Made by a program: the position numbers and the translations under genes | Notes under the pieces: model-generated | The model's database searches: none | What the model was told of the DNA's origin: nothing | What the model saw: only the letters and a program-made list of their open reading frames with translations | Virus record (IMG/VR): IMGVR_UViG_3300005366_000002 | Coordinates: 1 to 64,000 of that record | Reading direction: 5' to 3' (one strand) | Length of the DNA stretch: 64,000 nt | From: a virus | Shown here: positions 1 to 64,000 of the stretch, in pieces | Layout of the letters: each line of letters begins with the position of its first letter | Position numbering within the stretch: the stretch's first letter is position 1

Positions 1-330
1 CACCACGTGGTGGACGCTGACCGTGTGACGCAGGGGCAGCACCCGCGCGTCATCGACGTCCGTGTCCTCGAGGGCCGTGCGCCAGAACTTGCGGTTGCGC
101 TTGTTCGCGATGCGCAGCACGACCTGGTTCATCTGGAACTCGGTGAGGTAGCAGCGCTCGGGCACGTCGTCCTCGATGAGCTTGTTGGAGTCGTTCAGGT
201 AGTCGATGTAGAGGCGGTCCTTGCCATCGAGGTCCTTGCCGATGGGCCGGAAAGCCCAGACGCCGCCGTTCGTGTCCTTGATGAACACGTGGAAGCGCTG
301 CTTCAGCTTGAGCTTGGGGACGCGGGACAT
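1..330 (-). CDS. Hypothetical phage protein, truncated at window edge (MSRVPKLKLK...)
   Basis: ATG at 330 with AGGAG RBS upstream; frame is open to position 1. Confidence 0.7.
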   Translation of the reverse strand, partial: MSRVPKLKLKQRFHVFIKDTNGGVWAFRPIGKDLDGKDRLYIDYLNDSNKLIEDDVPERCYLTEFQMNQVVLRIANKRNRKFWRTALEDTDVDDARVLPLRHTVSVHHVV

Positions 331-344
331 GATGTTCTCCTGGT

Positions 345-680
345 TCACAGGTCAGCGCGGCTGATCTGTGTGGGGTTCGGGGTGATGGCCCAGATCTGGA
401 CCGAGGACTTGTCGAGCACGTGCAGCTCCCACCAGAGGAGCGGCTGCTCGTCGATGAGCTTCAGCAGCGGCCGCACATGCTCGTCCGGCACCTGCGAGGC
501 CGCGTCACCCACTTCGTGAAACGTCACCCCTCGCTGGTGGCCAGGCAGCGGAGCCTTGCCGTAGGACAAGGCGAACATGCGGCCGTCGTTGCCCTTCGAC
601 GAAGCACGGACCGTGATCAGCCAGTAAGGCTTCATGTAGTCAGTGATCGTCTTCGGTTTTTTCGCGGTCGTCGAGGTCAT
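345..680 (-). CDS. Hypothetical early protein
   Basis: Part of a tightly packed minus-strand run; ATGA overlap with upstream gene. Confidence 0.7.
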   Translation of the reverse strand: MTSTTAKKPKTITDYMKPYWLITVRASSKGNDGRMFALSYGKAPLPGHQRGVTFHEVGDAASQVPDEHVRPLLKLIDEQPLLWWELHVLDKSSVQIWAITPNPTQISRADL

Positions 681-982
681 GCGGCACCTCGCTCGATCTT
701 CATGACATCGTAGGACATGCGGACGACCCGCGCGTCCTTCCAGAAGATCTGCATCTCATTGAGCTGCAGGTGCGACTGGACGTGCAGGCGGATCACCTCC
801 GCCTGGTGCTGGTCGATGATCAGCTGGGCTGCCGACGGATGGAAGTACGGCGTGGCCTTCAGCGGCTCCGTGACCGTGCCCGGCTCATCGTCCGCGTCGT
901 CCGGCTCGGCACGTCGGAAGAACTTGTCGAACACGCCGCTGGCGATCAGATAGCGATCGCCACTCATGATTCTGGTTTCCAT
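677..982 (-). CDS. Hypothetical early protein
   Basis: GGAGG RBS; 4-bp overlap with next gene. Confidence 0.7.
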   Translation of the reverse strand: METRIMSGDRYLIASGVFDKFFRRAEPDDADDEPGTVTEPLKATPYFHPSAAQLIIDQHQAEVIRLHVQSHLQLNEMQIFWKDARVVRMSYDVMKIERGAA

Positions 983-995
983 GATCCCTCCTAGG

Positions 996-1373
996 TCACG
1001 CGATGGTGACAGCCTCGATCTTGTCCGTCAGGGCGGCCTGCGCATCCTTCAGCGCACGCCGGGCGTCTGCGACTTTCGTCGCCAGGTCCTCGATGGGCCT
1101 GATGTCGCGCTCCATGATGAAGCCCCACGGGAACTGCGTGTTCCCCTTCTCGAGGCGCCACACGTCCGTCGTGATGAACGCGTAGCCGCCGGAGCCACCA
1201 GGGCCGTCGTCTTGGGGCGCGCGATCCGCGTACAGGTGCGCCTGGTCCTTGGGCACCATGTGGGCACGGTAGTAGCGGAAGGGCTCCGCGTGCCAGACCT
1301 TGGTGAGGCCAACGCCTTCGCTGTGGGGCGTGATCACGAAGCCGAGGGCTTGTAGTTGTGCGACGGTTGTCAT
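996..1373 (-). CDS. Hypothetical early protein (MTTVAQLQ...)
   Basis: ATG at 1373 overlaps the stop of the upstream gene. Confidence 0.7.
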   Translation of the reverse strand: MTTVAQLQALGFVITPHSEGVGLTKVWHAEPFRYYRAHMVPKDQAHLYADRAPQDDGPGGSGGYAFITTDVWRLEKGNTQFPWGFIMERDIRPIEDLATKVADARRALKDAQAALTDKIEAVTIA

Positions 1374-1930
1374 TCTTGTTCCTTGAGGATTCGCTTGCAC
1401 TTGTCAAACACAGACTCACCACGGCGAGTCCGTACATCAGGGAAAGGGTCCCTGGCCCATTGAAGAAGCGCTTGTCGCTGGACACGGCGCAACAGCGGAT
1501 CGCCGTTGCCTCGCTTCACGACCTGCGCTGAGTGGCGCACGAAAGCACGCCACCGCTTGATCTGTCTGTCGTCGTCAGCGGACCGACGGCCCATGTAGAA
1601 CCGGCAGTACCACTCGAACCAGCCTCGCGGGTCTTGCGGGTTGATCCAGCCCTTGTCCAGCCAGACCGACAGCGGCTGTCTCGACTTGACACCCAGCGCG
1701 TTGATCGCAGGGTCAGGGCCATCGGGAGCCAGCCGCGCGCCCTTAAACCACGAGGCAGGGTACTCGGAGATCGCCGACTGGAGATACCAGCCCTCGAAGA
1801 CACCGAGCTTCAGCATCTCCCTCGGCGAGAGCGCAGGGCTGAACCCGAGGTCAGCGGGCCAGCGTCCCTGCGGAGCACTTAGCTCGTAGGAGCCGCGCTG
1901 CATCTTGTTGGCGACCTTCACGGTAGTCAT
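1370..1930 (-). CDS. Conserved uncharacterised protein (DPRGWFEWYCRFYMGRR family)
   Basis: Motifs FSPALSPREMLKLGVFEG, DPRGWFEWYCRFYMGRRS, RQALLQWA; start placed at ATG 1930 after an AGGAG RBS. Confidence 0.75.
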   Translation of the reverse strand: MTTVKVANKMQRGSYELSAPQGRWPADLGFSPALSPREMLKLGVFEGWYLQSAISEYPASWFKGARLAPDGPDPAINALGVKSRQPLSVWLDKGWINPQDPRGWFEWYCRFYMGRRSADDDRQIKRWRAFVRHSAQVVKRGNGDPLLRRVQRQALLQWARDPFPDVRTRRGESVFDKCKRILKEQE

Positions 1931-2181
1931 ACGACGTTGGACTCCTGTTGGTTCGGCAGGGACGCGTAGTGCGCCTGCCAGCGTTGACAGACCTTGCGGG
2001 TCGAGAGCCACGAGAAGGCTTCGTTCGACCTGAAGGTCGCGTAGTGGACCACATCGGCAGGCTTTGTCGCCGCCCAGCCAGGCACGCCCACCGACGGAGC
2101 GCAGCCGATGAACCAGCCCTTGCGCTCCGGGTCCCACCACCACCAGAAACCGTTGGCGGCAAACGGCGCCTTGGCGGTCAT
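1927..2181 (-). CDS. Hypothetical Trp-rich protein
   Basis: ATGA overlaps on both sides. Confidence 0.6.
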   Translation of the reverse strand: MTAKAPFAANGFWWWWDPERKGWFIGCAPSVGVPGWAATKPADVVHYATFRSNEAFSWLSTRKVCQRWQAHYASLPNQQESNVV

Positions 2182-2651
2182 CCGAGCACCTTGCCGAACT
2201 TGGCAGCCAGGGCACTCACGCCCTTCTCGAGGCGATGGACCTTCTCCTGCTTGGCCAGCTCGCGGATCGCGCGACGGCCACCGCCCGTCGTCACGAACGA
2301 CGAGTACTCGTCGTTGGCATTCACGTGGCCGACGTGCGCCAGGTTGAACTGCTTGAGCCAACACATGACACCGTTGACCGCCGCCGCGAACAGCTTGTTG
2401 AACTCGGTGAGAGCCAGCTTGGTCAGGTCGCGCCCCGTGATCTCGAACCAGCCGCAGCCGATCTCGCAGATATCGACCATCTTCGACAGAGCCAGGCCCG
2501 TCTTCGAGTTGCGGAACTTGTTCAGCAGGGCGCGGCTCGTGTGCAGCTTCAGCACCGTGTGCTGGTTGCCCGACGCCGGCGTCAGCCAGTAGCGATAGGC
2601 ACCCGTGGCGGCGGCGAAGAAGGTCTTGGTGTTCGAGCGGAAAGCGGTCAT
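2178..2651 (-). CDS. Hypothetical protein
   Basis: AGGAG RBS; codon pattern like neighbouring genes. Confidence 0.75.
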   Translation of the reverse strand: MTAFRSNTKTFFAAATGAYRYWLTPASGNQHTVLKLHTSRALLNKFRNSKTGLALSKMVDICEIGCGWFEITGRDLTKLALTEFNKLFAAAVNGVMCWLKQFNLAHVGHVNANDEYSSFVTTGGGRRAIRELAKQEKVHRLEKGVSALAAKFGKVLG

Positions 2652-2704
2652 GAGGTTCTACTCCTGATGTACTTTGGAAAATTTGGGGCGCCGAGCGTTC
2701 TAGC

Positions 2705-3076
2705 TCAGCGGGGAAGGAACGAATCGACGGTGGGCTTGATCTCGTCCGGCAGGTCGACGAACGCGACCTGCGCACCGCGCTGCGGACCTGGGACCGTCAT
2801 GTACGAGCCCTGACAGGCCCAGAGCTTGTCGGCCATCATCCACAGGTACAGCAGGCTCACCTCGCCGCGCAGGTAGCGCTCGCAGAGGTCGCTGCTGACC
2901 GGCACGGCCAGCCAGTACGTGAGCTGCGTGTCGTTCGACTCGTCGGTCACGCACATGATGTAGTCCTGGGTGCCGTCGCGCCAGTGACCGACAAGCTCCA
3001 TCGCGTCGTAGTGGAGAAGCTGCGTCACGCGCTGCAGGTCTTGAGCGTACTCACGCTCGACGATCGTCAAAGTCAT
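2705..3076 (-). CDS. Hypothetical protein
   Basis: AGGAGG RBS. Confidence 0.7.
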   Translation of the reverse strand: MTLTIVEREYAQDLQRVTQLLHYDAMELVGHWRDGTQDYIMCVTDESNDTQLTYWLAVPVSSDLCERYLRGEVSLLYLWMMADKLWACQGSYMTVPGPQRGAQVAFVDLPDEIKPTVDSFLPR

Positions 3077-3114
3077 AGACCCTCCTATGGTCTAGTTGTG
3101 TAGGACCGGTCCGT

Positions 3115-3372
3115 TCAGGACCAGGCCTGGTTAATCATGAGGCGGGCCACGCCCTCAGGGCTGGCACCGAAGATGCGACGGCTCGACGCGCCGGCATCGA
3201 GCACGGCCGCGAACGACTTGTCTGCCGCGAGGTTGCCAGGGCGGGGGCGCACGATGATCGGACGCTTGCCACGGCACTTCACGTGGATCTCTTCGCCGTC
3301 ACGTTGGTACGTGACTTGCAGGACCGCGCCGCTGTCCAGCTTGATCTGGCGCTTGTGAATCGGTTCACGCAT
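3115..3372 (-). CDS. Hypothetical basic protein
   Basis: AGGAG RBS; overlaps upstream gene. Confidence 0.65.
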   Translation of the reverse strand: MREPIHKRQIKLDSGAVLQVTYQRDGEEIHVKCRGKRPIIVRPRPGNLAADKSFAAVLDAGASSRRIFGASPEGVARLMINQAWS

Positions 3373-3712
3373 GATCTGCTCCTTGCTTGCGAGTCATCGA
3401 CTCGATCACCATGTCCAGCGCGACCTGCGCTTCGGACCAGGCACGGTCACGTGCGGCCTGGTATGCCGCGTCCGTCTCGAACTCCTCGATCCAGTCACCC
3501 ACGCAGTTCTCGCCCTCCTCGCCGTTCGGCAGGGCGACCGTCGCGTCGGCCATCGCCGGGTCGCTCTTGACCTCAGCGAACTCGGCGGCCGTCGTCAGGT
3601 AGTAGTAGGCGACGGTCTCGTAGTCGTTGTTCTCACGGGCGATCCCGACCAGGGCGCGACCATCGTCGGCGGTGAACGGGATCGCAATGTTGCGCGGGGG
3701 CATCGTCATCAT
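3365..3712 (-). CDS. Hypothetical acidic protein
   Basis: GAGGAG RBS before ATG 3712. Confidence 0.7.
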   Translation of the reverse strand: MMTMPPRNIAIPFTADDGRALVGIARENNDYETVAYYYLTTAAEFAEVKSDPAMADATVALPNGEEGENCVGDWIEEFETDAAYQAARDRAWSEAQVALDMVIESMTRKQGADHA

Positions 3713-3719
3713 TTGCTCC

Positions 3720-3938
3720 TCAGTGGCTGTTCGGGAGACCGTGTTCACCACGGATCACGTTGTGGAGGGTGTGCCGGCCTTCGCGGACCAGAACGGCTTG
3801 GCGGTGCAGCAGGGGATCGCCATGCACCAGGCCCCAGTGCCAGTGACCGCGGCCACGGACTCGGGTGAAGCTGACGCCCTTCGGCAAGCGGTCCCACGAG
3901 CGAGTGACACCGGCGTCGATGTTGGAGTCTTGAATCAT
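3720..3938 (-). CDS. Hypothetical protein
   Basis: AAGGAG RBS before ATG 3938. Confidence 0.6.
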   Translation of the reverse strand: MIQDSNIDAGVTRSWDRLPKGVSFTRVRGRGHWHWGLVHGDPLLHRQAVLVREGRHTLHNVIRGEHGLPNSH

Positions 3939-3948
3939 GTTGTGCTCC

Positions 3949-4278
3949 TTAGCGTTCGACGGCTTCGAACTGGACTTCGACGTCGCCCAGCACATTGATC
4001 GACGACGCGTTCACGCTAGTGTCGATCTCGTTGGCCACCGAGTAGATGGTGACCGTCGTGCGCTTGCGGCGGCTGTTGTCGATGAACGTGCAGCCCTTCG
4101 GGTTGACCAGCACGTCAGCGCCGACCGGGGCAACCAGGCCTGCCTTCACGTTGGTCGGGAAGGTGACGACGCCGAGCAGCCAGTTGTCCCAATGACCCTT
4201 GTACTGCGGGTACTCAGTGTGGGCCGCGTCGGCGATCTTGATGAGGGCGGCGCGACGTTGTGCGATGGACTTGGACAT
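3949..4278 (-). CDS. Hypothetical protein
   Basis: AAGGAG RBS. Confidence 0.7.
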   Translation of the reverse strand: MSKSIAQRRAALIKIADAAHTEYPQYKGHWDNWLLGVVTFPTNVKAGLVAPVGADVLVNPKGCTFIDNSRRKRTTVTIYSVANEIDTSVNASSINVLGDVEVQFEAVER

Positions 4279-4290
4279 GTTGTGTGCTCC

Positions 4291-4644
4291 TTAGCGCGAG
4301 TAGTTGGACGAAAGGTTGATCGTGATCTTTTCCGATCGCATGCCGGGGTACGACAGCCAGATCATGCGACGCATGCCGTAGCCCTTGAACGAATAGCCCT
4401 CGGCGTACGAGTCGGACGACCAGCGCTTCTGGTGAAAGGACGTCGACTTGATGAGGCCGGCGGCGACCAGCTTGTCGATCAGGGCTCGCGTAGCCTGGTA
4501 GCCCTGCGCAGACCGGACAGAGAACCAACCAGCCCTCGCGCTGCCACGACCATCGAGCTTGAACCCGAGGGCAGCGACGAAGTCGCGAGCCATTTGAAGA
4601 TCAGGCACCGTCTTCACGACCGGCTTCGAAAGTTGCTTGCGCAT
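4291..4644 (-). CDS. Hypothetical protein, first gene of the early operon
   Basis: AGGAG RBS before ATG 4644; lies downstream of a candidate promoter. Confidence 0.7.
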   Translation of the reverse strand: MRKQLSKPVVKTVPDLQMARDFVAALGFKLDGRGSARAGWFSVRSAQGYQATRALIDKLVAAGLIKSTSFHQKRWSSDSYAEGYSFKGYGMRRMIWLSYPGMRSEKITINLSSNYSR

Positions 4645-4709
4645 GGCAATGCTCCTGGCAGTTGTATAGGGGACTGAACGAGCGCGCGTGGGCAGCGCTC
4701 TACGCTTCC

Positions 4710-4718
4710 AGTATAGCA
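4710..4718 (-). promoter_or_regulatory. Candidate host sigma70 extended -10 promoter
   Basis: Minus strand reads TGcTATACT in an AT-richer intergenic region; no good -35 element. Confidence 0.45.
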
Positions 4719-4764
4719 CCGCCGACCAAGAAAAACGGTCCTTCATAGGGAAAAGTGAGCCGTT

Positions 4765-4904
4765 TTGCCTTCTTTTGTGGCAATCAGTGCCTAAAAAGGA
4801 CGCAAAAAAGGCCCGTCAGTGGGGAAACTGACGGGCCTGTGAGATGGCCGCTACCGGACGGCCTGAGGAGGTTCTGGCACGCCGTTTGCCTTCTTAGGTG
4901 GCAA
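4765..4904. promoter_or_regulatory. Two copies of a 19-bp operator-like palindrome, TTGCC-N9-GGCAA
   Basis: TTGCCTTCTTTTGTGGCAA (4765-4783) and TTGCCTTCTTAGGTGGCAA (4886-4904), 17/19 identical. Confidence 0.55.
4804..4839 (-). terminator. Rho-independent terminator
   Basis: 12-bp stem AGGCCCGTCAGT/ACTGACGGGCCT followed by a U-run on the minus strand, downstream of CDS 4924-5586. Confidence 0.8.
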
Positions 4905-4923
4905 ACCGGCGGTGAGCCGAGGC

Positions 4924-5586
4924 TCAGAACTGGCGAAGGAACGCGACGACCTTCTCCTTGTGGCGGAGCTTGTCGAGCATGTACGTGATCTCCGAGCGCT
5001 TCGCCGAGTTGCGCGCGCGAATCTTGTTGAGCGCCTCGGCGTCGGGCATGGTGACCAGGGTCTCGACGAACATGGCGAAGCCGGGCTCGACGGGCGACTC
5101 CTTCTCCTCGCGCACGGAGCGGTCGTTGGACTCGATGGACGCGCCGCCCTTGGCGCGGTCGGCCAGCTCCTGCATCGACACGATCTCGGCGCCGGAGTCC
5201 TGGATGGTGCGGGCCGCCGTGGCTTCTTCGATCTGGCGCTTGCGCTCGTCGAGGCGCTCGGCTTCCTCGTCGGCGCCGTCCTGGCTCAGCAGGAGCTTGG
5301 CGTGCTCCTCGGTGATCAGCTGGAGCACCTTCGAGTTCACGGCGTCGCGGAACTCGGACGAGTCGAGCAGTTGCTTGCGCGGGATCTGGTCGGTCAGGCA
5401 GATCGGCAGCCAGGTCATGGGCAGGAACAGGTCGTCCAGCTTGGTCCCGTTCGTCTTCGGGATGCCGATGTGGACTTCGCCCTGCTGACGCGCCTTGGAG
5501 GCCACGCTGTTGTTGACGGCCCAAATCGGGTCCGTCAGATTGCCCTGCTCGAGCTGGCTGATGGTGACAGTGGTACGGGTGTTCAT
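4924..5586 (-). CDS. Hypothetical protein
   Basis: AGGA RBS; followed by a terminator. Confidence 0.8.
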   Translation of the reverse strand: MNTRTTVTISQLEQGNLTDPIWAVNNSVASKARQQGEVHIGIPKTNGTKLDDLFLPMTWLPICLTDQIPRKQLLDSSEFRDAVNSKVLQLITEEHAKLLLSQDGADEEAERLDERKRQIEEATAARTIQDSGAEIVSMQELADRAKGGASIESNDRSVREEKESPVEPGFAMFVETLVTMPDAEALNKIRARNSAKRSEITYMLDKLRHKEKVVAFLRQF

Positions 5587-5659
5587 CTTCAATTCCTGTT
5601 GGGTTGTTTCAAAGGTCCAAGTTCGTGTGGTGGTCTGTTCTGTATCGACGTGGCGGCTT

Positions 5660-6031
5660 CTAGGGCGCCATCGTACCGTCGACTCCGCGGTCGCGACGTC
5701 CCTGGGAACGCGCGCTCAGCAGGTCGAACGCAGCCTGCATGTGCATCAGAGCTTGCTTGTTCTCGATGCACGGCATCTTCTTGTCGACGGCCGTCAGGCG
5801 GTTCATCGACATGGCAAGGACTCCTTCGAGGGTCCAGCCGTTGCAGACGCCACCGTTGTCACGGGGCGATCCGTTCTGGAAGTTGAACGGCATGTGGGCT
5901 CCGTTCACCGGCTTCTCGGCGAACGTCAGCTCATACCAGTTCTCGGGAGTGCCCCAGTTGGACACGCCCTTGTCGCCCGGCTCGATCTGCCAGACGTGAC
6001 GCCCGTCGGCGTCCTTGTGAATCAGCTTCAT
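5660..6031 (-). CDS. tad1: Tad1-like anti-Thoeris signal-sequestering (sponge) protein
   Basis: 123 aa; FQNG..NG..EGVL..RL..PCIENKQALMHMQAA..AR..R..RGVDGT matches the remembered Tad1 pattern FQxG..RL..RENxxALTHxEEA..R..R..RxVxGT. Confidence 0.7.
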   Translation of the reverse strand: MKLIHKDADGRHVWQIEPGDKGVSNWGTPENWYELTFAEKPVNGAHMPFNFQNGSPRDNGGVCNGWTLEGVLAMSMNRLTAVDKKMPCIENKQALMHMQAAFDLLSARSQGRRDRGVDGTMAP

Positions 6032-6044
6032 CGTGGTCTCCCGG

Positions 6045-6407
6045 TCAGTGGATGGGCGCGCCGTCGTTGGCCGAACTCGGCAGCGGGGTCACCAGGCCGT
6101 TGTCGGCCAGCGCCTTCTGGTAGCCGAGGTTGAAGCCATGCTGGCGCGTCAGCTCACCGATGGCGGCGTGGCAGTGGTTCATGACGGCCGTCAGGTCCTG
6201 GAGCGCGACGACAGGGTTCTGGTACGTCACCGGCGACACCAGCTTGTGCGCGTCGCCACCGCGAACGCAGAAGCCGATGGTGAAGCCCTGCAGGCCGAAC
6301 AGCGACATCAGCTGCTGGTCGGGAGTGCCAGGCGCACGCATGTGCACCGGGCCGGGAGGGGCAGGAGGAACGGGCGCGGGCGGCGCCGGCGGTTTGTTTT
6401 CGTCCAC
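6045..6407 (-). CDS. Hypothetical protein with Pro-rich N-terminus
   Basis: GTG start with AAGGAG RBS. Confidence 0.65.
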   Translation of the reverse strand: MDENKPPAPPAPVPPAPPGPVHMRAPGTPDQQLMSLFGLQGFTIGFCVRGGDAHKLVSPVTYQNPVVALQDLTAVMNHCHAAIGELTRQHGFNLGYQKALADNGLVTPLPSSANDGAPIH

Positions 6408-6455
6408 GAAGAGACTCCTTGTGTATGCCTTGTCTTTACAGTTTTCGGGGAACCG

Positions 6456-6914
6456 CTATTCACCGATTCTCGCGGTCACCTCACCACGGAGAACAGCGCG
6501 ACGCTGCATCAGCAGGATCCCCAGGTGGTTCTCGCCTTTGCCATCGACCGTACCCCAGAAGAGATCGCCATGCCTGTTCCCTTCCTCGAGATGCGCGTCG
6601 CCGGTGGCGATCAGCCAGCGTGCGAGCTCCGACTTGTCGGCGAACTTGTGGTTGAGGATCGCCTTCATGTAGCCGATCTTCCGCGCGTCCCAGTTCGGAC
6701 GAAGGATCACGCGGTTGCCCATGCGCTTCGCGTCGATGGGTTTCGGCGCCTCGAGGCGGATCCGCTCTTGCTCCGGGAACGTTCGGCACTTCATCGCCTG
6801 ATACGCGTGCTCGGCGGACTTCCAGCGACGCTCCGAGTAGATGAGGACGTGCCCGGTCCAGAAGTTGGAGAGCCACTCGTGCTCGCGGGTGAAGGAGGTG
6901 ATGGCGTCAGTCAT
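6456..6914 (-). CDS. NADAR (YbiA-like) family protein
   Basis: WLSNF, SAEHAYQAMK, KF, LIATGDAHLEEGN..DLFWG, GENHLGILLM. Confidence 0.92.
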   Translation of the reverse strand: MTDAITSFTREHEWLSNFWTGHVLIYSERRWKSAEHAYQAMKCRTFPEQERIRLEAPKPIDAKRMGNRVILRPNWDARKIGYMKAILNHKFADKSELARWLIATGDAHLEEGNRHGDLFWGTVDGKGENHLGILLMQRRAVLRGEVTARIGE

Positions 6915-7161
6915 GGTCGTAAGGCCTCAAGTGGTAGATGCCGGCGGACGTCAGGTCCATTGTGACCATCTGCCCCTTCTTGATGTCCTCGAGGGCGACA
7001 CCAACACGAGGTGCGGGAGGCCTTGCGTTGAGTGCGCGTGTCTGTGACTCGGTGAGGCCTGTCTCCTTGTTGATCAGCTCCGGGAGACGACCGCTAGGGC
7101 CGCGCTTGCGCTCGATGTCTGCGAGGTAGCGATCGACGATGTCGTGGATGAACTTCCGCAT
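6907..7161 (-). CDS. Hypothetical protein
   Basis: Packed in operon. Confidence 0.6.
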   Translation of the reverse strand: MRKFIHDIVDRYLADIERKRGPSGRLPELINKETGLTESQTRALNARPPAPRVGVALEDIKKGQMVTMDLTSAGIYHLRPYDHD

Positions 7162-7162
7162 G

Positions 7163-7570
7163 TCAGATCTCCGTCTGTGATTTCCACGAGGAGACCGCGG
7201 TGATCAGGCAGGTGTTGGTCTCGTTGGGGAAGTGGGTGTAACGCATGAACGGACGACCCTGTGTGTCCTTGTCCAGCGTTCGGATCAGGTGTCGTAGGTT
7301 GTGCGTCCGCATCAGGCCGCAGTAGGTCTCTGGCGTCACCACGTCGAGCACGGTTGTCGCGTCCTCGTCGAAGACCTCGAAGACCTTGGTTGCGATCATG
7401 AGGTCCGTGTAATAGGACGTCAGCTTGAGGTAGTGCTTGACCGGGATGCCGTCCCTGGTCCAAGTGCCGACCTGGCGGTCCGTCACGCCGCAGACGATGG
7501 CGACGTTGTGGACGTGGAGACCGAGGGCCAGCATCAGCTTCGGGAGGACGAAGCGTTGAAGGCAGATCAT
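7163..7570 (-). CDS. Hypothetical protein, possible N-terminal HTH
   Basis: VAIVCGVTDRQVGTW resembles an HTH; AGGAG RBS. Confidence 0.6.
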   Translation of the reverse strand: MICLQRFVLPKLMLALGLHVHNVAIVCGVTDRQVGTWTRDGIPVKHYLKLTSYYTDLMIATKVFEVFDEDATTVLDVVTPETYCGLMRTHNLRHLIRTLDKDTQGRPFMRYTHFPNETNTCLITAVSSWKSQTEI

Positions 7571-7579
7571 GAGCTGCTC

Positions 7580-9145
7580 CTAGTAGGTGATGAGCTTGAA
7601 GCGCGGGCGCGTCGCCGCAACGTAGAGGCACCTGAACGACTCACGCTCATTGTGGTTCGCCAGGATGTCCGCCTGATCGACGAACACGTTGTCGAGCGTC
7701 GTGCCCTGGAGACGATGCACCGTCATGGCGTAGCCGTGCCTGATGTCGTGGAACTTGTTCTTCAGCTCCCAGAACTTGGACCACAGCATCTTCCTGACGT
7801 GCGGGTTCTTCTCCAGCGAGGCCTTGCGGTTCCGCTTATTCAGGATCTCGTTGAGCGACGACGGGTCTTCAGGGACGTAGAGGGTCAGCCACGAGTCGTG
7901 CAACGTGATCGCACGCGCGTCGACAATCCCCTCATCGAACTCGAAGCGACGCTCCGTGATCGCCTTGATCTGGAACTCCTCGTCGACGAACGCGAGGATC
8001 TGACCCTGCTCGCCAATGACAGGCGAGGCCATCATGATCATGTCGCCCTCGTCGAACTCACCCTTGAAGCCAAGGGCTTTGCGGATCACCCGCGTGTACT
8101 CGTCGACCGTCCGGTTGCGCCAGCACGCTACCTTGGTCGTCTTCCAGTCGTCGAGCTTCATGCTCTCGATGGCCCGCATGAACGCAGGCTTGCCGATCAC
8201 GAACACGCCTTCACGACCATCGTTGTCAGCCTCGATCGGGCTGCGCGGGTACCGCTTGTCGACCAGGCACTCACGCAACGTGATCGACAGCTGGAGCAAC
8301 TGGTTGTCGAAGCGCATGACTTCGGTGAGCAGTGCGCGGTCTTCGGGCTCCGGGAAGCCCCACACGATGGACCGCGGTTCCTTCACAGGGTTCAACTGCG
8401 CAGGGTCGCCGACGAACAGGCAGCGCCATCCGAACTCCTCGCAGATGTTCTTGAGGATCTCGGCCATGAACTTGGGGATCATGCCTGCTTCGTCGATCAC
8501 GAGGACCGGCTTGTTCCCCAGGTCAGGGATGCGCTTCATCTCCCCGAGCTCGGTCTTGTCCTCGTTGGTGACCATGCGGAGGCCCAGCAGGCTGTACGTG
8601 GTCTTGCAGGTCGAGCCGAGGAACGCGGACAGGACCTTGGTGGCCTTGTTGGTCGGCGCCGAGAAGTGGAAGTTATAGCCCAGCTCGGCAATCTCCTGGA
8701 GCAGGAAGCTCTTGCCGGTGCCAGCGTAGCCGCGCAGCGTCATGAACGGGCGATCCGAGGACAGCCAGGCCACGATCTTGTCGTAGGCACGGCGCTGGCT
8801 CTTCGTCATCTTCGGACGCTCGGCCTTCTTGACCTCAGGAACCTCGTCCACGTCCTCGTCAGCGGTTGCCATGGCCTTGCCGACCATCTCCTTGACGGCC
8901 AGCTTGACCTCAGGTGTCAGCTTCTGCGCGCGCTCGTCGCCGAGGCCTGGCAGCTCGTTGTCCCAGATCTCGATGAAGCGATCGAGTTGGGCAGACCAGG
9001 CGTGGCGGATCTCTTTGAAGCCTTGGCCTTTGTTGGCCCGCTCGAAGATCACGCACTCGATCAACGCGATCATGTCGTCGAGGTTTTTCTCCTCGTAGAG
9101 CCTGAGGATCAAGTCCAACAGCGCTCGTGGTTCACGATGGCTCAT
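7580..9145 (-). CDS. dda: Dda/RecD-like SF1B DNA helicase
   Basis: GYAGTGKS, APTNKA, IDEAGM, VGDPAQLNPV, YAMTVHRLQGTT, LYVAATRP; start ATG 9145 overlaps the upstream stop. Confidence 0.9.
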   Translation of the reverse strand: MSHREPRALLDLILRLYEEKNLDDMIALIECVIFERANKGQGFKEIRHAWSAQLDRFIEIWDNELPGLGDERAQKLTPEVKLAVKEMVGKAMATADEDVDEVPEVKKAERPKMTKSQRRAYDKIVAWLSSDRPFMTLRGYAGTGKSFLLQEIAELGYNFHFSAPTNKATKVLSAFLGSTCKTTYSLLGLRMVTNEDKTELGEMKRIPDLGNKPVLVIDEAGMIPKFMAEILKNICEEFGWRCLFVGDPAQLNPVKEPRSIVWGFPEPEDRALLTEVMRFDNQLLQLSITLRECLVDKRYPRSPIEADNDGREGVFVIGKPAFMRAIESMKLDDWKTTKVACWRNRTVDEYTRVIRKALGFKGEFDEGDMIMMASPVIGEQGQILAFVDEEFQIKAITERRFEFDEGIVDARAITLHDSWLTLYVPEDPSSLNEILNKRNRKASLEKNPHVRKMLWSKFWELKNKFHDIRHGYAMTVHRLQGTTLDNVFVDQADILANHNERESFRCLYVAATRPRFKLITY

Positions 9146-9705
9146 ACCTCGAAGTTCTCGCGCGTTGGGTTGATGTGGATGGCTCCGTAGACTGGCATGC
9201 ACGTCGCTTTCGCGAGTTGCAGGGGCTGCCAGCCGTAGCCGCAGACGATGATCGGAGTACCAGGCCACCGATGCCAAAGCTCACGCACCTTTTCCAGTTG
9301 AACGTTGGTGGACTGCGCACCAAGGTTGGTCACAACGGTCAAGGTCGGTGGATCTTCACGCCTCTTGGCTGGCACCTCGAACTCTGCCGTGTACCGCTTG
9401 AGTTCGTCGTGATACGAAGCAAACCAGAGCACATCGTGTTGGGGATTCTGCTTCACGTGTTGCTCCACGAGCCAAGCCGCTGCATATTCAGCACGGAGTT
9501 GTTCGTAGGCGGTGAGGATCACCGAGTTCGCGTGAAGAGCTCCACCAGGACGACCCCAGTTCTCAAGGGTCTCCAGTTGACGCTCAGCAGTGATCTTGCC
9601 AGCATCAGCCGGTCGCCATTTGAACTCCGGCTGCCTGAACACAGAGCCGGGAACCGCGTAGCGAACTGCGTGGCGGTCCACACGCACGTTGATTGTGTCT
9701 ACCAT
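9142..9705 (-). CDS. Hypothetical protein between two helicases
   Basis: Translationally coupled to the Dda-like gene; AGGA RBS. Confidence 0.7.
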   Translation of the reverse strand: MVDTINVRVDRHAVRYAVPGSVFRQPEFKWRPADAGKITAERQLETLENWGRPGGALHANSVILTAYEQLRAEYAAAWLVEQHVKQNPQHDVLWFASYHDELKRYTAEFEVPAKRREDPPTLTVVTNLGAQSTNVQLEKVRELWHRWPGTPIIVCGYGWQPLQLAKATCMPVYGAIHINPTRENFEV

Positions 9706-9712
9706 GATCTTC

Positions 9713-11872
9713 CTATTTACCGTTGAGGCGAGCCTTCTTCTGCAAGGCCTCGAAGGCTTTCTTGTGCTTGGCGACAGTCGCCTGCACCCTCGCGGAGTCC
9801 GGACTTGCTTTGAGGCGAGACTCTGCTGTGATGAGTCGCTTGCGCAACTTCTCGAGTTCGTCCCGGTACTGAGGGTCGTACTTGGTCAGCGCGGCCCGCG
9901 TGCCCTCACGCTGGCGAACTACTTGATCTTCGGTGCGAGTAGTCTTGATGTGATGGAACACAGCGAGCTTGGCGCGCCGATGGATCTTGAAACCGTCGAC
10001 ACCTATCTTCGAAGCCAGGAGCTCAGCGGAGGCCTCGTAAGGCACGATCATCAGCACAGGTTCAGTAGCCTTTGGATCACGCAGACTGGTCCGGTACAAC
10101 GTCTGCACCAGGTTCTCGATCGAGTGGTCTTGGTCGATGTCGTAGTCGGGAATCAGAATGTGGTAGACGCTGACCAGCGATGGCCCTGGGTTGAGGGCCG
10201 CCAGGTGCGTGAACGCATTGAGACGATCGTACTTGTTGATCCCGTGCAGGTGTGGCGTCCTCGGCACCGTGAACACAGAGTCGTCCGAGTTCGCGTAGAG
10301 CGCGTACTTCAGCTTCTTCCGCCACAGTTCTGGTACCAACTTGGCGTCCAGGTCGTGCTCACCGTCGTTGAGGTCAGAGTCACTCTTGTCACCACGGAGC
10401 GCCACGTCCCCATGAGCGAGGATGAACCGAACCATGCGCAGATAGCGGACAGACGAAGGGGCCCATCGACGATACGATGCGACGTTGAGAGCCAGAAGAG
10501 ATCGTTGCTTCTCGTTGATCCTCCCCTCCCAGTTCCGGAAGATCGTCGCCGCTTCATCAAGGAGTACCCACAGCGGAGGGATAGCCCACTGGCGAAGCTG
10601 GTTGACCACGCGTTCGTCTTTGGCGATCTTGGTCTTCTTGTCTTCAGTGGCCAGCGCGCGAATCACCTGGTCAATGGACAATGCAGGGTTGATCTCCTCT
10701 TCGATCAGCTCGTGAGCCAGCTTGATCGGGATCACCATGCCCTTGTCGAGCAGGTTGGAGCTCAGCGTGTTCCGGTACGCAGGGTTCACGTTGCCGTAGA
10801 ACTCGTCGCGGAGCAACATCGCGACTTCGATGCGCTCACCTGCGGCGACACGCAGCCTCTCAGACCGGCGTTTGATCTTGAGGAGCGCACCTTTCAGCTC
10901 ACGACCTTCCAACAAAGGCGTCAGCTTGTGACCGTCCTTGTGAAGGAAGTGGTACATCTGCGAGTCCTGGAAGAACGCAGAGGTCAAGATCACCCGCCGG
11001 TAGTTCTCGAAGAGCGACGTCGGCCGCATCACTACCTGGATCGAGATGTTGCCCATGCCCTCCACGTCCTGATACTCCGCACGAGGATCGCTGGAGCTCA
11101 GGATGTAGAGGCTGCCGCGACCAGTGCGCGTGTACTTGTTGAACAGGCGAAGCATGCCCTTCATGTGCTCCGGAAGGAGCGAACGACGAGCCAGCGTGAG
11201 CCCGTGGACCTTGCAAAGGTCGCGAGGACTCATCAACGATTCGACCTTGAAGAGCTTGAAGCGACTGGCCCGCTCACGTGTGTCCTCCACAGGACTGACC
11301 TTGAGGCAGGTCCACATCGACTTCCACTGGTCGCGCGGCACCTTCAGCTCCTGCGAGTGGAGCACGCACTTGCGCGCCTCGTCGAAGATGACGGTCATCC
11401 GCTTGAGCAGCTTGAAGTCACGACCGGTCGCGTCCTGCCGGTTCAGCCGGACGAACGATTCGTGGGTCGTCATCACGACCTGCCCGTCCTCGAGTTCGTG
11501 GGTGCAGTCGTGCGAGAACTCAGCGCGGTAGGTCGTGGCAAGGTAGCGATCACGAGGGATCAGGCCGAACAGGTAGTTGAGGGCCGTCGCAGGCTGATCA
11601 CGTCGAACCTTGTAGCCAGTCTTCGAGAGAGCTGAACCGAGTTCGAACGGATTGCTGACGATCACGACCTTGGATGCCTGCTCAGTTCCGATCACTCGGG
11701 CGATGCGACGGAACGCTTCTGCGAGTAGCTTGGTCGTCGGAGCCACGTAGACCAGAATTCCCTTCCGGTTCTCTGTGATCTGTTTGGCTGCCTTCTGCAC
11801 GAAGTACTCAGTCTTCCCTGCACCCGGCATGGCGTCTATGAACGCAAACTCACGTGTGTTGTGTGTATCCAT
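9713..11872 (-). CDS. SF2-type helicase, putative origin-binding/initiator protein
   Basis: AMPGAGKT Walker A, YVAPT, TTHES, FDEAR, QTLYRTSLR motif VI-like; adjacent to the origin-like region. Confidence 0.7.
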   Translation of the reverse strand: MDTHNTREFAFIDAMPGAGKTEYFVQKAAKQITENRKGILVYVAPTTKLLAEAFRRIARVIGTEQASKVVIVSNPFELGSALSKTGYKVRRDQPATALNYLFGLIPRDRYLATTYRAEFSHDCTHELEDGQVVMTTHESFVRLNRQDATGRDFKLLKRMTVIFDEARKCVLHSQELKVPRDQWKSMWTCLKVSPVEDTRERASRFKLFKVESLMSPRDLCKVHGLTLARRSLLPEHMKGMLRLFNKYTRTGRGSLYILSSSDPRAEYQDVEGMGNISIQVVMRPTSLFENYRRVILTSAFFQDSQMYHFLHKDGHKLTPLLEGRELKGALLKIKRRSERLRVAAGERIEVAMLLRDEFYGNVNPAYRNTLSSNLLDKGMVIPIKLAHELIEEEINPALSIDQVIRALATEDKKTKIAKDERVVNQLRQWAIPPLWVLLDEAATIFRNWEGRINEKQRSLLALNVASYRRWAPSSVRYLRMVRFILAHGDVALRGDKSDSDLNDGEHDLDAKLVPELWRKKLKYALYANSDDSVFTVPRTPHLHGINKYDRLNAFTHLAALNPGPSLVSVYHILIPDYDIDQDHSIENLVQTLYRTSLRDPKATEPVLMIVPYEASAELLASKIGVDGFKIHRRAKLAVFHHIKTTRTEDQVVRQREGTRAALTKYDPQYRDELEKLRKRLITAESRLKASPDSARVQATVAKHKKAFEALQKKARLNGK

Positions 11873-11881
11873 GATACGCGG

Positions 11882-11888
11882 TATTTAC
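11882..11888 (-). promoter_or_regulatory. GTAAATA phage promoter motif
   Basis: About 10 bp upstream of the helicase start; motif recurs across the window. Confidence 0.6.
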
Positions 11889-12239
11889 AGTATTCCGTGG
11901 GCTGCTCAGACAAGACAAACCGTATGGTTGAATTAGCATTAAAGAGAGAAGTAACCATACGGTTTTGCCGTCGGCAACGCAGACGGTAATCACCTCTCAG
12001 TTCATGCATCAGGGTGGGAAGCGCGAAGCGCGCGTCGACAGGCGCGAAGCGCCGGGCGACAGCTAGAACATCAACCCTTCTCCCGAAGCGGGAAGAGAAG
12101 CTGACGATTCCGAGGCTCACGAGAGCGAGAGGCGAAGCCGGTTTGGTGCGAGCCGGACGAAAAACGGTTTGGTGCGACCGTGTGGGTACTTGCCTCTTAC
12201 TTACCGAAGTAGCCACACGGTTTGGCTGAACCGTGAACC

Positions 12240-12246
12240 GTAAATA
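12240..12246 (+). promoter_or_regulatory. GTAAATA phage promoter motif
   Basis: AACCGTAAATA upstream of CDS 12288. Confidence 0.6.
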
Positions 12247-12287
12247 GGTCGGACAGATTTCCAACCCCCACACATGAGGTACTGACA

Positions 12288-12929
12288 GTGGACAACAAGA
12301 CGGCCCGCAAGGCCATGAACAAGCCCGTGATGGCCGCCGACTTCGTGATCGACGCGATGATCGTCGACGAGGACGGCGTGGTCATCGACAAGCTCCCGGA
12401 GTTCGCAAGCTCGATCACCCGCTGGCGCTTCGCCGAGCAGACCAGCCCCTTCGAGGAAGACGACACGTCCGGCGAGGACTTCTCGTTCGACGAGGATGAC
12501 GACACGCTGGGTCCCAACGAGGACTCCGACGGTTCGGAGCTGGTGCCGCCGGAAGAGAGCACACTCGAGGCTCCGGACGAGGACATCGCCGAGGAGCGCG
12601 TGCTCATCCTCGAGCACGAGGTGACGGCCGCTGCCTTCAAGGAGCTGTTCAAGAAGGTCTACGAGGATCGCGAGAGCACGAACATGCTGGCGGTCGTCAT
12701 CACCTACTTCGTGATGGAGGACTCGCAGCGCCTCGACGTGTTCTCGCACGTGTTCGTCGGCACCTCGTTCACTCCGGACGAGGTCTCCGGCTCCCGCGGT
12801 GCTCGAGGCCGCCTGCTCGTCCGCACCTGCATCGACCCGTTCAAGGTCCAGACGTTCAACAGCGGTGCGGCCGACAAGGCCATCAAGGACCTGATGCGCG
12901 AAGACACGGCGAGCACGGAGGTCCACTGA
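12288..12929 (+). CDS. Hypothetical acidic protein
   Basis: GTG start with GAGG RBS; coupled to the sbcD-like gene. Confidence 0.8.
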   Translation: MDNKTARKAMNKPVMAADFVIDAMIVDEDGVVIDKLPEFASSITRWRFAEQTSPFEEDDTSGEDFSFDEDDDTLGPNEDSDGSELVPPEESTLEAPDEDIAEERVLILEHEVTAAAFKELFKKVYEDRESTNMLAVVITYFVMEDSQRLDVFSHVFVGTSFTPDEVSGSRGARGRLLVRTCIDPFKVQTFNSGAADKAIKDLMREDTASTEVH

Positions 12930-13969
12930 TGAGCCGAGCCCTCCCGGAGCTCGTCGGCATCGGCGACCTCCACCTGACGGACAGCGCGGGCAAGGGCGGG
13001 CTCAGCGCGTACATCGAGGATCACGACGATCACGTGGCCCAGCTCGTGATCGACCAGCCGCTGGCCTATGCGCGCCGCAAGGGCATCCGCCACATCCTGC
13101 TCTACGGCGATCTCTGCGAGAATCCGCGCATGAGCTACGCTGGGCACCTGGCGCTGGGCCGCATCCTCAGTGAGCCGTTCAACGCGAAGACCGGTGAGCT
13201 GTTCGAGTTCCACATCATCCTCGGCAACCACGACATGTTCGACGTGGAGCCGTCGGCGGGTCACTCCATGGACCTGGTGAAGCTGTGGGGCCGGCCGAAC
13301 GTGAAGCTCTACGAGAAGCCGACGAACGTGAAGGTCGCAGGGCTTCCCGTGCGGTTCCTCCCGTTCCCGCACCAGTCGTTCCATCCCACGGCGCTCAACG
13401 TGGCGCACGTGGACGTCGCTGGGTCCAAGACGGACAGCGGTCGCCTCAACGAAGGCGAGCACCTCAGCGCTTCCAAGGCGACGTGCGTGATCGGCCACAT
13501 CCACACGTCGCAGCGCGTGCGGAACTCGCACTACTCCGGCACGCTCTACCAGACCAATTTCGGTGAGAGCATGGAGAAGTTCTTCCACCACATCTCGTTC
13601 GACGACGGATGGGTGATCGAGAAAGTGCCGGTCAAGCCCACGTACCGCCTGCACACGGTCACCGTCGAATCTGCGGCAGACCTGAAGGGCGTGCCGTCCG
13701 GCAAGCACGATCTGGTAAAGCTGATCCTAGTGACCTCGAAGGTCAAGAGCGTGGACTACCAGCACCTCAACGTGGTCAAGACGGTGCCGGTCAAGAACAG
13801 CGCGGAAGCCGTGCTGGCTCAATTCGAGGAGATCGGCGAAGGTCAGCAGATCGAGATCAGCCCGACCGAGTTCTTCAACGAGTGGGTCGACCGCCAGACC
13901 CGCCCTGACCCACTGAAGAAGGCAGCGAAGAAGCTGCGTCACCGCCTACTGCAAGGAGTTGCCAAGTGA
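12929..13969 (+). CDS. SbcD/Mre11/gp47-like metallophosphoesterase nuclease
   Basis: GDLH, GDL, GNHD, AH, GHIH motifs; YSGTLYQTNFGE. Confidence 0.88.
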   Translation: MSRALPELVGIGDLHLTDSAGKGGLSAYIEDHDDHVAQLVIDQPLAYARRKGIRHILLYGDLCENPRMSYAGHLALGRILSEPFNAKTGELFEFHIILGNHDMFDVEPSAGHSMDLVKLWGRPNVKLYEKPTNVKVAGLPVRFLPFPHQSFHPTALNVAHVDVAGSKTDSGRLNEGEHLSASKATCVIGHIHTSQRVRNSHYSGTLYQTNFGESMEKFFHHISFDDGWVIEKVPVKPTYRLHTVTVESAADLKGVPSGKHDLVKLILVTSKVKSVDYQHLNVVKTVPVKNSAEAVLAQFEEIGEGQQIEISPTEFFNEWVDRQTRPDPLKKAAKKLRHRLLQGVAK

Positions 13970-14220
13970 TCACCTCTACCTCCACGCTCGAGATCAACCA
14001 GGTCATCTGGATGGTTGCCATTCGACGCCACAACCCGGCGTCGATCAATCCTCCGGTGGAGCGCGTGCGGATCGTTGTCGTTCCGAAGGAGGACGAGTCC
14101 TCGCTGTGGGTCGTCGACGACAACGGTCGCGACTTCAGTGTCGATCGCGAGCGACTGTTCATGACCTGGACCGAGGCTGCCAGGTTCGTCACCAACGAGA
14201 TCGAGAACGGGAGAATGTGA
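13966..14220 (+). CDS. Hypothetical protein
   Basis: GTGA overlap with upstream gene. Confidence 0.65.
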   Translation: MITSTSTLEINQVIWMVAIRRHNPASINPPVERVRIVVVPKEDESSLWVVDDNGRDFSVDRERLFMTWTEAARFVTNEIENGRM

Positions 14221-14546
14221 TGCGCGCCCTCTTCATGGCCTCCAACCTGTACCCCTGCGCCCGCATCTGGGTCACGGACGAGAAGCGTAAGCGGACCTAC
14301 AAGGTTCACCAGGCCTCGGACCCTCAGGTCCCGGACTACGTGTCGGTCGGGCACGCGTTCCCTTCCCCAGAGGAAGCGGCGTCGCTGACGATGGCGATGC
14401 TGCTGGCCCGTCACAAGAAGCTGATGGACGAGGCAGAAGTCGTCGAAGCCCAGATGCTGAAGACCGTCGAGGCCATGCGTGCGGCCCGCAAGCAGATCGA
14501 GGACGATGCTGCCCAAGGGCTTGACCAGTCCCAGCGGATGAACTGA
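14220..14546 (+). CDS. Hypothetical protein
   Basis: TGATG coupling; start reassigned to 14220. Confidence 0.65.
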   Translation: MRALFMASNLYPCARIWVTDEKRKRTYKVHQASDPQVPDYVSVGHAFPSPEEAASLTMAMLLARHKKLMDEAEVVEAQMLKTVEAMRAARKQIEDDAAQGLDQSQRMN

Positions 14547-14548
14547 CC

Positions 14549-14929
14549 ATGCTCGAGTACCCCTACCCATTCGGGGACAACGTGCCCCAAGCCGGTGTGA
14601 CCTCGCTGGGTCTCCCTTGCGAGTGCAACTGCCACAAGATGCCTGGCGTACTCCACGTCATGGCCTGCTGCCAACTACCCATCAAGGAGCTCCGTGTGAC
14701 CCCCACCAACATCCCCGTCGTCTACCCCTTCCTCTGCGGCTCCGAGTCCCGTCCTATCGGGACCTGGTTGGGTTTCCCTACCAAGGAGAAAGCCGAGGCC
14801 CACAAGGTCATGATGGACAGCAAGATCGACACCTACGACATGGAGGGCGGCGGTGGTTGGGACCGTGCGACCTGGCCGTCCCGTCCCCAGCCGTGGGTCG
14901 TCCTGCCGAACCCGGAGTTCAAGGCATGA
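14549..14929 (+). CDS. Hypothetical Cys-containing protein
   Basis: CECNCH...CC; packed in operon. Confidence 0.6.
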   Translation: MLEYPYPFGDNVPQAGVTSLGLPCECNCHKMPGVLHVMACCQLPIKELRVTPTNIPVVYPFLCGSESRPIGTWLGFPTKEKAEAHKVMMDSKIDTYDMEGGGGWDRATWPSRPQPWVVLPNPEFKA

Positions 14930-15123
14930 ACGACCCGGTCTTCACCACGAGGGTCGCCGACCTGCTTCACCTGCTGGAACACGCGGAGATCAAGTGCCCA
15001 TCTCCCGGCGATGCCGAGCAGGCCCAGAGGATCATGCAGCGGCTCCGCGACGACCTCAAGCGTACCAATACCTTCGGCGGCAGCGGTCAGACGGCACTGC
15101 CGACAGCACCAAGGGTCAACTGA
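14926..15123 (+). CDS. Hypothetical protein
   Basis: ATGA overlap. Confidence 0.55.
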   Translation: MNDPVFTTRVADLLHLLEHAEIKCPSPGDAEQAQRIMQRLRDDLKRTNTFGGSGQTALPTAPRVN

Positions 15124-15317
15124 TGCCCACCGTACAACCCACCCACACCAAAGCCGAAGAGATCACGGCAGTCCCAGGTAGCTGGCGATTCCGTGCGCTT
15201 CACGACCACCACGCCTATCTGTCGATCATGGCCACCACGCCGACGCTGCTCGCGCCGCTGTTGGTCTACGCCAGGGCGCCCTCGTACTCAAGCATCAGGG
15301 AGACCAATCGTGGCTGA
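15123..15317 (+). CDS. Hypothetical protein
   Basis: TGATG coupling. Confidence 0.5.
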   Translation: MPTVQPTHTKAEEITAVPGSWRFRALHDHHAYLSIMATTPTLLAPLLVYARAPSYSSIRETNRG

Positions 15318-15597
15318 CAGCAAGAAGCTCACCGAAGGCCAGAACTACTTCATGAGTGGTGAGTGGCCCTCGACTGCTGTCCGCTTCATCAGCGAGTCGG
15401 CCAAGGGCTGCCTGACCCGACGGATCAGCGACGGTCGCGTGGCCTTCGTAGAGCGGCTGGTCCTCCACGAGACTCGTCGTGCTGCCGACGAGCAGACCAT
15501 CAAGGACCTCGAGGCCAGACTCGCCAACTTCCGCGAACGTGTCGATGAGCTGGTCCTTGAGATCGAGCACGTGAAGGCCAACAAGGGCTTGAGCTAA
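15310..15597 (+). CDS. Hypothetical protein
   Basis: GTG start with GGAG RBS. Confidence 0.6.
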   Translation: MADSKKLTEGQNYFMSGEWPSTAVRFISESAKGCLTRRISDGRVAFVERLVLHETRRAADEQTIKDLEARLANFRERVDELVLEIEHVKANKGLS

Positions 15598-15607
15598 AGG
15601 AGAGACC

Positions 15608-15868
15608 ATGCCGTTCTGCATTGCGATCAAAGCCGAGATCGTTGCCGCCACCTGCCCTCTCCAGAAGGGCAAGTGCTACTGGCAGCATCGACGCACCCAC
15701 GTCTGCACCTACACGGAGCAGGAGATGGACAGCCGCGAGTTCGCGCTCCATGTGGGCATGTCCAACTACCCCACGACGGACCAGGTCGGGCGCTACCTGG
15801 TCCGCCTTCGTGACGAGCTGAAGAAGCCTCTGCTGCCCTCTGCTGAGCCGGTGTCGAACGGTAAATAG
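15608..15868 (+). CDS. Hypothetical Cys-containing protein
   Basis: AAGGAG RBS. Confidence 0.7.
   Translation: MPFCIAIKAEIVAATCPLQKGKCYWQHRRTHVCTYTEQEMDSREFALHVGMSNYPTTDQVGRYLVRLRDELKKPLLPSAEPVSNGK
15861..15867 (+). promoter_or_regulatory. GTAAATA phage promoter motif
   Basis: AACGGTAAATA just upstream of the DNA polymerase gene. Confidence 0.6.
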
Positions 15869-15889
15869 ACGGGACACTAGAGGAACCCC

Positions 15890-18800
15890 ATGCTCGAAAA
15901 GACCATTACCTATGCGGACCAGAATCCGCGTAGCTGGAACCTGACGTTCCCGATCGACGCCGACTGGAGCACGCAGAAGAAGCGCGTGCTCGTCGTGCTC
16001 CAGACGGTCGATGGACGTGACCTGAAGGAGGAGGGCCTGCTGAAGCACAAGCTGGTTCGCACTGCCTTCACCGAGGCGATCAAGCTGGGCCGCCAGTTCG
16101 CGCGTGCCCAGAACGAGAACCTTGGCGACTTCGGCCTGGCCGTCGTCAACTTCAACGCCTTCCGCCACCTGCACATGAAAGAGCAGGCCAAGGCGGACGC
16201 CGAGGCGGAGTTCAAGCTCCGCATGCAGAAGATCATCAAGAAGCTGAACCCGACGCACATCTTCTTCTCGGGAGACGTGTCGAAGCTCTACCCGGTCAAG
16301 CATGCGGATCTCAAGAACGGATGGGTCCACGAGATCGACGGCCGCAAGGTCACGTCGACCGTGGACTTCGCACGTCTGCTCGAGAAGCAAGGCGTCTACG
16401 CCAACCTGTTCGGCTTCTGGTGCCGACACCTGGCGAACCTGCTGAACGGCCGACTGCCCTTCAACCTCAAGGACCTCCAGCCGAAGCCGCGTCTCGTCGA
16501 CACGATCGCCCGCTTCGACAAGATGATGGCCGAGTGGGACAAGTCCGCCGAGGCCGACGAGGACACGGCGATCGACACGGAATGCCGCAACCTCACGGTG
16601 ACGCAGAACAAGCTGTTCACCATCCAGATGGCGTTCACCCACGACCCTCTCGTGGGCTACGTGCTGCCGGTCGACCACCCGCACGAGGACAACCCGTTCA
16701 CCCCGGACGAGCGCAAGTACATCAAGCGCGAGCTGCAGAAGCGGTTCGCTGACAAGGACCGCAAGGGCCGGACCATCATGTTCAATGGTGCGTTCGACCT
16801 GCGGATCCTTCGCAAGGCCCTGAAGCTGCCTATCATCTACCTACCGGTCTGGGAGATCATGGCCGGCGAGCACCTGCTGGACGAGAACGTGTCGTCGCTG
16901 CGCTCGTTGGGCATCAAGGGCGCTGGTGGCCTCGCAGGCACCCTGTGCTCCATGGGCAACGACTTCTACCTGCAGGAGTCCGGGTTCACCAAGGCGGATC
17001 GTGCGACGGTCGCCTCCGTGAGCCCCAAGGACCCGGACTTCCTCCGCTACGGCGCGATGGACGTAGTCTCGCTGGTTGCCATGAAGGACGTGCAGATCAA
17101 GCGCTCTGCCTTCCAGACCATCAGGGGCCGCAACTACCGTCCGTACTTCAGGACTCACATGCTGTACCAGATGAGCGACACGGTACACCAGCTGAGCCAC
17201 CTGAAGGAAGCCGGGTCCATGGTGGACCTGAAGTACCTGAAGAGCCTGACCAAGCCGGACTCCGTGCTGGCCAAGGCCATCGACGAGCTGGGCGACAAGT
17301 TCAAGACCTTCCCCGAGGTCCGGGAAGCGAATCGTCAACTGCTCGGCGACACCGGGTTCAAGGCCAAGAGCCTGTTCTCGTTCGGTGCCAAGGCCAGCGG
17401 CGACAAGTCGACCGGCGGCTCCGACTCGGTGTTCGGTCAGTGGATGTTCTCGTTCACGAAGGCAGCGCACAAGGCTAAGCTGTTCTTCGACATCATGGGC
17501 TATGAGGCGATCAACAAGACGGCTGAAGGCGTGCCGTCGGTCGACAAGGAGTTCATCGAGACCTACAAGGACCGCAACTTCCTGATCTCAGACTACGGCG
17601 AGTTCCAGGCCGCGTCCAAGATGCTATCGACCAACGTCAGGGGCTACCTCAAGCTCTTGCTGCGGACGGCAGACGGACGCTTCGACGACCACCTGCGATC
17701 CGACGTCATCTTCTTCGATGTGGACACGGGCCGCTTGGCTTCGCGCAGCCCGAACCTCCAGAACATCCCGAACCGTGGGAAGCTGTCGAAGATCATCAAG
17801 GAAATGTTCATCACGCCGGACGGCCACCTGCTGATCCGGTTCGACTACTCGGCACACGAGGTCAAAGGCTGGTCGCTGGTAAGCGGCGACAAGGTCCTGG
17901 CCCAGACCTTCAAGGTCGGCCAGAAGCTGCGGCAGGAGTGGATCAAGGCCTACCCGTCCAAGGTCATCAAGGACAAGGATGGCAAGGACGCGAAGCTGCC
18001 GCTGCCCAAGGAGCAGGTCGAGGCCTACGAAGCAGAGCTCAAGGGCTGCAAGAGCAAGAAGCGTGAGGCGTGGCTGATCGCCGTGCTGGCGACCAACAAG
18101 CTGGCCGCACGCCTCAAGAAGGAAGGCGACGTTCACATTCAGAACGTCTTCCGGTTCTTCCAGAAGTGGGTCGAGAAGTCCGATCCGCTGCGTGACGCGA
18201 TCAAAGCGGTCGTGTTCGGCACGATCTACGGCAAGTCCGCAGCGACCTTGGGTCACGACACCAAGAAGGCAGAGCTGGACGCGCTGAAGGAGAAGATGGG
18301 CGTGGCCTACAAGGCCGGTGACAAGGAGGCACTGGCCGCCCTCGAGGAGCAGTACACGGCCCTCATCGAGGAAGACCGCGAGGACTACGCGCAGAACATC
18401 ATCGACAAGATGTTCAACGAGTTCCGTGCTGGCCATGCGTGGATCAAGGACATGAGCCGACTGGCCGAGGAAGAGCAGTACGTGTATTCGCCGATCGGCC
18501 GCATCCGCCACCTGTTTGCTACGATCACGAAGGACAAGACCATCGTGAACCGGCAGATCCGCCGTGGCATGAACGCGCCGATCCAAGGCTTCGCCTCGGA
18601 GATCGCGGTGAAGGCCTCGCGTCTCCTGCTCCTCGACTACTACAAGAACCAGGACAGGCTGAAGAAGATGCTGGGCATCGACGCGTCGGAGAAGCTGCCC
18701 GTTCGCTTCAACCGGATCGTTCACGACGCGTCGTACTTCACCGTGCCTTACGCAATGGTCCTGCCATTCATCCACATGCTCCAGTACGACATGACCTACG

Positions 18801-19126
18801 GGATCACCAAGGCCTACGACGAGCAGTTCAAGTTCAAGTTCACCGTGGAGCCGGAGATCGAAGTCGAGGTGGGCGTCAAGGACACGAAGTCGAAGAAGTG
18901 GTCGTGGGCCATCCCCGAGCTGCTCCAACACCTCAGCGCATCGGTGAAGGAAGGGATCGAGGCCGGCTACCTGACCGAGAGCTACGAGGACATCATGGCA
19001 AAGATCACGGCTCCCTGGGAGTCGGAGAAGTGCCGTGCGTTCCTCAACAAGAACTGGCCGCTGCTAAACGTCGACCTCGAAGAGGAGATCAAGGTGGCGA
19101 CCGAGGCCTTCCTGGAGGAAGCATGA
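15890..19126 (+). CDS. polA: Family A DNA polymerase with 3'-5' exonuclease and degenerate UDG-like N-terminal domain
   Basis: ExoI DTE, ExoII FNGAFD, ExoIII YGAMD; TGRLASRSPNLQNIP; motif A DYSAHE; motif B KAVVFGTIYG; NAPIQG; motif C VHDA. Confidence 0.95.
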   Translation: MLEKTITYADQNPRSWNLTFPIDADWSTQKKRVLVVLQTVDGRDLKEEGLLKHKLVRTAFTEAIKLGRQFARAQNENLGDFGLAVVNFNAFRHLHMKEQAKADAEAEFKLRMQKIIKKLNPTHIFFSGDVSKLYPVKHADLKNGWVHEIDGRKVTSTVDFARLLEKQGVYANLFGFWCRHLANLLNGRLPFNLKDLQPKPRLVDTIARFDKMMAEWDKSAEADEDTAIDTECRNLTVTQNKLFTIQMAFTHDPLVGYVLPVDHPHEDNPFTPDERKYIKRELQKRFADKDRKGRTIMFNGAFDLRILRKALKLPIIYLPVWEIMAGEHLLDENVSSLRSLGIKGAGGLAGTLCSMGNDFYLQESGFTKADRATVASVSPKDPDFLRYGAMDVVSLVAMKDVQIKRSAFQTIRGRNYRPYFRTHMLYQMSDTVHQLSHLKEAGSMVDLKYLKSLTKPDSVLAKAIDELGDKFKTFPEVREANRQLLGDTGFKAKSLFSFGAKASGDKSTGGSDSVFGQWMFSFTKAAHKAKLFFDIMGYEAINKTAEGVPSVDKEFIETYKDRNFLISDYGEFQAASKMLSTNVRGYLKLLLRTADGRFDDHLRSDVIFFDVDTGRLASRSPNLQNIPNRGKLSKIIKEMFITPDGHLLIRFDYSAHEVKGWSLVSGDKVLAQTFKVGQKLRQEWIKAYPSKVIKDKDGKDAKLPLPKEQVEAYEAELKGCKSKKREAWLIAVLATNKLAARLKKEGDVHIQNVFRFFQKWVEKSDPLRDAIKAVVFGTIYGKSAATLGHDTKKAELDALKEKMGVAYKAGDKEALAALEEQYTALIEEDREDYAQNIIDKMFNEFRAGHAWIKDMSRLAEEEQYVYSPIGRIRHLFATITKDKTIVNRQIRRGMNAPIQGFASEIAVKASRLLLLDYYKNQDRLKKMLGIDASEKLPVRFNRIVHDASYFTVPYAMVLPFIHMLQYDMTYGITKAYDEQFKFKFTVEPEIEVEVGVKDTKSKKWSWAIPELLQHLSASVKEGIEAGYLTESYEDIMAKITAPWESEKCRAFLNKNWPLLNVDLEEEIKVATEAFLEEA

Positions 19127-19335
19127 AGTTCAGACACATCACGACCGACGACGTTGACTTCACGTCGTACTGGATGCACCTGAAGTACGACAACCAGGTC
19201 ATTAAGTGCATCTACCTCGGCGACAACGAGGATCACTGGCTGGTCCTCAGAGCCGAAGGGATGCCGGTCTTCATCCACTATCCGAAGGACAAGTTCATTC
19301 GGGTCAACGAGGACGGCACGCCGTACACGCCATGA
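19123..19335 (+). CDS. Hypothetical protein
   Basis: ATGA overlap with polA; GGAGG RBS. Confidence 0.6.
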   Translation: MKFRHITTDDVDFTSYWMHLKYDNQVIKCIYLGDNEDHWLVLRAEGMPVFIHYPKDKFIRVNEDGTPYTP

Positions 19336-19523
19336 AGTACCAACTCGAAGAGAAGCTGAAGACCGTGCCGGCGGTGAAGTGCGTGATCATGGGCTACTCG
19401 CCCAACGTGCATCGCCGTCGTCGCGAGTTCCGTCGCAAGGCCAAGGAGCTCCGCAAGATGGGTGGCTCGTCCTGCTTCGCCGTCTCGCTCTGGGCACTGT
19501 ACCAGGCAAGGACCACGCGATGA
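19332..19523 (+). CDS. Hypothetical basic protein
   Basis: ATGA overlaps. Confidence 0.5.
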   Translation: MKYQLEEKLKTVPAVKCVIMGYSPNVHRRRREFRRKAKELRKMGGSSCFAVSLWALYQARTTR

Positions 19524-19840
19524 AAGGCAAACGTCTCCAGTGCAAAGACATCCCGGACCGACCGATCCTCGAGCTCCTGCGAGACCTGCCTGACTGGGAC
19601 ACGGTAATCATCGGCAGGCCTGGACGACAGCGCAACGGCTGTCCGTGGCCAGGGTTCGACAACTCGATGACACCGGCGTTCCCACAGGGTGACGAGACAC
19701 CGCAGAAGCTCGTGCTGGCCAAGATGCGGCGTCTGATCCAACACAAGCTGGTCGATGGCTGTCCTTGCGGCTGTCGCGGCGACTTCCAACTGCTGGACAA
19801 GGGCCGGCAGATCGTGGGCACAAGGGAGAACCCGAAATGA
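19520..19840 (+). CDS. Phage protein with QCKDIPD...GCPCGCRGD motif, possible winged helix
   Basis: KLVLAKMRRLIQHKLVDGCPCGCRGDFQLLDKG. Confidence 0.65.
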   Translation: MKGKRLQCKDIPDRPILELLRDLPDWDTVIIGRPGRQRNGCPWPGFDNSMTPAFPQGDETPQKLVLAKMRRLIQHKLVDGCPCGCRGDFQLLDKGRQIVGTRENPK

Positions 19841-20463
19841 TCCAAGGCTACCTCTGCCTCGGCGGCGGACAGGAGGAGCTGTTCCCTCAGTTCGCCTACT
19901 ACAAGGGCGAGCCAGTAGGCCCGAACCGAGGCCGTTGGGGCCTCAACGCCCCTGAGCTCCGTGAGCAGATCCTGTCGATCCCTTCGCGGGACAAGCAGGT
20001 CCAACTGCTCTACAACAACTCGCTCGCCGTCTTCTCCGCTGGGCTCGCAAAGATCGACAGCGAGAACGCAGGCGGTCGTTACCGCGACAAGCTGAAGGCC
20101 CTCCTCCCGAGCATGGATTTGGATTTCGCGGGAGTGGTAAATAACAAGACCAACAGCTCGCACAAGTCCTTGGCGATCATCGTGAGCTCCGACGTGGAGC
20201 TCTACCTGACCGGCCTGTTCGATACGCGCATGGGTTGCGGTTACCTCGTGTGGGCTGACGACCCGGTCGTGGTCTCGGACGTGCTGGCCCGTGAGCCTCT
20301 GCGGTACTACCTCTACCGGTTCCCGGTCGTCAGCTATGACGTGCTGTTCTTCCCCATCGAGACCCTGTGCAGTCAGTGGCATCGGTGGATTCGCGGCGGC
20401 AACTTGCTCCAGGCCTTCAACGCTCTGGAGCGCCGCCTCTTCGGTCTCAACGCGGAGGTCTAA
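19837..20463 (+). CDS. Hypothetical protein
   Basis: ATGA overlap; abuts primase. Confidence 0.7.
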   Translation: MIQGYLCLGGGQEELFPQFAYYKGEPVGPNRGRWGLNAPELREQILSIPSRDKQVQLLYNNSLAVFSAGLAKIDSENAGGRYRDKLKALLPSMDLDFAGVVNNKTNSSHKSLAIIVSSDVELYLTGLFDTRMGCGYLVWADDPVVVSDVLAREPLRYYLYRFPVVSYDVLFFPIETLCSQWHRWIRGGNLLQAFNALERRLFGLNAEV

Positions 20464-21432
20464 GTGGACGATCGCCGACTGAATCACGTGATTCAGGAGC
20501 TGAACAACTACAGCGGTCCCAAGAAGAAGCTGGCCAGCTCCACGCTGGTCTCTTGCCCGTACCACAGCGAGCGCACGCCCTCTGGTCGGATCTTCCACGA
20601 CGTGAAGACCAAGTCCCCAGGCTTCTTCAAGTGCTACGGCTGCGGCAAGAAGGCCAAGTGGGACGAGGTGGCACCACTGCTGGGCCTCAAGCCCTACAAG
20701 TGGACCAAGCCGGCTGACCAGTACGCGCAGTCACTGCGCCACGAGGACGAGGAGAAGAACAAGATCAAGAAGATGGAGTTCTCCGACATCCCGCGCGACA
20801 AGCGGTGGCGGACCATCAAGACCAATCTCCTGATCGCCCTCGGGGCCAAGCGCGTGATCACGATCTACGAGGGCGGCTATCGCACCAAGTCGATGGTCTA
20901 CCTGCCGGTCTTCATCAAGGGCACGCAACGCGGGTTCATCCGAGCACGCATGCAGAAGGAGAAGGACAAGCCGTCCTACCTGAATAGCCCAGGGCCGTGG
21001 TCGCAAGACCTCGGGCTCTTCCCTTACGACTTCGCGATCCGCAAGAACCCGAAGACGATCGTGCTCGTCGAGGGGCCTCGGGATGCGCTGCGGCTCCTCA
21101 GCTACGGGATCCCGGCCATCGCGATCCTCGGCACGCAGTCCTGGTCGGCACGCAAGAGCCGCATGATCGAGCTCACCGGTGCCGAGCGTGTCGTGCTCTG
21201 CATGGACGGGGACGACGCCGGGAAGAAGGCCATCGAGCTCATCGAGCCGCAACTCGAAGGGCTCATCAACACGACTGTCTTCGACCTGTGTGGTCCTGAC
21301 AGTCCCTACGACCAGTTTGCCGACGAAGACGAACCCAGCAAGGTCGCCAAGGCCGCTGGCGTCGAGCTCTGGGATCCGGGCAACATGCCCCTCAACAAGG
21401 TCAAAGAGCTGAAGGCGCTCTGCATGGCCTGA
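20464..21432 (+). CDS. DNA primase (zinc finger plus TOPRIM)
   Basis: CPYH..ERTPS..FKCYGCG zinc finger; VLVEGPRD; MDGDDAG. Confidence 0.9.
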   Translation: MDDRRLNHVIQELNNYSGPKKKLASSTLVSCPYHSERTPSGRIFHDVKTKSPGFFKCYGCGKKAKWDEVAPLLGLKPYKWTKPADQYAQSLRHEDEEKNKIKKMEFSDIPRDKRWRTIKTNLLIALGAKRVITIYEGGYRTKSMVYLPVFIKGTQRGFIRARMQKEKDKPSYLNSPGPWSQDLGLFPYDFAIRKNPKTIVLVEGPRDALRLLSYGIPAIAILGTQSWSARKSRMIELTGAERVVLCMDGDDAGKKAIELIEPQLEGLINTTVFDLCGPDSPYDQFADEDEPSKVAKAAGVELWDPGNMPLNKVKELKALCMA

Positions 21433-21452
21433 CACACTGAACCACAGACCAC

Positions 21453-21896
21453 ATGCCTCGTCTGAACCCTCTCAAGTGCCCGCACTGCGACCGGATGCTG
21501 TCCGCCGTCGAAGTTCGTGGCGTGTATCGCAAGCGTTTCTGCGGGACTCATACCGTCTACACCAAAGGCGAGGAGTTCATCCCTGTCCTCCAGTACAGTC
21601 AAGCCGAACGGCAGTACCGGAAGATGCGACGCGAACAGAAGGTTGTCGACTTCGTCGGCCCTCCTCGCCCGTTCGCATTCGACGTGGACAACGAGCTGCC
21701 TGAGGAGACCCCTCCTGAAGGATTCACCCACCTGAAGACAGGTCACATGGTGGTCCCGATCACCAAGGGTCGCTCCGAGTTCAGGATGATGCAGCTAGGT
21801 CTCACGGACGATCTCAGCCGACGTCGTAAGCCCCGCAAGGAACCTCCCGCAGCGGCCAACCAGTGGGACCACGTGCTCTCACTGCTCGTCGGCTAA
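21453..21896 (+). CDS. Zinc-ribbon protein (paralogue of 29520-30092)
   Basis: LKCPHC..G..R..CGTHTVYT..FVGP. Confidence 0.6.
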   Translation: MPRLNPLKCPHCDRMLSAVEVRGVYRKRFCGTHTVYTKGEEFIPVLQYSQAERQYRKMRREQKVVDFVGPPRPFAFDVDNELPEETPPEGFTHLKTGHMVVPITKGRSEFRMMQLGLTDDLSRRRKPRKEPPAAANQWDHVLSLLVG

Positions 21897-21910
21897 CCAG
21901 GACTCAAACG

Positions 21911-21917
21911 GTAAATA
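21911..21917 (+). promoter_or_regulatory. GTAAATA phage promoter motif heading the modification cluster
   Basis: AACGGTAAATA, intergenic. Confidence 0.6.
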
Positions 21918-21925
21918 AGGTGACC

Positions 21926-22750
21926 ATGCTCACACACTCCACGATCCCGAAGTACGCGTTCATCGGCACGTCCTCGGCAGGCAAGACCACGATGACCTAC
22001 AAGACCTGCGGCTACCTGAAGGAGCACGGCATCCGCGTGGACGGCATCCTCCAGCAGGATCGCCGCCTCCCGTTCGATCCCGCGCTGCTGGAGAGCCATG
22101 CCGAGGCCCAGTGGTGGTTCATCACGAACATGATGACCGTCGAGAACTACCTGGCTCTCCAGAAGGGCGTCGACTGCCTGGTCTCGGACCGCTCGGTGGT
22201 CGACTTCTACGCCTACGCAGAGACCCAGTGGTCGACGAAGATGCTGGAGATGTTCCAGCTGGTCGCCAACTGGGCGAAGACGTACCGGGCCCTGATCTAT
22301 CTGGAGCCGCTGAAGTACGACAACGACGGCGTGCGCCCGCCGGACGAGTTCCGCATGCGCGTCGACCAGACGCTCAAGCAGCTCCTGGTCACGCTGCCGA
22401 ACGTCATGCGCTTCGAGAGCCGTGACGAGGCCATGCGGTTCATCGCGATCGACACGAAGCTTCAGACGTTCGGAGAAGCCCAGTCCAAGGTACACCTCAC
22501 CGGTTCGTGGTTCAAGAACAAGGAGCGAGTGGGCTCGGACTTCGACTTCATCATCCTCCGCGACGACATGCACCTGCTCCCCAAGGAGCTGCGCGACTCG
22601 TTCCGCACGGACGATCCGGAGCCGGTGCGCCGCAAGCACAACGACGCGGGGCTGGTCGAGATCTACCACAGCACCAAGTACAACATCGGCCTGCAGGTCC
22701 AGGACACACTGGCCAACCTGCAGACCCGCCTCGCCAACAACCACAACTGA
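21926..22750 (+). CDS. P-loop nucleotide kinase (NadR/AAA_28-like) fused to a minimal nucleotidyltransferase domain
   Basis: GTSSAGKT, SDRSVVD, DNDGVR; C-terminal LTGS..SDFD. Confidence 0.75.
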   Translation: MLTHSTIPKYAFIGTSSAGKTTMTYKTCGYLKEHGIRVDGILQQDRRLPFDPALLESHAEAQWWFITNMMTVENYLALQKGVDCLVSDRSVVDFYAYAETQWSTKMLEMFQLVANWAKTYRALIYLEPLKYDNDGVRPPDEFRMRVDQTLKQLLVTLPNVMRFESRDEAMRFIAIDTKLQTFGEAQSKVHLTGSWFKNKERVGSDFDFIILRDDMHLLPKELRDSFRTDDPEPVRRKHNDAGLVEIYHSTKYNIGLQVQDTLANLQTRLANNHN

Positions 22751-22757
22751 GCAGCTC

Positions 22758-23186
22758 ATGAGCGACCATCCCAACACGTACCATCCGCCCAACCTCGAGC
22801 ACGAAACGGGCGGCCCGACGTACCACGTCCGCAAGAAGATCTGGATCACGTTCGACAAGCACGGGATCCACTGCTACCCCAACGCGCCGGAAGAGGTCAA
22901 GTACCTGCGCGATCCCCACCGCCACCTGTTCAAGTTCAAGGTCGGCATCTCGGTCTACCACGACGAGCGCGAGATCGAGTTCCACATGCTGCAGAACGAG
23001 ATCACCGGCTGGTACGACAGCGGCGTCCTCGAGTTCAACTACCGGTCGTGCGAGTCGCTGGCCGGAGATCTGCTGGTCAAGCTCAAGACGGCCTATCCTG
23101 GTCGCCCCTACTACTCGGTCGAGGTGTCCGAGGACGGCGAGTGCGGCGCCGAGCTGGTCCACGAGTACTACCACGGGGTGCTCTGA
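22758..23186 (+). CDS. dpdL: T-fold QueD paralogue, DpdL-like (putative CDG decarboxylase)
   Basis: YLRDPHRHLF matches LxxxHRHxF; REIEFH, SCE and EVSEDGE; located next to the transglycosylase. Confidence 0.6.
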   Translation: MSDHPNTYHPPNLEHETGGPTYHVRKKIWITFDKHGIHCYPNAPEEVKYLRDPHRHLFKFKVGISVYHDEREIEFHMLQNEITGWYDSGVLEFNYRSCESLAGDLLVKLKTAYPGRPYYSVEVSEDGECGAELVHEYYHGVL

Positions 23187-24640
23187 TGGGCGACACACCA
23201 CCAAAGGTCAAGCCTCAGAAGAAGGGCAAGCCGGAACCACGGGTGGCCCTCGAGCGGGATCACAAGCTGGACAAGAACTACCCGTTCGAGTTCGGCTATG
23301 CCTGGGCGCCGGCGGTCATCGACGACTTCCCGTTCATGGAGGTCTCCGTCCGCGACACGTCGACGCTGGGGATCACCGAGAAGTCCAAGACCATCAACGG
23401 CGCTCTCTACTACCAGAAGACGATGCTGGGTCGCGCCATCACGTTCAACGGCCTCCGTGGCTCGCTGACGGCCGTGGGCGTCAAGAAGGAGGACATCCAC
23501 CACATCGGCAGGCAGTTCATCGAGACCTCGCACTTCGCGCTCTACAACGCGATGGACGTGGGCCACAACTCGAAGCGCGGCAAGGAGATCCGTGACGACG
23601 TGCGCGCACGCACCTACGTGCTCCAGGACTCGGGCGGGTTCCAGCTGGTCAGCGGCCGCGAGGACTTCATCGACCCGAAGATGCTGGCCGTCAAGCACAG
23701 CCTCTACGCGGACTCTGGCGTGTCCCTCGACCTTCCGGTCTCCGGGATCACCGACAAGAAGTTCGCGCTGATCGCCGCCAAGATGCTGATCGCGAACTCC
23801 AAGGTCCTGCGGGACAACATGGACAAGCGCGCACGGCTCATGAACGTGTGCCACGGAGCAACCCTCGAGATCCGAAGCGCCTTCCTCGACCAGATCACGA
23901 AGGAACCGATGCAAAGCCTGTGCATCGCCGGTCTGCGGAAGTCCGCGGTGGGCGTCGAGAAAGGCTTCGACCGGACGACTCCGCTGGCCTTCGCCTCGCA
24001 CATCCTGCTGGCGATGCTGAAGACGGAGAGGACCTACAAGCACTACCACGTGCTCGGCGTGGCCACCCCGTGGCAGATGGCGATCATCAGCCTGATCGCA
24101 AACCTGCACCAGAAGATCGTCACGTCCGACTCGGCGTCGCACAACCTGAGCGGCCTCGGCGGTCTGCTCATCGACTACGCCAACGAGACGTCGCACTCGC
24201 TGGAGGGTCGGCTGGTCAAGCGGAAGAACAAGGCCTACTGCTCGTGCCCCATGTGCTACATCTTCCAGGACTACCCCTGGTACAAGATCGGGCCGTCGTG
24301 GGCGCCGTCGGTGCACAACGGGTTTGCGCTGCTCCGCTACGCGCGCCTGTTCGACCACCTGGCCAAGCTGGCACTTCACGACAAGCTGGAGTCGGGCGCC
24401 ATCAGCGGGCTGATGCTGCAGAACATCGAGGCGCTGCCTCCGACGATCTCGCAGTCGTTCCGCAAGGCCGTGCACCTGATCCTCCAGACGACGAAGATCG
24501 CGCAGCTCAAGGAGATGCCGATGGACGCGCGTAACGTCGGCCTGTTCGGCGGCGCACCGCAGGGCTCGGACAAGGTCAGCGACCGCTACATCAAGATCGT
24601 GAAGACCTACCAGGACTACCACGGCCAGAAGTGGCTGTGA
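23186..24640 (+). CDS. dpdA: TGT-family guanine transglycosylase, DpdA-like
   Basis: DSGGFQ, SLDLP, NVCHG, IAGL, HVLGV, TSDS, CSCPMC..HN zinc site; clustered with folE/queD/queE. Confidence 0.8.
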   Translation: MGDTPPKVKPQKKGKPEPRVALERDHKLDKNYPFEFGYAWAPAVIDDFPFMEVSVRDTSTLGITEKSKTINGALYYQKTMLGRAITFNGLRGSLTAVGVKKEDIHHIGRQFIETSHFALYNAMDVGHNSKRGKEIRDDVRARTYVLQDSGGFQLVSGREDFIDPKMLAVKHSLYADSGVSLDLPVSGITDKKFALIAAKMLIANSKVLRDNMDKRARLMNVCHGATLEIRSAFLDQITKEPMQSLCIAGLRKSAVGVEKGFDRTTPLAFASHILLAMLKTERTYKHYHVLGVATPWQMAIISLIANLHQKIVTSDSASHNLSGLGGLLIDYANETSHSLEGRLVKRKNKAYCSCPMCYIFQDYPWYKIGPSWAPSVHNGFALLRYARLFDHLAKLALHDKLESGAISGLMLQNIEALPPTISQSFRKAVHLILQTTKIAQLKEMPMDARNVGLFGGAPQGSDKVSDRYIKIVKTYQDYHGQKWL

Positions 24641-24661
24641 CCTGACAACAGAGGAGAGATC

Positions 24662-25180
24662 ATGGAGAGGAATCCGAAGGAGCCGAAGATGTTCGTTGGC
24701 CGTGAGGTCGAGAACACGCCGCACAAGAACTGGCCTACCTTGTTCATCGCGGGGTCCTGGCCTGTGCGGGACATCATGCAAGAAGCGCGCACGCAGGACG
24801 TCAAGCACGTCTACCTGGCGGCCAATCAGAGTCACGATGCGCTGCCTCTCGACATCTGGGCCTACCAGGCGTCGGCGCTGATCCTCCAGGGCTTCGACGT
24901 GACAATGGACATCCCGGCTGTCCGGGTTCTCGACTGGCTCTCTGCCTGGGCATCCCATGAGGTGCATCACAAGTCGGCGGCTCTCCACCTCATGGTCTCC
25001 TTCTACGCGCCTGGGATCAACAAGGTAAATAGCTCACTGACCACCTTCAAGTTCGACGACAACGTGAGCGACGGCTCGAAGGTCGTGAACCCTGGTGTGT
25101 GGTGCATGCCTGCCTATCAGGCCTTGCTCGACACCAATTTTACTCCCTGGTCGGCATACGCCGAAGACAAGGACATTTGA
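24662..25180 (+). CDS. Uncharacterised protein in the modification cluster
   Basis: FVGREVENTP..TLF, HVYLAANQS, FKFDD..NPGVWC; GAGGAG RBS. Confidence 0.75.
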   Translation: MERNPKEPKMFVGREVENTPHKNWPTLFIAGSWPVRDIMQEARTQDVKHVYLAANQSHDALPLDIWAYQASALILQGFDVTMDIPAVRVLDWLSAWASHEVHHKSAALHLMVSFYAPGINKVNSSLTTFKFDDNVSDGSKVVNPGVWCMPAYQALLDTNFTPWSAYAEDKDI

Positions 25181-26445
25181 TGATCACCCCGCACGACCCC
25201 AACACCGAACGCGACACGATGCGCGTCGCCTACATGGGTCTCGAACGCATCGAGGCTCGCTACACCCACCAGCTCGAGGACTGGAACCGCGAGGAGTTCG
25301 AGAAGGACTCCTCGCTGGAGTTCATCCCGGTCTACGGCACGATGCCGCCCGCCGTCGAAGGCCAGATCGTCACGGGCTCCGTGCTCGACGCGCACGGGCG
25401 AACCCATTGGTCGATGACGCAGATGGCGAACCTGGTGGGCATGCTCCAGCGCAACGAGCTGGACGAGCATGACGTGATCTTCTTCGAGGACATGTTCACC
25501 CCTGGCATCGAGAGCCTGGCCTACATCTTCGACCAGACGCCTCCGTCGAAGCGTCCGCGCGTCTACGTGCGCTGCCTGGCCCAGACCATCGACCCGGACG
25601 ACTTCGTCCATCGCACCGGCATGTTCAAGTGGATGCGCCGGTTCGAGCAGATGGTCGCGTCTTTCGTGGACGGCATCATCTGCGCCTCACAGGAGATGGT
25701 GGCCCACCTGCACATCGCCGGCCTCCAGGACGTGCCCATCTTCGTCACGGGCCTGCCGTTCGGCAAGGCTGAAGTGCTCCGCCGCTTCGGTGGTGCTGAA
25801 CTCCTGCCGGCGTTCGACGACCGCGATCGTGCCGTCGCGTTTGCCGCACGGTTCGACGACGAGAAGCAGCCGGGCTTCTTCATGGACGTGATCGAAGAGG
25901 TGCGTGCCCTCGATCCGTCGATCAAGTTCCGCATCCTGACCGGCATGAAGACCCTGAAGTCCAACAGCCCGTCGAACATGATGCGGCTCAGGAAGGTCGG
26001 TGGCGTGCGCCCGCGGAACGTCGAGATCTACGAGGGGCTGACCAAGGAGCAATACTACGGCCACCTCAGCATGTGCCGTGTCCTCTTCAACTGCGCGCTC
26101 CAGGACTGGGTCTCGAACACGGTCAGCGAGGCCGACACGCTGGGCACGCAGACCCTGTACCCGGCCTACCGGTCCTTCCCCGAGGTGTTCGCCAACGATC
26201 CGTCGCATATGTACCTGCCCTGGTCGGTCAAGGACGCGGCGCACAAGCTGATCGCGCTGGTCAACCGCAAGCACCAGAAGCTCGGCCTCGTCTCGGACTA
26301 CCAGAACGAGTCGATCGGCAGGACCATCAGCGTGCTCAAGCACGGTCGCGACAGCGCCTACATGGTCACCGGCGGCACGACCCTCCACCAGAAGACGGAG
26401 TACCGTGAACTGGTCAGCCAACCCAACTTCGAGATCACGCGATGA
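25180..26445 (+). CDS. GT-B fold glycosyltransferase
   Basis: FAARFDDEKQP; LFNCALQDWVSNTVSEA donor-binding motif; YPAYRSFPE. Confidence 0.8.
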   Translation: MITPHDPNTERDTMRVAYMGLERIEARYTHQLEDWNREEFEKDSSLEFIPVYGTMPPAVEGQIVTGSVLDAHGRTHWSMTQMANLVGMLQRNELDEHDVIFFEDMFTPGIESLAYIFDQTPPSKRPRVYVRCLAQTIDPDDFVHRTGMFKWMRRFEQMVASFVDGIICASQEMVAHLHIAGLQDVPIFVTGLPFGKAEVLRRFGGAELLPAFDDRDRAVAFAARFDDEKQPGFFMDVIEEVRALDPSIKFRILTGMKTLKSNSPSNMMRLRKVGGVRPRNVEIYEGLTKEQYYGHLSMCRVLFNCALQDWVSNTVSEADTLGTQTLYPAYRSFPEVFANDPSHMYLPWSVKDAAHKLIALVNRKHQKLGLVSDYQNESIGRTISVLKHGRDSAYMVTGGTTLHQKTEYRELVSQPNFEITR

Positions 26446-27302
26446 ATCGCTCGCAAGTCATTCCCATCGGCGTCGTCCAGAACGTGGACCGCGTGGTCAC
26501 TGCCGCCTTCTTCGAGGAGGCCTACACGCTGTTCACGACGGGCATTCCGTTCCTGACCATCCAGGGCGAAGGGCCGTTCGCCGGTCGCCCTGCCTGGTTT
26601 GTCCGGCTCGCCGGCTGCAACTACGGCGACAAGGCCACGTCGGAGCGTGGGCCGGGCATGTGCGCGTTCTGCGACACGAACTTCAAGATCGACGAGGCCA
26701 CCAAGGTCAGCCCCGAAGACCTGCTGATGCAGATCCTCCTGCACCCTGCCTACGATGCTCGCCAGATCCTGGTCCTGACCGGCGGCGAGCCGACGTTGCA
26801 GAAGCGCATGCTCCTCGAGTTCATGCGGCTCGCCGCTCCCCACTTCGCGGCCATGCAGGTCGAGACCAACGGCACCCAGCCTGGCTTCTTCAAGGACGCC
26901 GAGAAGGAACCGAAGTACGGGACCGTCCTGATCAAGACGACCATCGTGGTCTCGCCGAAGGCCACGGAGATCACCGGCAACTACACGATGCCGTCGCTGA
27001 AGGTGCTCGACAACGACTTCCAGAGCACGGTGCTCAAGTTCCTGATCTCCGCCGAAGACCCGAAGTACAAGGGCATCCCACGGTGGGCTCTCGACCGCGC
27101 TATCCGCTCGCCTGGCTCGGTCTACGTGAGCCCGATCGCGGTCTACAAGAAGCCTTACGCTGGCGAGGTCAGCAGCGCCTGGGACCACGACCTGATCGAC
27201 GCGGCCAAGACGGCAGCCAACTACAACTACGCCGCGACCTACGCGGTGGCCCAGAGCCTGAAGCTCTCGATCCAACAACACCTCTTCTGCGCGATCGCGT
27301 AA
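26442..27302 (+). CDS. queE: 7-carboxy-7-deazaguanine synthase (radical SAM)
   Basis: [18 protein letters not shown]14CX2C, LTGGEP, VETNG, VSPK, LSIQQH. Confidence 0.93.
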
Positions 27303-27312
27303 GGAAACGTCC

Positions 27313-27981
27313 ATGGCACAAACCGACCACAAGCTGGGCATGCTGGTCCACCAGCACCTGATCAACAAGGGCGTCGAAACGCCCATCACCGGCCGCATCC
27401 TCAACGACAAGGGCGACAAGAAGGCGGCGATCGAGACCCACTTCAAGGCCATCATGGAGGTCCTTGGCCTCGACATGAGCGACGACTCGCTGCAGGACAC
27501 GCCGACCCGCGTCGCCAAGATGTACGTGGACGAGATCTTCTACGGCCTCGACTACGCGCAGTTCCCGAAGGCGACGGTCGTCGAGAACAAGATGAAGTAC
27601 AACGAGATGGTGATGGAGCGCAACGTCAGCGTCCAGTCGAACTGCGAGCACCACTTCGTGATCATCAGCGGCAAGGCCTTCGTCGCCTACATCCCGAAGA
27701 ACAAGGTGCTCGGCCTCTCGAAGATCAACCGCATCGTCGAGTTCTTCTCGAAGCGACCGCAGATCCAGGAACGCCTGACCGCCCAGATCTACCATGCGCT
27801 CCAATTCATTCTCGGCACCGACGACGTGGCGGTCGTCATCAAGGCCGAGCACTACTGCGTGAAGTCCCGCGGCGTCCGCGACGAGGACTCCGATACCGTC
27901 AGCTCGCACCTGGGCGGCGTGTTCGCCGAGAACATGGCGACGCGCGCCGAGTTCATGTCGTTCGTCAACGCACCGGCGTAA
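27313..27981 (+). CDS. folE: GTP cyclohydrolase I
   Basis: [39 protein letters not shown]. Confidence 0.97.
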
Positions 27982-27994
27982 GCCAGGAGAAACC

Positions 27995-28591
27995 ATGAGT
28001 GCCTACTCACTGTTGACGCCGGAGCAGCTCAAGGCGGTGCTGGCTCGCACGAGTCCGCACTCGTTCGCGTTCAACGTTCGCCGCCTCCACGCTCACGGTC
28101 AGCTTCACGTGGCGACCTTGCCGAGCCTCCAGGACGAGGGGCAACCTTCGTCCATCGCTCGCATGCACGACTTCAGGCGCTGGCTCGACGTCGAGGGCTA
28201 CCAGGGCGAAGACGTGCTGTTCAAGATGCGTATGCTCAGCCTCTGGCCTGGCAACGCGATCGGCTACGCCAAGCTCATGCGTGAGGCCCGTGCGGCCTAC
28301 ACGGCGACCGAACTCGAGGCACTGGCCGCGTTCGAGCGCCTGATGGAGACCGACGAAGAGGAGGCCCGCAAGGTCATCCTCGTAGATCTCGCACACTGGT
28401 TGGCAGACATGCTGATCGCCGTGCGCTCGGAGGCCATGAAGTACGGCCTCCCTCTCGAAGAGGTGGTGGAGGGCCTGATCGGCAGCCGCCTCGAACTGGT
28501 GGACGCGAAAGCGACCATCAAGTCCATCCTGTTCGGCCTGACTCCAAGCGAAGAACAGACCACCACACCTGACCCGAAGGATCCCCAATGA
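27995..28591 (+). CDS. Degenerate MazG/all-alpha NTP pyrophosphatase-like protein
   Basis: LVDLAHWLADM..SEAMKYGLPLEEV resembles the MazG-like C-terminal helices; acidic metal ligands are incomplete. Confidence 0.45.
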   Translation: MSAYSLLTPEQLKAVLARTSPHSFAFNVRRLHAHGQLHVATLPSLQDEGQPSSIARMHDFRRWLDVEGYQGEDVLFKMRMLSLWPGNAIGYAKLMREARAAYTATELEALAAFERLMETDEEEARKVILVDLAHWLADMLIAVRSEAMKYGLPLEEVVEGLIGSRLELVDAKATIKSILFGLTPSEEQTTTPDPKDPQ

Positions 28592-29517
28592 ACGCACCGA
28601 CGAAGATCAAGCTGGCCCTCTGCGTGGCCCTCGCCAACCTGCCGGCCGACTACAGAGCCATCTACGACGAGAACGGCTACGCAGCGCCGGGCGCCAACCC
28701 CGCGCTCCTCCCGATTCCCGACTCGTTCTTCGAGCTCAGTGGGACCTCCTTGCGCCTCGAAGACCGCGCGACCTGCGAGGAAGACCGGAGCCTCCGCCAG
28801 CTGATTCCCTACACGACCATCATCGACGCCGACTCGAAGATCTTCGTCTACTCCCGCGGTGGCGAGGGCGGCGAAGGCAAGCTGATCGGCAAGCTGTCCA
28901 TCGGCCTCGGTGGCCACGTCGACGAGCTGCCGAGAGCCGCCGAGTCGCTGCTCCAGCTGCTCCTCCGCGAAGGCAACCGCGAACTCGACGAAGAAGCGGG
29001 CCTCGGCCCCGAGCACCTGAACTTCACGCACCTGATCGCCGACACGGATCCCGTGGGCTGCGTCCACGCCGGCCTCCTCTCGATCCGCTACGTGACGGCT
29101 GCCGAGAAGGCGGCCCTCAAGCCGGAAGCCGGCTGCATCGAGAAGGGCGAGTGGCTGACGCTGCGCCAGCTGAGCGCGCCGGAGATCTTCGATCGCCTCG
29201 AAGGCTGGTCGAAGCTGGTCGTCACGCTGTTCATCGGCGGCGACCAGAAGATCGCGCACTCGTCGGTGTACGGCACCGTCGGCCAGGTGAAGTCGACGTC
29301 CGCCGAAGCGCAGGCCGAAAGCGACGCCATGCTGGCCCACGCGCAGGCCGTGATCGGCAAGACCGAGTCCGGCGCGGTTCTCCAAGGCTCGACCCATTCG
29401 TTCATGGGCCAACCGGCCGGCGCCGACGAAGATCCGGATCAACCGTCGGACCTCGACATCGACCCCACCGAAGGTCAAGTCGGTGCCGGTGCCGACCTGG
29501 AAGACGAAGGCATCTGA
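28588..29517 (+). CDS. Nudix-family phosphoesterase with acidic tail
   Basis: RQLIPY, LSIGLGGHVD, RELDEEAG Nudix box. Confidence 0.8.
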   Translation: MNAPTKIKLALCVALANLPADYRAIYDENGYAAPGANPALLPIPDSFFELSGTSLRLEDRATCEEDRSLRQLIPYTTIIDADSKIFVYSRGGEGGEGKLIGKLSIGLGGHVDELPRAAESLLQLLLREGNRELDEEAGLGPEHLNFTHLIADTDPVGCVHAGLLSIRYVTAAEKAALKPEAGCIEKGEWLTLRQLSAPEIFDRLEGWSKLVVTLFIGGDQKIAHSSVYGTVGQVKSTSAEAQAESDAMLAHAQAVIGKTESGAVLQGSTHSFMGQPAGADEDPDQPSDLDIDPTEGQVGAGADLEDEGI

Positions 29518-29519
29518 TC

Positions 29520-30092
29520 GTGGGCGGCCCTCGTAGGCTCCAATGCCCCAAGTGCCACGAGGTCACGAAGAACGGGCCTCGAAAGGGGCTCATTCGATCT
29601 CACCTGTGCACCAAGGGGCACTGGACCTACACCGAAGAGGGCCACCAGGTCTCGAAGGAGGCTTTCGATTGGGCCCTCGACATGAGTCCCAGAGCGAGAA
29701 GGAGAGGCCGCGTTCGCCGCTTCGAGTTCTTCCTGGGCCTCAGCGTAGGCATCAGGTTTGACGACAGGCCCTACGAGCCCAAGGAGTTCGTAGGGCCTCT
29801 GCTGCCTCAGCGACCTCTAACTCCGTGTCCTAGCCCTACATACGACCTGTTCTTCAAGGTCGAAGAGGCGTCCGAGACACGTCAGCAGAGGAAGGTCGCT
29901 GAGAAGGAAAAGCGTAAATACGAGAGAGCGCAGCGGAAGGCAGAAGCGATCGCCGCGCTCCCACAGAAGACCATGAAACCTTTGGACTTGCCCGTCGCGG
30001 TCTTGAAACGGCGAGCAGAGTCCAAGGAGAAACCAAAGCCGCACGACGTTCAGACGACCGCCGTGGGCCGCATCTATCGCATGAAAGGTTGA
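29520..30092 (+). CDS. Zinc-ribbon protein (paralogue of 21453-21896); start uncertain
   Basis: LQCPKC..G..R..CTKGHWTYT..FVGP. Confidence 0.55.
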   Translation: MGGPRRLQCPKCHEVTKNGPRKGLIRSHLCTKGHWTYTEEGHQVSKEAFDWALDMSPRARRRGRVRRFEFFLGLSVGIRFDDRPYEPKEFVGPLLPQRPLTPCPSPTYDLFFKVEEASETRQQRKVAEKEKRKYERAQRKAEAIAALPQKTMKPLDLPVAVLKRRAESKEKPKPHDVQTTAVGRIYRMKG

Positions 30093-30096
30093 TCCC

Positions 30097-30711
30097 ATGA
30101 TGCTCCTCGAGTTCCCCTTCAAGTCGACCAAGACCTACGAGGAGCAGTTCCCCGTGGCCTACCGCCAATGGCGTGCGGATAGCCATTGCAACGTGCTCCA
30201 CGGGTACGCTCTGAGCATCCACCTGGAGTTCGGCGCCGACTCGCTGGACGCCCGGAACTGGATCGTCGACTTCGGCTCGCTGAAGCCGCTGAAGGACCAG
30301 CTGTGCGACTGGTTCGACCACACCACGCTGGTCGCCCAAGACGATCCGCAACGCGAGTACCTGATCGGTCTCCGCGCGTTGAAGCTGGCGAAGATCACCG
30401 AGGTCGAACGCACCGGCTGCGAGGGCATCGCCGACTTCCTGTTCGAGCACCTCAACGGGGCCGACGGCTGGTTGAAAGACCATGGCTACTGGCCGCGCGT
30501 CGCCTGCACGAAGGTCGAGGTCCGCGAGACGAAATCGAACATGGCGATGCGGTGTCTGACCACTGCCGACGCGTATCGCTTGGGCTACTTCAAGTCCCCA
30601 CCTCCGGCAGATCCGGTTGGCATGTGGATGGCGGCGGCCGGCGAGTCCGTCAGGTTTCAGAACAAGGGCAACGACGATCCGGATCTGGCTGCCCAAGCCG
30701 AAAGGGTGTGA
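30097..30711 (+). CDS. queD: 6-carboxy-5,6,7,8-tetrahydropterin synthase
   Basis: SHCNVLHGY, WIVDFG, FDHT, GCE, EVRET. Confidence 0.9.
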   Translation: MMLLEFPFKSTKTYEEQFPVAYRQWRADSHCNVLHGYALSIHLEFGADSLDARNWIVDFGSLKPLKDQLCDWFDHTTLVAQDDPQREYLIGLRALKLAKITEVERTGCEGIADFLFEHLNGADGWLKDHGYWPRVACTKVEVRETKSNMAMRCLTTADAYRLGYFKSPPPADPVGMWMAAAGESVRFQNKGNDDPDLAAQAERV

Positions 30712-30712
30712 C

Positions 30713-30901
30713 ATGGAACTCGACAAAGAAACCAACGAGGACGACGAGAACTACAAGGAGCCTGTTCCCGGCGATCGACAACCCGTGGAGCCACCCGGAA
30801 GGCCTTACGACCGCGAGACTCACACGGATCCCGACGGCACGATCTGGATCTACATCAGCCGGTACAGCTCCTGGTTCTTGATCGACAACGAGAACACCTA
30901 A
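30713..30901 (+). CDS. Small acidic hypothetical protein
   Basis: Fills the gap between queD and the next gene. Confidence 0.5.
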   Translation: MELDKETNEDDENYKEPVPGDRQPVEPPGRPYDRETHTDPDGTIWIYISRYSSWFLIDNENT

Positions 30902-30912
30902 GGAGGACAGAC

Positions 30913-31995
30913 ATGGCACTCAACGTGAAGACCGCGCAGGAGCTGGTGAACAGCAACCTGATCGTCCGCCACTACGCGGGCTCCAGGTCCTACGGGACGG
31001 CACTACCGACCTCCGACACGGACATCCGCGGTGTGTTCATCGCAGAACCCGTGAACATCCGCACACCGTTCTTCCCCATCCGGGAAGCGAACCTGGCGGA
31101 CGAAGAGGACACCGTGCTCTACGAGCTGAACCAGTTCATGAAGCTCTGCACGGAATGCAATCCCAACGTCATCGAGACTCTGTGGGTCCGCGAGCAGGAC
31201 ATCACCGAGTCGACCGTCGGCTACCAGGTGCTGCGGAACGGGCGAGACAAGCTGCTGTCGAAGAAGATTGCGTTCACCACGTCGGGCTACGCGCTGTCGC
31301 AGCTGAAGCGGATCAAGGGCCACAACCGCTGGCTGACCAACCCGCAACCGGCGGAGTGTCCGCAGCAGAAGGACTACGTCTCGCTGGTCCACAACTTCAC
31401 GCCGAACAAGGTGCTGGCTCACGACTTCTACGAGCTGTTCATCAAGAGCCGTGAAGATCACCGGCTCGTCCCATTCGGCGGCAACATCTTCGGCATCTAC
31501 TGGGCGCCTGGGAAGAACTTGTTCGACAACAGTGGCACCTTGATCTCCGAGTTCGAAGAAGGCGAGGCCCACAAGTTGGGTACTCCGCTGATGCTGGTCC
31601 GCTTCCTCAAAGACCAGCACGAACAGCAGCACACGGTCTGGAAGAACTACTGGCAGTGGAAGCGTGAGCGGAACGTCGTGCGATCTGCGCTGGAGGAACA
31701 GCACGGGTACGACACGAAGCACGCGATGCACCTGGTGAGGCTGCTCCGTATGGGCGCCGAGGCACTCCAGACCGGGGAAGTCAACGTGTTCCGGCCTGAC
31801 CACGAAGAACTGCTGTCCATCAGGGCTGGTGCGTGGACCTACGAGCGCGTCGTCGAGTACGCTGTCGAGATGGACAACTGGATCCAGAACGAGCTCTACC
31901 AGAAGTCGGAGCTCCGCAAAGCACCTGACGTGAAGGCCGCTGCGGAGATGATGCTCCACGTGCAAGACCTCATGTGGGGTCTTCGCGGCGCCTAG
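30913..31995 (+). CDS. Pol-beta superfamily nucleotidyltransferase (RlaP/YcgL-like)
   Basis: GSRSYG..SDTDIRGVF, NPNVIETL, GYDTKHAMHLVRL. Confidence 0.85.
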   Translation: MALNVKTAQELVNSNLIVRHYAGSRSYGTALPTSDTDIRGVFIAEPVNIRTPFFPIREANLADEEDTVLYELNQFMKLCTECNPNVIETLWVREQDITESTVGYQVLRNGRDKLLSKKIAFTTSGYALSQLKRIKGHNRWLTNPQPAECPQQKDYVSLVHNFTPNKVLAHDFYELFIKSREDHRLVPFGGNIFGIYWAPGKNLFDNSGTLISEFEEGEAHKLGTPLMLVRFLKDQHEQQHTVWKNYWQWKRERNVVRSALEEQHGYDTKHAMHLVRLLRMGAEALQTGEVNVFRPDHEELLSIRAGAWTYERVVEYAVEMDNWIQNELYQKSELRKAPDVKAAAEMMLHVQDLMWGLRGA

Positions 31996-32026
31996 ATCGG
32001 AAAGGCCCCGTAGATCGGAAAGGCCC
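31993..32026. repeat. Direct repeat of TAGATCGGAAAGGCCC, 2 copies, 18-bp period
   Basis: Copies at 31993-32008 and 32011-32026; partial TAGATC at 32037. Confidence 0.85.
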
Positions 32027-32110
32027 GGAATTGGTGTAGATCTCCATTCCGCAGGTCCAGGGCAGCCAGATTTTAGGGGCCTCAACGGGACACCTATATA
32101 GGACGCACCA

Positions 32111-32446
32111 ATGGCATTTCACCAACTGAACACGGCTCACGATCACGAGCTGAAGTGCGATCCCGAGCCATTCAAGGATCTTGCCGAAGGCCTCAAGAGC
32201 TGCGAGATCCGCAAGGACGATCGCGGGTACTCCATAGGTCAGATCCTGTGGCTCCGGGAGACCAAGTACGACGCACAGACCCTGCGGGGTCTCCACCACT
32301 CCTTCGGATCGATCTACACCGGGCGCAACCTCTACATGAGGATCACCCACGTCCAGCGTGGCTACGGTCTCCAGGAGGGCCACTGCTGTCTCTCGGTCGT
32401 GCCTGTCGAGAAGATCGGCATCTGGATCCACGACTGCCGCCTGTGA
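32111..32446 (+). CDS. DUF3850/ASCH-like protein
   Basis: HELK..F..G.KSCEIRKDDRGY.IG..L.LRE. Confidence 0.8.
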   Translation: MAFHQLNTAHDHELKCDPEPFKDLAEGLKSCEIRKDDRGYSIGQILWLRETKYDAQTLRGLHHSFGSIYTGRNLYMRITHVQRGYGLQEGHCCLSVVPVEKIGIWIHDCRL

Positions 32447-32470
32447 CACCACAGACACCACAGACACCCA
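32445..32470. repeat. Short tandem repeat GACACCACA, about 3 copies
   Basis: gacaccaca gacaccaca gacaccca, intergenic. Confidence 0.8.
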
Positions 32471-32491
32471 AGTGAACTGAAAGGAGCCCAC

Positions 32492-32788
32492 ATGAGTGGA
32501 TTCAGAGAACCGCTGATCCTGACGATCAAGGAGAAGATGAAGGGTCGCTTCTCGCAGTTAGGGCCCGAAGCACGTGACCGCGTGCTGAACATGATGGGCG
32601 CCTTCCACATCCGGGACGGGACTGCCAACGAGAGTTCTCCCATGGGGCGCATCCGCATCACGCCAGGAGAGCTCAACGATCTGCTGGCGTTCGCACTGAC
32701 CTCCAACTCGACGACTTCGCTGGTGTCGGTCGTCGATGTGCGAACACCGGCCAACAAGACGCCACTGGAGAACCTGCGCGATGTTTGA
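32492..32788 (+). CDS. Hypothetical protein
   Basis: AAGGAG RBS. Confidence 0.65.
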   Translation: MSGFREPLILTIKEKMKGRFSQLGPEARDRVLNMMGAFHIRDGTANESSPMGRIRITPGELNDLLAFALTSNSTTSLVSVVDVRTPANKTPLENLRDV

Positions 32789-33239
32789 CACCGTCCACAG
32801 CCATCACCACACCCACCACGGACTTCCATCGTATCCCACCAAGGTTGACGTGACTATCAAGGAGCACCGTGCTCCCACCGACGAGTCCGTGAAGCTCCTC
32901 AAGGAGCTGGAGGACAAAGCGTTGTCGCGTATCCTCGGAACTCTCAAGTTGGAGTCCACGCCGTTCGACTGCCGCGTCTACCCGATGCTGAGCGTCCTGG
33001 GAGACGGCATCAAGTTCGTCGTGCTCTACAAGATCGGCGCTCTCGGTCCTTTCGGGCGCGCCTGGGACATGGACTCCATGCAGCGCCTGGAGCACGAGGT
33101 CTCCACCTGGGACAAGCCGAGCATGGACAAGATCGTCGAGTCGCTGCTCGACGCGCTCGCCAAGGACATCGCCAAGACGATGCTCCTGTCCGTCGCAGAA
33201 CCGCTGAGCCGCTCGCTGAGTGCCCTGCCCATCCGCTGA
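32781..33239 (+). CDS. Hypothetical protein
   Basis: EHRAPTDESVKLLKELE; start at ATG 32781. Confidence 0.65.
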   Translation: MFDTVHSHHHTHHGLPSYPTKVDVTIKEHRAPTDESVKLLKELEDKALSRILGTLKLESTPFDCRVYPMLSVLGDGIKFVVLYKIGALGPFGRAWDMDSMQRLEHEVSTWDKPSMDKIVESLLDALAKDIAKTMLLSVAEPLSRSLSALPIR

Positions 33240-33270
33240 TCCGCCCATTCCAAAACGAAGAGTACACCAC

Positions 33271-34128
33271 ATGAGAATCACTGCACGCATCGTCGCCGAC
33301 TCCGTGTCTGCCGTCACCGGAATCCGGTTGACCACCATGGAGCTCGAGTACCCGCGGTTCATCCACGCGGAGTTCATGACCCACCGGGTCTTCAGCCGCA
33401 ACGCCTCGTCGAGCCGGGCCATCCCGGTCAAGAAGCTGCTGGGCAAGGCGCTGGAAGACCCCGCCTTCTTCGTCCACATCGGCAAGAACCAGCCTGGCAT
33501 GCAGGCCAATGAGGAGGTCGATGCGACCACCAAGAGCATGTTCATGGAGGAGTGGGAAGAGCTGGCGCGGATTGCCGCCAAGTTCGCCACCCGCTGGGCC
33601 GACGAGTACGGGATCCACAAGCAGGTCGTGAACCGCGTGATGGAGCCCTGGCACCACATCAAGGTCCTGGTCACCGCCACCGAGTGGGACAACTTCTTCG
33701 AGCTGCGCAACCATCCGGACGCACAGCCGGAGATCCGTGTGCTGGCCATCGAGATGGCGAACGCGATGGCCTCGTCGGTGCCGCAGGTCCTCCAGATCAA
33801 CGAGTGGCACCTGCCCTACGTGGCCGCCGGCGACCGCCTGGAGCACAGCCTCGAGAAGTGCATCCAGTTCTCGGTGGCCCGCTCGGCTCGCACCTCCTAC
33901 TTCAACCACGACGGGACGAACCCCAACGTGGAGAACGACCTGAAGCTCTACACGCAGCTGGTCGGCGCCGTCCCACTCCACGCATCGCCGTCGGAGCACC
34001 AGGCGACGCCGAACGCCAACGCGGAGTTCGTCAAGAACTTCCGTGGCTGGACCCAGCACCGCGTGTTCCTGGAACGCGACCTCAGCTGGGACCGCCACCC
34101 TGCGGGTTCGACCACGAGCGGGAGCTGA
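33271..34128 (+). CDS. thyX: FAD-dependent thymidylate synthase
   Basis: YPRFIHAEFMTHRVFSRNASSSRAIP, HKQVVNR, AQPEI, HASPSEH. Confidence 0.9.
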   Translation: MRITARIVADSVSAVTGIRLTTMELEYPRFIHAEFMTHRVFSRNASSSRAIPVKKLLGKALEDPAFFVHIGKNQPGMQANEEVDATTKSMFMEEWEELARIAAKFATRWADEYGIHKQVVNRVMEPWHHIKVLVTATEWDNFFELRNHPDAQPEIRVLAIEMANAMASSVPQVLQINEWHLPYVAAGDRLEHSLEKCIQFSVARSARTSYFNHDGTNPNVENDLKLYTQLVGAVPLHASPSEHQATPNANAEFVKNFRGWTQHRVFLERDLSWDRHPAGSTTSGS

Positions 34129-34130
34129 CC

Positions 34131-34397
34131 ATGGGTAACAGCCGCATCAACAGGTCCTGCACGAAGCCCAGAGCGGTCATCAAGGAGCTCCCGCAGTTCG
34201 GCATGGGTCACCGCGAGGCGACCATCCAGCTCAAGCCGGGCGAGCGCGTGCTGATCATCCACGAAGACCTCATGTACCAGTTCGACGGCGATCCGCTCGA
34301 TGACGTGCTGTCCGGCGACGCTGTCCTGGGCCTCCATCGCGTCGCCTGGGACAACCTCGAGCAGAAGTGGATGGACGTCGGGGAGAAGCAACCATGA
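34131..34397 (+). CDS. Hypothetical protein
   Basis: GGAG RBS. Confidence 0.6.
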   Translation: MGNSRINRSCTKPRAVIKELPQFGMGHREATIQLKPGERVLIIHEDLMYQFDGDPLDDVLSGDAVLGLHRVAWDNLEQKWMDVGEKQP

Positions 34398-35230
34398 GCC
34401 TGGTGACTTCGAGGATCGGGCCTCCCATCGAGGATCTTCCGCTCTACGACACGATGGAGATCATCTGTTCGATCGGCAAGCAGGGTCACCCGGGCCAGTA
34501 CATCATGGGCCGTCCAGAGGCATCCCGGTTGCCTCACGCTTCCGGGACCGGCAACGTAGTCGTCCAGATCCTGACCCACGACCCTGAAGACCCGAACAAC
34601 CTGCGGACCGAGCAGGAGTTCAAGGCGTTGGCCACGCAGATGTTCAGCAGGATGCTGGACGTCACGTGGGACCACATCCAGAGAAACCGTGCTGCGACAG
34701 CAGCGCAAGAAGCCGAGAAGGCAGAGGAAGAACAGATGAACCACGAGCACAAGCACATCGTCACCGACGAGGTCGCGGAAGACGAGCACATCGACCTGTC
34801 GAAGGGCGACCTCCCGGCCGACGCCGACGACTCCATCCTCGACACCGACGCGGACGCCGGCGACGAGGCCGTCGATGAACTCCCGCCGGACGCGGAAGAG
34901 GTGCAGATGGACGGCGAAGCCATCCCCGAGCTGGCCAAGAAGCAGGACTGGGGCGACGAGCCCAAGGCGCGCGTGGGCTCCGAAGGCACGTCTTCGTCCG
35001 ACGAGGTGTGCACCAAGGGCGACAACACGGCGAACCTGAAGCAGCCCACGACCGGCCGCACCCGCACCATGCTCCACGTCAAGGCCGGTGACGACCTGTG
35101 GTCTCCGACCGAAGATGAGCTGGCCAAGCTGAAGAAGCAGTTCGAGGACGCGGCCGTCGCCGACGTGGTGGTCGCGACCAAGCACAACGTCCACGTCGAG
35201 GTCACGCACTTCTTCATCGAGGACAAGTGA
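34394..35230 (+). CDS. Hypothetical acidic protein; possible internal start at 34736
   Basis: ATGA overlap; Asp/Glu-rich middle. Confidence 0.7.
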   Translation: MSLVTSRIGPPIEDLPLYDTMEIICSIGKQGHPGQYIMGRPEASRLPHASGTGNVVVQILTHDPEDPNNLRTEQEFKALATQMFSRMLDVTWDHIQRNRAATAAQEAEKAEEEQMNHEHKHIVTDEVAEDEHIDLSKGDLPADADDSILDTDADAGDEAVDELPPDAEEVQMDGEAIPELAKKQDWGDEPKARVGSEGTSSSDEVCTKGDNTANLKQPTTGRTRTMLHVKAGDDLWSPTEDELAKLKKQFEDAAVADVVVATKHNVHVEVTHFFIEDK

Positions 35231-35583
35231 CCATGGAACTCAGAGAACCCAAGGCAGGGACCGAGTACAGGTTCCTCTGCCTCCACGGTGGCTCGATGTT
35301 CCAGCACCTGTCCGGTACGCTCGTCTCGGACTTGCGCATCGAGAACCACGGTGAGGCCGGCCCGATCTACCACTTCACGTGCGACGACATGCAAGGCCAC
35401 ACCGCGGACGGGTCCGTGCTGTTCGAGAACACGCTCGCCGCGGCCGTGGCCGCCGAGCAGATCGCCAGCAACTGCGAGCAGATCGACCGGCTCAGGAAGG
35501 CCAACGAGGAACTCCTCGCAACCCACACGCTGCACGTGAAGCGTCGTCTCTGGCGTGAGGCCGAGACGTTCTCCAAACCCTGA
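35227..35583 (+). CDS. Hypothetical protein
   Basis: Overlaps the upstream stop. Confidence 0.65.
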   Translation: MTMELREPKAGTEYRFLCLHGGSMFQHLSGTLVSDLRIENHGEAGPIYHFTCDDMQGHTADGSVLFENTLAAAVAAEQIASNCEQIDRLRKANEELLATHTLHVKRRLWREAETFSKP

Positions 35584-35597
35584 GGGCTCAGTTCATC

Positions 35598-35810
35598 ATG
35601 GTCTACATGAAGATCCGCTACCAGGGCATCTGGCCTACGACGTCCAAGCGCCCTGACGTGATCTCCCTGTCTCGCGTGCCCTGCCTTGGCGAGTACGTGG
35701 ACGTCGACAACATGGTCTGCCAGGTCACCTCGGTGATTCATATCGCGGCCACGCCGGGCGATCAGCGTGTTCCTCAGATCGTCGCACAGGTCTCCGTCCA
35801 ACCGACTTGA
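35598..35810 (+). CDS. Hypothetical protein
   Basis: RVPCLGEYV motif; followed by a hairpin. Confidence 0.6.
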   Translation: MVYMKIRYQGIWPTTSKRPDVISLSRVPCLGEYVDVDNMVCQVTSVIHIAATPGDQRVPQIVAQVSVQPT

Positions 35811-35821
35811 GGCCTCCCCAG

Positions 35822-35853
35822 GAGAGGAGTGAGGAGCAATCTTCACTCCTCTC
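35822..35853 (+). terminator. Stem-loop or terminator ending the operon
   Basis: GAGAGGAGTG / CACTCCTCTC 10-bp stem; weak U-tract. Confidence 0.55.
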
Positions 35854-35867
35854 TTCACGTCTGGCTC

Positions 35868-35877
35868 GCAATTTTAT
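35868..35877 (+). promoter_or_regulatory. GCAATTTTAT candidate late promoter motif
   Basis: Recurs at 46242, 53506, 60752 and 63830 ahead of probable late genes. Confidence 0.55.
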
Positions 35878-35956
35878 GGTCGACATACATGCCGGGAGCC
35901 CCTTGAGGCTCCCGTGCTCTCTTGCTCTCTCATTCAAAGACCGTAGAGGACGCGAC

Positions 35957-37582
35957 GTGGAAACCTACAAGCTCACCGCTTCCCAGCTCACCAATCTCCT
36001 GCAGATCCTGGGTGCGCTGGTGGCCGACTACATCTCGAACCCCAAGGGTCCGATGAAGGCTGACCTGAAGCCCTACGTGAAGACGGTGCTCGACTGGGCG
36101 GCCCTGCCTGGCCTCAAGCCTGCCATCAAGGAGGCTCAGACCGGCGGTGACAAGCTCAGCGCGCTCTACAACCTGGGCGTGGAGCTCAAGGATGCGTTCC
36201 CTGACTTCAAGGGCAACCGCCAGTTCACGACGCCCGAGCTGAAGATGCTGAACGCTCTGCGGGCCTACCTGGCGACCGACAGCGAGAACGCGCTCAACTA
36301 CATCCGGGCCAACGCGCAGGTCTTCGGCTCCCCGGAGCTGGCGGCCGTGTTCGCTCCCCCGATCCCGAAGGCCGACAACGCGGCGCTCCGTCGTGTCGTC
36401 AAGTCGCTGGTCGGTCGTGACGGGACACACCTGACGAAGACAGAAGCCGAGATGCTGAAGTCGACGAACCCGAAGGAGTACGACCTCTACGTCCAGCACC
36501 GCAAGGCCCACAACGCCGAGTTCAAGGCCACACTGATCAACTACGTGCGGTCCCAGGGCGAGTCGAAGGTCGACTACGCGAAAGCCTACAAGTACCTGCT
36601 GAGCCAGGGCTTCACCCACTCCATGGTGCCTGGCTTCACCGGGCTCATCGACGACAAGGGCAACTGGTACACCAAGGACGGCGAGGCCATCGGCGGAGTC
36701 CCCAATCTCAGCACGTACACCCACGTGGTCATGAACGACGGGAAAGACCCCGAGGCCTCGTGGATCTTCAAGGCGTTCAAGCCCGATGGCGAGTACGCCT
36801 ACTGCTACACGCAGAACTTCCGCCGCTCCCAGAGCTCCGCGAAGTACGAGCACGTCGCCGAGCTGATGGCCAACATCGGGCACATCCAGAACGCGTGGCG
36901 CGCCAAGATCAAGAAGTGGAACCCGGCCGACAAGCTCTGCGTGTCGGCCGTCGTGCTGGAAATCCTGTACAGCTACGCGGCCCGGATCGGCAGTGCCCCT
37001 GGCCGTGGTGCGGGGACCTTGCTGGTCAAGAATACGAGCATCACGCAGGCCGGGGTCAACCTGGCCTACATCGGCAAGGACTCGATCCCGACCAAGCACA
37101 TCATCCGAAGCGCTGACTCCCCGGAGCATGCGCTGCTGGTCAAGCGGCTGAAGGAACTCATCGAGGGCAAGAAGCCCAGCATGTTCCTGTTCACCGTGAA
37201 GTCCGGTGAGAGGATGGCACGCGTCGGCCCCGGTGACGTCAACAAGGCGTTCCACACGTTCGGCGCGCCGGAGACCGTGACGGTCCACAAGCTCCGCACC
37301 TGCCGGGGCACCACGCTGTTCAAGCAGTTGATGGACAAGGACGAGCAGAACCGTCGTCCGCCGGCGACCGAGAAGGACGCCCTGCTCCGCTACAAGGACA
37401 TGACGGCCAAGGTCGGTGAGCTCCTGAACCACAAGCGTGGTGTCGGGACCGACAAGGAGTCCGTGACAGGGACCACGGCTGCCCTCTCCTACATCGACGG
37501 CGACCTCCAGGCCGAGCTCTGGGAGCGCTGGGGCTTCCGCCCGCCTGCGTTCTTGGAGAAGCTGCTCCGCGACGACTCCTGA
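35957..37582 (+). CDS. DNA topoisomerase IB with long N-terminal extension
   Basis: Catalytic pentad in RIG, YIGKD, HKLRT, LNH and SYID; GTG start after a GAGGA RBS. Confidence 0.8.
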   Translation: METYKLTASQLTNLLQILGALVADYISNPKGPMKADLKPYVKTVLDWAALPGLKPAIKEAQTGGDKLSALYNLGVELKDAFPDFKGNRQFTTPELKMLNALRAYLATDSENALNYIRANAQVFGSPELAAVFAPPIPKADNAALRRVVKSLVGRDGTHLTKTEAEMLKSTNPKEYDLYVQHRKAHNAEFKATLINYVRSQGESKVDYAKAYKYLLSQGFTHSMVPGFTGLIDDKGNWYTKDGEAIGGVPNLSTYTHVVMNDGKDPEASWIFKAFKPDGEYAYCYTQNFRRSQSSAKYEHVAELMANIGHIQNAWRAKIKKWNPADKLCVSAVVLEILYSYAARIGSAPGRGAGTLLVKNTSITQAGVNLAYIGKDSIPTKHIIRSADSPEHALLVKRLKELIEGKKPSMFLFTVKSGERMARVGPGDVNKAFHTFGAPETVTVHKLRTCRGTTLFKQLMDKDEQNRRPPATEKDALLRYKDMTAKVGELLNHKRGVGTDKESVTGTTAALSYIDGDLQAELWERWGFRPPAFLEKLLRDDS

Positions 37583-37609
37583 GACCCGCTCTGTTCACAA
37601 GGAACTGCA

Positions 37610-37876
37610 ATGAAACTCGTGCTCCAAGCCAAGCAGCGTCTCCTGGCGCTGACCAAGAAGGTCGAGGCGGCCCCAAAAGGCTCCGACTTCCAGGTGAAGA
37701 TCAACTACGACGATCCGACCGGGAAGGGCATGGCGTCGACCAACGTGATGGTCCGCGACTGCCGCGATGCGGACCATGCCCGCAAGATCTTCAAGGAGCA
37801 GCACGCTCACCACTTCAAGAACGCGAAGATCGAGAAGGTGACGAAGCTCAAGGGCAACGGCCAATCCGAGGACTGA
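37610..37876 (+). CDS. Putative internal virion protein (LxLQAKxRL leader)
   Basis: MKLVLQAKQRLLA. Confidence 0.7.
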   Translation: MKLVLQAKQRLLALTKKVEAAPKGSDFQVKINYDDPTGKGMASTNVMVRDCRDADHARKIFKEQHAHHFKNAKIEKVTKLKGNGQSED

Positions 37877-37877
37877 C

Positions 37878-38321
37878 ATGGGACAACGACTAGCTCTGCA
37901 AGCCAAGTGGCGCGTCCTCTCGTTCGCCATGATCTTGTCCAACAAGGCCCTCGACCAGTGGCTGACCCAGATGGCGCGCATGAGCGGCCCTCCGGCTGCC
38001 TACGATCAGGATGGTCGCCAGACCGTCATGGAGGCCCTGCGGGTCCATCGGGACCAGAACCCGGTGATCATGGTCGTCGGCGACGCGGCTGGCAACCCGA
38101 TCCACACGTTCACCCTGGGCACGTCCGGCAACATCAAGACCGACAGCCTCAACGGCACCTACGCGGCTGACCACAAGTACCGCGCAGAGATGGGCGATCC
38201 CCGTGGGACCACCAGCCGTGTCGAGCTCCGCGTGATTGCCGTCATCGACGTCGACGAGTTCATGGAGCACTTCGGCCACGAGACGGAGCACGCTCTGCAT
38301 CCGAACCTGAAACACGCCTAG
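37878..38321 (+). CDS. Putative virion protein (leader motif; paralogue of 62806)
   Basis: MGQRLALQAKWRVL. Confidence 0.7.
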   Translation: MGQRLALQAKWRVLSFAMILSNKALDQWLTQMARMSGPPAAYDQDGRQTVMEALRVHRDQNPVIMVVGDAAGNPIHTFTLGTSGNIKTDSLNGTYAADHKYRAEMGDPRGTTSRVELRVIAVIDVDEFMEHFGHETEHALHPNLKHA

Positions 38322-38329
38322 GAGGCGCA

Positions 38330-39583
38330 ATGCCGCTGATCGACCGCCGTTCCAATCTGACGCCAGCCAATGGGCGCGCGGCTGACGTGGCGCACCGCCT
38401 GACCGAGGACATCATCCCGCTCCAACAGCAGCGCATGATGGCCGCGTTCCGTGTCCAAGGCGTGCAGGCCATTCTCTACAACCGGCTGAACACCGGCTAC
38501 GCGTGCCCCTGCAAGTCGAAGGAGAAGACCGTGGCCGTCCGGCTCGGCAAGGATGGCCGCGCTGACCCGGGTGCGATCAACGAGGTGCTGACTGGCGAAC
38601 CCAAATTCGGTGTTCGCCCCTACGCGCCTCTGACTCCCGACACCGAGTTCGAGGAGTTCTCCGACTTCGGTGATGGTCCCACGAGCCCCAACAACCAGGT
38701 CTCGCAGTTCATGGGTGACCTCATCAAGGGCGGTGAGGAAGACGGGTTTAACAACCTGATCACCACGGAAGCGTTCGTCGGTTCCGTCGGTCAGACCGAT
38801 CCGGAGATCGACGACCTCTACAAGGAGTACGACCTGGGATCCATCGGGCTCTCCGACGTCTCGTGCCCCATCTGCTTCGGCTCCGGCTACATCGGCGGCT
38901 ACACCCCGTTCCGTGCGTGGCGCCGTGTGGTCGCCGCCACCGAGATCGCGGAGACGTCCCAGACGCTCGACCTGCCTAGCATGGGCCTCCGCGCCGGGAC
39001 CCACAGCTTCGACCTGGTGCTGCCCCGCGGCGCTGTGGTCCTCGATGCGTTCCGCGTCATGAACGGCAAGCTGATCGTCCCTGCGCGCATCTTGATCGAC
39101 GGTACTGACACGGCGAACAAGCGGGTGCTCCAGTGGTTCGACGGGACACCACACAAGGTGACGATTGACTGCCCTACGGAGTTCACGCACTTCGAGGCGC
39201 AGGCAGGTCTGTCCAAAGAGCCCATCTACTTCGAGTTCCCGAAGCGTGGCCGGTCCGGTGACATCTCGCAGCTCGAAAAGATGGAGCCTTTCCAGATCAT
39301 CGTCTCCCCGGATGTCCCGCAGCTCGACACGCTGGACGTGATCATGGAGAGCCAGGAGGGGAAAGCGCTGGTCGTCCAGAGCACCAACCCATGGAACTCG
39401 CGGAACAACCAGTTCCTGGGCTGGGAGTGCATGGTCCGCGTGGCCCAACCGCAGGAGCTCTACTACCTGCTCCCATCCCGCAGCCCCTTCGCTGGCCAGC
39501 GGTCGACCAACGCGGTGGTGCCGAGCAAGCAGACGACCATCAGCGGTCTCTCTGCTGGCGGCACCCAGGGATTCACCTTCTGA
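38330..39583 (+). CDS. Putative structural (neck/head-tail) protein
   Basis: CPC..CPICFGSGYIGGY pattern seen in neck proteins of large myoviruses; late context. Confidence 0.5.
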   Translation: MPLIDRRSNLTPANGRAADVAHRLTEDIIPLQQQRMMAAFRVQGVQAILYNRLNTGYACPCKSKEKTVAVRLGKDGRADPGAINEVLTGEPKFGVRPYAPLTPDTEFEEFSDFGDGPTSPNNQVSQFMGDLIKGGEEDGFNNLITTEAFVGSVGQTDPEIDDLYKEYDLGSIGLSDVSCPICFGSGYIGGYTPFRAWRRVVAATEIAETSQTLDLPSMGLRAGTHSFDLVLPRGAVVLDAFRVMNGKLIVPARILIDGTDTANKRVLQWFDGTPHKVTIDCPTEFTHFEAQAGLSKEPIYFEFPKRGRSGDISQLEKMEPFQIIVSPDVPQLDTLDVIMESQEGKALVVQSTNPWNSRNNQFLGWECMVRVAQPQELYYLLPSRSPFAGQRSTNAVVPSKQTTISGLSAGGTQGFTF

Positions 39584-39600
39584 CCTACGAGGAGCAGTCA

Positions 39601-40968
39601 ATGCTCATTGAACCACAAGAACTGAAGGCCAGCTCTGCCGTGCTCCAGAAGCTCAAGGAGATGAGCGACGAGGAGCTGGCTCGTCACGTGACCAACGTGA
39701 ACTGCGCGCTCTCCTGGATGTCCACGCTGGGCCAGGGAACCAAGTCGATTGGTAAGCTCAAGACGATCACCGCTGCATCTGCTCCTGACTGGGACATCAA
39801 GTGCGTGATCGAGGGCCTCCACTGGCTGGGCTCTCTGGCACCTGCGACAGTAGAAGGGCTCACCGAGGTCTACGCGGTGCATGATCACGTGCCGGAGATC
39901 AAGCCTGGGCAGCCCCTGGAGATCGAGCCATCGGAGCCTCTGCTGTGCTGGTCTCCGACGAAGCCAGACCAGATGCGTGACCGCACGATGGAGCCCTCGA
40001 AGGACTACGTGCTGCGACTCCATGACCCGCTGGTCATCTTCGCCTACAACACCATGGACGACCTGGACTTCCCGGCCGTCTCGGTGATCCCGAAGATCAA
40101 CCCACTGCTGGTGGCCCTGAAGAAGCTGCGTGACCGCGCGGAGATCCTGCGAGCCGACCAGATCGTGGTGGTCTTCCACGGGCGTCGGCCGTTCCGTGTG
40201 GATGTCATGCCAGGTCTCGAACGAGAGGAGCCAACGGAAGACCCGGTGCACCAGCAGCTCACGGGTCCCGGCGAACCCATCGAAGAGCCGATCAACGCAT
40301 CTGCCACATCGTCCACTCAGCCTGACCAAGCCGAAGATGAACTCCTGTCCCGACTCATCCGCTCGACCAGCGAGCACGATTTCCACGGTCACGTGGTTCC
40401 TCGCTCCGATGGCTGTCGCGCTAAGTGCGGCGGCCCTCAATCCCGAGTCCTACGTTGCTCCGTCTGCGCCGCAGAAGCCGCTCTTCTCGCAGACGGCCGG
40501 CACCCGCTGAGCGACCCGGAGGTCTACGCGCACATCAGCGCGACGACCCGACGACTGGAGGCCCGCAAGCCGTTCTCGGAGCTGGCCCACAAGATCTCGG
40601 TGGACCTCGGATCGGCCGACGATGAACTGATGAGGTCGCTCGTCAACTTCCTGGGCGCCGTTGCCTGGTGCGGTCAAGTCGGCCACTCCGCGACGATCTC
40701 CATGTTCGTCGATGGTGACGGTGCCGGATCGCTCCGCATCGAAGGGCTGCCGGCTACCGATCTCAAGCTGGGTGCCGCGATGGCAGAAGCCGCGTCGAAC
40801 CACGGAGACTCGCTGATGGTCGAGGTCGGGCCCTCCTCCGCGTCCGCCTACTCGACGCAGTACGATGAACAAGATCGCACCTACTACACGCGCACCTGCG
40901 TGTTCCCGAAATCCGAAGAACCCTCTGAAGAACTCTCCAAAGAACCCAAGTCCAAGGACTCGCAATGA
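39601..40968 (+). CDS. Hypothetical, probably processed virion protein
   Basis: GAGGAG RBS; several [VIL]-x-A sites. Confidence 0.7.
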   Translation: MLIEPQELKASSAVLQKLKEMSDEELARHVTNVNCALSWMSTLGQGTKSIGKLKTITAASAPDWDIKCVIEGLHWLGSLAPATVEGLTEVYAVHDHVPEIKPGQPLEIEPSEPLLCWSPTKPDQMRDRTMEPSKDYVLRLHDPLVIFAYNTMDDLDFPAVSVIPKINPLLVALKKLRDRAEILRADQIVVVFHGRRPFRVDVMPGLEREEPTEDPVHQQLTGPGEPIEEPINASATSSTQPDQAEDELLSRLIRSTSEHDFHGHVVPRSDGCRAKCGGPQSRVLRCSVCAAEAALLADGRHPLSDPEVYAHISATTRRLEARKPFSELAHKISVDLGSADDELMRSLVNFLGAVAWCGQVGHSATISMFVDGDGAGSLRIEGLPATDLKLGAAMAEAASNHGDSLMVEVGPSSASAYSTQYDEQDRTYYTRTCVFPKSEEPSEELSKEPKSKDSQ

Positions 40969-42170
40969 ACACCCAAGTGCAAGCCGCTGAAGGCAACCAG
41001 AACTTCCGCTCCATCGAAGAGGTGAAGCGGTATCTCAAGGACCAGGCTTCCGACATCGCCGAGTTCAAGACGGTGTTCGACAAGCAGATGACGCAGATGG
41101 CGCGCATGGTCGCCCGGGCCATCACCGCGTCCGGTGAAACCCAGATCCTCGACTTCTCGGGCTCCGGTGGACGTCGGAAGAAGACGATGAACGTCGACTT
41201 CCCCGTCGTCGAAGTGCCGAACAAGGAAAAGCTCCGCGAGCACTACAAGCTGGCCGAGCTGCTCAGCGAGCGCTACAAGAACCTGACGCAGGCCGAGAAC
41301 GCGATGCGCATGGACTTTGCTGGCGACCAGAGCCCGGCCTTCAAGGAGGCGATGGGCTCGTTCAACAAGCTGAAGTCCCACGTGGAGGCCATGCTGAAGG
41401 AAGTGTTCACGGCGCTCAACCAGATCGCCGAAGGCCACGCTCCCAAGCAGTACCTGAAGTTCGTGAAGGCGCTCGCCGACGAGCTGGAGGCCAACAAGCA
41501 CATCGAGTGCGACGGCCTCCAAACCATGACCTACGCGTCGCTGGACGGTGAAGACAACCTGGTGTTCGCCGGCTACATCATCCTCCTGAACGCCGTGTCG
41601 GACGACCAGAAGATCGTGCCGCACCTCTACATCGTGATCAAGTGGACCGTTGGCGGCAACGTCGAGCTGTTCATCGAGCACGACTTCGTGGCCCCGGGTC
41701 TGCTGAAAGGCGGGATCGTCATCGAGAGCCTGCGGGCCGCCGCATCGGCGATCGCCACGCAGATGGCCCTCGAAGGCTTCTCGTCCCAGATCGGCAACCT
41801 GCCGGTCTCCATGCAGATCAAGGAGCCGGCCGGTGGTCTCCGCAAGGAGGCGTTCTCGGCTGCCGACTGGATCGAGGACGTGAAGGGCGAGGAAGACGCG
41901 CTGGTCTTCGTCCTCAAGACGAGCGATCCCAAGCAGGTGTCGGAGATCCGTGCGCAGATCTACGCGCAGGTCCGGGAGATGCTGAAGCGCAAGCGCAGCA
42001 CCTACGTGAAGATCCACCAGGACGGGCCGAACGTGCTGCGCTACACGTTCTCCAACATCGAGCATGGCGGCGGGATCCACCCGCATGACCTGGAATGGCT
42101 GCGCGACAAGTACAAGCTGGACGACGCGCAGCTCCGCAAGATCGCGAACAACATCAACTCCGGGGAGTAG
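40965..42170 (+). CDS. Hypothetical, probably virion protein
   Basis: MNTQVQAAE, RAITASG; strong codon bias. Confidence 0.75.
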   Translation: MNTQVQAAEGNQNFRSIEEVKRYLKDQASDIAEFKTVFDKQMTQMARMVARAITASGETQILDFSGSGGRRKKTMNVDFPVVEVPNKEKLREHYKLAELLSERYKNLTQAENAMRMDFAGDQSPAFKEAMGSFNKLKSHVEAMLKEVFTALNQIAEGHAPKQYLKFVKALADELEANKHIECDGLQTMTYASLDGEDNLVFAGYIILLNAVSDDQKIVPHLYIVIKWTVGGNVELFIEHDFVAPGLLKGGIVIESLRAAASAIATQMALEGFSSQIGNLPVSMQIKEPAGGLRKEAFSAADWIEDVKGEEDALVFVLKTSDPKQVSEIRAQIYAQVREMLKRKRSTYVKIHQDGPNVLRYTFSNIEHGGGIHPHDLEWLRDKYKLDDAQLRKIANNINSGE

Positions 42171-42173
42171 GCC

Positions 42174-42716
42174 ATGCAGGTGCTCGCGGAGGATCTCAAG
42201 CAGTACCTGGCACGCCTCCGTGACGCGTTCGTCATGCTGCCCATGGGGCATGGCGCCTACGGAGTCGTCTACGACCACCCAAGCGATCGTGACATGGTGG
42301 TCAAGATCAGCGCCAACGATCCCGGCTACATGGAGTACGTGAAGTTCTGCATGAACAACAGCGGGAACCGTTGGCTGCCGGAAGTCCATGACGTGCATCT
42401 CCTGGACCTCGACGAGCCGTACGAAGTGTACGCCGTGTTCCTCCAGCGCCTGGAGAAGACGACACCACAGGCTGTGCAGCGCGTGTTCGCCCGTGAGATC
42501 GCTCCGTGGGTGACTTCCTGGGACACCTACAGTGAGCGGACGCGCCTGAGCTTTCCCGAGTGGAAGAACGTGCTGCGGACTGCCCCTGACCCGCAGACGC
42601 GGCGACTCGCCCAGTTCCTGATCACCCACTTCAACCGGCTGGATCTGCTCAACCAGAACTTCATGCAGCGTGGCTCCCAGGTCGTGTTCAACGATCCGCT
42701 GACGCCCATCAAGTAG
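42174..42716 (+). CDS. Minimal protein-kinase-like protein resembling the T7 gp0.7 kinase domain
   Basis: GHGAYGVVY, VVK, DLLNQNFM, FNDP. Confidence 0.7.
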   Translation: MQVLAEDLKQYLARLRDAFVMLPMGHGAYGVVYDHPSDRDMVVKISANDPGYMEYVKFCMNNSGNRWLPEVHDVHLLDLDEPYEVYAVFLQRLEKTTPQAVQRVFAREIAPWVTSWDTYSERTRLSFPEWKNVLRTAPDPQTRRLAQFLITHFNRLDLLNQNFMQRGSQVVFNDPLTPIK

Positions 42717-42726
42717 AGGACAGAAG

Positions 42727-43713
42727 ATGAACAAACTCAACGCGGAGTCCCGGCTCCTCACAGCAGGTCTGCCCATCGAGGAGCGGCTGGCCCGTCTCGA
42801 GAACCGCCGTGAAGGTGACGGGCTCATGACGCCCCAGACAAGCCGCCACGAGGACACGGCGATCGAGGAGCAACTCGACACGCCCATGCACCCGGTGGAC
42901 AACATGGACGTCCAGTGCGAGGAGCCGCTGCCTGTCGTGGCCAAGCCGCTGTCGCAGCAGGTGCAGGTCATGGACCAGAAGCTCCAACAGCAAGACCAGG
43001 CTGACGCCGAGTTCCAGGCCAAGGAAGGCGAGAAGAAGGCCAAGGCCAACCAGAAGGCGCGCCTGGGAGCGTCCGCCGAGGGCCACCCGATCTCCGAGTG
43101 GGACGTGCACCTGCCTGTCTCCTACAACGAGGACGACGGCACGATGAACATCCGCGTGCTCTCCGTGATCGCCCGTGGTGCCGAAGAGGCCGTCGAGTTC
43201 GCGGAAGCCAAGTGGAAGTTCATGCAGGCCTCGCCGGTTCAGCCGGTGAAGGCCGGTCGTGGCACCGGCTTCGGCGCTGGCGTGCTGCTCATGGCTGCTG
43301 ACACCGGCCGGATCTTCCTGGCCAAGCGGTCCTCCAAGGGCGATGAAGGTGGCACCTGGTGCTGCGGTGGCGGTGGCGTCGAGGACTACGAGACCATCGA
43401 AGAGGCGGCGCGCCGCGAGAACATGGAGGAGCTGGGCTTCGACCTGAAGGGCGTGCAGTTGCTCCACATGCACCGGTCCGTCCAGCCTGGTTTCATCTTC
43501 CACAACCACATGGCAGTCATCCCGCATGAACTGGAAGCGCGTCTCAACGACGAGCACAGCGAGTGTGGCTGGTTCTCCGACCTGCCCGAGCCGATGCATC
43601 CGAAGCTCATGGAGGCGATCAACACCTGGGCGGCCGCCCACGCCGACAACGAGCTGGTGAAGCAGGCCCAGGCGGAGGAAATGGCGAGCAAGATGGGCAA
43701 GGCAAACCAATAG
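42727..43713 (+). CDS. Nudix hydrolase with N-terminal extension
   Basis: GGGVEDYETIEEAARRENMEELG Nudix box; leader MNKLNAESRLLTA. Confidence 0.85.
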   Translation: MNKLNAESRLLTAGLPIEERLARLENRREGDGLMTPQTSRHEDTAIEEQLDTPMHPVDNMDVQCEEPLPVVAKPLSQQVQVMDQKLQQQDQADAEFQAKEGEKKAKANQKARLGASAEGHPISEWDVHLPVSYNEDDGTMNIRVLSVIARGAEEAVEFAEAKWKFMQASPVQPVKAGRGTGFGAGVLLMAADTGRIFLAKRSSKGDEGGTWCCGGGGVEDYETIEEAARRENMEELGFDLKGVQLLHMHRSVQPGFIFHNHMAVIPHELEARLNDEHSECGWFSDLPEPMHPKLMEAINTWAAAHADNELVKQAQAEEMASKMGKANQ

Positions 43714-43726
43714 ACGAGGGTCGATC

Positions 43727-44740
43727 ATGCGTCTCCAAGAGGTCAAGACTTTCCTGACCAAGCGTGGCTTCAACGGCCTCCAGTATGTGTCGCATTCGGA
43801 GGAGACGAAGACCTTCAACTTCAAGTACACCGAGTTCAACGACTACCACATGGGTATCGAGCCTACGGTGGCCGCCAAGGGCCAGGTCGCGGTCTACAAC
43901 ATCCCCGAGGTCGGCAAGATCGGGGTGAGTCCCGCAAACCGGATGGTCCGGTTCATCGACGCCGGCAAGGCGATCGCCAAGAAGGCGGTCAACGACTCCC
44001 ATCTCGGATTCGTCGAGGTCACGCCGGAGCTCACCGAGTTGTTCAACAAGGCCGTGACCAACTCGACGCAGCGCGTGCCCTACATGAAGGCTTTGTGGCA
44101 CTACCTGAACACTGAGAAGTTCCAGGGCCGCATGCGAGAGCCGGAGTTGAAGACCGGTCCGAGGAGTGGGAGCCGCCACAAGAACGCCCGCGGTGTCTAC
44201 TTCTCGACGAACTGGCACTCGAACGGTCCTGGCAAGATCTGGATGGCCGACTTCATGTTCAACGCGCGCGAGCCGTTCTTCCTGGAGGTCTTCCTCCACG
44301 AGATGTGCCACCAGGCTGCGCGTGAGATCGACCGCGACAGCTCCTTCGACGAGCAAGGCCACGGTCCCGTCTGGCAGAAGTGGATGCGCCACGCTGGCCT
44401 CGATCCCCGCCGCTTCGACCCGACTGACGACTACGAGTACAAGAGCACCGACGAGACGATGCACCAGGAGGAGCAGCTCGACGAGCAGTTTGGGCCACGT
44501 CAGGACGGTGCTGCGCTGGCGAAGCTGAAGAAGCTCACCAAGTTCGAACCAGGCCCTTGCTTCTACGTCTACAAGTCGCGGGCCATCCGAGGCGTGCTCC
44601 AGATGGGCTTCGACGGCAAGTCCGTGATCTTCGAGTTCAAGAATCCGAAGGGGCAGACCCGCATGCTCAGCTGGAAGACGCTGAAGCTGTTCAACAGCGG
44701 CAAGCAGGGCGGTCTGATCCACTGCTACCATATCAACTGA
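43727..44740 (+). CDS. SprT-like zinc metalloprotease
   Basis: LHEMCH..GHGPVWQKWM; LN.EKF.G.M. Confidence 0.8.
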   Translation: MRLQEVKTFLTKRGFNGLQYVSHSEETKTFNFKYTEFNDYHMGIEPTVAAKGQVAVYNIPEVGKIGVSPANRMVRFIDAGKAIAKKAVNDSHLGFVEVTPELTELFNKAVTNSTQRVPYMKALWHYLNTEKFQGRMREPELKTGPRSGSRHKNARGVYFSTNWHSNGPGKIWMADFMFNAREPFFLEVFLHEMCHQAAREIDRDSSFDEQGHGPVWQKWMRHAGLDPRRFDPTDDYEYKSTDETMHQEEQLDEQFGPRQDGAALAKLKKLTKFEPGPCFYVYKSRAIRGVLQMGFDGKSVIFEFKNPKGQTRMLSWKTLKLFNSGKQGGLIHCYHIN

Positions 44741-44749
44741 GGACTTCTC

Positions 44750-46231
44750 ATGAACCTCTTCGTGTTCACCAAGACCGCGGCCGACATCGTGAACCAGCTG
44801 AGCCCGCAGCTGAATCCGGGCGAGACCATCACGTCGATCACGCCTGCGGCTGCCACACCGGTGACGGCCAACTCGCCGTCGCTCTCGATCTCCAGCGGGA
44901 CCGCCGTGCCCATCCAGTTCACGGTGACTGGCGGTGACACAGGCGTGACCTACGGGTTCCCGCTGACCATCGTGACCTCGCTGCGCACGTTCGTTGTGAC
45001 GATCGCTGTGAACGTCCTGTCTGACACGTTCGACCCGTACCCGAACGCGGACCCCAACTCGTACCAGGACCTGGTGGGCAACATCCAGGCCGGCAAGACC
45101 GCGCTGTCCCGTACCGCCATCGTGTTCCCCCCGACCTTCGACGCCTCGGGCGCCTACGTCACGTGGGACATCCTCGACGAGGAGGGCACGATCTACGCCT
45201 CGGGCAATGCATTCGACCTGGTGATCAAGAACAACGGGATCGCCAACACAGTCATTGCCCGCTCCCTGATCAACATCCCGGCTGACATCCCGCCGTCGCC
45301 GGATGCCCCGTACCAGCTGCGATACACGCTGAAGGTCGCCGGCCAGAACTTCTACCAGTCCGAGGCGATCCAGGTCACCGGGCTCGTCGACATCCAGGTG
45401 GGGACCGTCGACCAGATCGAGATGCAAGGCGACCCTGCGCAGCTCTCGCTGGTCACTTCGGTGCTCTACCAGAACTACGTGATGGAGCTCCGCAAGGACG
45501 GCGACCTGATTGCGAGCCTCGCGATCACCCAAGACCCGGAGCGTGTCCAACAAGGCTACTGGGTCGGAGCCTCCATGGACACGACGGCCATGGTGCCCAC
45601 GTGGGAGCCCTACCAGGTCGTGTGGAAGTTCTGGAACGACCCGAACCAGATCTTCCGCGAGGCCAGCTCTCTGTGGATCGTCACCGACTCGATGATCAAC
45701 GCCATCGAGGACGTGAAGTCCAAGGTCAACAAGGCACGGCAGACCCTGTACGGGACTCCTGACTCGCAGTTCCCGTCCACCGAGATCTCGAAGTGGCTGC
45801 GGCGCGGCATGGACCTGTTCAACGGCTGGCAGGGTCAGTTCACGTCGTTCACCATGACCAAGGCCAAGGGCGTCGTCCGTGAGTACTGGCTGCTCTGCGC
45901 CGAGAAGTCTGCGCTGGAGGCCCAGTACCTCATGGAAGGCGAGAAGGCGTTCAACTTCGCGGGCGCCAACATCAGCCTGGACGTGGACCGCACGTCCTAC
46001 CTGGACAACATGGCCTCGAAGATCCAGTCGCAGCTCGACAACGATCTCAAGCCGATCAAGGTCAACCTCATCGTGAAAGGAAATACCAGTGGCGATGGTT
46101 CCGGCCCGAACGGCGATGGGAACTTCTCGGCTCTCCAGCGCGGTGCGATGGGCAGCGTGCATCTGACGTTGACGACTGCGTCCCTGTACGGCGGTGGTTT
46201 CGGCTGGGGCCGTGGCGGTGTTCCCTTCTGA
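44750..46231 (+). CDS. Putative structural protein (beta-rich N-terminus, adaptor-like C-terminus)
   Basis: Thr/Val/Asn-rich and low in charge; late context. Confidence 0.6.
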   Translation: MNLFVFTKTAADIVNQLSPQLNPGETITSITPAAATPVTANSPSLSISSGTAVPIQFTVTGGDTGVTYGFPLTIVTSLRTFVVTIAVNVLSDTFDPYPNADPNSYQDLVGNIQAGKTALSRTAIVFPPTFDASGAYVTWDILDEEGTIYASGNAFDLVIKNNGIANTVIARSLINIPADIPPSPDAPYQLRYTLKVAGQNFYQSEAIQVTGLVDIQVGTVDQIEMQGDPAQLSLVTSVLYQNYVMELRKDGDLIASLAITQDPERVQQGYWVGASMDTTAMVPTWEPYQVVWKFWNDPNQIFREASSLWIVTDSMINAIEDVKSKVNKARQTLYGTPDSQFPSTEISKWLRRGMDLFNGWQGQFTSFTMTKAKGVVREYWLLCAEKSALEAQYLMEGEKAFNFAGANISLDVDRTSYLDNMASKIQSQLDNDLKPIKVNLIVKGNTSGDGSGPNGDGNFSALQRGAMGSVHLTLTTASLYGGGFGWGRGGVPF

Positions 46232-46278
46232 GTGACGAGCGACAATTTCATCCTCAAAGGTAATGAAAGGGTCGCTTC

Positions 46279-47100
46279 ATGTCAGACTTCTACGTGTACG
46301 CACTGCTTGACCCGCGCAAGCCTGGGAAGGCTCGCTGTCCTGGCACTGGCAAGGTCCTCCCTTGCCTGCCCAAGTACATTGGCAAGGGCCGTGGCATTCG
46401 TGCTGAGCGGTCTGCCAACGTAGAAGATCATCGGTTCATTCGGTCGACCAAGGCCGCCTGGATGCGCCGCCTCACCAGTGAAGGGCACGAGCCCCAGCTG
46501 GTCATGTTGAAGACCAACATGGAAGAGGCGGCTGCATTCGCTCTCGAACGCGACCTGATCGCCCACTTCGGACGCAAGGATCTGAAGCTCGGGCCTCTCC
46601 TCAATCGCTCGCATGGCGGCGAAGGGGCTACCCACACAACAGATGAAGACCGCGACGAGTACGTTCGCCTGCTCAAGCCTGTGAAGGGCTTCCGTCTCCT
46701 AGGGCGCATGCACGGACGAGGCTGCTATGCAAAGCATGAGTGCAAGGTCCACGGTGTCGTGGAGACTGCACCATGTCACGTTATGACTCGTCTCAAGAAG
46801 GGCATCCCTCCATGCCCACGTTGCGGCGAGACTGCTCGCGGCCCACAGATCCGTGTCCATCGACTGGCAAACGGCGAGGCCTCCTACAAGGCCTACCTTG
46901 CCTCGAAGTTCAAGACCAAGCAGTACCGCCTCGACGGCCCTTACCTGGGCGCGGTCAAGCACACTGAGCATTGGTGTGCTGTGCATGGTCAGTTCAAGAT
47001 CACACCTTCCAACGTGAGACAAAAGCTCGACCAGGGGCTGACGCCTTGTCCGGCTTGCAACGCGGTCACGCAGAGGCATGGGCCTCGCCCAAGACTGTAA
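46279..47100 (+). CDS. GIY-YIG family endonuclease with Cys/His repeats, probable free-standing homing endonuclease
   Basis: FYVYALLDPR..YIGKG..R..E..LLN; two CxVHG..CPxC repeats; more A/T-ending codons than neighbours. Confidence 0.8.
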   Translation: MSDFYVYALLDPRKPGKARCPGTGKVLPCLPKYIGKGRGIRAERSANVEDHRFIRSTKAAWMRRLTSEGHEPQLVMLKTNMEEAAAFALERDLIAHFGRKDLKLGPLLNRSHGGEGATHTTDEDRDEYVRLLKPVKGFRLLGRMHGRGCYAKHECKVHGVVETAPCHVMTRLKKGIPPCPRCGETARGPQIRVHRLANGEASYKAYLASKFKTKQYRLDGPYLGAVKHTEHWCAVHGQFKITPSNVRQKLDQGLTPCPACNAVTQRHGPRPRL

Positions 47101-47103
47101 ATA
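47097..47103 (+). promoter_or_regulatory. GTAAATA phage promoter motif, followed by a hairpin at 47113-47128
   Basis: ACTGTAAATA upstream of the GT-nrdA-nrdB genes. Confidence 0.55.
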
Positions 47104-47153
47104 CGTCACAGTGCCCTCTCCGGAGGGCTTCCGCACCTGCACAGGAAACCACC

Positions 47154-48278
47154 ATGAACTTCGGCCGTGCGCCTCATCACCACCCTGGACCACGCGTCCT
47201 CTTCGTCCTCAAGACCCGCCCCGGTGGCGCCTACGGGTCCTGGGGCTACTCTTCCAACGGCGGCCCCCTCCCGTCCGGCATGAGCGTCTCGGTCCAGCAG
47301 ATGGTCAAGGCGCTGGAAATGCTGGGCGTCGTCTGCAAGATGGTCCAGGTCGAGAACAACAACTTCATCAACCCGGAGATCGAAGCGTTCAAGCCGACGC
47401 ACGTGATCATCGAGGGCTTCTGGGTTGTCCCGGACAAGTTCAAGGTCCTGGAGGCCCTGCACCCCGAGGCCGAGTTCATCATCCGCTGCCACTCGAACAC
47501 CGAGTTCCTGGCCCACGAAGGCAACATGTTCGGCTGGACCATCGACTACCTGCGCAACGGGATCGCCGTCGCGTTCAACAGCCCGGAGGCGGCGCGCAAC
47601 TTCGAGGAGCTGAAGAAAGACGAAGGCCTGTCCGGCAAGATCCTGTACCTGCCGAACTACTACGACTTCAAGACCACCTCGTCGGTGTGCTGGGAGTTCC
47701 TGCAGAAGCTGGTCATCCGCCACTCCAAGGTCAAGCAGCACGGCGAGTTCCACGTCGGCTGCTTCGGCGCGATCCGTCCGCTGAAGAACCACATGAACCA
47801 GGCGCTGGCTGCGCTCCACGTGGCAAAGCGCATGGGCCTCACCCTGAAGTTCTACGTGAACGCGAACCGCGTGGAGAACAAGGGCGACTCGCTGCTGACC
47901 GCCCTGCGTTCCCTGTTCAACCGCATGGCTCCGCACCAGCTGATCGAGATCCCGTGGATGGAGCACGAGGAGTTCCAGGCGCTGCTGACCGACATGGACA
48001 TCGTGTCGCAGGTCTCCATGTCCGAGACCTTCAATATCGTCCTGGCTGACGCCGTGTCCGTCGGTGTGCCGGTCATCGGCGCCAACATCCCGTGGCTCGA
48101 CGACGACTACCAGGCCGTGCCCAACGACGTGCAGTCCATCGAGCGGGTGCTTCACCACACCTGGCTCAAGAGCGGCAACCAGACGGTGCAGCAACGCCAG
48201 CGCCGGACCCTCAGCCGCTACGTCCAGCGCTCCAAGGACCTGTGGGAGGACTTCCTCCACATGCGGCACTGCGACTGA
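47154..48278 (+). CDS. GT-B (GT4-like) glycosyltransferase
   Basis: FGAIRPLKN; SMSETFNIVLADAVSVGVPVIG. Confidence 0.8.
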   Translation: MNFGRAPHHHPGPRVLFVLKTRPGGAYGSWGYSSNGGPLPSGMSVSVQQMVKALEMLGVVCKMVQVENNNFINPEIEAFKPTHVIIEGFWVVPDKFKVLEALHPEAEFIIRCHSNTEFLAHEGNMFGWTIDYLRNGIAVAFNSPEAARNFEELKKDEGLSGKILYLPNYYDFKTTSSVCWEFLQKLVIRHSKVKQHGEFHVGCFGAIRPLKNHMNQALAALHVAKRMGLTLKFYVNANRVENKGDSLLTALRSLFNRMAPHQLIEIPWMEHEEFQALLTDMDIVSQVSMSETFNIVLADAVSVGVPVIGANIPWLDDDYQAVPNDVQSIERVLHHTWLKSGNQTVQQRQRRTLSRYVQRSKDLWEDFLHMRHCD

Positions 48279-48326
48279 GCTGCTGCACCCTGACAGATCA
48301 TCGACCAACTACCTGGATCCAAACAC

Positions 48327-50690
48327 ATGGACAAGACCGAATCGACTGCTGCCCTCTCGTTCGCTGGTGAACAAGGAGCCGCACCGGCTCCCAAGCCGAC
48401 GTCGAAGGGCCGCGTGACCAAGCGCAACGGCTCGCTGCAAGAACGGGACATCAACAAGATCCACGCCGTGCTGAACTGGGCGGTCAACGGTGACGAGAAC
48501 CTGCCACCCATCAAGGGCGTGTCGGTCGCCGACATCGAGGCCAACGCGGAGCTCAAGTTCTTCGACAAGATGAAGACGTCGGAGATCCACGACACGCTCA
48601 TCGCGTCGACGCGTGACCTGATCTCCGAGGACTATCCCAACTACGACCACGTGGCGGCCCGCCTCGTCTGGTTCAAGGTCCGCAAGGAAGCGTTCGCCGA
48701 CAAGAAGCCGCCGCATCTGAGCTACGTGATCGCGAAGAACGTCCGCATGAAGTTCTACGATCCGGCGATCTACGACCTCTACACGGAGGACGAGATCGAC
48801 CAGCTGAACCGCATGATCGACCACACGCGCGACGACCTGTTCCGCTACGCCGGCGCCGAGCAGATGCGCCTCAAGTACCTGTGCCAGAACCGCAAGACCC
48901 GGAAGCCCACCGAGTCCTTCCAGTTCCCGTACATCATGGTGGCCGCGACCCTGTGCTCCAACGAGCCGCGCGAGACCCGCATGCAGGCCATCAAGGACTA
49001 CTACGACGCGATCTCGACGCACCGCCTCAGCGAGCCCACGCCGGTCATGGCAGGTGTCCGCTCGCTGGTCAAGCAGTTCTCCAGCTGCGTCGTCATCTCC
49101 GCTGGCGACAGCCTGGACTCGATCGAACGGGCTGGTCAGGCGATCCTCCGCTACGCATCGAAGAAGGCCGGCATCGGCATCGACGGCGGCCGCATCCGTG
49201 CGGTGAACCAACCGATCCGTGGCGGTGAAGCGATCTCGACCGGCCAGATCCCGTTCATCAAGAAGTTCAACGGCGATCTCAAGAGCTCGGCCCAGGGTGG
49301 CGTCCGCGGTGCCTCTGCGACCTACAACTACATGTTCTGGCATCTGGAGCTGGAGTCGCTCATCGAGCTGAAGAACGAGAAGGGCACCGAGGAAACGCGC
49401 GTCCGCACGCTCGACTACGTGCCGGCCTTCAACCTCGTGTTCTTCGAGCGGTGGCGTGACGGTCGCGACATCACCCTGTTCTCGCCGGAGGACGTGCCTG
49501 GTCTCTACGATGCGTTTTACAGCTCCAACGTCGACGAGTTCCGTCGCCTCTACGAGAAGTACGAGGGTGACAGCCGGATCACCAAGCGGTCCATCCCTGC
49601 CGAACTGGTCGCCCAGAAGTTCGTGCTCGAACGGTTCGAGACAGGGCGCGTCTACTGCATGTTCGCCGACACGGTCAACACGCAGACGCCGTTCCTGGAG
49701 CCGGTGACGAGCACCAACCTGTGCGTCGAGATCTGCCTGGCGACCACTCCTGTGTCGTCGGAAGATCACAGCATCGGCCGCATCGCGCTCTGCACCCTGG
49801 GCGCGATCAACCTCGGCAAGGTCGACATCTCGACTGCCGAAGGCCGCGAAGCTCTGCGTCGCGACTGCCGAATCGCCGTGCGCACCAAGGATGCGCTCCT
49901 GACCTATCAGGACTACCCGCTCGAGGAAGCGCGTCTCAGCGTCGAGGAGTACCGTCCGCTGGGCATCGGCGTCATCGGGTTCGCCCACTGGCTCGTCAAG
50001 AACGGGCTGCGCTGGGGCGAGGCGAAGACCATCGAGGCGGTCAACCTGCTGTACGAGCACATCAGCTACTACCTCATCGAGGCTTCTGTCGAGCTGGCGG
50101 AAGAGCTGGGTCCGTGCAAGAAGGAGACCAAGTACAGCCGTGGCTGGTTCCCCTGGGAGTCGTCGAAGCTGGTGCTCCCGAAAACCCTGGATTGGGAAGC
50201 GCTTCGCAAGCGCATGATCGCCGCCGGTGGTACTCGCAACGCCACGCTGATGGCCGGCATGCCCAGCGAGACCAGTTCTCAACTGGCGAACGAGACCAAC
50301 GGCGTGGAACCTCCGAAGGACCTGGTGTCGACCAAGGACTCGAAGGACGGATCGCTCCCGCAGGTCGTGCCGGACTTCGCCAAGTACAACCACCTGTACG
50401 AGACCCTGTGGGACGTCAATCCCATCGCGTACCTCAAGACTCTGGCCCCGGTCCAGCACTACTACGACCAGGCCATCAGCGCCAACACGTCGTTCGACCC
50501 GATGAAGATGAGCCGCGATCCGGCGACCGACAAGGTACTGCTGTCCAACTTCGCCGAGGTGTTCTGCCTGGCCTACGAGCTGGGCTACAAGACGCTCTAC
50601 TACTCGAACGTGCGGAAGCCGAAGCTGGCTGACGGGTCCGAACCGGCAGAAGCCGACGACGGCTGCGAAAGCGGCGCCTGCAAGATCTGA
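48327..50690 (+). CDS. nrdA: Ribonucleotide reductase class Ia alpha subunit
   Basis: ATP cone VTKRNG, FSSC, NLCVE, LCTLG, TLYY, C-terminal CESGAC. Confidence 0.97.
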   Translation: MDKTESTAALSFAGEQGAAPAPKPTSKGRVTKRNGSLQERDINKIHAVLNWAVNGDENLPPIKGVSVADIEANAELKFFDKMKTSEIHDTLIASTRDLISEDYPNYDHVAARLVWFKVRKEAFADKKPPHLSYVIAKNVRMKFYDPAIYDLYTEDEIDQLNRMIDHTRDDLFRYAGAEQMRLKYLCQNRKTRKPTESFQFPYIMVAATLCSNEPRETRMQAIKDYYDAISTHRLSEPTPVMAGVRSLVKQFSSCVVISAGDSLDSIERAGQAILRYASKKAGIGIDGGRIRAVNQPIRGGEAISTGQIPFIKKFNGDLKSSAQGGVRGASATYNYMFWHLELESLIELKNEKGTEETRVRTLDYVPAFNLVFFERWRDGRDITLFSPEDVPGLYDAFYSSNVDEFRRLYEKYEGDSRITKRSIPAELVAQKFVLERFETGRVYCMFADTVNTQTPFLEPVTSTNLCVEICLATTPVSSEDHSIGRIALCTLGAINLGKVDISTAEGREALRRDCRIAVRTKDALLTYQDYPLEEARLSVEEYRPLGIGVIGFAHWLVKNGLRWGEAKTIEAVNLLYEHISYYLIEASVELAEELGPCKKETKYSRGWFPWESSKLVLPKTLDWEALRKRMIAAGGTRNATLMAGMPSETSSQLANETNGVEPPKDLVSTKDSKDGSLPQVVPDFAKYNHLYETLWDVNPIAYLKTLAPVQHYYDQAISANTSFDPMKMSRDPATDKVLLSNFAEVFCLAYELGYKTLYYSNVRKPKLADGSEPAEADDGCESGACKI

Positions 50691-50709
50691 TCGACGACCG
50701 GAGAACACA

Positions 50710-51789
50710 ATGCAAACCATGTACGCGACCCCCACCAACCTGTTCTTCGCGCCGGGCGGCAAGCCCATCGCTCGCTACGACAAGCCGCGCTACCCGATCT
50801 TCGAGAAGCTGAACAAGCTGATGCGCAGCTTCCACTGGGAGCCGGAAGTCATCCCGATGTCCGGCGAGCGACGGAGCTTCAACTCGATGACCGACGCGGA
50901 CCAGTTCGTGTTTACCTCGGGCTTGCAGCGAGCGATCATGCTGGACACCAAGCAGGGTGAGGAGCCGTCCCGCGTGTTCGGCACCGTCTGCACCGACCCC
51001 TCGCTGTCGAACTGCATCACGACCTGGCAGCAGTTCGAGACGATCCACAGCGAGTCCTACACGCACATCCTGCGCGCCATCTACCCGGACCCGAGCGCCG
51101 TCGTGGAGCAGATCCCGACGATCAAGGCGATCACCGAGTGCGCGGCCGCCATCAGCGACGCCTACGATCGCATGGTCGCCCATCCTTCGAAGGAGAACCT
51201 GTACCTGGCGCTGTGCGAGGCCAACGCGTTGGAGGCCCTGCGGTTCTTCAACTTCTTCGCCACGCTCTTCAACTTCAAGAAGCGCCTGATGGTTCCCGGT
51301 TCCGGCGACATCGGCAAGCTGATCGCACGCGACGAGAACATCCACCTGTCGCTGGTCATGCACATCATCAAGGCGCTGCCCAAGGACGATCCGGAGTTCG
51401 TGGAGATCATCGGCGACAACCGTGAACGGGCCCTCCAGATCTACCGGACGGCCGCGGAGCAGGAGAAGGCCTGGGCCCAGTACCTGTTCTCCCACGGCCC
51501 GATCATGGGTCTCAACGAGGGCATCCTCTGCGAGCACATCGAGTATCGCGAGATCAAGGCGACCAACGGCATGGGTCTGACCTCGAAGAAGCTGCCGCTT
51601 CTCAACATCAGCTACATGCGCGAGTACGTCGACGACTCGGACAAGATCCAGGCCGCTCCGCAGGAAGACGGCGCGCTGGAATACCTGTCGTCTTCGTCGT
51701 TGCACAACGACATGGAGAACTTCGTTCCCAAGTTCGGGACGGCCAAGCTGGACCTCAAGGCCCTGCTGGGCGTCGGAGTCGCCGCATGA
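50710..51789 (+). CDS. nrdB: Ribonucleotide reductase class Ia beta subunit
   Basis: LDTKQ, ETIHSESY, LEALRF, RDENIH, APQE. Confidence 0.95.
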   Translation: MQTMYATPTNLFFAPGGKPIARYDKPRYPIFEKLNKLMRSFHWEPEVIPMSGERRSFNSMTDADQFVFTSGLQRAIMLDTKQGEEPSRVFGTVCTDPSLSNCITTWQQFETIHSESYTHILRAIYPDPSAVVEQIPTIKAITECAAAISDAYDRMVAHPSKENLYLALCEANALEALRFFNFFATLFNFKKRLMVPGSGDIGKLIARDENIHLSLVMHIIKALPKDDPEFVEIIGDNRERALQIYRTAAEQEKAWAQYLFSHGPIMGLNEGILCEHIEYREIKATNGMGLTSKKLPLLNISYMREYVDDSDKIQAAPQEDGALEYLSSSSLHNDMENFVPKFGTAKLDLKALLGVGVAA

Positions 51790-52208
51790 CCCAAGACCCG
51801 AAGGAGCTGATCAAGCTCAACGACGGGTCGGCTCCCAACGCAGTGGCGCCAACCAAGTGGGCGCCGGACCCTGCGCTGCGCCGCATCGTCTGCGCGGCCG
51901 TCCTGATCCAATGGGGCTCCAAGTCGCTGAAGCTGGTGAGTCCGCGGCACTGGGACTCGACGATGCATGATCAGCTTCAGCAGATCGTCGTGCTGGCCTA
52001 CCCTGCAGCGGAGACCTCGGAAGCCCAGTTCGCCGCCTGGGTCAAGGCCAATCTGGACATGGAGGGCCAGATCCAAGGCTTCGTCGACCAGTTCGGTGAC
52101 TTCTGGGATCGTAGTGACGCCTACTCGATCGCCCGGAGGCAACACCAGATCGTGCGGAAGACAGGCAACCAGGATTCCTGGGAGCTGTTCTCGGAGGACC
52201 TCTACTGA
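51786..52208 (+). CDS. Conserved phage hypothetical protein
   Basis: RIVCAA..RH..QGFVDQFG.F.DR..LFSEDLY. Confidence 0.75.
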   Translation: MTQDPKELIKLNDGSAPNAVAPTKWAPDPALRRIVCAAVLIQWGSKSLKLVSPRHWDSTMHDQLQQIVVLAYPAAETSEAQFAAWVKANLDMEGQIQGFVDQFGDFWDRSDAYSIARRQHQIVRKTGNQDSWELFSEDLY

Positions 52209-52711
52209 TGAAACCCGTGAAGCAGACGATCATCTACAACGACCAGACGATCGGCAACGGCGACTGCGTGACCGCCTGCTGGGCGTCCATCCTGGAGCTC
52301 CCGCTCTGGATGGTGCCTCCGTTCCACCAGATGTACGGACGCCCGGACTACAACGCACGCCTCGACGAGTACATGAAGCTCGTGCATCGCCTGCAGGTCA
52401 TCACAGTTTACAACGTGAACGTCCCGGCAGAGTTCGACAAGGACGATCTGCGGAACCTGCGTGATCTCCCGGAGTTCTACGTGGCGACTGGTCCTACGGT
52501 TCGCGGCGGTCACCACGCAGTCGTCTACGGCGGTGATCGCTCTGTGAGGGCCTCTGCAGGATCTTCCTGGCAGTCCATGTGGCCGTCCGACAGGCTGGTC
52601 CACGACCCACACAGCAGCGACGCAGGTCTGACATCCGTCTGGAAGATCATGTACCTGCGGCCTCTCGCCGCACCCGCCATCGACGTCAACAACGTCCCGG
52701 AGATCCTCTGA
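52208..52711 (+). CDS. Putative papain-like (C39-type) peptidase
   Basis: Q..GDCVTACWAS, HAVV, HDP. Confidence 0.5.
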   Translation: MKPVKQTIIYNDQTIGNGDCVTACWASILELPLWMVPPFHQMYGRPDYNARLDEYMKLVHRLQVITVYNVNVPAEFDKDDLRNLRDLPEFYVATGPTVRGGHHAVVYGGDRSVRASAGSSWQSMWPSDRLVHDPHSSDAGLTSVWKIMYLRPLAAPAIDVNNVPEIL

Positions 52712-52743
52712 ACTGGGACACCTGGAACTAGAAGGAGCAGCTC

Positions 52744-53121
52744 ATGGCTGACGATCAGAACACTGACACCACGCAGACCGCAACGGTCACCAAGACAGAG
52801 ACCGCCACAGAGACGACCACCGTGTCTGTCGAGGAGCAGCAGGTCTCCAAGGTTCTCCGCATCGCTGGCATGTTCTGGGACTGGTTCGACCAGCGGGACG
52901 TGGAGAAGCACCTGGTGGCCTTGTTCACCCTGTTCATGACGTTCATGGAGCTCCGCTGGGGCATGCACTTCGCAGAGGTCAACGAGGCGCGACCGGGCAC
53001 CGACATCGCCCTGGTTCTCGCTGCGATCGGCGTGCCGTTGACGGCCCTCCAGGCGGCTGTCATCAACTGGTACTTCACGGCGCGCACCGTTGCTGTCCAA
53101 CCGGCCTCGAAGGATCAATGA
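52744..53121 (+). CDS. Small two-TM membrane protein (holin candidate)
   Basis: Two hydrophobic segments; Thr-rich N-terminus. Confidence 0.55.
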   Translation: MADDQNTDTTQTATVTKTETATETTTVSVEEQQVSKVLRIAGMFWDWFDQRDVEKHLVALFTLFMTFMELRWGMHFAEVNEARPGTDIALVLAAIGVPLTALQAAVINWYFTARTVAVQPASKDQ

Positions 53122-53489
53122 TGGGACGCCGTCAGACCATCGTGAAGCCCATGCACTTCAAGATCGCAGAGTCGCAGGAGGACATCCTGCTGACCCTGCG
53201 GCCGCTTCCACCTGGCGCCCCTGTGGAGTCAGGCGACCGGATCATCAAGAACCGGCGGTGTCGGCTCGACGGGTTCACCGTGCTCGAAGATCCCAACTGG
53301 GCTCCTCGCTCCGAATGGGAGCTTCACAACCCGTTCATCGTGTGGAACGTGGAAGGTGGCCCAGTGTTCGTCGCAACCGACGACGAGCTGCATCGCCTCA
53401 CCGGCTTGGAGAGCTTGATGGTCCGTGGTGGTCTCCTCTCGTTCGCTTACCTGGATCGCAGGTACAACGGGTCGGACTGCCAGGGCTGA
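53118..53489 (+). CDS. Hypothetical protein
   Basis: ATGA overlap. Confidence 0.6.
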   Translation: MMGRRQTIVKPMHFKIAESQEDILLTLRPLPPGAPVESGDRIIKNRRCRLDGFTVLEDPNWAPRSEWELHNPFIVWNVEGGPVFVATDDELHRLTGLESLMVRGGLLSFAYLDRRYNGSDCQG

Positions 53490-53513
53490 CCAACTCCTGG
53501 GGAACGCAATTTT

Positions 53514-53876
53514 ATGTTCAACCGACGAAGGCCGTTTGTTCGCAAGAGCGCCAGCGGCACCGCCCGTATCCAACGTGATAGTTACTCCAACGATGCTCAG
53601 GGATGGTGGACGATCCGGGATGCGGTGTGGACTCGCGATGGTGGTCTCTGTCAGTCGCGTCGAGGTGGTGTGGTCTGTGGCAAACCTGGAAAGGAAGTCC
53701 ACCACATCATCCGACTCAGCGATGGCGGAACGACGACCATGGGAAACCTGATCACTCTGTGTCATGGCTGCCATGACGCGCGCCACACCCACCTGGCGCG
53801 CCAACCGGAGCGACAGAATGCCAAACCGAAGAACCCCTACGGGCGGAAGCCGAAGCTGAAACCCTACACACCGTGA
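53514..53876 (+). CDS. HNH endonuclease
   Basis: RDGGLCQ..C..EVHHI..GG..NLITLCHGCH. Confidence 0.85.
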   Translation: MFNRRRPFVRKSASGTARIQRDSYSNDAQGWWTIRDAVWTRDGGLCQSRRGGVVCGKPGKEVHHIIRLSDGGTTTMGNLITLCHGCHDARHTHLARQPERQNAKPKNPYGRKPKLKPYTP

Positions 53877-53883
53877 GGTCAAG

Positions 53884-54102
53884 ATGACTCGTCGACTCGT
53901 CCTCCAGGCCAAGCAGCGCCTGGCTGAATCCAAAGTGATCGCCAAGATCGGACCGATCAAGCACGGCGACTTCCATCGCTGGCTCGGCAAGTCCGAGGAC
54001 GAGCCCATCACGGAAGCCGACATCGCCAAGGGCAAGGCCGCCGGCGGACACGCTGCCAAGATGGCGCAGTTCGCGGAGAACGCCAAGCACTGGCACCACT
54101 GA
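53884..54102 (+). CDS. Small putative internal virion protein (leader motif)
   Basis: MTRRLVLQAKQRLAES. Confidence 0.7.
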   Translation: MTRRLVLQAKQRLAESKVIAKIGPIKHGDFHRWLGKSEDEPITEADIAKGKAAGGHAAKMAQFAENAKHWHH

Positions 54103-54129
54103 AGGTCTGTGGAAGCCGAACAAAGGAAC

Positions 54130-54753
54130 ATGATGCAAACGCTGAAACTCCAAGCCAAGGAACGACTGCTGGCGACTGCCGACATCGTGCAGGACACGGT
54201 GCCTCCGTCGTCTTACGTCGCAGCTGACGTGGACGAGGACGCGCGCACCGAGCTGGAACGCCAGCTGGGCAAGGCGGAACACGGCGAGCACGAAGCCGAG
54301 AAGGCCGGTGACGACGTCGCCGAGAGCCGCTACAAGGACCTGATGAGCGAAATGGACACCGCATTGTCGCACGGCTCCGATTCGGTCGCAGCCGTGAAGG
54401 CCAACGACACGTCGGATCAACCCGGCATGACGGTCGCTGATCCCGCGCTGCGTCCCCAGATGCAGCACGCACTGGGCCCGGAAGGCATGCTGACGCTCAA
54501 CGCCTCGCTGTTCAACGAGACGGAGCTGAAGGAGCTGGCCCAGCTGAACGCCAAGGACTCGCTGGTTCAAGCCGACACGGAAGACCCGATCTCCGACGGC
54601 GCCGCCTACGACCTGCTGGTCGATGGCGATCCGTCCGAAGAGGAGCCGGTCGTCCAGGAACTGACGAACAACGACGGCTCCACGGAAGCGCCGGACGATC
54701 AGCCCCTGCTGGTCGACGACGTGCCGCCTGCCATCCCGGTCATGAAGGCCTGA
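54130..54753 (+). CDS. Acidic putative internal head protein (leader motif)
   Basis: MMQTLKLQAKERLLA; several VKA/LNA/VQA sites. Confidence 0.7.
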   Translation: MMQTLKLQAKERLLATADIVQDTVPPSSYVAADVDEDARTELERQLGKAEHGEHEAEKAGDDVAESRYKDLMSEMDTALSHGSDSVAAVKANDTSDQPGMTVADPALRPQMQHALGPEGMLTLNASLFNETELKELAQLNAKDSLVQADTEDPISDGAAYDLLVDGDPSEEEPVVQELTNNDGSTEAPDDQPLLVDDVPPAIPVMKA

Positions 54754-54790
54754 TCGGAGCTCCAGGAGCGAACGATAAATAGAGGTCACT

Positions 54791-55480
54791 ATGGGTCCAC
54801 AGTCCAAACCGTTGGTGAAGCCGCCGGGTCCACTTGACTTCCCGCGGAACTTCAATCCGCACGCGGTCGCCATCTGGTTTGCCGCGTGCCGTTCGCTCCC
54901 ACAAGATACCAGGTCGGCCTGGACTACAGCCATTGCCCGTTACAGGGCCGGTTGCAAGTCCGCCGGCCTCAGTCCATTTGTGGACCCGAAGCAGGACACG
55001 GACATCGCGATCCGCAACTACCTGTTCATGCAGCGCACCGTCTTCGTCCGCGCCATGAACGTCACCGGGTTGACCAGGGACCTGAAGGTGATTCGGCTCG
55101 TCCACCGAGAGTGCCGCGTCGAGCCTTACGGGTTCTCGCTGATCGTCTCGGTGCAGTTTCAGATGGACGATCCCACCTGGATCAAGAGTCTGTTCAGGCT
55201 CAAGGGTGGCTATCGGTTCAGCCCTGCGCGTGATGTCCACCGTCGCTACTGCATGGAGCTTGACCCTGGGCTCACGGTGTTCGTCTACAACGACAGCATC
55301 AACGGGCCGCGTCGCTGGCACATCGGCTACGAGATCAAGTGCCCGATCGCTCCCATGTGGAGCTCCGATGGTCCTGCTGATGCGGCGACCAAGGAGCAGT
55401 ACGTCCTCGACAACCTGTGGGCGCCCCTGATGAACACGTACAGGGAGCGTCGACGCCTCGACAGGATTCGCCGGCTATGA
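54791..55480 (+). CDS. Hypothetical protein
   Basis: Preceded by AACGATAAATA and a GAGG RBS. Confidence 0.7.
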   Translation: MGPQSKPLVKPPGPLDFPRNFNPHAVAIWFAACRSLPQDTRSAWTTAIARYRAGCKSAGLSPFVDPKQDTDIAIRNYLFMQRTVFVRAMNVTGLTRDLKVIRLVHRECRVEPYGFSLIVSVQFQMDDPTWIKSLFRLKGGYRFSPARDVHRRYCMELDPGLTVFVYNDSINGPRRWHIGYEIKCPIAPMWSSDGPADAATKEQYVLDNLWAPLMNTYRERRRLDRIRRL

Positions 55481-55809
55481 GCAAAGAGCTGACCTTCACC
55501 TGGAACCGCGACGGTGCCGAAGGGGACGTCAGCGCTGTCTCGTTTCCTCAGGCGCTGGATCGCGCGAAGGTCCAGTTCCTGAAGAAGAGGGGCTGCGGTC
55601 CCGGGACCGCCAAGTTCCGCATCAACAAGGAAGAACTGCGCGATCGGTTCTTCAAGATCGGGCTCAGTCCGCTGACGTTTCAGCGGTACAAGGAGCTCTA
55701 CCTGGGCTTCAAGGAGGATCAGCTGAGTCCGGCTGACCTGGAGGAGCTCGCCCAATTCCAATCGTTCTACAAAGCAAGGTCTGCATATGAACACGAGTAC
55801 AAGCGCTGA
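55477..55809 (+). CDS. Hypothetical protein
   Basis: ATGA overlap. Confidence 0.6.
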   Translation: MSKELTFTWNRDGAEGDVSAVSFPQALDRAKVQFLKKRGCGPGTAKFRINKEELRDRFFKIGLSPLTFQRYKELYLGFKEDQLSPADLEELAQFQSFYKARSAYEHEYKR

Positions 55810-58800
55810 ACGCCAAGCTCTCGTCGAAGCCCACCTGGCGGTTCGCCCGATGACGAACCTCGTCCCGCACGAGGAGTTCGCGCTGACCAAGGAGCAGCTG
55901 AACAGCGGCTTCATGGGTGTCTTCAACTGGAACTATGAAGGCGATCCCCGCAAGACCCTGCTGAAGGTCGCGCTGGGTCCCATCATGGACATGACGGCCA
56001 TGATCACCGGCAAGATGCCGGTCGGCAAGACCGAGGAAGACCGCAAGAACCGGAAGCTGAAGAACCAGAGCCTCCGCAAGTTCGCCGAGAACCGCCTGAA
56101 GTCCAACCTGGCGCAGTACACGACGCTCCAGAAGGTCAACAAGGGCGACGACTCCTACTTCCTGGTCGGCCTCCCGATCGCGAAGTTCACGGGTCCCGAC
56201 AGCGCGGCTGCCCTGATCTCCCTGTTCGACGGCCCGGCCTTGACCGAGGAAGGTCGCGCCAACATCGAATCGTCCATGAAGAACGTGGACGAGAAGTCGG
56301 TGGCCGTGTTCCCCGCTGCCCAGGCCCTGAAGGGCGCTGGCCTCGCCCCGAAGGCCATGAAGGTCTTCAGCGAAGCTCTCGTCGACGTGCGCTACAAGAC
56401 CGTCCAGGGTCAGGGCACGATGATGTTCCTGACCCTGAAGCTCGACAAGGCTGCCGCGCAGTACATCACGAGCCAGGACTGGGTCGAGATCCGTCCGTCT
56501 GACGTGTACCCGCTGATGGTCGGCTGGGTCGAGGCCGAGTACGTGTCGGTCAACTACGGCAAGACGTCTATGTCGATGTCGAAGATCGCGACGACGCTGC
56601 CCAAGCACCTGCCGGGTGACGAGCGCGTCGACGCCTTCAACATCGGCATCCTCACCTCCGGCGAGCCCATCTGGATTCCCAAGGAGTGCGACAACACGGA
56701 GCGCTACGAGTCCATGTACTCGGCGGCCGGCTCCAAGGAGAACGGCGAGTTCGCGCTGCGTCAGCTGGGCCAAGAAGTCGAGCCGCATCTGCCGAACAAC
56801 ATCCCGATCCTCACCGACTGGGTCAACAACAAGTTCACGTACTCGAACTCCGTGGGCAAGCCGGTCATCCTCGACCTGGCCCACCTGCGCAAGTGCACCG
56901 CCTCGATGGCGCTCAACGTCCTTCGCCGGGACATGAGCGAGGACTACGTCAAGACCATCAGCTACTACGCGAAGGAGTGCCGCGTCTCGATCGCCGCAAC
57001 CGACTACGGCGCCACGTCGGTCCTCGGTGCCTTCGGCTCGAAGCCGAACCTCGAGATCGGCGACTACGCGGTCTTCGCCTTCAAGACCTGGATGGAGATC
57101 ACGAAGAGCGCGCACCTGCGCTACTACGACGTGATGGACAGCCTGACCCTGAAGGCTGACAACGAGGGCACGCCGGTCACCAAGGACTCGATCGTCGACA
57201 ACCCGGAGATGTTGCTCGAGCCAATCGCGCGGTTCATCAAGGCCCTCGTGCCGTCGATGATCGCCAACCTCGAGGCTCTGTTCGTCCGCTACGCCGTCAA
57301 GACCATGACGGAGCAGCTCGGCCTGCTGGCTCTCCTGGCCAACTACGGTGCGGACCTGACAAAGACGACGGTCGAGTCCAACACGATCAACAAGGCTGCG
57401 CTCCAGCAGGGCGTCCTGCCTGGGTGGACTCCGCCTCCGATCCCGCTCCTGACCTCGAAGTTCCAGTCGGAGAACGGCGGTCTCCTGCCTCACCAGCTGA
57501 AGATCCGCAACATCCTGCGTGACCGTCCTGACCTGGCTGCCCTGCCGGTCGATGCCGGTGGCGGCAAGTCCATGCTGGCCATCACGGATGTCCTGAACGA
57601 GGTGGCGGCTGGCGAGAGCGCTCCGTACCTGGTGATGTGCCCGTCCCACCTGGTCGCCAACTACGTGTCGGAGATCGTGGAGTTCACGGATGGCAAGGTC
57701 AACGTGATCCCGGTCACGACCTACAACATCCAGACGACTGGCCTCAAGCGCTTCCAGGAGATCCTGGAGACGGCGCCGATCAACACGATCCTCGTGGTCG
57801 ACTACGACTGCCTGAAGTACATGGGTCGTGCCACGGTCTACGGTACTTCGACGATCTACGTCTACCCGATCGTGGAGATGATCCGCCGCTTCAAGCCTGG
57901 CTACGTCTTCATGGACGAGTCGCACTTCCTGCGCAACGCCGGCAACGCCCGCTTCAAGGCGGTGATGACGCTGGTCGCTGACATCAAGAAGAAGCGCGTG
58001 GCGTCCGGTACGATGAACCCGGACAGCCCGTCTGACCTGCCGGGCCAGATGGCGATCCTCGACCCGACGATCTTCGGCACGCGTGCCCAGTTCAACGCGA
58101 AGTACGGCGACAAGGTCAGTGGCAACCGCGTGCTGTCCTGGAAGACGACGGGTCCTGACTCGATCAACACCGTGCTGCCGACGCTGCAGAACTCGGTGGT
58201 CTGGGCTCCGGCCAAGCGCAAGGAGTGGGCGTGCGCGCTGCCTCCGCGTCGCGACCGCTTCCTCGCCGTCACGCTGACGGACGCGCAGATGGCGGTCTAC
58301 GACGCTCTGTTCGACGAGATGGTGGAGTCGATCCGCAAGAAGGCCGAGACCGACAAGAACGCGAAGAAGCTGCTGGACAAGCTGACCGGCAAGGCCGCGA
58401 CCGCCGAAGACGAGGCCGCGTTCTCCGACCTGGGCGGCGACAAGGAGAAGGGCGACGCTGAAGGCGGTGACGACGAGGAGGATGAAGACGAAGAGGACGT
58501 GGGTCCTGCGCTGCAACCCTACCTCGCCAACATCGAGCGGTTCGTCAGCAACCCTGCGTGGCACCCGTACGCCAAGCATGGTTTCAAGGATCGCAACGGC
58601 AAGGTCCACCCACCTCTCTCCGGTGAAGACCTGATCTCGCCGAAGGCTCGCGAGCTGGCGAAGCAACTGAAGCTCTACCTGGACTCGCACGAGACCAAGG
58701 CGCTGATCTTCACGAACTACAACGAGACCACCGACTCGCTGTTCAACGCGATGCCGGAGGAACTCCGGTCCTGCGGTCTGCTGTACAAGACCGGCAACAA

Positions 58801-60739
58801 GACCGAGTTCGTGAACCGTTTCAAGACGGACCCGAAGATCCGCTGGATGATCGGCATCCGCAAGTCGCTCGAAGTCGGTCTGAACCTCCAGCAAGCCGGC
58901 TACCTGGTCCGCATGGAAGGCGTGTGGAACCCAGGCGAGCAGGAGCAGGGTGACTCCCGGATCGAACGCCCGAACTTCTCGGTTCAGGGCGACCAGCGGA
59001 CAGAGCTGCTGTTCGACACGATCGTGGCCAACTACACGATCGACATCACCAAGGCCGCGCGTCTGCGTGCCAAGATCGTGGCGCTCGCCAAGTTCGACAA
59101 CTCGCGGAACCCCGCGTACAACGACGAAGCGATCCCGCCGATCCCGGTCATCCCGATGAACCTGGAGACGATCAAGACGATGAACGACTTCAACTCGAAC
59201 CTGGCCAAGTACCAGTCGTCGATGAAGGCGCTCAACGACATCACGCAGGCCGAGTATAAGGAGTACAAGGAGCAGACGATCGCCGAGGGCGGCTTCAAGT
59301 TCACGCAAGTCGAGCAGGCGCCGGTTCCTCCGGGTGCGGCCATGCTGGCCCGCGTGCCTTACGCCCAAGGCACCGAGCTCTACAGCGCCAAGGAGATGGG
59401 GCTGATCCGCGTCGACAACTACCTGGGCATGGAGCTGACCCAGGAGGACGAGGAAGGCGACGACGAGACGCCGGAAGTCGAAGACGACAGCACCGACTCG
59501 GAAGTCGTGAAGGAGCAGCGCGCGAAGGTCATGGGCAAGCGTTGCCACTGCGAGTTCGGCGACGGTCGCATCAGCGGTGCGGCTGCGATCGGCGGCAAGG
59601 GCTTCGTGACCCGGATCAACGTGGCGCTCGACGACGGGACTGCGGCGGTCAAGCTGAAGGCGACCAACGTGTTCATCATGACGCGTACGGAGACCAACGG
59701 CATCGACATGCGGAACAAGCTGGCGCAAGCGGCCGGCCTGGAGGTCACTGCTCCGATCACCGTGCCTGGTACGGTCATCCGCAATCGTCGCATCACCCGC
59801 AAGGAGATCGAGGAGCGCGAAGCCGAGCAGAAGAAGCAGGCGGTGCAGAAGAAGAGCCTGTTCGTCGAGAAGAAGTCGAAGCTGGCGGTCAACCTCGAGC
59901 TGACGCTGATGAACGGCTACATCCGGCTGTCCTACGCGATGGGCGAGAACGACACGGCGTCCAAGGCGCTCCAGGCCCTGGGCTTCCGCAAGGATCCCAG
60001 CTACTACGAGACCCGCGTCCGCTCTGCGTCTCAGCTGATCAAGCAGGCGAAGCTCTGGGTGGAGCATGGTCTCGACACGACGAACGCGACCGACAACGAC
60101 GCGTTCGAACTGCTGTTCGACGAGCTGCAAGGTGGCAACCTCTCGCACCCGAAGCTCTACACGCAGCTGGTGTCGAAGCCAGGGTTCAACAACTTCATGC
60201 GCCAGGAGTTCAAGCCGAGCGCCGACAAGACCAAGCTCAACCTGTTCGCCCTGGTCGTCAACGACGGCCACACGAACATGGCGGAGCAGGCCGACGCGGC
60301 GAAGCAAGAGCGTGAGCCCTCCTACGGTGTGATCTATATGTGCCTGCCCGCAGGCCCTGGTCACCCGGCTTCGAAGATCGCGATCAGCCCGCAGATGAAG
60401 CACCCGTCGACCCGCTGGTTCCTCAGCTCGCCGACGCTGTCCATCTTCGTCAACAACTCCATGGGAGCGCGGAAGGTGCTGAAGTCCATCATGGACGCCG
60501 GCATCGTCATCGAGAACATGGACGAGCTGAAGCGTGACAACGCGCGCCTCAAGCTGGCACGCCTCGCCAAGGACGACGAGTTCATCGACGTCCACGCTGA
60601 TCCGGAGACCAACTCCGGTGATGACGACGAGGATCCGGACGAACGCCGCGAGCTCCAGCGCAAGACGAAGATGAACCGTGAGCAGGCTCCGAAGAAGCCG
60701 GTGAAGCCGGTGCCGAAGAAGCCTGCTGGTCGTCGCTGA
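55787..60739 (+). CDS. Very large SNF2-family helicase/ATPase
   Basis: LLPHQ, DAGGGKS, MCP, MDESH, SGT, GLNLQ, WNPG..EQ..SRIER. Confidence 0.85.
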   Translation: MNTSTSAERQALVEAHLAVRPMTNLVPHEEFALTKEQLNSGFMGVFNWNYEGDPRKTLLKVALGPIMDMTAMITGKMPVGKTEEDRKNRKLKNQSLRKFAENRLKSNLAQYTTLQKVNKGDDSYFLVGLPIAKFTGPDSAAALISLFDGPALTEEGRANIESSMKNVDEKSVAVFPAAQALKGAGLAPKAMKVFSEALVDVRYKTVQGQGTMMFLTLKLDKAAAQYITSQDWVEIRPSDVYPLMVGWVEAEYVSVNYGKTSMSMSKIATTLPKHLPGDERVDAFNIGILTSGEPIWIPKECDNTERYESMYSAAGSKENGEFALRQLGQEVEPHLPNNIPILTDWVNNKFTYSNSVGKPVILDLAHLRKCTASMALNVLRRDMSEDYVKTISYYAKECRVSIAATDYGATSVLGAFGSKPNLEIGDYAVFAFKTWMEITKSAHLRYYDVMDSLTLKADNEGTPVTKDSIVDNPEMLLEPIARFIKALVPSMIANLEALFVRYAVKTMTEQLGLLALLANYGADLTKTTVESNTINKAALQQGVLPGWTPPPIPLLTSKFQSENGGLLPHQLKIRNILRDRPDLAALPVDAGGGKSMLAITDVLNEVAAGESAPYLVMCPSHLVANYVSEIVEFTDGKVNVIPVTTYNIQTTGLKRFQEILETAPINTILVVDYDCLKYMGRATVYGTSTIYVYPIVEMIRRFKPGYVFMDESHFLRNAGNARFKAVMTLVADIKKKRVASGTMNPDSPSDLPGQMAILDPTIFGTRAQFNAKYGDKVSGNRVLSWKTTGPDSINTVLPTLQNSVVWAPAKRKEWACALPPRRDRFLAVTLTDAQMAVYDALFDEMVESIRKKAETDKNAKKLLDKLTGKAATAEDEAAFSDLGGDKEKGDAEGGDDEEDEDEEDVGPALQPYLANIERFVSNPAWHPYAKHGFKDRNGKVHPPLSGEDLISPKARELAKQLKLYLDSHETKALIFTNYNETTDSLFNAMPEELRSCGLLYKTGNKTEFVNRFKTDPKIRWMIGIRKSLEVGLNLQQAGYLVRMEGVWNPGEQEQGDSRIERPNFSVQGDQRTELLFDTIVANYTIDITKAARLRAKIVALAKFDNSRNPAYNDEAIPPIPVIPMNLETIKTMNDFNSNLAKYQSSMKALNDITQAEYKEYKEQTIAEGGFKFTQVEQAPVPPGAAMLARVPYAQGTELYSAKEMGLIRVDNYLGMELTQEDEEGDDETPEVEDDSTDSEVVKEQRAKVMGKRCHCEFGDGRISGAAAIGGKGFVTRINVALDDGTAAVKLKATNVFIMTRTETNGIDMRNKLAQAAGLEVTAPITVPGTVIRNRRITRKEIEEREAEQKKQAVQKKSLFVEKKSKLAVNLELTLMNGYIRLSYAMGENDTASKALQALGFRKDPSYYETRVRSASQLIKQAKLWVEHGLDTTNATDNDAFELLFDELQGGNLSHPKLYTQLVSKPGFNNFMRQEFKPSADKTKLNLFALVVNDGHTNMAEQADAAKQEREPSYGVIYMCLPAGPGHPASKIAISPQMKHPSTRWFLSSPTLSIFVNNSMGARKVLKSIMDAGIVIENMDELKRDNARLKLARLAKDDEFIDVHADPETNSGDDDEDPDERRELQRKTKMNREQAPKKPVKPVPKKPAGRR

Positions 60740-60751
60740 CCTGCGCAGTCC

Positions 60752-60791
60752 GCAATTTCATGAAGCACACGGGGCACCCTCGCGGTGCCCC
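60752..60791 (+). promoter_or_regulatory. GCAATTTCAT motif followed by a GGGGCACC/GGTGCCCC hairpin
   Basis: Intergenic, upstream of the head operon. Confidence 0.55.
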
Positions 60792-60812
60792 TCCCAACAT
60801 CAAGGAACAACC

Positions 60813-61328
60813 ATGCTGACCCTGAAGCAAGCAATGATCGAAGCCGGACACGTCCTCAGCGAGGGCGAAGGCTTCCTCGTCTCCGAGTTCCAGAAGGTCC
60901 GCGACTTTCTCCACAGCTCGGGCTTCGCCCACATCGGCGACAACTTCCACCTCTACGAGCAGGAAGTGGCGAAGCGCGCTGCCACCGTGAAGACTGTCGT
61001 CGAGGACGACGTCGCAAAGATCGAGGCGGCTGCGAAGAAGGCGGCGGAAGAAGCGGAGGCCGCCAAGGCCAAGGCCGAACAACTGGCGGCGGAAGCCAAG
61101 GCTGCCGAGGAGAAGGCCGTCGAGGAAGCGAAGAAGCTGGAAGCGGAGGCCAAGGCTGCCGCTGAAGCTGCTGCCGCCGAGACGGCGCGTGTCGCCGCGG
61201 AAGCTGCCGCCGCTGCGAACGCCGTCAAGGACGAGGCGACCAAGCTGGCCGGCCCTGCCGCTGAAGACGCCGAAGAAGGTGCGGCGTCCGAAGAAGCCGG
61301 CGACGCCGACCAAGCCCACAAGGAGTAA
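60813..61328 (+). CDS. Ala/Glu/Lys-rich coiled-coil protein
   Basis: Low-complexity helical repeats; AAGGA RBS. Confidence 0.75.
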   Translation: MLTLKQAMIEAGHVLSEGEGFLVSEFQKVRDFLHSSGFAHIGDNFHLYEQEVAKRAATVKTVVEDDVAKIEAAAKKAAEEAEAAKAKAEQLAAEAKAAEEKAVEEAKKLEAEAKAAAEAAAAETARVAAEAAAAANAVKDEATKLAGPAAEDAEEGAASEEAGDADQAHKE

Positions 61329-61331
61329 ACG

Positions 61332-61751
61332 ATGGCCCGAATCATTGGCAACGCCGGTCCCGGCATGAACCCGACGCGCACTGGTTCGGGTATCGACAAG
61401 CGCCGTTCCCCGTTCGCCCGCATCACGATCATCGCTGACGAAGACGGCGACGTCTTCCGTCTCCCGTCGTCCGATCTGTTCCCGAAGTTCGCCCAGGTCT
61501 ACCAGGGCATCTTCGTGCAAGGCCAAGGGCTGACTGGTGGCACGGTCCAGGTGGACGCGACGCTGGTTCCCGCTGACCAGGCGCTGAACCCTGCGCAGGA
61601 CACGCCGGAGACCGGCGAGCAGTCCATCTGGCACGCGGACACCACGGTGGCCGTCGGCAACGCGATCTCCAAGCTGAGCTGCCCGTGCCCCTCGGCTCTT
61701 CGCATCACGTTCGCCAAGAAGGGCACGCTGCTCCACCTGGTGGGAGTCTGA
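61332..61751 (+). CDS. Putative structural protein
   Basis: Beta-rich; AAGGAG RBS; head operon context. Confidence 0.65.
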   Translation: MARIIGNAGPGMNPTRTGSGIDKRRSPFARITIIADEDGDVFRLPSSDLFPKFAQVYQGIFVQGQGLTGGTVQVDATLVPADQALNPAQDTPETGEQSIWHADTTVAVGNAISKLSCPCPSALRITFAKKGTLLHLVGV

Positions 61752-61752
61752 C

Positions 61753-62520
61753 ATGGGCTTTCCTCGACAATACTTCGACTCCGAAGAGCGAGCACGACTG
61801 CTGACGGCGGCTCAGCTCATCAAGGGCGTCGGCATTTCCCAGGAGCCTGCGGTCGATCTGGAGCACGCTCCCGAGATCATCAGCCGTCTCGACTTCGAGA
61901 CGTGGCTCCCGTTCGCGGCGAAGACGTACCACATCAGCCCGCGCATCGAGGACTACATCCTCAAGGCGATGCCGATCTGCCCGTCGGACTTCCCGAACCG
62001 CAACGGCATCGGGTTCCCGCTCGCCGAGCTGATCAAGTTCCAACCGCCGCCGATCAATCGACAGGTCTTCAAGGCCTGGACTGGCTGCCCGGTGCATCTG
62101 GAGCATGACAACGAGGACTGCACCAAAGCCTACGGTGTGATCTTCGACACGGCGCTGACGGCGATCTCCAAGTACGGCCAGGGCAAGCACTACAAGGTCA
62201 TGGGCCTCGTCGGGATCGACAAGACCAAGTACCCGGACATCGCGCAGGAGGTGATGGAGGGCAAGATCATCACCGGCTCCATGGGAGCGATGGCTGACGC
62301 GTTCACCTGTTCCGTCTGCGGCCGTGAAGCCCACGAGAACAAGTTCATGAACTGCGGCCACGTGGGCTCCACCAAGGAGGTCAACTGGCGGTACGTGGAC
62401 TACCAGGGCAAGCGCCACATCGCGTACCTCAACGCGCACGGCCTCTCGCCGATCGAGTACTCCCTGGTTCGCGACCCTGCGTGGGTCACGGCCCTGTCTG
62501 ACCACCAGATGAGCTGGTGA
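61753..62520 (+). CDS. Prohead (capsid maturation) protease
   Basis: PNRNG..F..EL, PVHLEH.N, GVIFD, IDKTKYP..A, GSMG, CSVCG, IEYSLVRDPA: HK97/herpes-type Ser-His protease pattern. Confidence 0.8.
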   Translation: MGFPRQYFDSEERARLLTAAQLIKGVGISQEPAVDLEHAPEIISRLDFETWLPFAAKTYHISPRIEDYILKAMPICPSDFPNRNGIGFPLAELIKFQPPPINRQVFKAWTGCPVHLEHDNEDCTKAYGVIFDTALTAISKYGQGKHYKVMGLVGIDKTKYPDIAQEVMEGKIITGSMGAMADAFTCSVCGREAHENKFMNCGHVGSTKEVNWRYVDYQGKRHIAYLNAHGLSPIEYSLVRDPAWVTALSDHQMSW

Positions 62521-62561
62521 CCTGAACTCAACGACCATCATCGACCATCATCGAGGAACTC

Positions 62562-62744
62562 ATGAAGAACCCGTACATCCGCAAGCTCGACCTGCAGGCG
62601 AAGTCGCGTCTGCAAGCCAGCACCAGTCTCCACGGAGACGACTACACGTCCGTGCCCAACGCCGAGAAGAACAGCGTCGGGCAGAAGCTGAACAACGGGG
62701 GCTCGGAAGCCCAGAAGGTCCAGCTGGCGTCCAAGAAGAAGTAA
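62562..62744 (+). CDS. Small putative virion protein (leader motif)
   Basis: KLDLQAKSRLQAS; GAGGA RBS. Confidence 0.7.
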   Translation: MKNPYIRKLDLQAKSRLQASTSLHGDDYTSVPNAEKNSVGQKLNNGGSEAQKVQLASKKK

Positions 62745-62805
62745 CTCGACGAGCACCTTCAAGGGGCACGGAGGGAGGGACGTGCTTCACACTTGGTAGA
62801 AACCA

Positions 62806-63213
62806 ATGGGTACGACGCACTTGCAGAGGATCAGTGTCTCGCAGCGTGCGTACATCGCGATCGTGGTCGCGATGATGGACGGTCGTATGAAGCTGGACCA
62901 AGGACCAGCTTCTACCGTCGCGCGCTACCTGCGGGCTCACAGGCCGCCCGAAGGGGTCCTGTGTCTGGTGGGAGAGTCTTTCAACGATCCGTTGCCCTTG
63001 CACTGCTTCTTGACCCACGTAGATGGGCGGAGGCTTGCCGACGCGAACAGAGTCTGCCGCATCCGCGGCCGGTTCTATGATTGGAAAGACAAAACAGGGA
63101 AGGCGATGAGCGGAGTGATCACGACGAGGATCCACGTTCACGTGCTCTACGGAGGTCCTATGATCTCCGCTGCGGCACTCCGACAACGGAGGGCCACCGA
63201 CTTACGAACTTGA
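62806..63213 (+). CDS. Hypothetical protein (paralogue of 37878)
   Basis: DQ..TV..LR.HR..V..VG..P..H.F..G..D shared with 37878. Confidence 0.6.
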   Translation: MGTTHLQRISVSQRAYIAIVVAMMDGRMKLDQGPASTVARYLRAHRPPEGVLCLVGESFNDPLPLHCFLTHVDGRRLADANRVCRIRGRFYDWKDKTGKAMSGVITTRIHVHVLYGGPMISAAALRQRRATDLRT

Positions 63214-63229
63214 GACACTGGAGTGGTCA

Positions 63230-63715
63230 ATGCTCAAGGCGCTGAAGAACTTTCCGAAGACGTTGGTTGTTCCGGGGATCGCGCTGTTCGTAGGCGCGGT
63301 CACTGACATGGCGATCAAGCCGGTGGGTCTTCCACCAGGCATGACGTTCTACGACCAGTCTGGTCTCCACGGATGGGGCGTGCTGCGCCTGATCTGCTTC
63401 GTCTGGATTGCCTTGTCCCTGGTGATCCTGGCAACGATCACGCAACGCGACGCCGGCGAACGACGGAACGAGGCGTTGAAGAAGCGAGGCTTCGTCCTCG
63501 CCAGCTTCTACTCCACGTTCGGTTGGTGGTGCTTCACCTTCAGCGGAGTGCTACTCCTCGGAGGTGATTGGAATGTCTACTCGTGGATCTTCGGGTTCGC
63601 GTGTTGCTTCACCGCTGTTCGTGCAGTTCTGATCTCCCTGCTCACCGCGTCGGAGATCTTGAAGCTGGAACGTCGCTGGCGCGCCATGCAAGACGAGTAC
63701 GTTCTGCGGGAGTAG
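63230..63715 (+). CDS. Membrane protein (about 4 TM)
   Basis: Four hydrophobic segments. Confidence 0.7.
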   Translation: MLKALKNFPKTLVVPGIALFVGAVTDMAIKPVGLPPGMTFYDQSGLHGWGVLRLICFVWIALSLVILATITQRDAGERRNEALKKRGFVLASFYSTFGWWCFTFSGVLLLGGDWNVYSWIFGFACCFTAVRAVLISLLTASEILKLERRWRAMQDEYVLRE

Positions 63716-63745
63716 CGCTCTGCAGATGACCACAAGATGACAACG

Positions 63746-63779
63746 AAGCCGCACACCGGAAACGGGTGCGGCTTTTTTC
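63746..63779 (+). terminator. Rho-independent terminator
   Basis: AAGCCGCAC..CCG-GAAA-CGG..GTGCGGCTT followed by a T-run. Confidence 0.85.
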
Positions 63780-63938
63780 TTGGCCTGACAAACTGGTCGA
63801 CCTGCCAAATCAGCCAAGAGTTGCGGGATGCAATTTTAGTCTGCGGGCGAACAGCCTGATTTCTAGCTGAGAAGGTTAGGCCCTGTGGACTAGTACACAG
63901 AGCCTAGCCGACTCGTTCATTCAACACAAGGAGTGCTC

Positions 63939-64000
63939 ATGACCAAGACAGTCCGAGCCGCTTCCACCACGATGACGCATGACGGCAACGACCTCAAGCT
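63939..64000 (+). CDS. Start of a probable head gene, possibly scaffold; truncated (MTKTVRAAS...)
   Basis: AAGGAG RBS; GCAATTTTAG motif at 63830; downstream of the protease. Confidence 0.6.
   Translation, partial: MTKTVRAASTTMTHDGNDLK

Follow-up and report, generated by a model that had tools for sequence, protein, structure and literature searches.

Genomic Setting of the Gap

The question raised by the 415-bp gap at positions 11,873-12,287 is whether the phage begins to replicate its DNA there or whether the gap serves only to control the genes on either side. A sequence-only reading had taken it for a replication origin recognized by the helicase encoded next to it. The window, meaning the whole stretch of DNA that was analyzed (64,000 nucleotides), forms the first 64 kb of a viral contig of 104,105 bp with a CheckV completeness of ∼44%. 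The PolA protein of the contig is 44-47% identical to the PolA proteins of Burkholderia phage BCSR5, Ralstonia phage phiRSL1, and the Burkholderia phages BcepSauron and BcepSaruman, an identity which, at the level of protein sequence, makes the contig that of a phiRSL1-like (phiRSL1/BcepSauron-like) jumbo phage. The metagenomes in which it was found come from rhizosphere and soil.

The coding strand flips at the gap. To the left, and read from the minus strand, are the genes for an SF2 helicase of 719 amino acids (9713-11872), a 187-aa protein (9142-9705), and a Dda/RecD-like SF1B helicase (7580-9145; PHROG 325 at 3e-85). To the right, an acidic 213-aa ORF on the plus strand (12288-12929) is followed on its 3' side by the genes for SbcD, PolA (15890-19126), and a DnaG-type primase (20464-21432). 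The gap sits inside a replication gene module made up of the SF2 helicase, a protein with an AAA+ DnaA/DnaC-like fold, the Dda-like helicase, SbcD, PolA, and the primase.

The inner ∼350 bp of the gap is framed by two outward-facing GTAAATA-type motifs. Small ORFs in the gap were considered and rejected, as 1-nt indels relative to contig L012 (not multiples of three) break every frame. Because the indels that separate the gap from its closest relative are single bases, the inner 350 bp is judged to be non-coding. Megablast of the locus against phage records returned no matches, and no closer relatives turned up when viral contigs were scanned for SbcD or for the hairpin pattern. Contigs from four DNA sequencing runs contained identical fragments and unrelated G+C-rich matches only, with no variants of the locus.

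Repeated Boxes and an Easily Melted Spacer

Near the left edge of the gap lies a perfect 13-bp inverted repeat, here called inverted repeat A. Its left arm, an inverted box, is AAACCGTATGGTT at 11917-11929, and its right arm, a direct box, is AACCATACGGTTT at 11953-11965; the two are 36 bp apart from center to center. Three or four further boxes follow 170-300 bp to the right of this repeat. CGGTTTGGTGCGA occurs at 12139 and 12165 and CGGTTTGG at 12218, within a plus-strand array (12138-12235) of direct copies at 12138-12156, 12164-12182, and 12217-12235, with start spacings of 26 and 53. The last box abuts the right-hand promoter-type motif. To these we add a second, box-derived inverted repeat B, formed by ACCGTGTGG (12176) and CCACACGGT (12213), which are separated by ∼28 nt, and in which a partial inverted copy of the box (12176-12186) pairs with 12213-12221. 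The gap thereby holds six whole or partial copies of the box, two of which form inverted repeat A.

Every box, hairpin, and GTAAATA motif listed by the sequence-only reading was found where it had been placed, as was the strand flip. The CGGTTT core that it described in the boxes has 5 occurrences in the gap against 0.07 expected from the genome rate. The longer motif CCAYACGGT (CCA[CT]ACGGT) is present in 4 copies in the 415 bp and in none in the other 103.7 kb of the contig. Perfect inverted repeats of at least 11 bp with a spacer of up to 40 nt number ∼9 in the 104 kb; apart from this one, those between genes are G+C-rich and terminator-like with short loops, and three with long spacers are intragenic. 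The pentamer GAAGC has 6 copies on the plus strand of the gap and none on the minus strand. The uniqueness of the box, the inverted repeat, and the one-strand bias of GAAGC are far beyond chance.

The arms of inverted repeat A enclose an AT-rich spacer of 23 nt (11930-11952, plus strand; 30% G+C), which carries a conserved TTAAAGA at 11939-11945. The AT-rich tract is short, at only 23 bp, though it is the stability minimum of the contig. Nearest-neighbor calculation puts the lowest stability of any 40-bp window in the 104-kb contig at 11927-11966 (the spacer with the edges of the arms), and the spacer also holds the contig minimum in 25-bp and 60-bp windows. The homologous spacer of BcepSauron is the fifth least stable 40-bp window of 262 kb and the homologous gap is the second least stable 200-bp window of that genome, and in phiRSL1 the homologous spacer ranks fifth to seventh of 231 kb. 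TTAAAGA was also considered as a third promoter in the gap. It falls outside the top 40 matches to the promoter matrix described below and is retained simply as a conserved motif.

Conservation of the Layout in Related Phages

Relatives of the SF2 helicase were collected and their loci were fetched; with the annotated BcepSauron and phiRSL1 records added, they represent about eight lineages, in which helicase identity runs from 62% down to 22%. The layout upstream of the homologous helicase recurs in the loci labeled L012, L003, L004, L005, L007, and L010 and in BcepSauron and phiRSL1. The common plan is a non-coding gap of 380-830 bp that faces SbcD or the 213-aa ORF, a leftward TTTACAGT promoter and a divergent rightward ACCGTAAATA promoter, and an inverted repeat of 11-15 bp around an AT-rich spacer of 23-39 nt, accompanied by more copies of the same box. 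The leftward TTTACAGT motif is kept in six of seven relatives. A TTAWAGA-like motif lies in the spacer in constant orientation in L012, L003, L004, L010, BcepSauron, and phiRSL1, the versions found across lineages being TTAAAGA, TTATAGA, TTAAAAGA, TATAGA, or CTTAAAG. The lineages also carry GNA mini-hairpins, with the purine loop mostly on the same strand.

The box sequence differs in every lineage, and a YGTAW core is common to the boxes. The sharing of this core by otherwise divergent boxes suggests homologous readers with shifted specificity. The 12-mer of the phiRSL1 box occurs three times in the complete genome, always in the homologous gap (204,434-204,969), even when one mismatch is allowed; one of these boxes lies just downstream of the helicase promoter and before the start codon. 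The 12-mer of the BcepSauron box occurs twice in the complete genome, both times in the homologous gap (∼111,657-112,351).

The sequence-only reading had made its origin claim depend in part on conservation of the repeats in related phages, and what is conserved in the eight or so lineages is the layout, with lineage-specific box sequences. The part of the claim that stands is a real, conserved, cis-acting element at a single locus with the formal anatomy of an origin: divergent promoters, lineage-specific putative protein-binding boxes, the DNA that is easiest to melt, and a block of hairpins on one strand. An initiator of the UL9 type is not supported (discussed below).

Exchange of a Cassette between Two Close Relatives

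Contig L012 is an 8.6-kb contig of a relative, and we followed its sliding identity to the window along a blastn alignment. The alignment is a mosaic. The flanks, at 6300-8830 and 12230-14720, are ∼97% identical in DNA sequence, and the 3.4-kb cassette that they enclose (8830-12230) is 60-80% identical or not alignable. The cassette contains the boxes, the SF2 helicase, the AAA+ loader-like protein, and the N terminus of the Dda-like helicase. Protein identity to L012 is 62% for the SF2 helicase, 81% for the 187-aa ORF, and 99% for the 213-aa ORF and SbcD. Similarity is undetectable over the first ∼100 residues of the Dda-like helicase (8830-9145), the body of which is 95% identical. The right promoter and leader are 100% identical in DNA sequence, the identity of the right promoter motif running from ∼12230 onward.

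Every box is replaced in L012 at the equivalent place, with CCAYACGGTTTGG giving way to CTACAGAGAAT. The L012 boxes are of the CTACAGAGAA type, and the two right-hand copies are 51-53 bp apart in both phages. The boxes therefore co-vary with the helicase-encoding cassette, and because they are exchanged together with it, their reader would most simply be encoded in the same cassette. It could also be that the parts of the cassette diverge together simply through one donor or shared ancestry, without co-adaptation. The pair amounts to a natural swap of specificity, in which the boxes are wholly different in phages that are otherwise 97% identical, and could be used to identify the reader protein.

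Mini-hairpins on One Strand

The gap contains four mini-hairpins, all on the plus strand, and their strand and type are kept in relatives. GCGC-GAA-GCGC (12021-12031) and GGCGC-GAA-GCGCC (12041-12053) lie in a block at 12013-12065, where a 21-nt tandem repeat (12021-12062) holds both of these GCGCGAAGCGC hairpins. The second extends to 12034-12060 through an outer GTCG/CGAC stem (GTCG/ACA/GGCGC-GAA-GCGCC/GGG/CGAC), and L005 has the same GGCGC-GAA-GCGCC with a different outer stem. The third hairpin is TCCCG-AAG-CGGGA at 12081-12093, which can be extended to CTTCTCCCG-AAG-CGGGAAGAG at 12077-12097. The fourth, GGC-GAA-GCC at 12131-12139, abuts the first direct box and is also found in L003. A further conserved plus-strand block, GGGAAGAGAAGCTGACGATTCCGAGGCTCAC at 12090-12120, is identical to L012 at 29 of its 31 positions. 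There are 23 C-GNA-G mini-hairpins with a stem of at least 4 bp in the contig, and their sole intergenic cluster is this gap. A second similar element, at 91.6 kb, was discarded, as its mini-hairpin falls within a DnaJ-domain gene.

The block at 12013-12065 is nearly identical to L012 despite lying in the cassette and is more conserved than the adjacent coding sequence. Its second loop changes from GAA to GGA, giving GGCGC-GGA-GCGCC in L012. The hairpin at 12077-12097 is replaced at the same place by CCAGCC-CACAC-GGCTGG, a change that is fully compensated. Because the boxes are swapped while the hairpin block is kept, this comparison indicates that the hairpins are under a constraint on sequence or structure that is independent of box specificity. 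Mini-hairpins of the GCGAAGC type are found in the G4 complementary-strand origin, in RSF1010 ssiA, and in the N4 hairpin promoters, and they are bound poorly by SSB (PMC13037366).

Proteins Encoded by the Cassette

Pfam recognizes a DEAD domain in the SF2 helicase, at the N terminus only, and searches with a PDB sequence profile and against NCBIfam gave no relative. The AlphaFold2 model of the helicase has a pLDDT of 87, and its best Foldseek matches are DinG and XPD. A comparison of the helicase with UL9 and T5 D2 had been suggested, and no test run supports a likeness to either: Herpes_ori_bp (PF02399) had no match in the Pfam scan of the helicase or in a six-frame search of the contig at E values up to 10, and the nearest folds are XPD and DinG. 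On the evidence of the model, the protein is XPD/DinG-like and not a member of the UL9 family. No sequence-specific DNA-binding domain was recognized in it by Pfam, PDB profile, NCBIfam, or Foldseek. The residues that diverge most from L012 are 391-420 and 631-719, the latter a basic helical C terminus, and these are candidate specificity regions.

No Walker A motif was seen in the 187-aa protein, the fold of which is nearest to the DnaA/DnaC/RFC clade. Its model has a pLDDT of 82. VIA-align Z-scores are modest (9.4 for DnaA domain III, 9.2 for RFC, 8.6 for Hda, 8.4 for DnaC, and 8.2 for IstB), and the Foldseek matches are weak, all with E >1e-3. The model points to an AAA+-like protein of the initiator or loader kind. 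Complex prediction for the 187-aa protein with the N terminus of the Dda-like helicase returned no verdict (score of 0.00). The helicase encoded at 9713-11872 is a possible reader of the boxes; it is just as conceivable that the AAA+-like 187-aa protein, or some other part of the cassette, binds them.

Divergent Promoter-type Motifs

The promoter-type motif of the helicase operon, AATACTGTAAATACC, occupies 11876-11896 on the minus strand, with GTAAATA at 11888-11882. Its end is 9 nt from the ATG at 11872, with no Shine-Dalgarno sequence, and the two together hint that the helicase message is leaderless. The motif of the rightward operon, GAACCGTAAATAGG, occupies 12232-12252 on the plus strand, with GTAAATA at 12240-12246, and ranks fourth in the contig by position weight matrix. 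[GT]TAAA[TG]A has 15 matches in the contig; every one points in the direction in which the neighboring genes are read, and most stand 8-75 nt ahead of a start codon. Their extended consensus is GAACnGTAAATAG, and 14 sites score far above all remaining matrix matches in the contig. In the complete genome of phiRSL1, GTAAATA is co-oriented with the coding strand at 35 sites out of 35, and two of these frame the homologous gap, the helicase motif at 204,457 (minus strand) and the right motif GACCGTAAATAC at 204,933 (plus strand). A sigma-70 scan found no sites.

The outward-facing GTAAATA motifs had been put forward as elements of an origin. Their positions and orientation hold, and their role is a different one: GTAAATA is predicted to be the promoter-type motif of the phage family, which makes the gap at the least a putative divergent promoter region.

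Plain operator function explains much of the pattern, because there are two promoter-type motifs, the boxes lie on their −35 regions, and a phiRSL1 box lies on the 3' side of the helicase promoter. The main rival to an origin is that the gap is a purely transcriptional control region, in which a regulator encoded by the cassette would bind the boxes as operators and thereby autoregulate both replication operons, and the hairpins and spacer would be promoter architecture or serve bending or looping. The strict co-orientation of the motifs here and in phiRSL1 fits such a region, as does the adjacency of boxes to both promoters in the window and in L012. Operators are typically inverted repeats, and promoters too are expected to hold the least stable DNA. 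However, half-sites that are 36-51 bp apart from center to center are unusual in operators, and 350 bp with six boxes and a conserved one-strand hairpin block away from the promoters exceeds what two promoters need. The conservation of that block above the level of neighboring coding sequence also argues for something more, and the spacer motif has no promoter score under the extended matrix. We consider it somewhat unlikely that transcriptional control is the whole function of the gap. Were the gap merely an operator region, a promoter motif for the family and an autoregulatory circuit of the replication genes would still be defined.

Folding of the Gap

The hairpins could alternatively be RNA elements of a structured non-coding RNA or long leader encoded in the center of the gap, starting either close to the spacer motif or from a weak, leftward-facing promoter-like site (12204). 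The whole gap does fold better than shuffled sequence, with z-scores of −5.2 for the plus strand and −4.9 for the minus strand, but equal folding of both strands is what palindromes at the DNA level predict, and the conserved hairpin block alone is not better folded than shuffles (z of +0.3 for the plus strand and −1.7 for the minus strand). The compensated hairpin changes relative to L012 are in keeping with an RNA. So are a closing stem in L003 that encloses three small hairpins (z of −3.4), perfect arms of 19-22 nt at a distance of 200-245 nt in L007 and L010, and the similarity of TTAAAGA to the helicase promoter variant of L005. However, the central block, folded for five lineages, showed no shared multi-helix architecture, and no plus-strand terminator was found after the center of the gap. 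Rfam 15 gave no match at the gathering score (best was Transposase-2 RNA with 20.7 bits against 42.7 and an E value of 0.17), a tRNA search of the gap found none, and the spacer site has the low matrix rank given above. Since neither strand is preferred and the lineages share no multi-helix architecture, the folding results fit DNA-level hairpins at least as well as RNA, and we regard a functional RNA from the gap as improbable.

A role for the mini-hairpins as single-strand hairpin promoters of the N4 type, or as sites where an RNA polymerase brought by the phage enters early in infection, is very improbable: 5-bp stems with GAA or GGA loops match the promoter type of the N4 virion RNA polymerase (PMC13037366), including the loop change from the window to L012, but no RNA polymerase gene was seen among the scanned ORFs of the 104 kb (∼44% of the genome), and the hairpins are present at one locus only and absent before several early operons.

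A Candidate Replication Origin

The reading that we tentatively prefer, and to which we give a little less than an even chance, is that the gap is a replication-initiation control region, combining a candidate primary origin with a divergent promoter region that autoregulates the replication operons. The gap is the best candidate so far for the replication origin of the phiRSL1-like family.

Cumulative GC skew had been proposed as a check on the origin claim. There is indeed an extremum at the locus, the global maximum of the contig lying at 12,693, 0.4 kb from the gap, where it coincides with the flip in coding strand. The phiRSL1 genome reaches its global maximum at 206,274, which is 1.3 kb from the homologous gap, and its skew is for the most part unrelated to the direction of the genes. 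For BcepSauron the closest extremum is the global minimum (104,847), at a distance of 7 kb. By the bacterial rule, a maximum of cumulative skew marks the terminus, so that the polarity here is of the terminus type. Because the skew is confounded with the strand switch in this phage and its polarity is inconsistent among relatives, it is inconclusive and is counted neither for nor against an origin.

If the gap is an origin, initiation could proceed as follows. A protein inherited together with the cassette would read the boxes, most likely the SF2 helicase, with the 187-aa AAA+-like protein and the N terminus of the Dda-like helicase as alternatives. Binding to boxes on both sides of the AT-rich spacer would strain and open the spacer, and one or more helicases would enter there, a step in which the AAA+ loader-like protein may assist. 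Mini-hairpins that resist SSB might then form on the plus strand so exposed and place the DnaG-type primase (20464-21432), as the G4 and ssiA signals do. The same box-bound protein would cover the −35 regions of both promoters and so autoregulate the replication operons. The Rep proteins of iteron plasmids autoregulate likewise.

A more specific proposal is that the locus and cassette form a swappable module, in which the XPD/DinG-like SF2 helicase reads phage-specific boxes on either side of the melting site and is followed by the Walker A-less AAA+ DnaA/DnaC-like protein and then by the Dda-like helicase, with the GCGAAGC mini-hairpins as primase signals. Taken as a whole, this we think rather unlikely. 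If it were true, logic like that of UL9 would have evolved independently in bacteriophages, and this lineage of jumbo phages would be the first with a defined origin.

A search of the literature found no work on a replication origin in the phiRSL1 group. The start of DNA synthesis in jumbo phages appears essentially uncharted, since the phrases "replication origin," "origin of replication," and "replication initiation" are absent from a 2026 review of jumbo phage biology (PMC13282480). The locus described here offers a concrete candidate, and the cultured phages phiRSL1 and BcepSauron both conserve it. If the gap is an origin, an initiator system based on an SF2 helicase would be added to the phage repertoire, and GCGAAGC mini-hairpins would have a natural role in double-stranded phage genomes.

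Comparison with Known Replication Systems

In herpes simplex oriS, inverted recognition boxes flank an AT-rich spacer and are read by the SF2 helicase UL9. The phage locus appears similar in having inverted boxes on either side of a short AT-rich spacer, and its suspected reader is likewise an SF2 helicase. In contrast to UL9, the helicase of this phage is without Herpes_ori_bp and has an XPD/DinG-like fold. The arrangement of the sites also differs from that of oriS: the arms in the phage are separated by 36 bp from center to center, and extra direct boxes lie 170-300 bp away.

GNA mini-hairpins of the GCGAAGC and CCGAAGG types on one strand are shared with the complementary-strand origin of G4 and with RSF1010 ssiA, and the phage has its own DnaG-type primase. 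Whereas those hairpins function on natural single-stranded templates or beside plasmid iterons, the hairpins of this phage would, by analogy, have to act in double-stranded DNA between arrays of boxes. The T4 origins oriF and oriG and the primary origin of T7 offer another parallel, as the AT-rich spacer contains a promoter-like motif of constant orientation that points into a structured non-coding stretch beside replication genes. Unlike those origins, the spacer motif of the phage lacks a promoter score under the extended matrix of the contig.

A further likeness is to the iteron origins, namely lambda ori with O and P, SPP1 with gp38-39-40, and the Rep systems of P1, F, and pSC101. In these, as here, repeated boxes lie beside the DNA that is easiest to melt, and inverted copies extend into the promoter of the replication operon next to them. 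At least three copies of one candidate site confined to the locus are characteristic of the iteron type, and the gap holds six whole or partial copies. In place of the small winged-helix initiator of the iteron systems, the phage has an SF2 helicase of 719 aa as its candidate initiator; the downstream helicase is of the SF1B Dda-like type, not DnaB-like, and the boxes lie outside the initiator gene. The order of site, candidate initiator, AAA+ loader-like protein, and helicase nevertheless appears to match that of lambda ori-O-P and SPP1 gp38-39-40. In lambdoid replication modules the boxes and the adjoining proteins are exchanged as one cassette, as they are in this phage.

A promoter-type motif in the window and its relatives

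The family promoter-type motif GAACnGTAAATAG occurs in the window at 6439, 9720, 11888, 12240, 15861, 20137, 21911, 25025, 29914, and 47097, and further sites are found elsewhere on the contig at 79942, 85548, 95268, and 98906. At every one of these sites the motif has the same orientation as the genes, as is likewise the case for 35 of 35 motif sites in the cultured relative phiRSL1. At 9720, 11888, and 21911 the distance from the end of the motif to the ATG is only 8–9 nt and no Shine-Dalgarno sequence is present, suggesting that these sites give rise to leaderless messages.

Inverted repeats and hairpins at the helicase locus

At window 11908-11957, the Logan contigs of one sequencing run end on both sides of inverted repeat A, the 13-bp-armed repeat in the gap upstream of the SF2 helicase gene. 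Other runs bridge this same sequence; at low depth, the repeat probably interrupted the assembly.

The more distant relatives L007 and L010 contain perfect long-range inverted repeats (L007:3461-3479/3725-3743 and L010:3525-3550/3750-3775) with arms of 19–22 nt that enclose 200–245 nt of the gap, including its mini-hairpins. These repeats could form a large cruciform or the closing stem of an RNA. No counterpart was seen in the window. Immediately beside the helicase promoter of L003 and L004, the helicases of which are ∼50% identical to that of the window, both relatives keep a GCCC-TTCG-GGC hairpin with a loop of the cUUCGg type; this hairpin and the helicase message are on opposite strands.

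A mosaic cassette and the proteins flanking the helicase

The window phage and its closest relative, L012, differ by a 3.4-kb mosaic cassette (window 8830-12230 versus L012:2490-5950), the two phages being otherwise 97% identical. The left end of the cassette falls within a Dda-like helicase gene, immediately after the N-terminal domain (∼100 aa), which is non-homologous to L012.

Modeling assigns the 187-aa protein (window 9142-9705, minus strand) an AAA+ fold nearest to DnaA domain III, DnaC, Hda, and RFC; no Walker A motif was seen in this protein. The PHROG label of its family, "DNA polymerase," looks like a misnomer. The 213-aa protein (window 12288-12929, plus strand) has a very acidic middle part, is 99% identical to its L012 counterpart, and has no match in Pfam, PHROG, or NCBIfam. 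phiRSL1 lacks it at the corresponding position; there, the gap is bordered directly by SbcD. Beyond the window, a 250-aa protein (contig 91,255-92,007, minus strand) has an N-terminal DnaJ-like J domain with the motifs YYQVLGV and KYHPD.

Base composition compared with cultured relatives

The window phage also carries a 7-deazaguanine cluster, to which coding-strand base composition and GC skew are conceivably linked. Across its whole contig the coding strand contains more C than G, whereas that of BcepSauron is G-rich, and in phiRSL1 the GC skew rises across plus-gene and minus-gene regions alike.

Follow-up and report, generated by a model that had tools for sequence, protein, structure and literature searches.

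A shared N-terminal peptide on unrelated proteins of an RSL1-like jumbo phage as a candidate capsid-targeting tag

Tagged genes of the contig and their surroundings

The window analysed here is the first 64 kb of the 104-kb virus record IMGVR_UViG_3300005366_000002. The record is akin to Ralstonia phage RSL1 and Burkholderia phage BcepSauron, and the contig is an RSL1-like jumbo phage. A megablast search of 20 kb against a phage collection gave zero matches; relatives were identified through protein search, the nearest being G001. At least 14 unrelated proteins of the 104-kb contig start with one 11-residue peptide whose core is L-Q-A-K-x-R-L-x-A. Ten strong tags stand beside four weaker ones; all 14 are on the plus strand, and their invariant arginine falls at residue 8–16. 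The peptide is short, polar and basic, its arginines stand singly, and a helix is predicted for it. The initial annotation had listed five ORFs that start with the motif. All five ORFs, their peptides and both DNA strings quoted there were found exactly as given, but the true number on the contig is 14, six of them in the window (Table 1).

Table 1 Tagged genes and the head protease gene, with the tagged proteins of RSL1.
Feature	Position	Strand	Details
Tagged basic protein, 88 aa	37610..37876	+	tag LVLQAKQRLLA, residues 3–13 (~37616–37648); cross-phage PSSM 26.9 bits
Tagged protein, 147 aa	37878..38321	+	weaker tag LALQAKWRVLS; leave-one-out PSSM 12.9
Nudix hydrolase, 328 aa	42727..43713	+	degenerate N-terminal tag MNKLNAESRLLTA, cross-phage PSSM 12.6 bits; Nudix domain residues 183–284 (Pfam PF00293, E 3.6e-15)
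Tagged basic protein, 72 aa, pI 9.9	53884..54102	+	tag LVLQAKQRLAE; PSSM 23.8 bits
Tagged strongly acidic protein, 207 aa	54130..54753	+	pI 4.1, 22% D+E; tag LKLQAKERLLA; 27.8 bits
Head maturation protease	61753..62520	+	phrog_18299 'head maturation protease', E 5.9e-75
Tagged basic protein, 60 aa, right after protease gene	62562..62744	+	tag LDLQAKSRLQAS, residues 10–21; 27.7 bits
Tagged genes past the window (contig starts)	71589, 71975, 72219, 73543, 73983, 75138, 76097, 77296	+	
Tagged proteins of RSL1 (nine)	ORF109, 111, 112, 120, 123, 124, 127, 133, 210		

The pattern L.[L]QA[KR].R[LV] is confined to N-termini, and the tag copies on the contig comprise 14 N-terminal and no internal ones. 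The minimal expression L.A..R[LV] matches 42 times in six frames against 28 ± 5 in shuffles, an excess accounted for by the 14 N-terminal copies. When the contig was scanned in six frames with a PSSM trained on 36 tags of six other phages only, its own tags left out, the top ten matches were ten of the contig tags (14.0–27.8 bits) and the best non-tag reached 13.5 bits. A chance origin of the N-terminal motif is excluded. A crude de novo search for N-terminal triads gave output dominated by Met-anchored patterns and wrong start codons. The ORFs are also otherwise unrelated, as had been claimed: after trimming of the tags, all-against-all blastp gave a best E of 0.26 and phmmer found no match.

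The first two tagged genes of the window correspond to one gene of the nearest relative, G001_73229 (322 aa). The product of 37610 is its 'domain A' (58% identity to residues 67–128) and that of 37878 its 'domain B' (48% identity to residues 124–235). G001_73229 is a single gene with one tag, whereas its counterpart on the contig is two ORFs, each with its own tag, that of 37878 being inserted at the split point. These alignments would be explained by a gene split or fusion, in either direction, with the tag regained or kept on both halves. A search for further fused or split forms of 37878 gave only one 97% identical copy of near length and none among longer proteins. The product of 53884 has a likewise tagged orthologue in L007 (60% identity), and in the tagged orthologues of 54130 (G001 and L007) both the tag and a C-terminal block are preserved around a variable middle. 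The gene after the protease is tagged also in RSL1 (ORF133), G001 and L005–L007, yet these genes are non-homologous to 62562. A homologue of the 62562 product with 'SLHGDD' is located within BcepSauron gp093.

Three lineages carry the tag on their Nudix hydrolase. In the contig protein an acidic, Gln-rich spacer of about 165 residues separates tag and domain; in the orthologues RSL1 ORF109 and BcepSauron gp099 the tag directly precedes the domain. The weak N-terminal copy noted earlier in this protein is real, since both orthologues carry the tag too; the internal NQKARLGA is not a copy, as the orthologues align their tag to the true N-terminus. A Nudix domain also matches phrog_15528, a PHROG annotated as portal protein, which is one more link to the head. 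Pfam and PHROGs searches of the tagged proteins recognised only Nudix on this contig and RNase_T in relatives, two of which have a tagged RNase T-type exonuclease. An ESM Atlas search with a 232-aa protein gave no usable match.

The phage encodes a gp21-type head protease, on the strength of the phrog_18299 match and a middling structural one. The protein is 57–60% identical to those of RSL1, BcepSauron and Motura. Its AF2 model (pLDDT 62) has T4 gp21 as best VIA match (5jbl_B, Z 6.2, rmsd 4.5, 131 aa) and reaches Z 3.5–4.2 with herpesvirus proteases; Foldseek found nothing significant for the model, and no Pfam or PDB match was found for the sequence. The weak tag that had been suggested within it, EERARLLTA, is not conserved among relatives: L005 has LRRELLMA at this place and L004 nothing similar. 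Tagged genes adjoin the protease and connector genes and, in RSL1, the portal gene, and the tag is on eight of the 11 genes that follow the tail tube gene. The tagged genes of BcepSauron include gp077, between sheath and tube, and gp075, after the tube. The tagged block also contains ribonucleotide reductase and other non-structural genes, so that the tagged genes can be called no more than candidate late genes. The promoter-like motif GTAAATA is absent over 30–78 kb save at 47097, which is compatible with another transcription class for the tagged region and is no proof of late timing. Between the protease and capsid genes lies a gene for a 500-aa protein that Pfam does not recognise and that matches a PHROG 'ATPase' only in part. 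A 1650-aa SNF2 helicase adjoining the head genes is untagged.

Conservation of the tag across the phage clade

The tag occurs in a clade of RSL1-like phages, Sarumanvirus and uncultured soil and water phages. In 50 tags over seven phage lineages the arginine lies at residue 6–16, and conservation extends to columns that played no part in the selection (L-5 in 36/50, A+3 in 39/50, T/S+4 in 29/50). G001 has 14 tagged proteins, mostly ORFans that are non-orthologous to those of the contig. In the family of a 318-aa protein (n = 24), M1, A5, R8 and L9 are nearly invariant and the following 6–10 residues variable; the tag core is kept in 23 of the 24 members of one orthologous family while flanking residues drift.

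Tags from one genome are more alike than tags from different genomes: their identity is 0.375 within genomes and 0.227 between them, a difference that none of 2000 permutations reached. This likeness points to one shared reader per phage, and the tags appear to evolve in concert inside each genome, giving what may be called genome-specific dialects. An HMM of the tag built from this clade overlooks BcepSauron copies that can be recognised by eye. G003, a related 155-kb contig with a 62% identical protease, has no clear tag set, which counts against the best explanation given below, and Pseudomonas phage Aura (protease 36% identical) has no tag near its head genes. Papers on the phages Matilda, FLC6 and PaBG and overviews of jumbo phages leave an N-terminal tag unmentioned, and the GenBank and RefSeq notes hold no virion evidence for the tagged proteins.

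Export or membrane insertion does not explain the peptide. No tagged protein reaches 1.6 in a 19-residue Kyte–Doolittle window, and N-terminal maxima occur only in four of the small tagged proteins, where they are at most 0.4. Without a hydrophobic segment or twin-arginine motif, a Sec or Tat signal peptide or a membrane anchor was rejected. So was a transmembrane or ejection-pore nature of the 318-aa protein, whose highest window value of 1.41 stays under the 1.6 mark and for which AF2 gave a poor model (pLDDT 56).

The tag as a possible head-loading signal

The initial annotation took the peptide for a capsid-targeting signal, and the end of the tag bears on this reading. The major capsid protein's N-terminus, K-x-P-V-[VL]-A-[TSH]-[ED], is conserved in ten lineages, and the tag's own C-terminal half, L-x-A-T/S with E/D often next, resembles it, as in 'VLATE' of the capsid protein and 'RLLATE' of the tag. 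In RSL1, five of nine tags end in ATE, STE, SLE or ATD. Giant-phage proteases cut at A/S-x-E sites (PMC5694885), which the capsid A-[TSH]-[ED] and these RSL1 tag ends match. An aspartate or glutamate at R+4 to R+6 is found in 25 of 50 tags, which is no enrichment when set against the acidic stretch lying further downstream, and only about four of the 14 contig tags have a glutamate at +3 to +5. Cleavage directly after the tag is therefore not general.

All the evidence of one reader per genome would fit equally well a tag that docks its bearers to a shared partner other than the capsid, such as a BCS1-, ClpX- or ClpA-like AAA+ protein of phage or host (a chaperone, translocase or unfoldase), a system of timed degradation that takes the tag as an N-degron, or some destination within the infected cell. 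AAA+ chaperones are frequent in jumbo phages and have been proposed to move proteins during assembly (PMC7824862); ORF091 of RSL1 is an AAA ATPase. A basic N-terminal tag followed by a variable linker also recalls degrons and chaperone tags, and the missing position-specific acidic enrichment at the putative cleavage site is in keeping with docking as well. We nevertheless regard such docking as unlikely, given the resemblance of the tag end to the conserved capsid N-terminus, the siting of tagged genes beside protease, portal and connector genes, and the 104-kb contig itself, on which no AAA+ unfoldase or loader was recognised. It is improbable that the tag loads virion cargo into the lumen of tail or baseplate and not into the head, in the manner of contractile injection system payload signals. 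The tagged genes behind the tail tube gene and the positions of BcepSauron gp077 and gp075 would suit this destination, as payload genes of those systems come after tail genes. Other tagged genes, however, flank head genes, following the protease in four lineages and lying next to the RSL1 portal; the end of the tag looks like the capsid propeptide, and in a myophage the tape measure protein, and later the DNA, takes up the tail lumen.

The near-identical tags of 54130 and 77296, and of 53884, 76097 and 73983, suggest copying, and the tag could then be a relic, with no common function, of duplication or recombination that spread an exon-like piece at gene starts. Neutral relics would decay; here both halves of the split gene keep the tag, and its core is kept over lineages with 57–60% identical proteases and within the 24-member family, so we consider this origin very improbable. 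Hardly credible is a signal in the nucleic acid (a translational regulator site, downstream box or recombination site) with the peptide as by-product. The motif does lie always within about 50 nt of the start codon, and its glutamine is encoded by the rare CAA in 9 of 11 copies although CAG is usual (83%). CAA makes up 51% of glutamine codons within the first 15 codons of all genes against 17% overall, however, so that the bias is consistent with a general codon shift at 5' ends. Synonymous codons vary, with three in use at L3, three at A5 and four at R8, exchanges of K and R require two to three base changes, and the DNA upstream of the tagged genes is dissimilar and holds no conserved sequence. 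These results uphold the earlier claim of protein-level conservation, and the motif persists as amino acids in phages of 40–62% GC and in the RSL1 version, which differs in sequence. As far as genome comparison can tell, the peptide is a modular, strictly N-terminal tag under protein-level selection throughout the clade.

This tag on unrelated proteins is the part of the capsid-targeting claim that stands, without the weak protease and internal Nudix versions. A T4-style capsid-targeting propeptide is the best reading of it, supported by the gp21-like protease and by the tag end resembling the capsid N-terminus; we infer head location, cleavage and ejection, and the whole seems to us evenly balanced between right and wrong. 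The sequence M-(x)0-8-L-Q-A-K/R-x-R-L-x-A-(T/S) would be a portable N-terminal address tag, probably folding as a short basic amphipathic helix, that each phage of the clade puts on a changing set of unrelated proteins. A single shared partner per phage would read it, the likeliest being the assembling prohead, in the form of its scaffold, its core or the inside of the capsid shell. The tagged proteins would be built into the head, as with the T4 capsid-targeting sequence, and the gp21-type protease encoded at 61753, the presumed trimmer, would probably cut at or just after L-x-A-(T/S)-(E/D). On infection the cargo would exit with the DNA; it would comprise small basic and acidic proteins, the Nudix hydrolase and, in relatives, the RNase T-type exonuclease. 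More tentatively, the tag may be a sequence-readable loading code, such that proteins starting M-x-L-Q-A-K-x-R-L-x-A are packed in the head and injected with the DNA.

Should the peptide indeed load proteins into the head, the injected proteins of a whole jumbo-phage clade, whose hosts include Ralstonia and Burkholderia, could be listed from sequence alone. Such lists normally need proteomics; of the known systems, T4 has a tag common to only a few proteins, and P1 and the phiKZ-like phages have no consensus. The whole 'injectome' would be readable from the genome as a fast-turnover arsenal of ORFans plus enzymes, and the Nudix hydrolase, the exonuclease and many ORFans would be candidates for counter-defence in the first minute. 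The two enzymes may destroy nucleotide immune signals before phage gene expression. The dialects would be a natural set for studying tag–receptor co-evolution, and the tag a short defined handle to package foreign proteins in cultured phages such as RSL1 and BcepSauron. That the tag might suffice to load a foreign protein is hinted at in nature, at the closest, by the tag on each half of the split gene. Even with a destination other than the head, one peptide and one partner for 14 unrelated proteins would make a clear and testable sorting system.

Comparison with known systems

T-even phages have hypervariable loci of ORFans that bear a capsid-targeting sequence (CTS), like the tagged array here. 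We know of no sequence likeness between the tag and the T4 CTS, and homology is not claimed. The CTS is an N-terminal peptide of the internal proteins IPI, IPII and IPIII and of Alt (Mullaney and Black 1996, as summarised in PMC5694885). Both systems have a short N-terminal peptide (10–20 residues) common to different proteins, a gp21-type prohead protease, and tagged sets that include small highly charged proteins and enzymes. T4 belongs to a different phage lineage, and with at least 14 per genome the tagged genes here are many more. Several genera share the basic A-x-x-R-L-x-A core, but the acidic cleavage residue is not constant, an x-E/D site following the tag in only part of the copies; the T4 cleavage site is phi-x-E. 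Packaging and cleavage are here predictions from genes.

The phiKZ-like giants (SPN3US, phiKZ, 201phi2-1) are also jumbo myophages with a gp21-like protease. It cuts after A/S/G-x-E (PMC5694885), comparable to the capsid A-[TSH]-[ED] here and to the RSL1 tags ending in ATE, STE or SLE. The SPN3US paralogues gp53 and gp54 have an identical 15-residue N-terminus, taken as CTS-like, whereas most SPN3US propeptides exceed 100 residues and unrelated proteins lack a shared consensus tag (PMC5694885). Here, in contrast, one 11-residue consensus stands on 14 unrelated proteins. In phage P1, at most 30 N-terminal residues of DarB suffice for head loading, the cargo being an anti-restriction enzyme delivered with the DNA, and the Dar proteins have no consensus N-terminus (PMC9024508). 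A consensus N-terminus is the striking feature here, and the SNF2 helicase does not carry it.

Encapsulin cargo peptides and injection-system signals are likewise short terminal peptides that guide unrelated enzymes, to an HK97-fold shell or to the particle of a contractile tail; homology with them is not claimed. In contractile injection systems the payload genes are clustered beside the structural genes, downstream of the tail genes, and a dedicated AAA+ ATPase does the loading. Tested against this pattern, the contig has eight tagged genes following the tube gene and no recognised AAA+ loader. Encapsulin tags differ in sequence and are for the most part C-terminal, and injection-system payload signals are longer, disordered and without consensus, whereas the tag described here is short and predicted to be helical.

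Tagged genes on the contig and the constraint on their leaders

The virus record has 104,105 bp (G+C 62%), the window being its first 64 kb. A search of the whole contig located 14 tagged genes, six of them inside the window and all 14 on the plus strand. The five ORFs and peptides reported in the initial annotation are exactly as described there and its two quoted DNA strings are correct; its further weak copies, one in the protease and one internal to the Nudix protein, are unsupported. Most tagged genes follow a ribosome-binding site of the GGAG/GAGG type, and all have a coding-like GC3 of 0.77–0.90. Aligned, the tags give the block L-x-L-Q-A-K-Q-R-L-x-A, in which L3, A5 and R8 do not vary.

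Features of the contig (the window ends at 64,000; a single number for a tagged gene is its start)
Feature	Position	Strand	Remark
Tagged gene	37610	+	in window
Tagged gene	37878	+	in window
Tagged gene	42727	+	in window
Tagged gene	53884	+	in window
Tagged gene	54130	+	in window
Tagged gene	62562–62744	+	in window; 60 aa, after protease
Tagged gene	71589	+	between tail tube gene and 77.6 kb
Tagged gene	71975	+	same array
Tagged gene	72219	+	same array
Tagged gene	73543	+	same array
Tagged gene	73983	+	same array
Tagged gene	75138	+	same array
Tagged gene	76097	+	same array
Tagged gene	77296	+	same array
Topoisomerase IB	35807–37582		Pfam Topoisom_I, E 1.2e-16
SprT-like metalloprotease domain protein	43727–44740		E 9.2e-10
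SNF2-family helicase	55787–60739		1650 aa; Pfam SNF2-rel_dom, Helicase_C; phrog_62, phrog_21391
Head maturation protease	61753–62520		phrog_18299, E 5.9e-75; ORF132 in RSL1
500-aa protein	63933–65435		between protease and capsid gene
228-aa virion protein	65478–66164		beside capsid gene, beyond window
Major capsid protein	66204–67274		beyond window
Untagged gene in tagged array	74678–75130		beyond window; phrog_1128
GTAAATA, window	12240, 15861, 20137, 21911, 25025, 29914, 47097	+	upstream of genes
GTAAATA, window	9720, 11888	-	upstream of genes
GTAAATA, beyond window	79942, 85548, 95268, 98906	-

A chance origin of the tag set is excluded by three tests. The minimal expression L.A..R[LV] gave 42 six-frame matches vs 28 ± 5 in shuffles, and the excess is the N-terminal set. 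A position-specific scoring matrix (PSSM) built on the contig was bimodal, with the tags at 23–31 bits and the next match at 14. Circularity was avoided with a cross-phage PSSM trained only on 36 tags of six other phages and then run on the contig, whose top ten matches were ten tags (14.0–27.8 bits; best non-tag 13.5); the weaker members were 37878, 42727, 71589 and 71975.

The 60 bases upstream of the tagged starts have nothing in common, the invariant Leu, Ala and Arg are encoded by 3, 3 and 4 different codons, respectively, and Lys/Arg exchanges pair AAG with CGC or CGA. The tag Gln is CAA in 9 of 11 copies, an excess due to a general shift to A-ending codons at gene starts, as CAA makes up 51% of Gln codons within the first 15 codons and 17% overall. 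Since the upstream DNA is unlike and the codons are varied, the constraint acts on the peptide, and the earlier claim of conservation at the protein level holds.

The carriers are otherwise unrelated, as first proposed: with the tag removed, no similar pair was found among the 14 (lowest blastp E 0.26; no phmmer match). Among them are small basic proteins (60–88 aa, pI 9.7–9.9), an acidic protein of 207 aa (pI 4.1), a Nudix hydrolase (Pfam E 3.6e-15) and several ORFans with no family match, and none of the tagged proteins contains a hydrophobic stretch of the kind seen in signal peptides or membrane anchors. Non-structural genes are also part of the tagged block. Topoisomerase IB and the SprT-like protein are encoded among the tagged genes, and the product of the untagged gene in the array matches the permuted papain-like amidase Peptidase_C92 weakly and below threshold (E 7.7e-5, 23.2 bits; cut-off 27). 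Separately, the motif GTAAATA recurs in the early/replication parts upstream of genes; a search along the contig found none in 30–78 kb apart from that at 47097, and a single transcription class, early/middle, probably has this motif as its promoter core.

Relatives of the phage and distribution of the tag

The head maturation protease shares 57–60% identity with its counterparts in Ralstonia phage RSL1, Burkholderia phages BcepSauron, BcepSaruman and BCSR5, and Achromobacter phage Motura. Gene order around it is that of RSL1 and BcepSauron, namely topoisomerase IB and Nudix, connector, SNF2 helicase, protease, capsid protein, sheath and tube. A search of the phage collection gave no near-identical record; uncultured IMG/VR contigs come closest, L004/G001 having a protease identity of 76%. 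The helicase, which has no tag, is conserved as a neighbour of the head genes: ORF129 in RSL1, gp088 in BcepSauron.

The nearest relative, G001, carries 14 tag copies with the consensus M-K-L-Q-A-K-x-R-L-L-A, and the same tag is found at protein N-termini in further relatives (loci L005–L007, L008 and L009). RSL1 uses the dialect x-I-x-A-A-V-x-R-L-x-A-T-E-V in ORF109, 111, 112, 120, 123, 124, 127, 133 and 210, and the BcepSauron carriers are gp099, gp091, gp077 and gp075, with a further copy inside gp093. The annotated starts of RSL1 ORF111, ORF112 and ORF133 and of gp093 lie upstream of an in-frame Met directly before the tag, which suggests that these internal Met codons are the true starts.

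An alignment of fifty instances from seven lineages needs no gaps and has the Arg at residue 6–16 (median 9). In columns not used for picking instances, counted from this Arg, L occupies -5 in 36/50, A +3 in 39/50 and T/S +4 in 29/50. In the 24-member metagenomic family of a tagged 318-aa protein, M1, A5, R8 and L9 are kept in at least 90%, and the next 6–10 residues are variable. The related 155-kb contig G003 has no clear tag set and, in Pseudomonas phage Aura, no tag was found near the head genes, so the tag system is limited to a subclade or has elsewhere diverged beyond recognition.

The tag as a putative portable module

Only 4 of the 14 tagged G001 proteins could be matched to a tagged protein of this contig, and the gene after the protease, tagged in four lineages, is non-homologous between them, a pattern in which the cargo changes and the tag persists. 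Orthologues retain the tag over long distances: the Nudix hydrolases of this phage, RSL1 and BcepSauron all carry it, with domains only 34% identical. G001 encodes one 322-aa protein with one tag (L018:7229-8194), whereas here the same two domains form ORFs 37610 and 37878 (window 37610-38321). The junction differs by about 35 inserted residues, comprising the stop codon of 37610 and, directly after it, the tag of 37878. Whether this was a gene split or a fusion, every separate polypeptide has its own tag.

Tag identity at non-selected columns is 0.375 within a genome vs 0.227 between genomes, a difference reached in 0 of 2000 label permutations, and the contrast is sharpest in RSL1 (0.28 within, 0.08–0.13 to others). 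Within one genome, the tags of unrelated proteins thereby evolve in concert, as expected from one shared reader per phage or from repeated tag copying. As judged from these comparisons, the tag behaves as a portable functional module.

Two observations concern individual carriers. The tagged 60-aa protein after the protease has a BcepSauron homologue (L016:10364-10606; common 'RL.AS.SLHGDD') whose gene lies ahead of the connector gene, a different locus for the same small cargo. An RNase_T / DEDD 3'-5' exonuclease (Pfam PF00929) carries the tag in two relatives, at L018:9928-10524 (G001; E 4.7e-10) and L009:11056-11658 (E 3.6e-6), and no counterpart of it was found on this contig.

Candidate reader of the tag and comparison with known systems

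The assembling head is the best-supported candidate reader. Tagged genes adjoin the protease and connector, and in RSL1 also the portal. There is also a match of a Nudix domain to a PHROG with a portal-protein annotation, a hint that Nudix-type enzymes can be head-internal. Capsid targeting is plausible and the best available reading of the tag, unproven and with about an even chance of being right. Of its two main rivals, a different shared partner as the reader is unlikely, and loading of cargo into the tail, to which the position of the large tagged array after the tail tube gene might point, is the most improbable of the three.

The protease model best matches T4 gp21 (Z 6.2, rmsd 4.5, 131 residues) and next the herpesvirus assemblins, a middling score from a model with pLDDT 62. 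In ten lineages, a short conserved N-terminal stretch of the major capsid protein ends in K-x-P-V-[VL]-A-[TSH]-[ED], and the 228-aa virion protein has a conserved D-S-[AST]-E at residue 11–14. A-[TSH]-[ED] and D-S-[AST]-E are probably maturation cleavage sites; both agree with A/S/G-x-E, at which prohead proteases of giant phages cut (PMC5694885).

The C-terminal half of the tag resembles the capsid-protein N-terminus, with 'RLLATE', 'RLQATE' and 'RLRATE' in relatives, and 5 of 9 RSL1 tags end in ATE, STE, SLE or ATD. Tag ends on this contig include 'RLLAEE', 'RLLAE' and 'RLAE'. As D/E within three positions after the tag (25/50) is no commoner than further downstream and most tags here have no canonical site, we only infer that the protease may trim right after the tag. 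Herpesvirus assemblins cut after Ala, and by analogy a cut after the conserved tag Ala would be equally possible.

No description of this tag was found in the literature searched, including work on RSL1, on Sarumanvirus and on the comparative genomics of jumbo phages. The cultured relatives make the hypothesis directly testable and, if capsid targeting is true, the injected proteome could be read from sequence via the tag. Functionally proven precedents are the 10-20-residue capsid-targeting sequence (CTS) on the internal proteins and Alt of T4 (PMC5694885) and the 30-residue N-terminus of DarB in P1 (PMC9024508). The propeptides of phiKZ-like phages are long with no consensus in common (PMC5694885), and the P1 Dar proteins have no common N-terminal consensus (PMC9024508). 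The T4 CTS would be closest in mode of action, with no homology claimed. Unlike it, the tag has no constant acidic cleavage residue, is found on at least 14 proteins per genome and, across genera, keeps a basic A-x-x-R-L-x-A core with dialects that differ by lineage.
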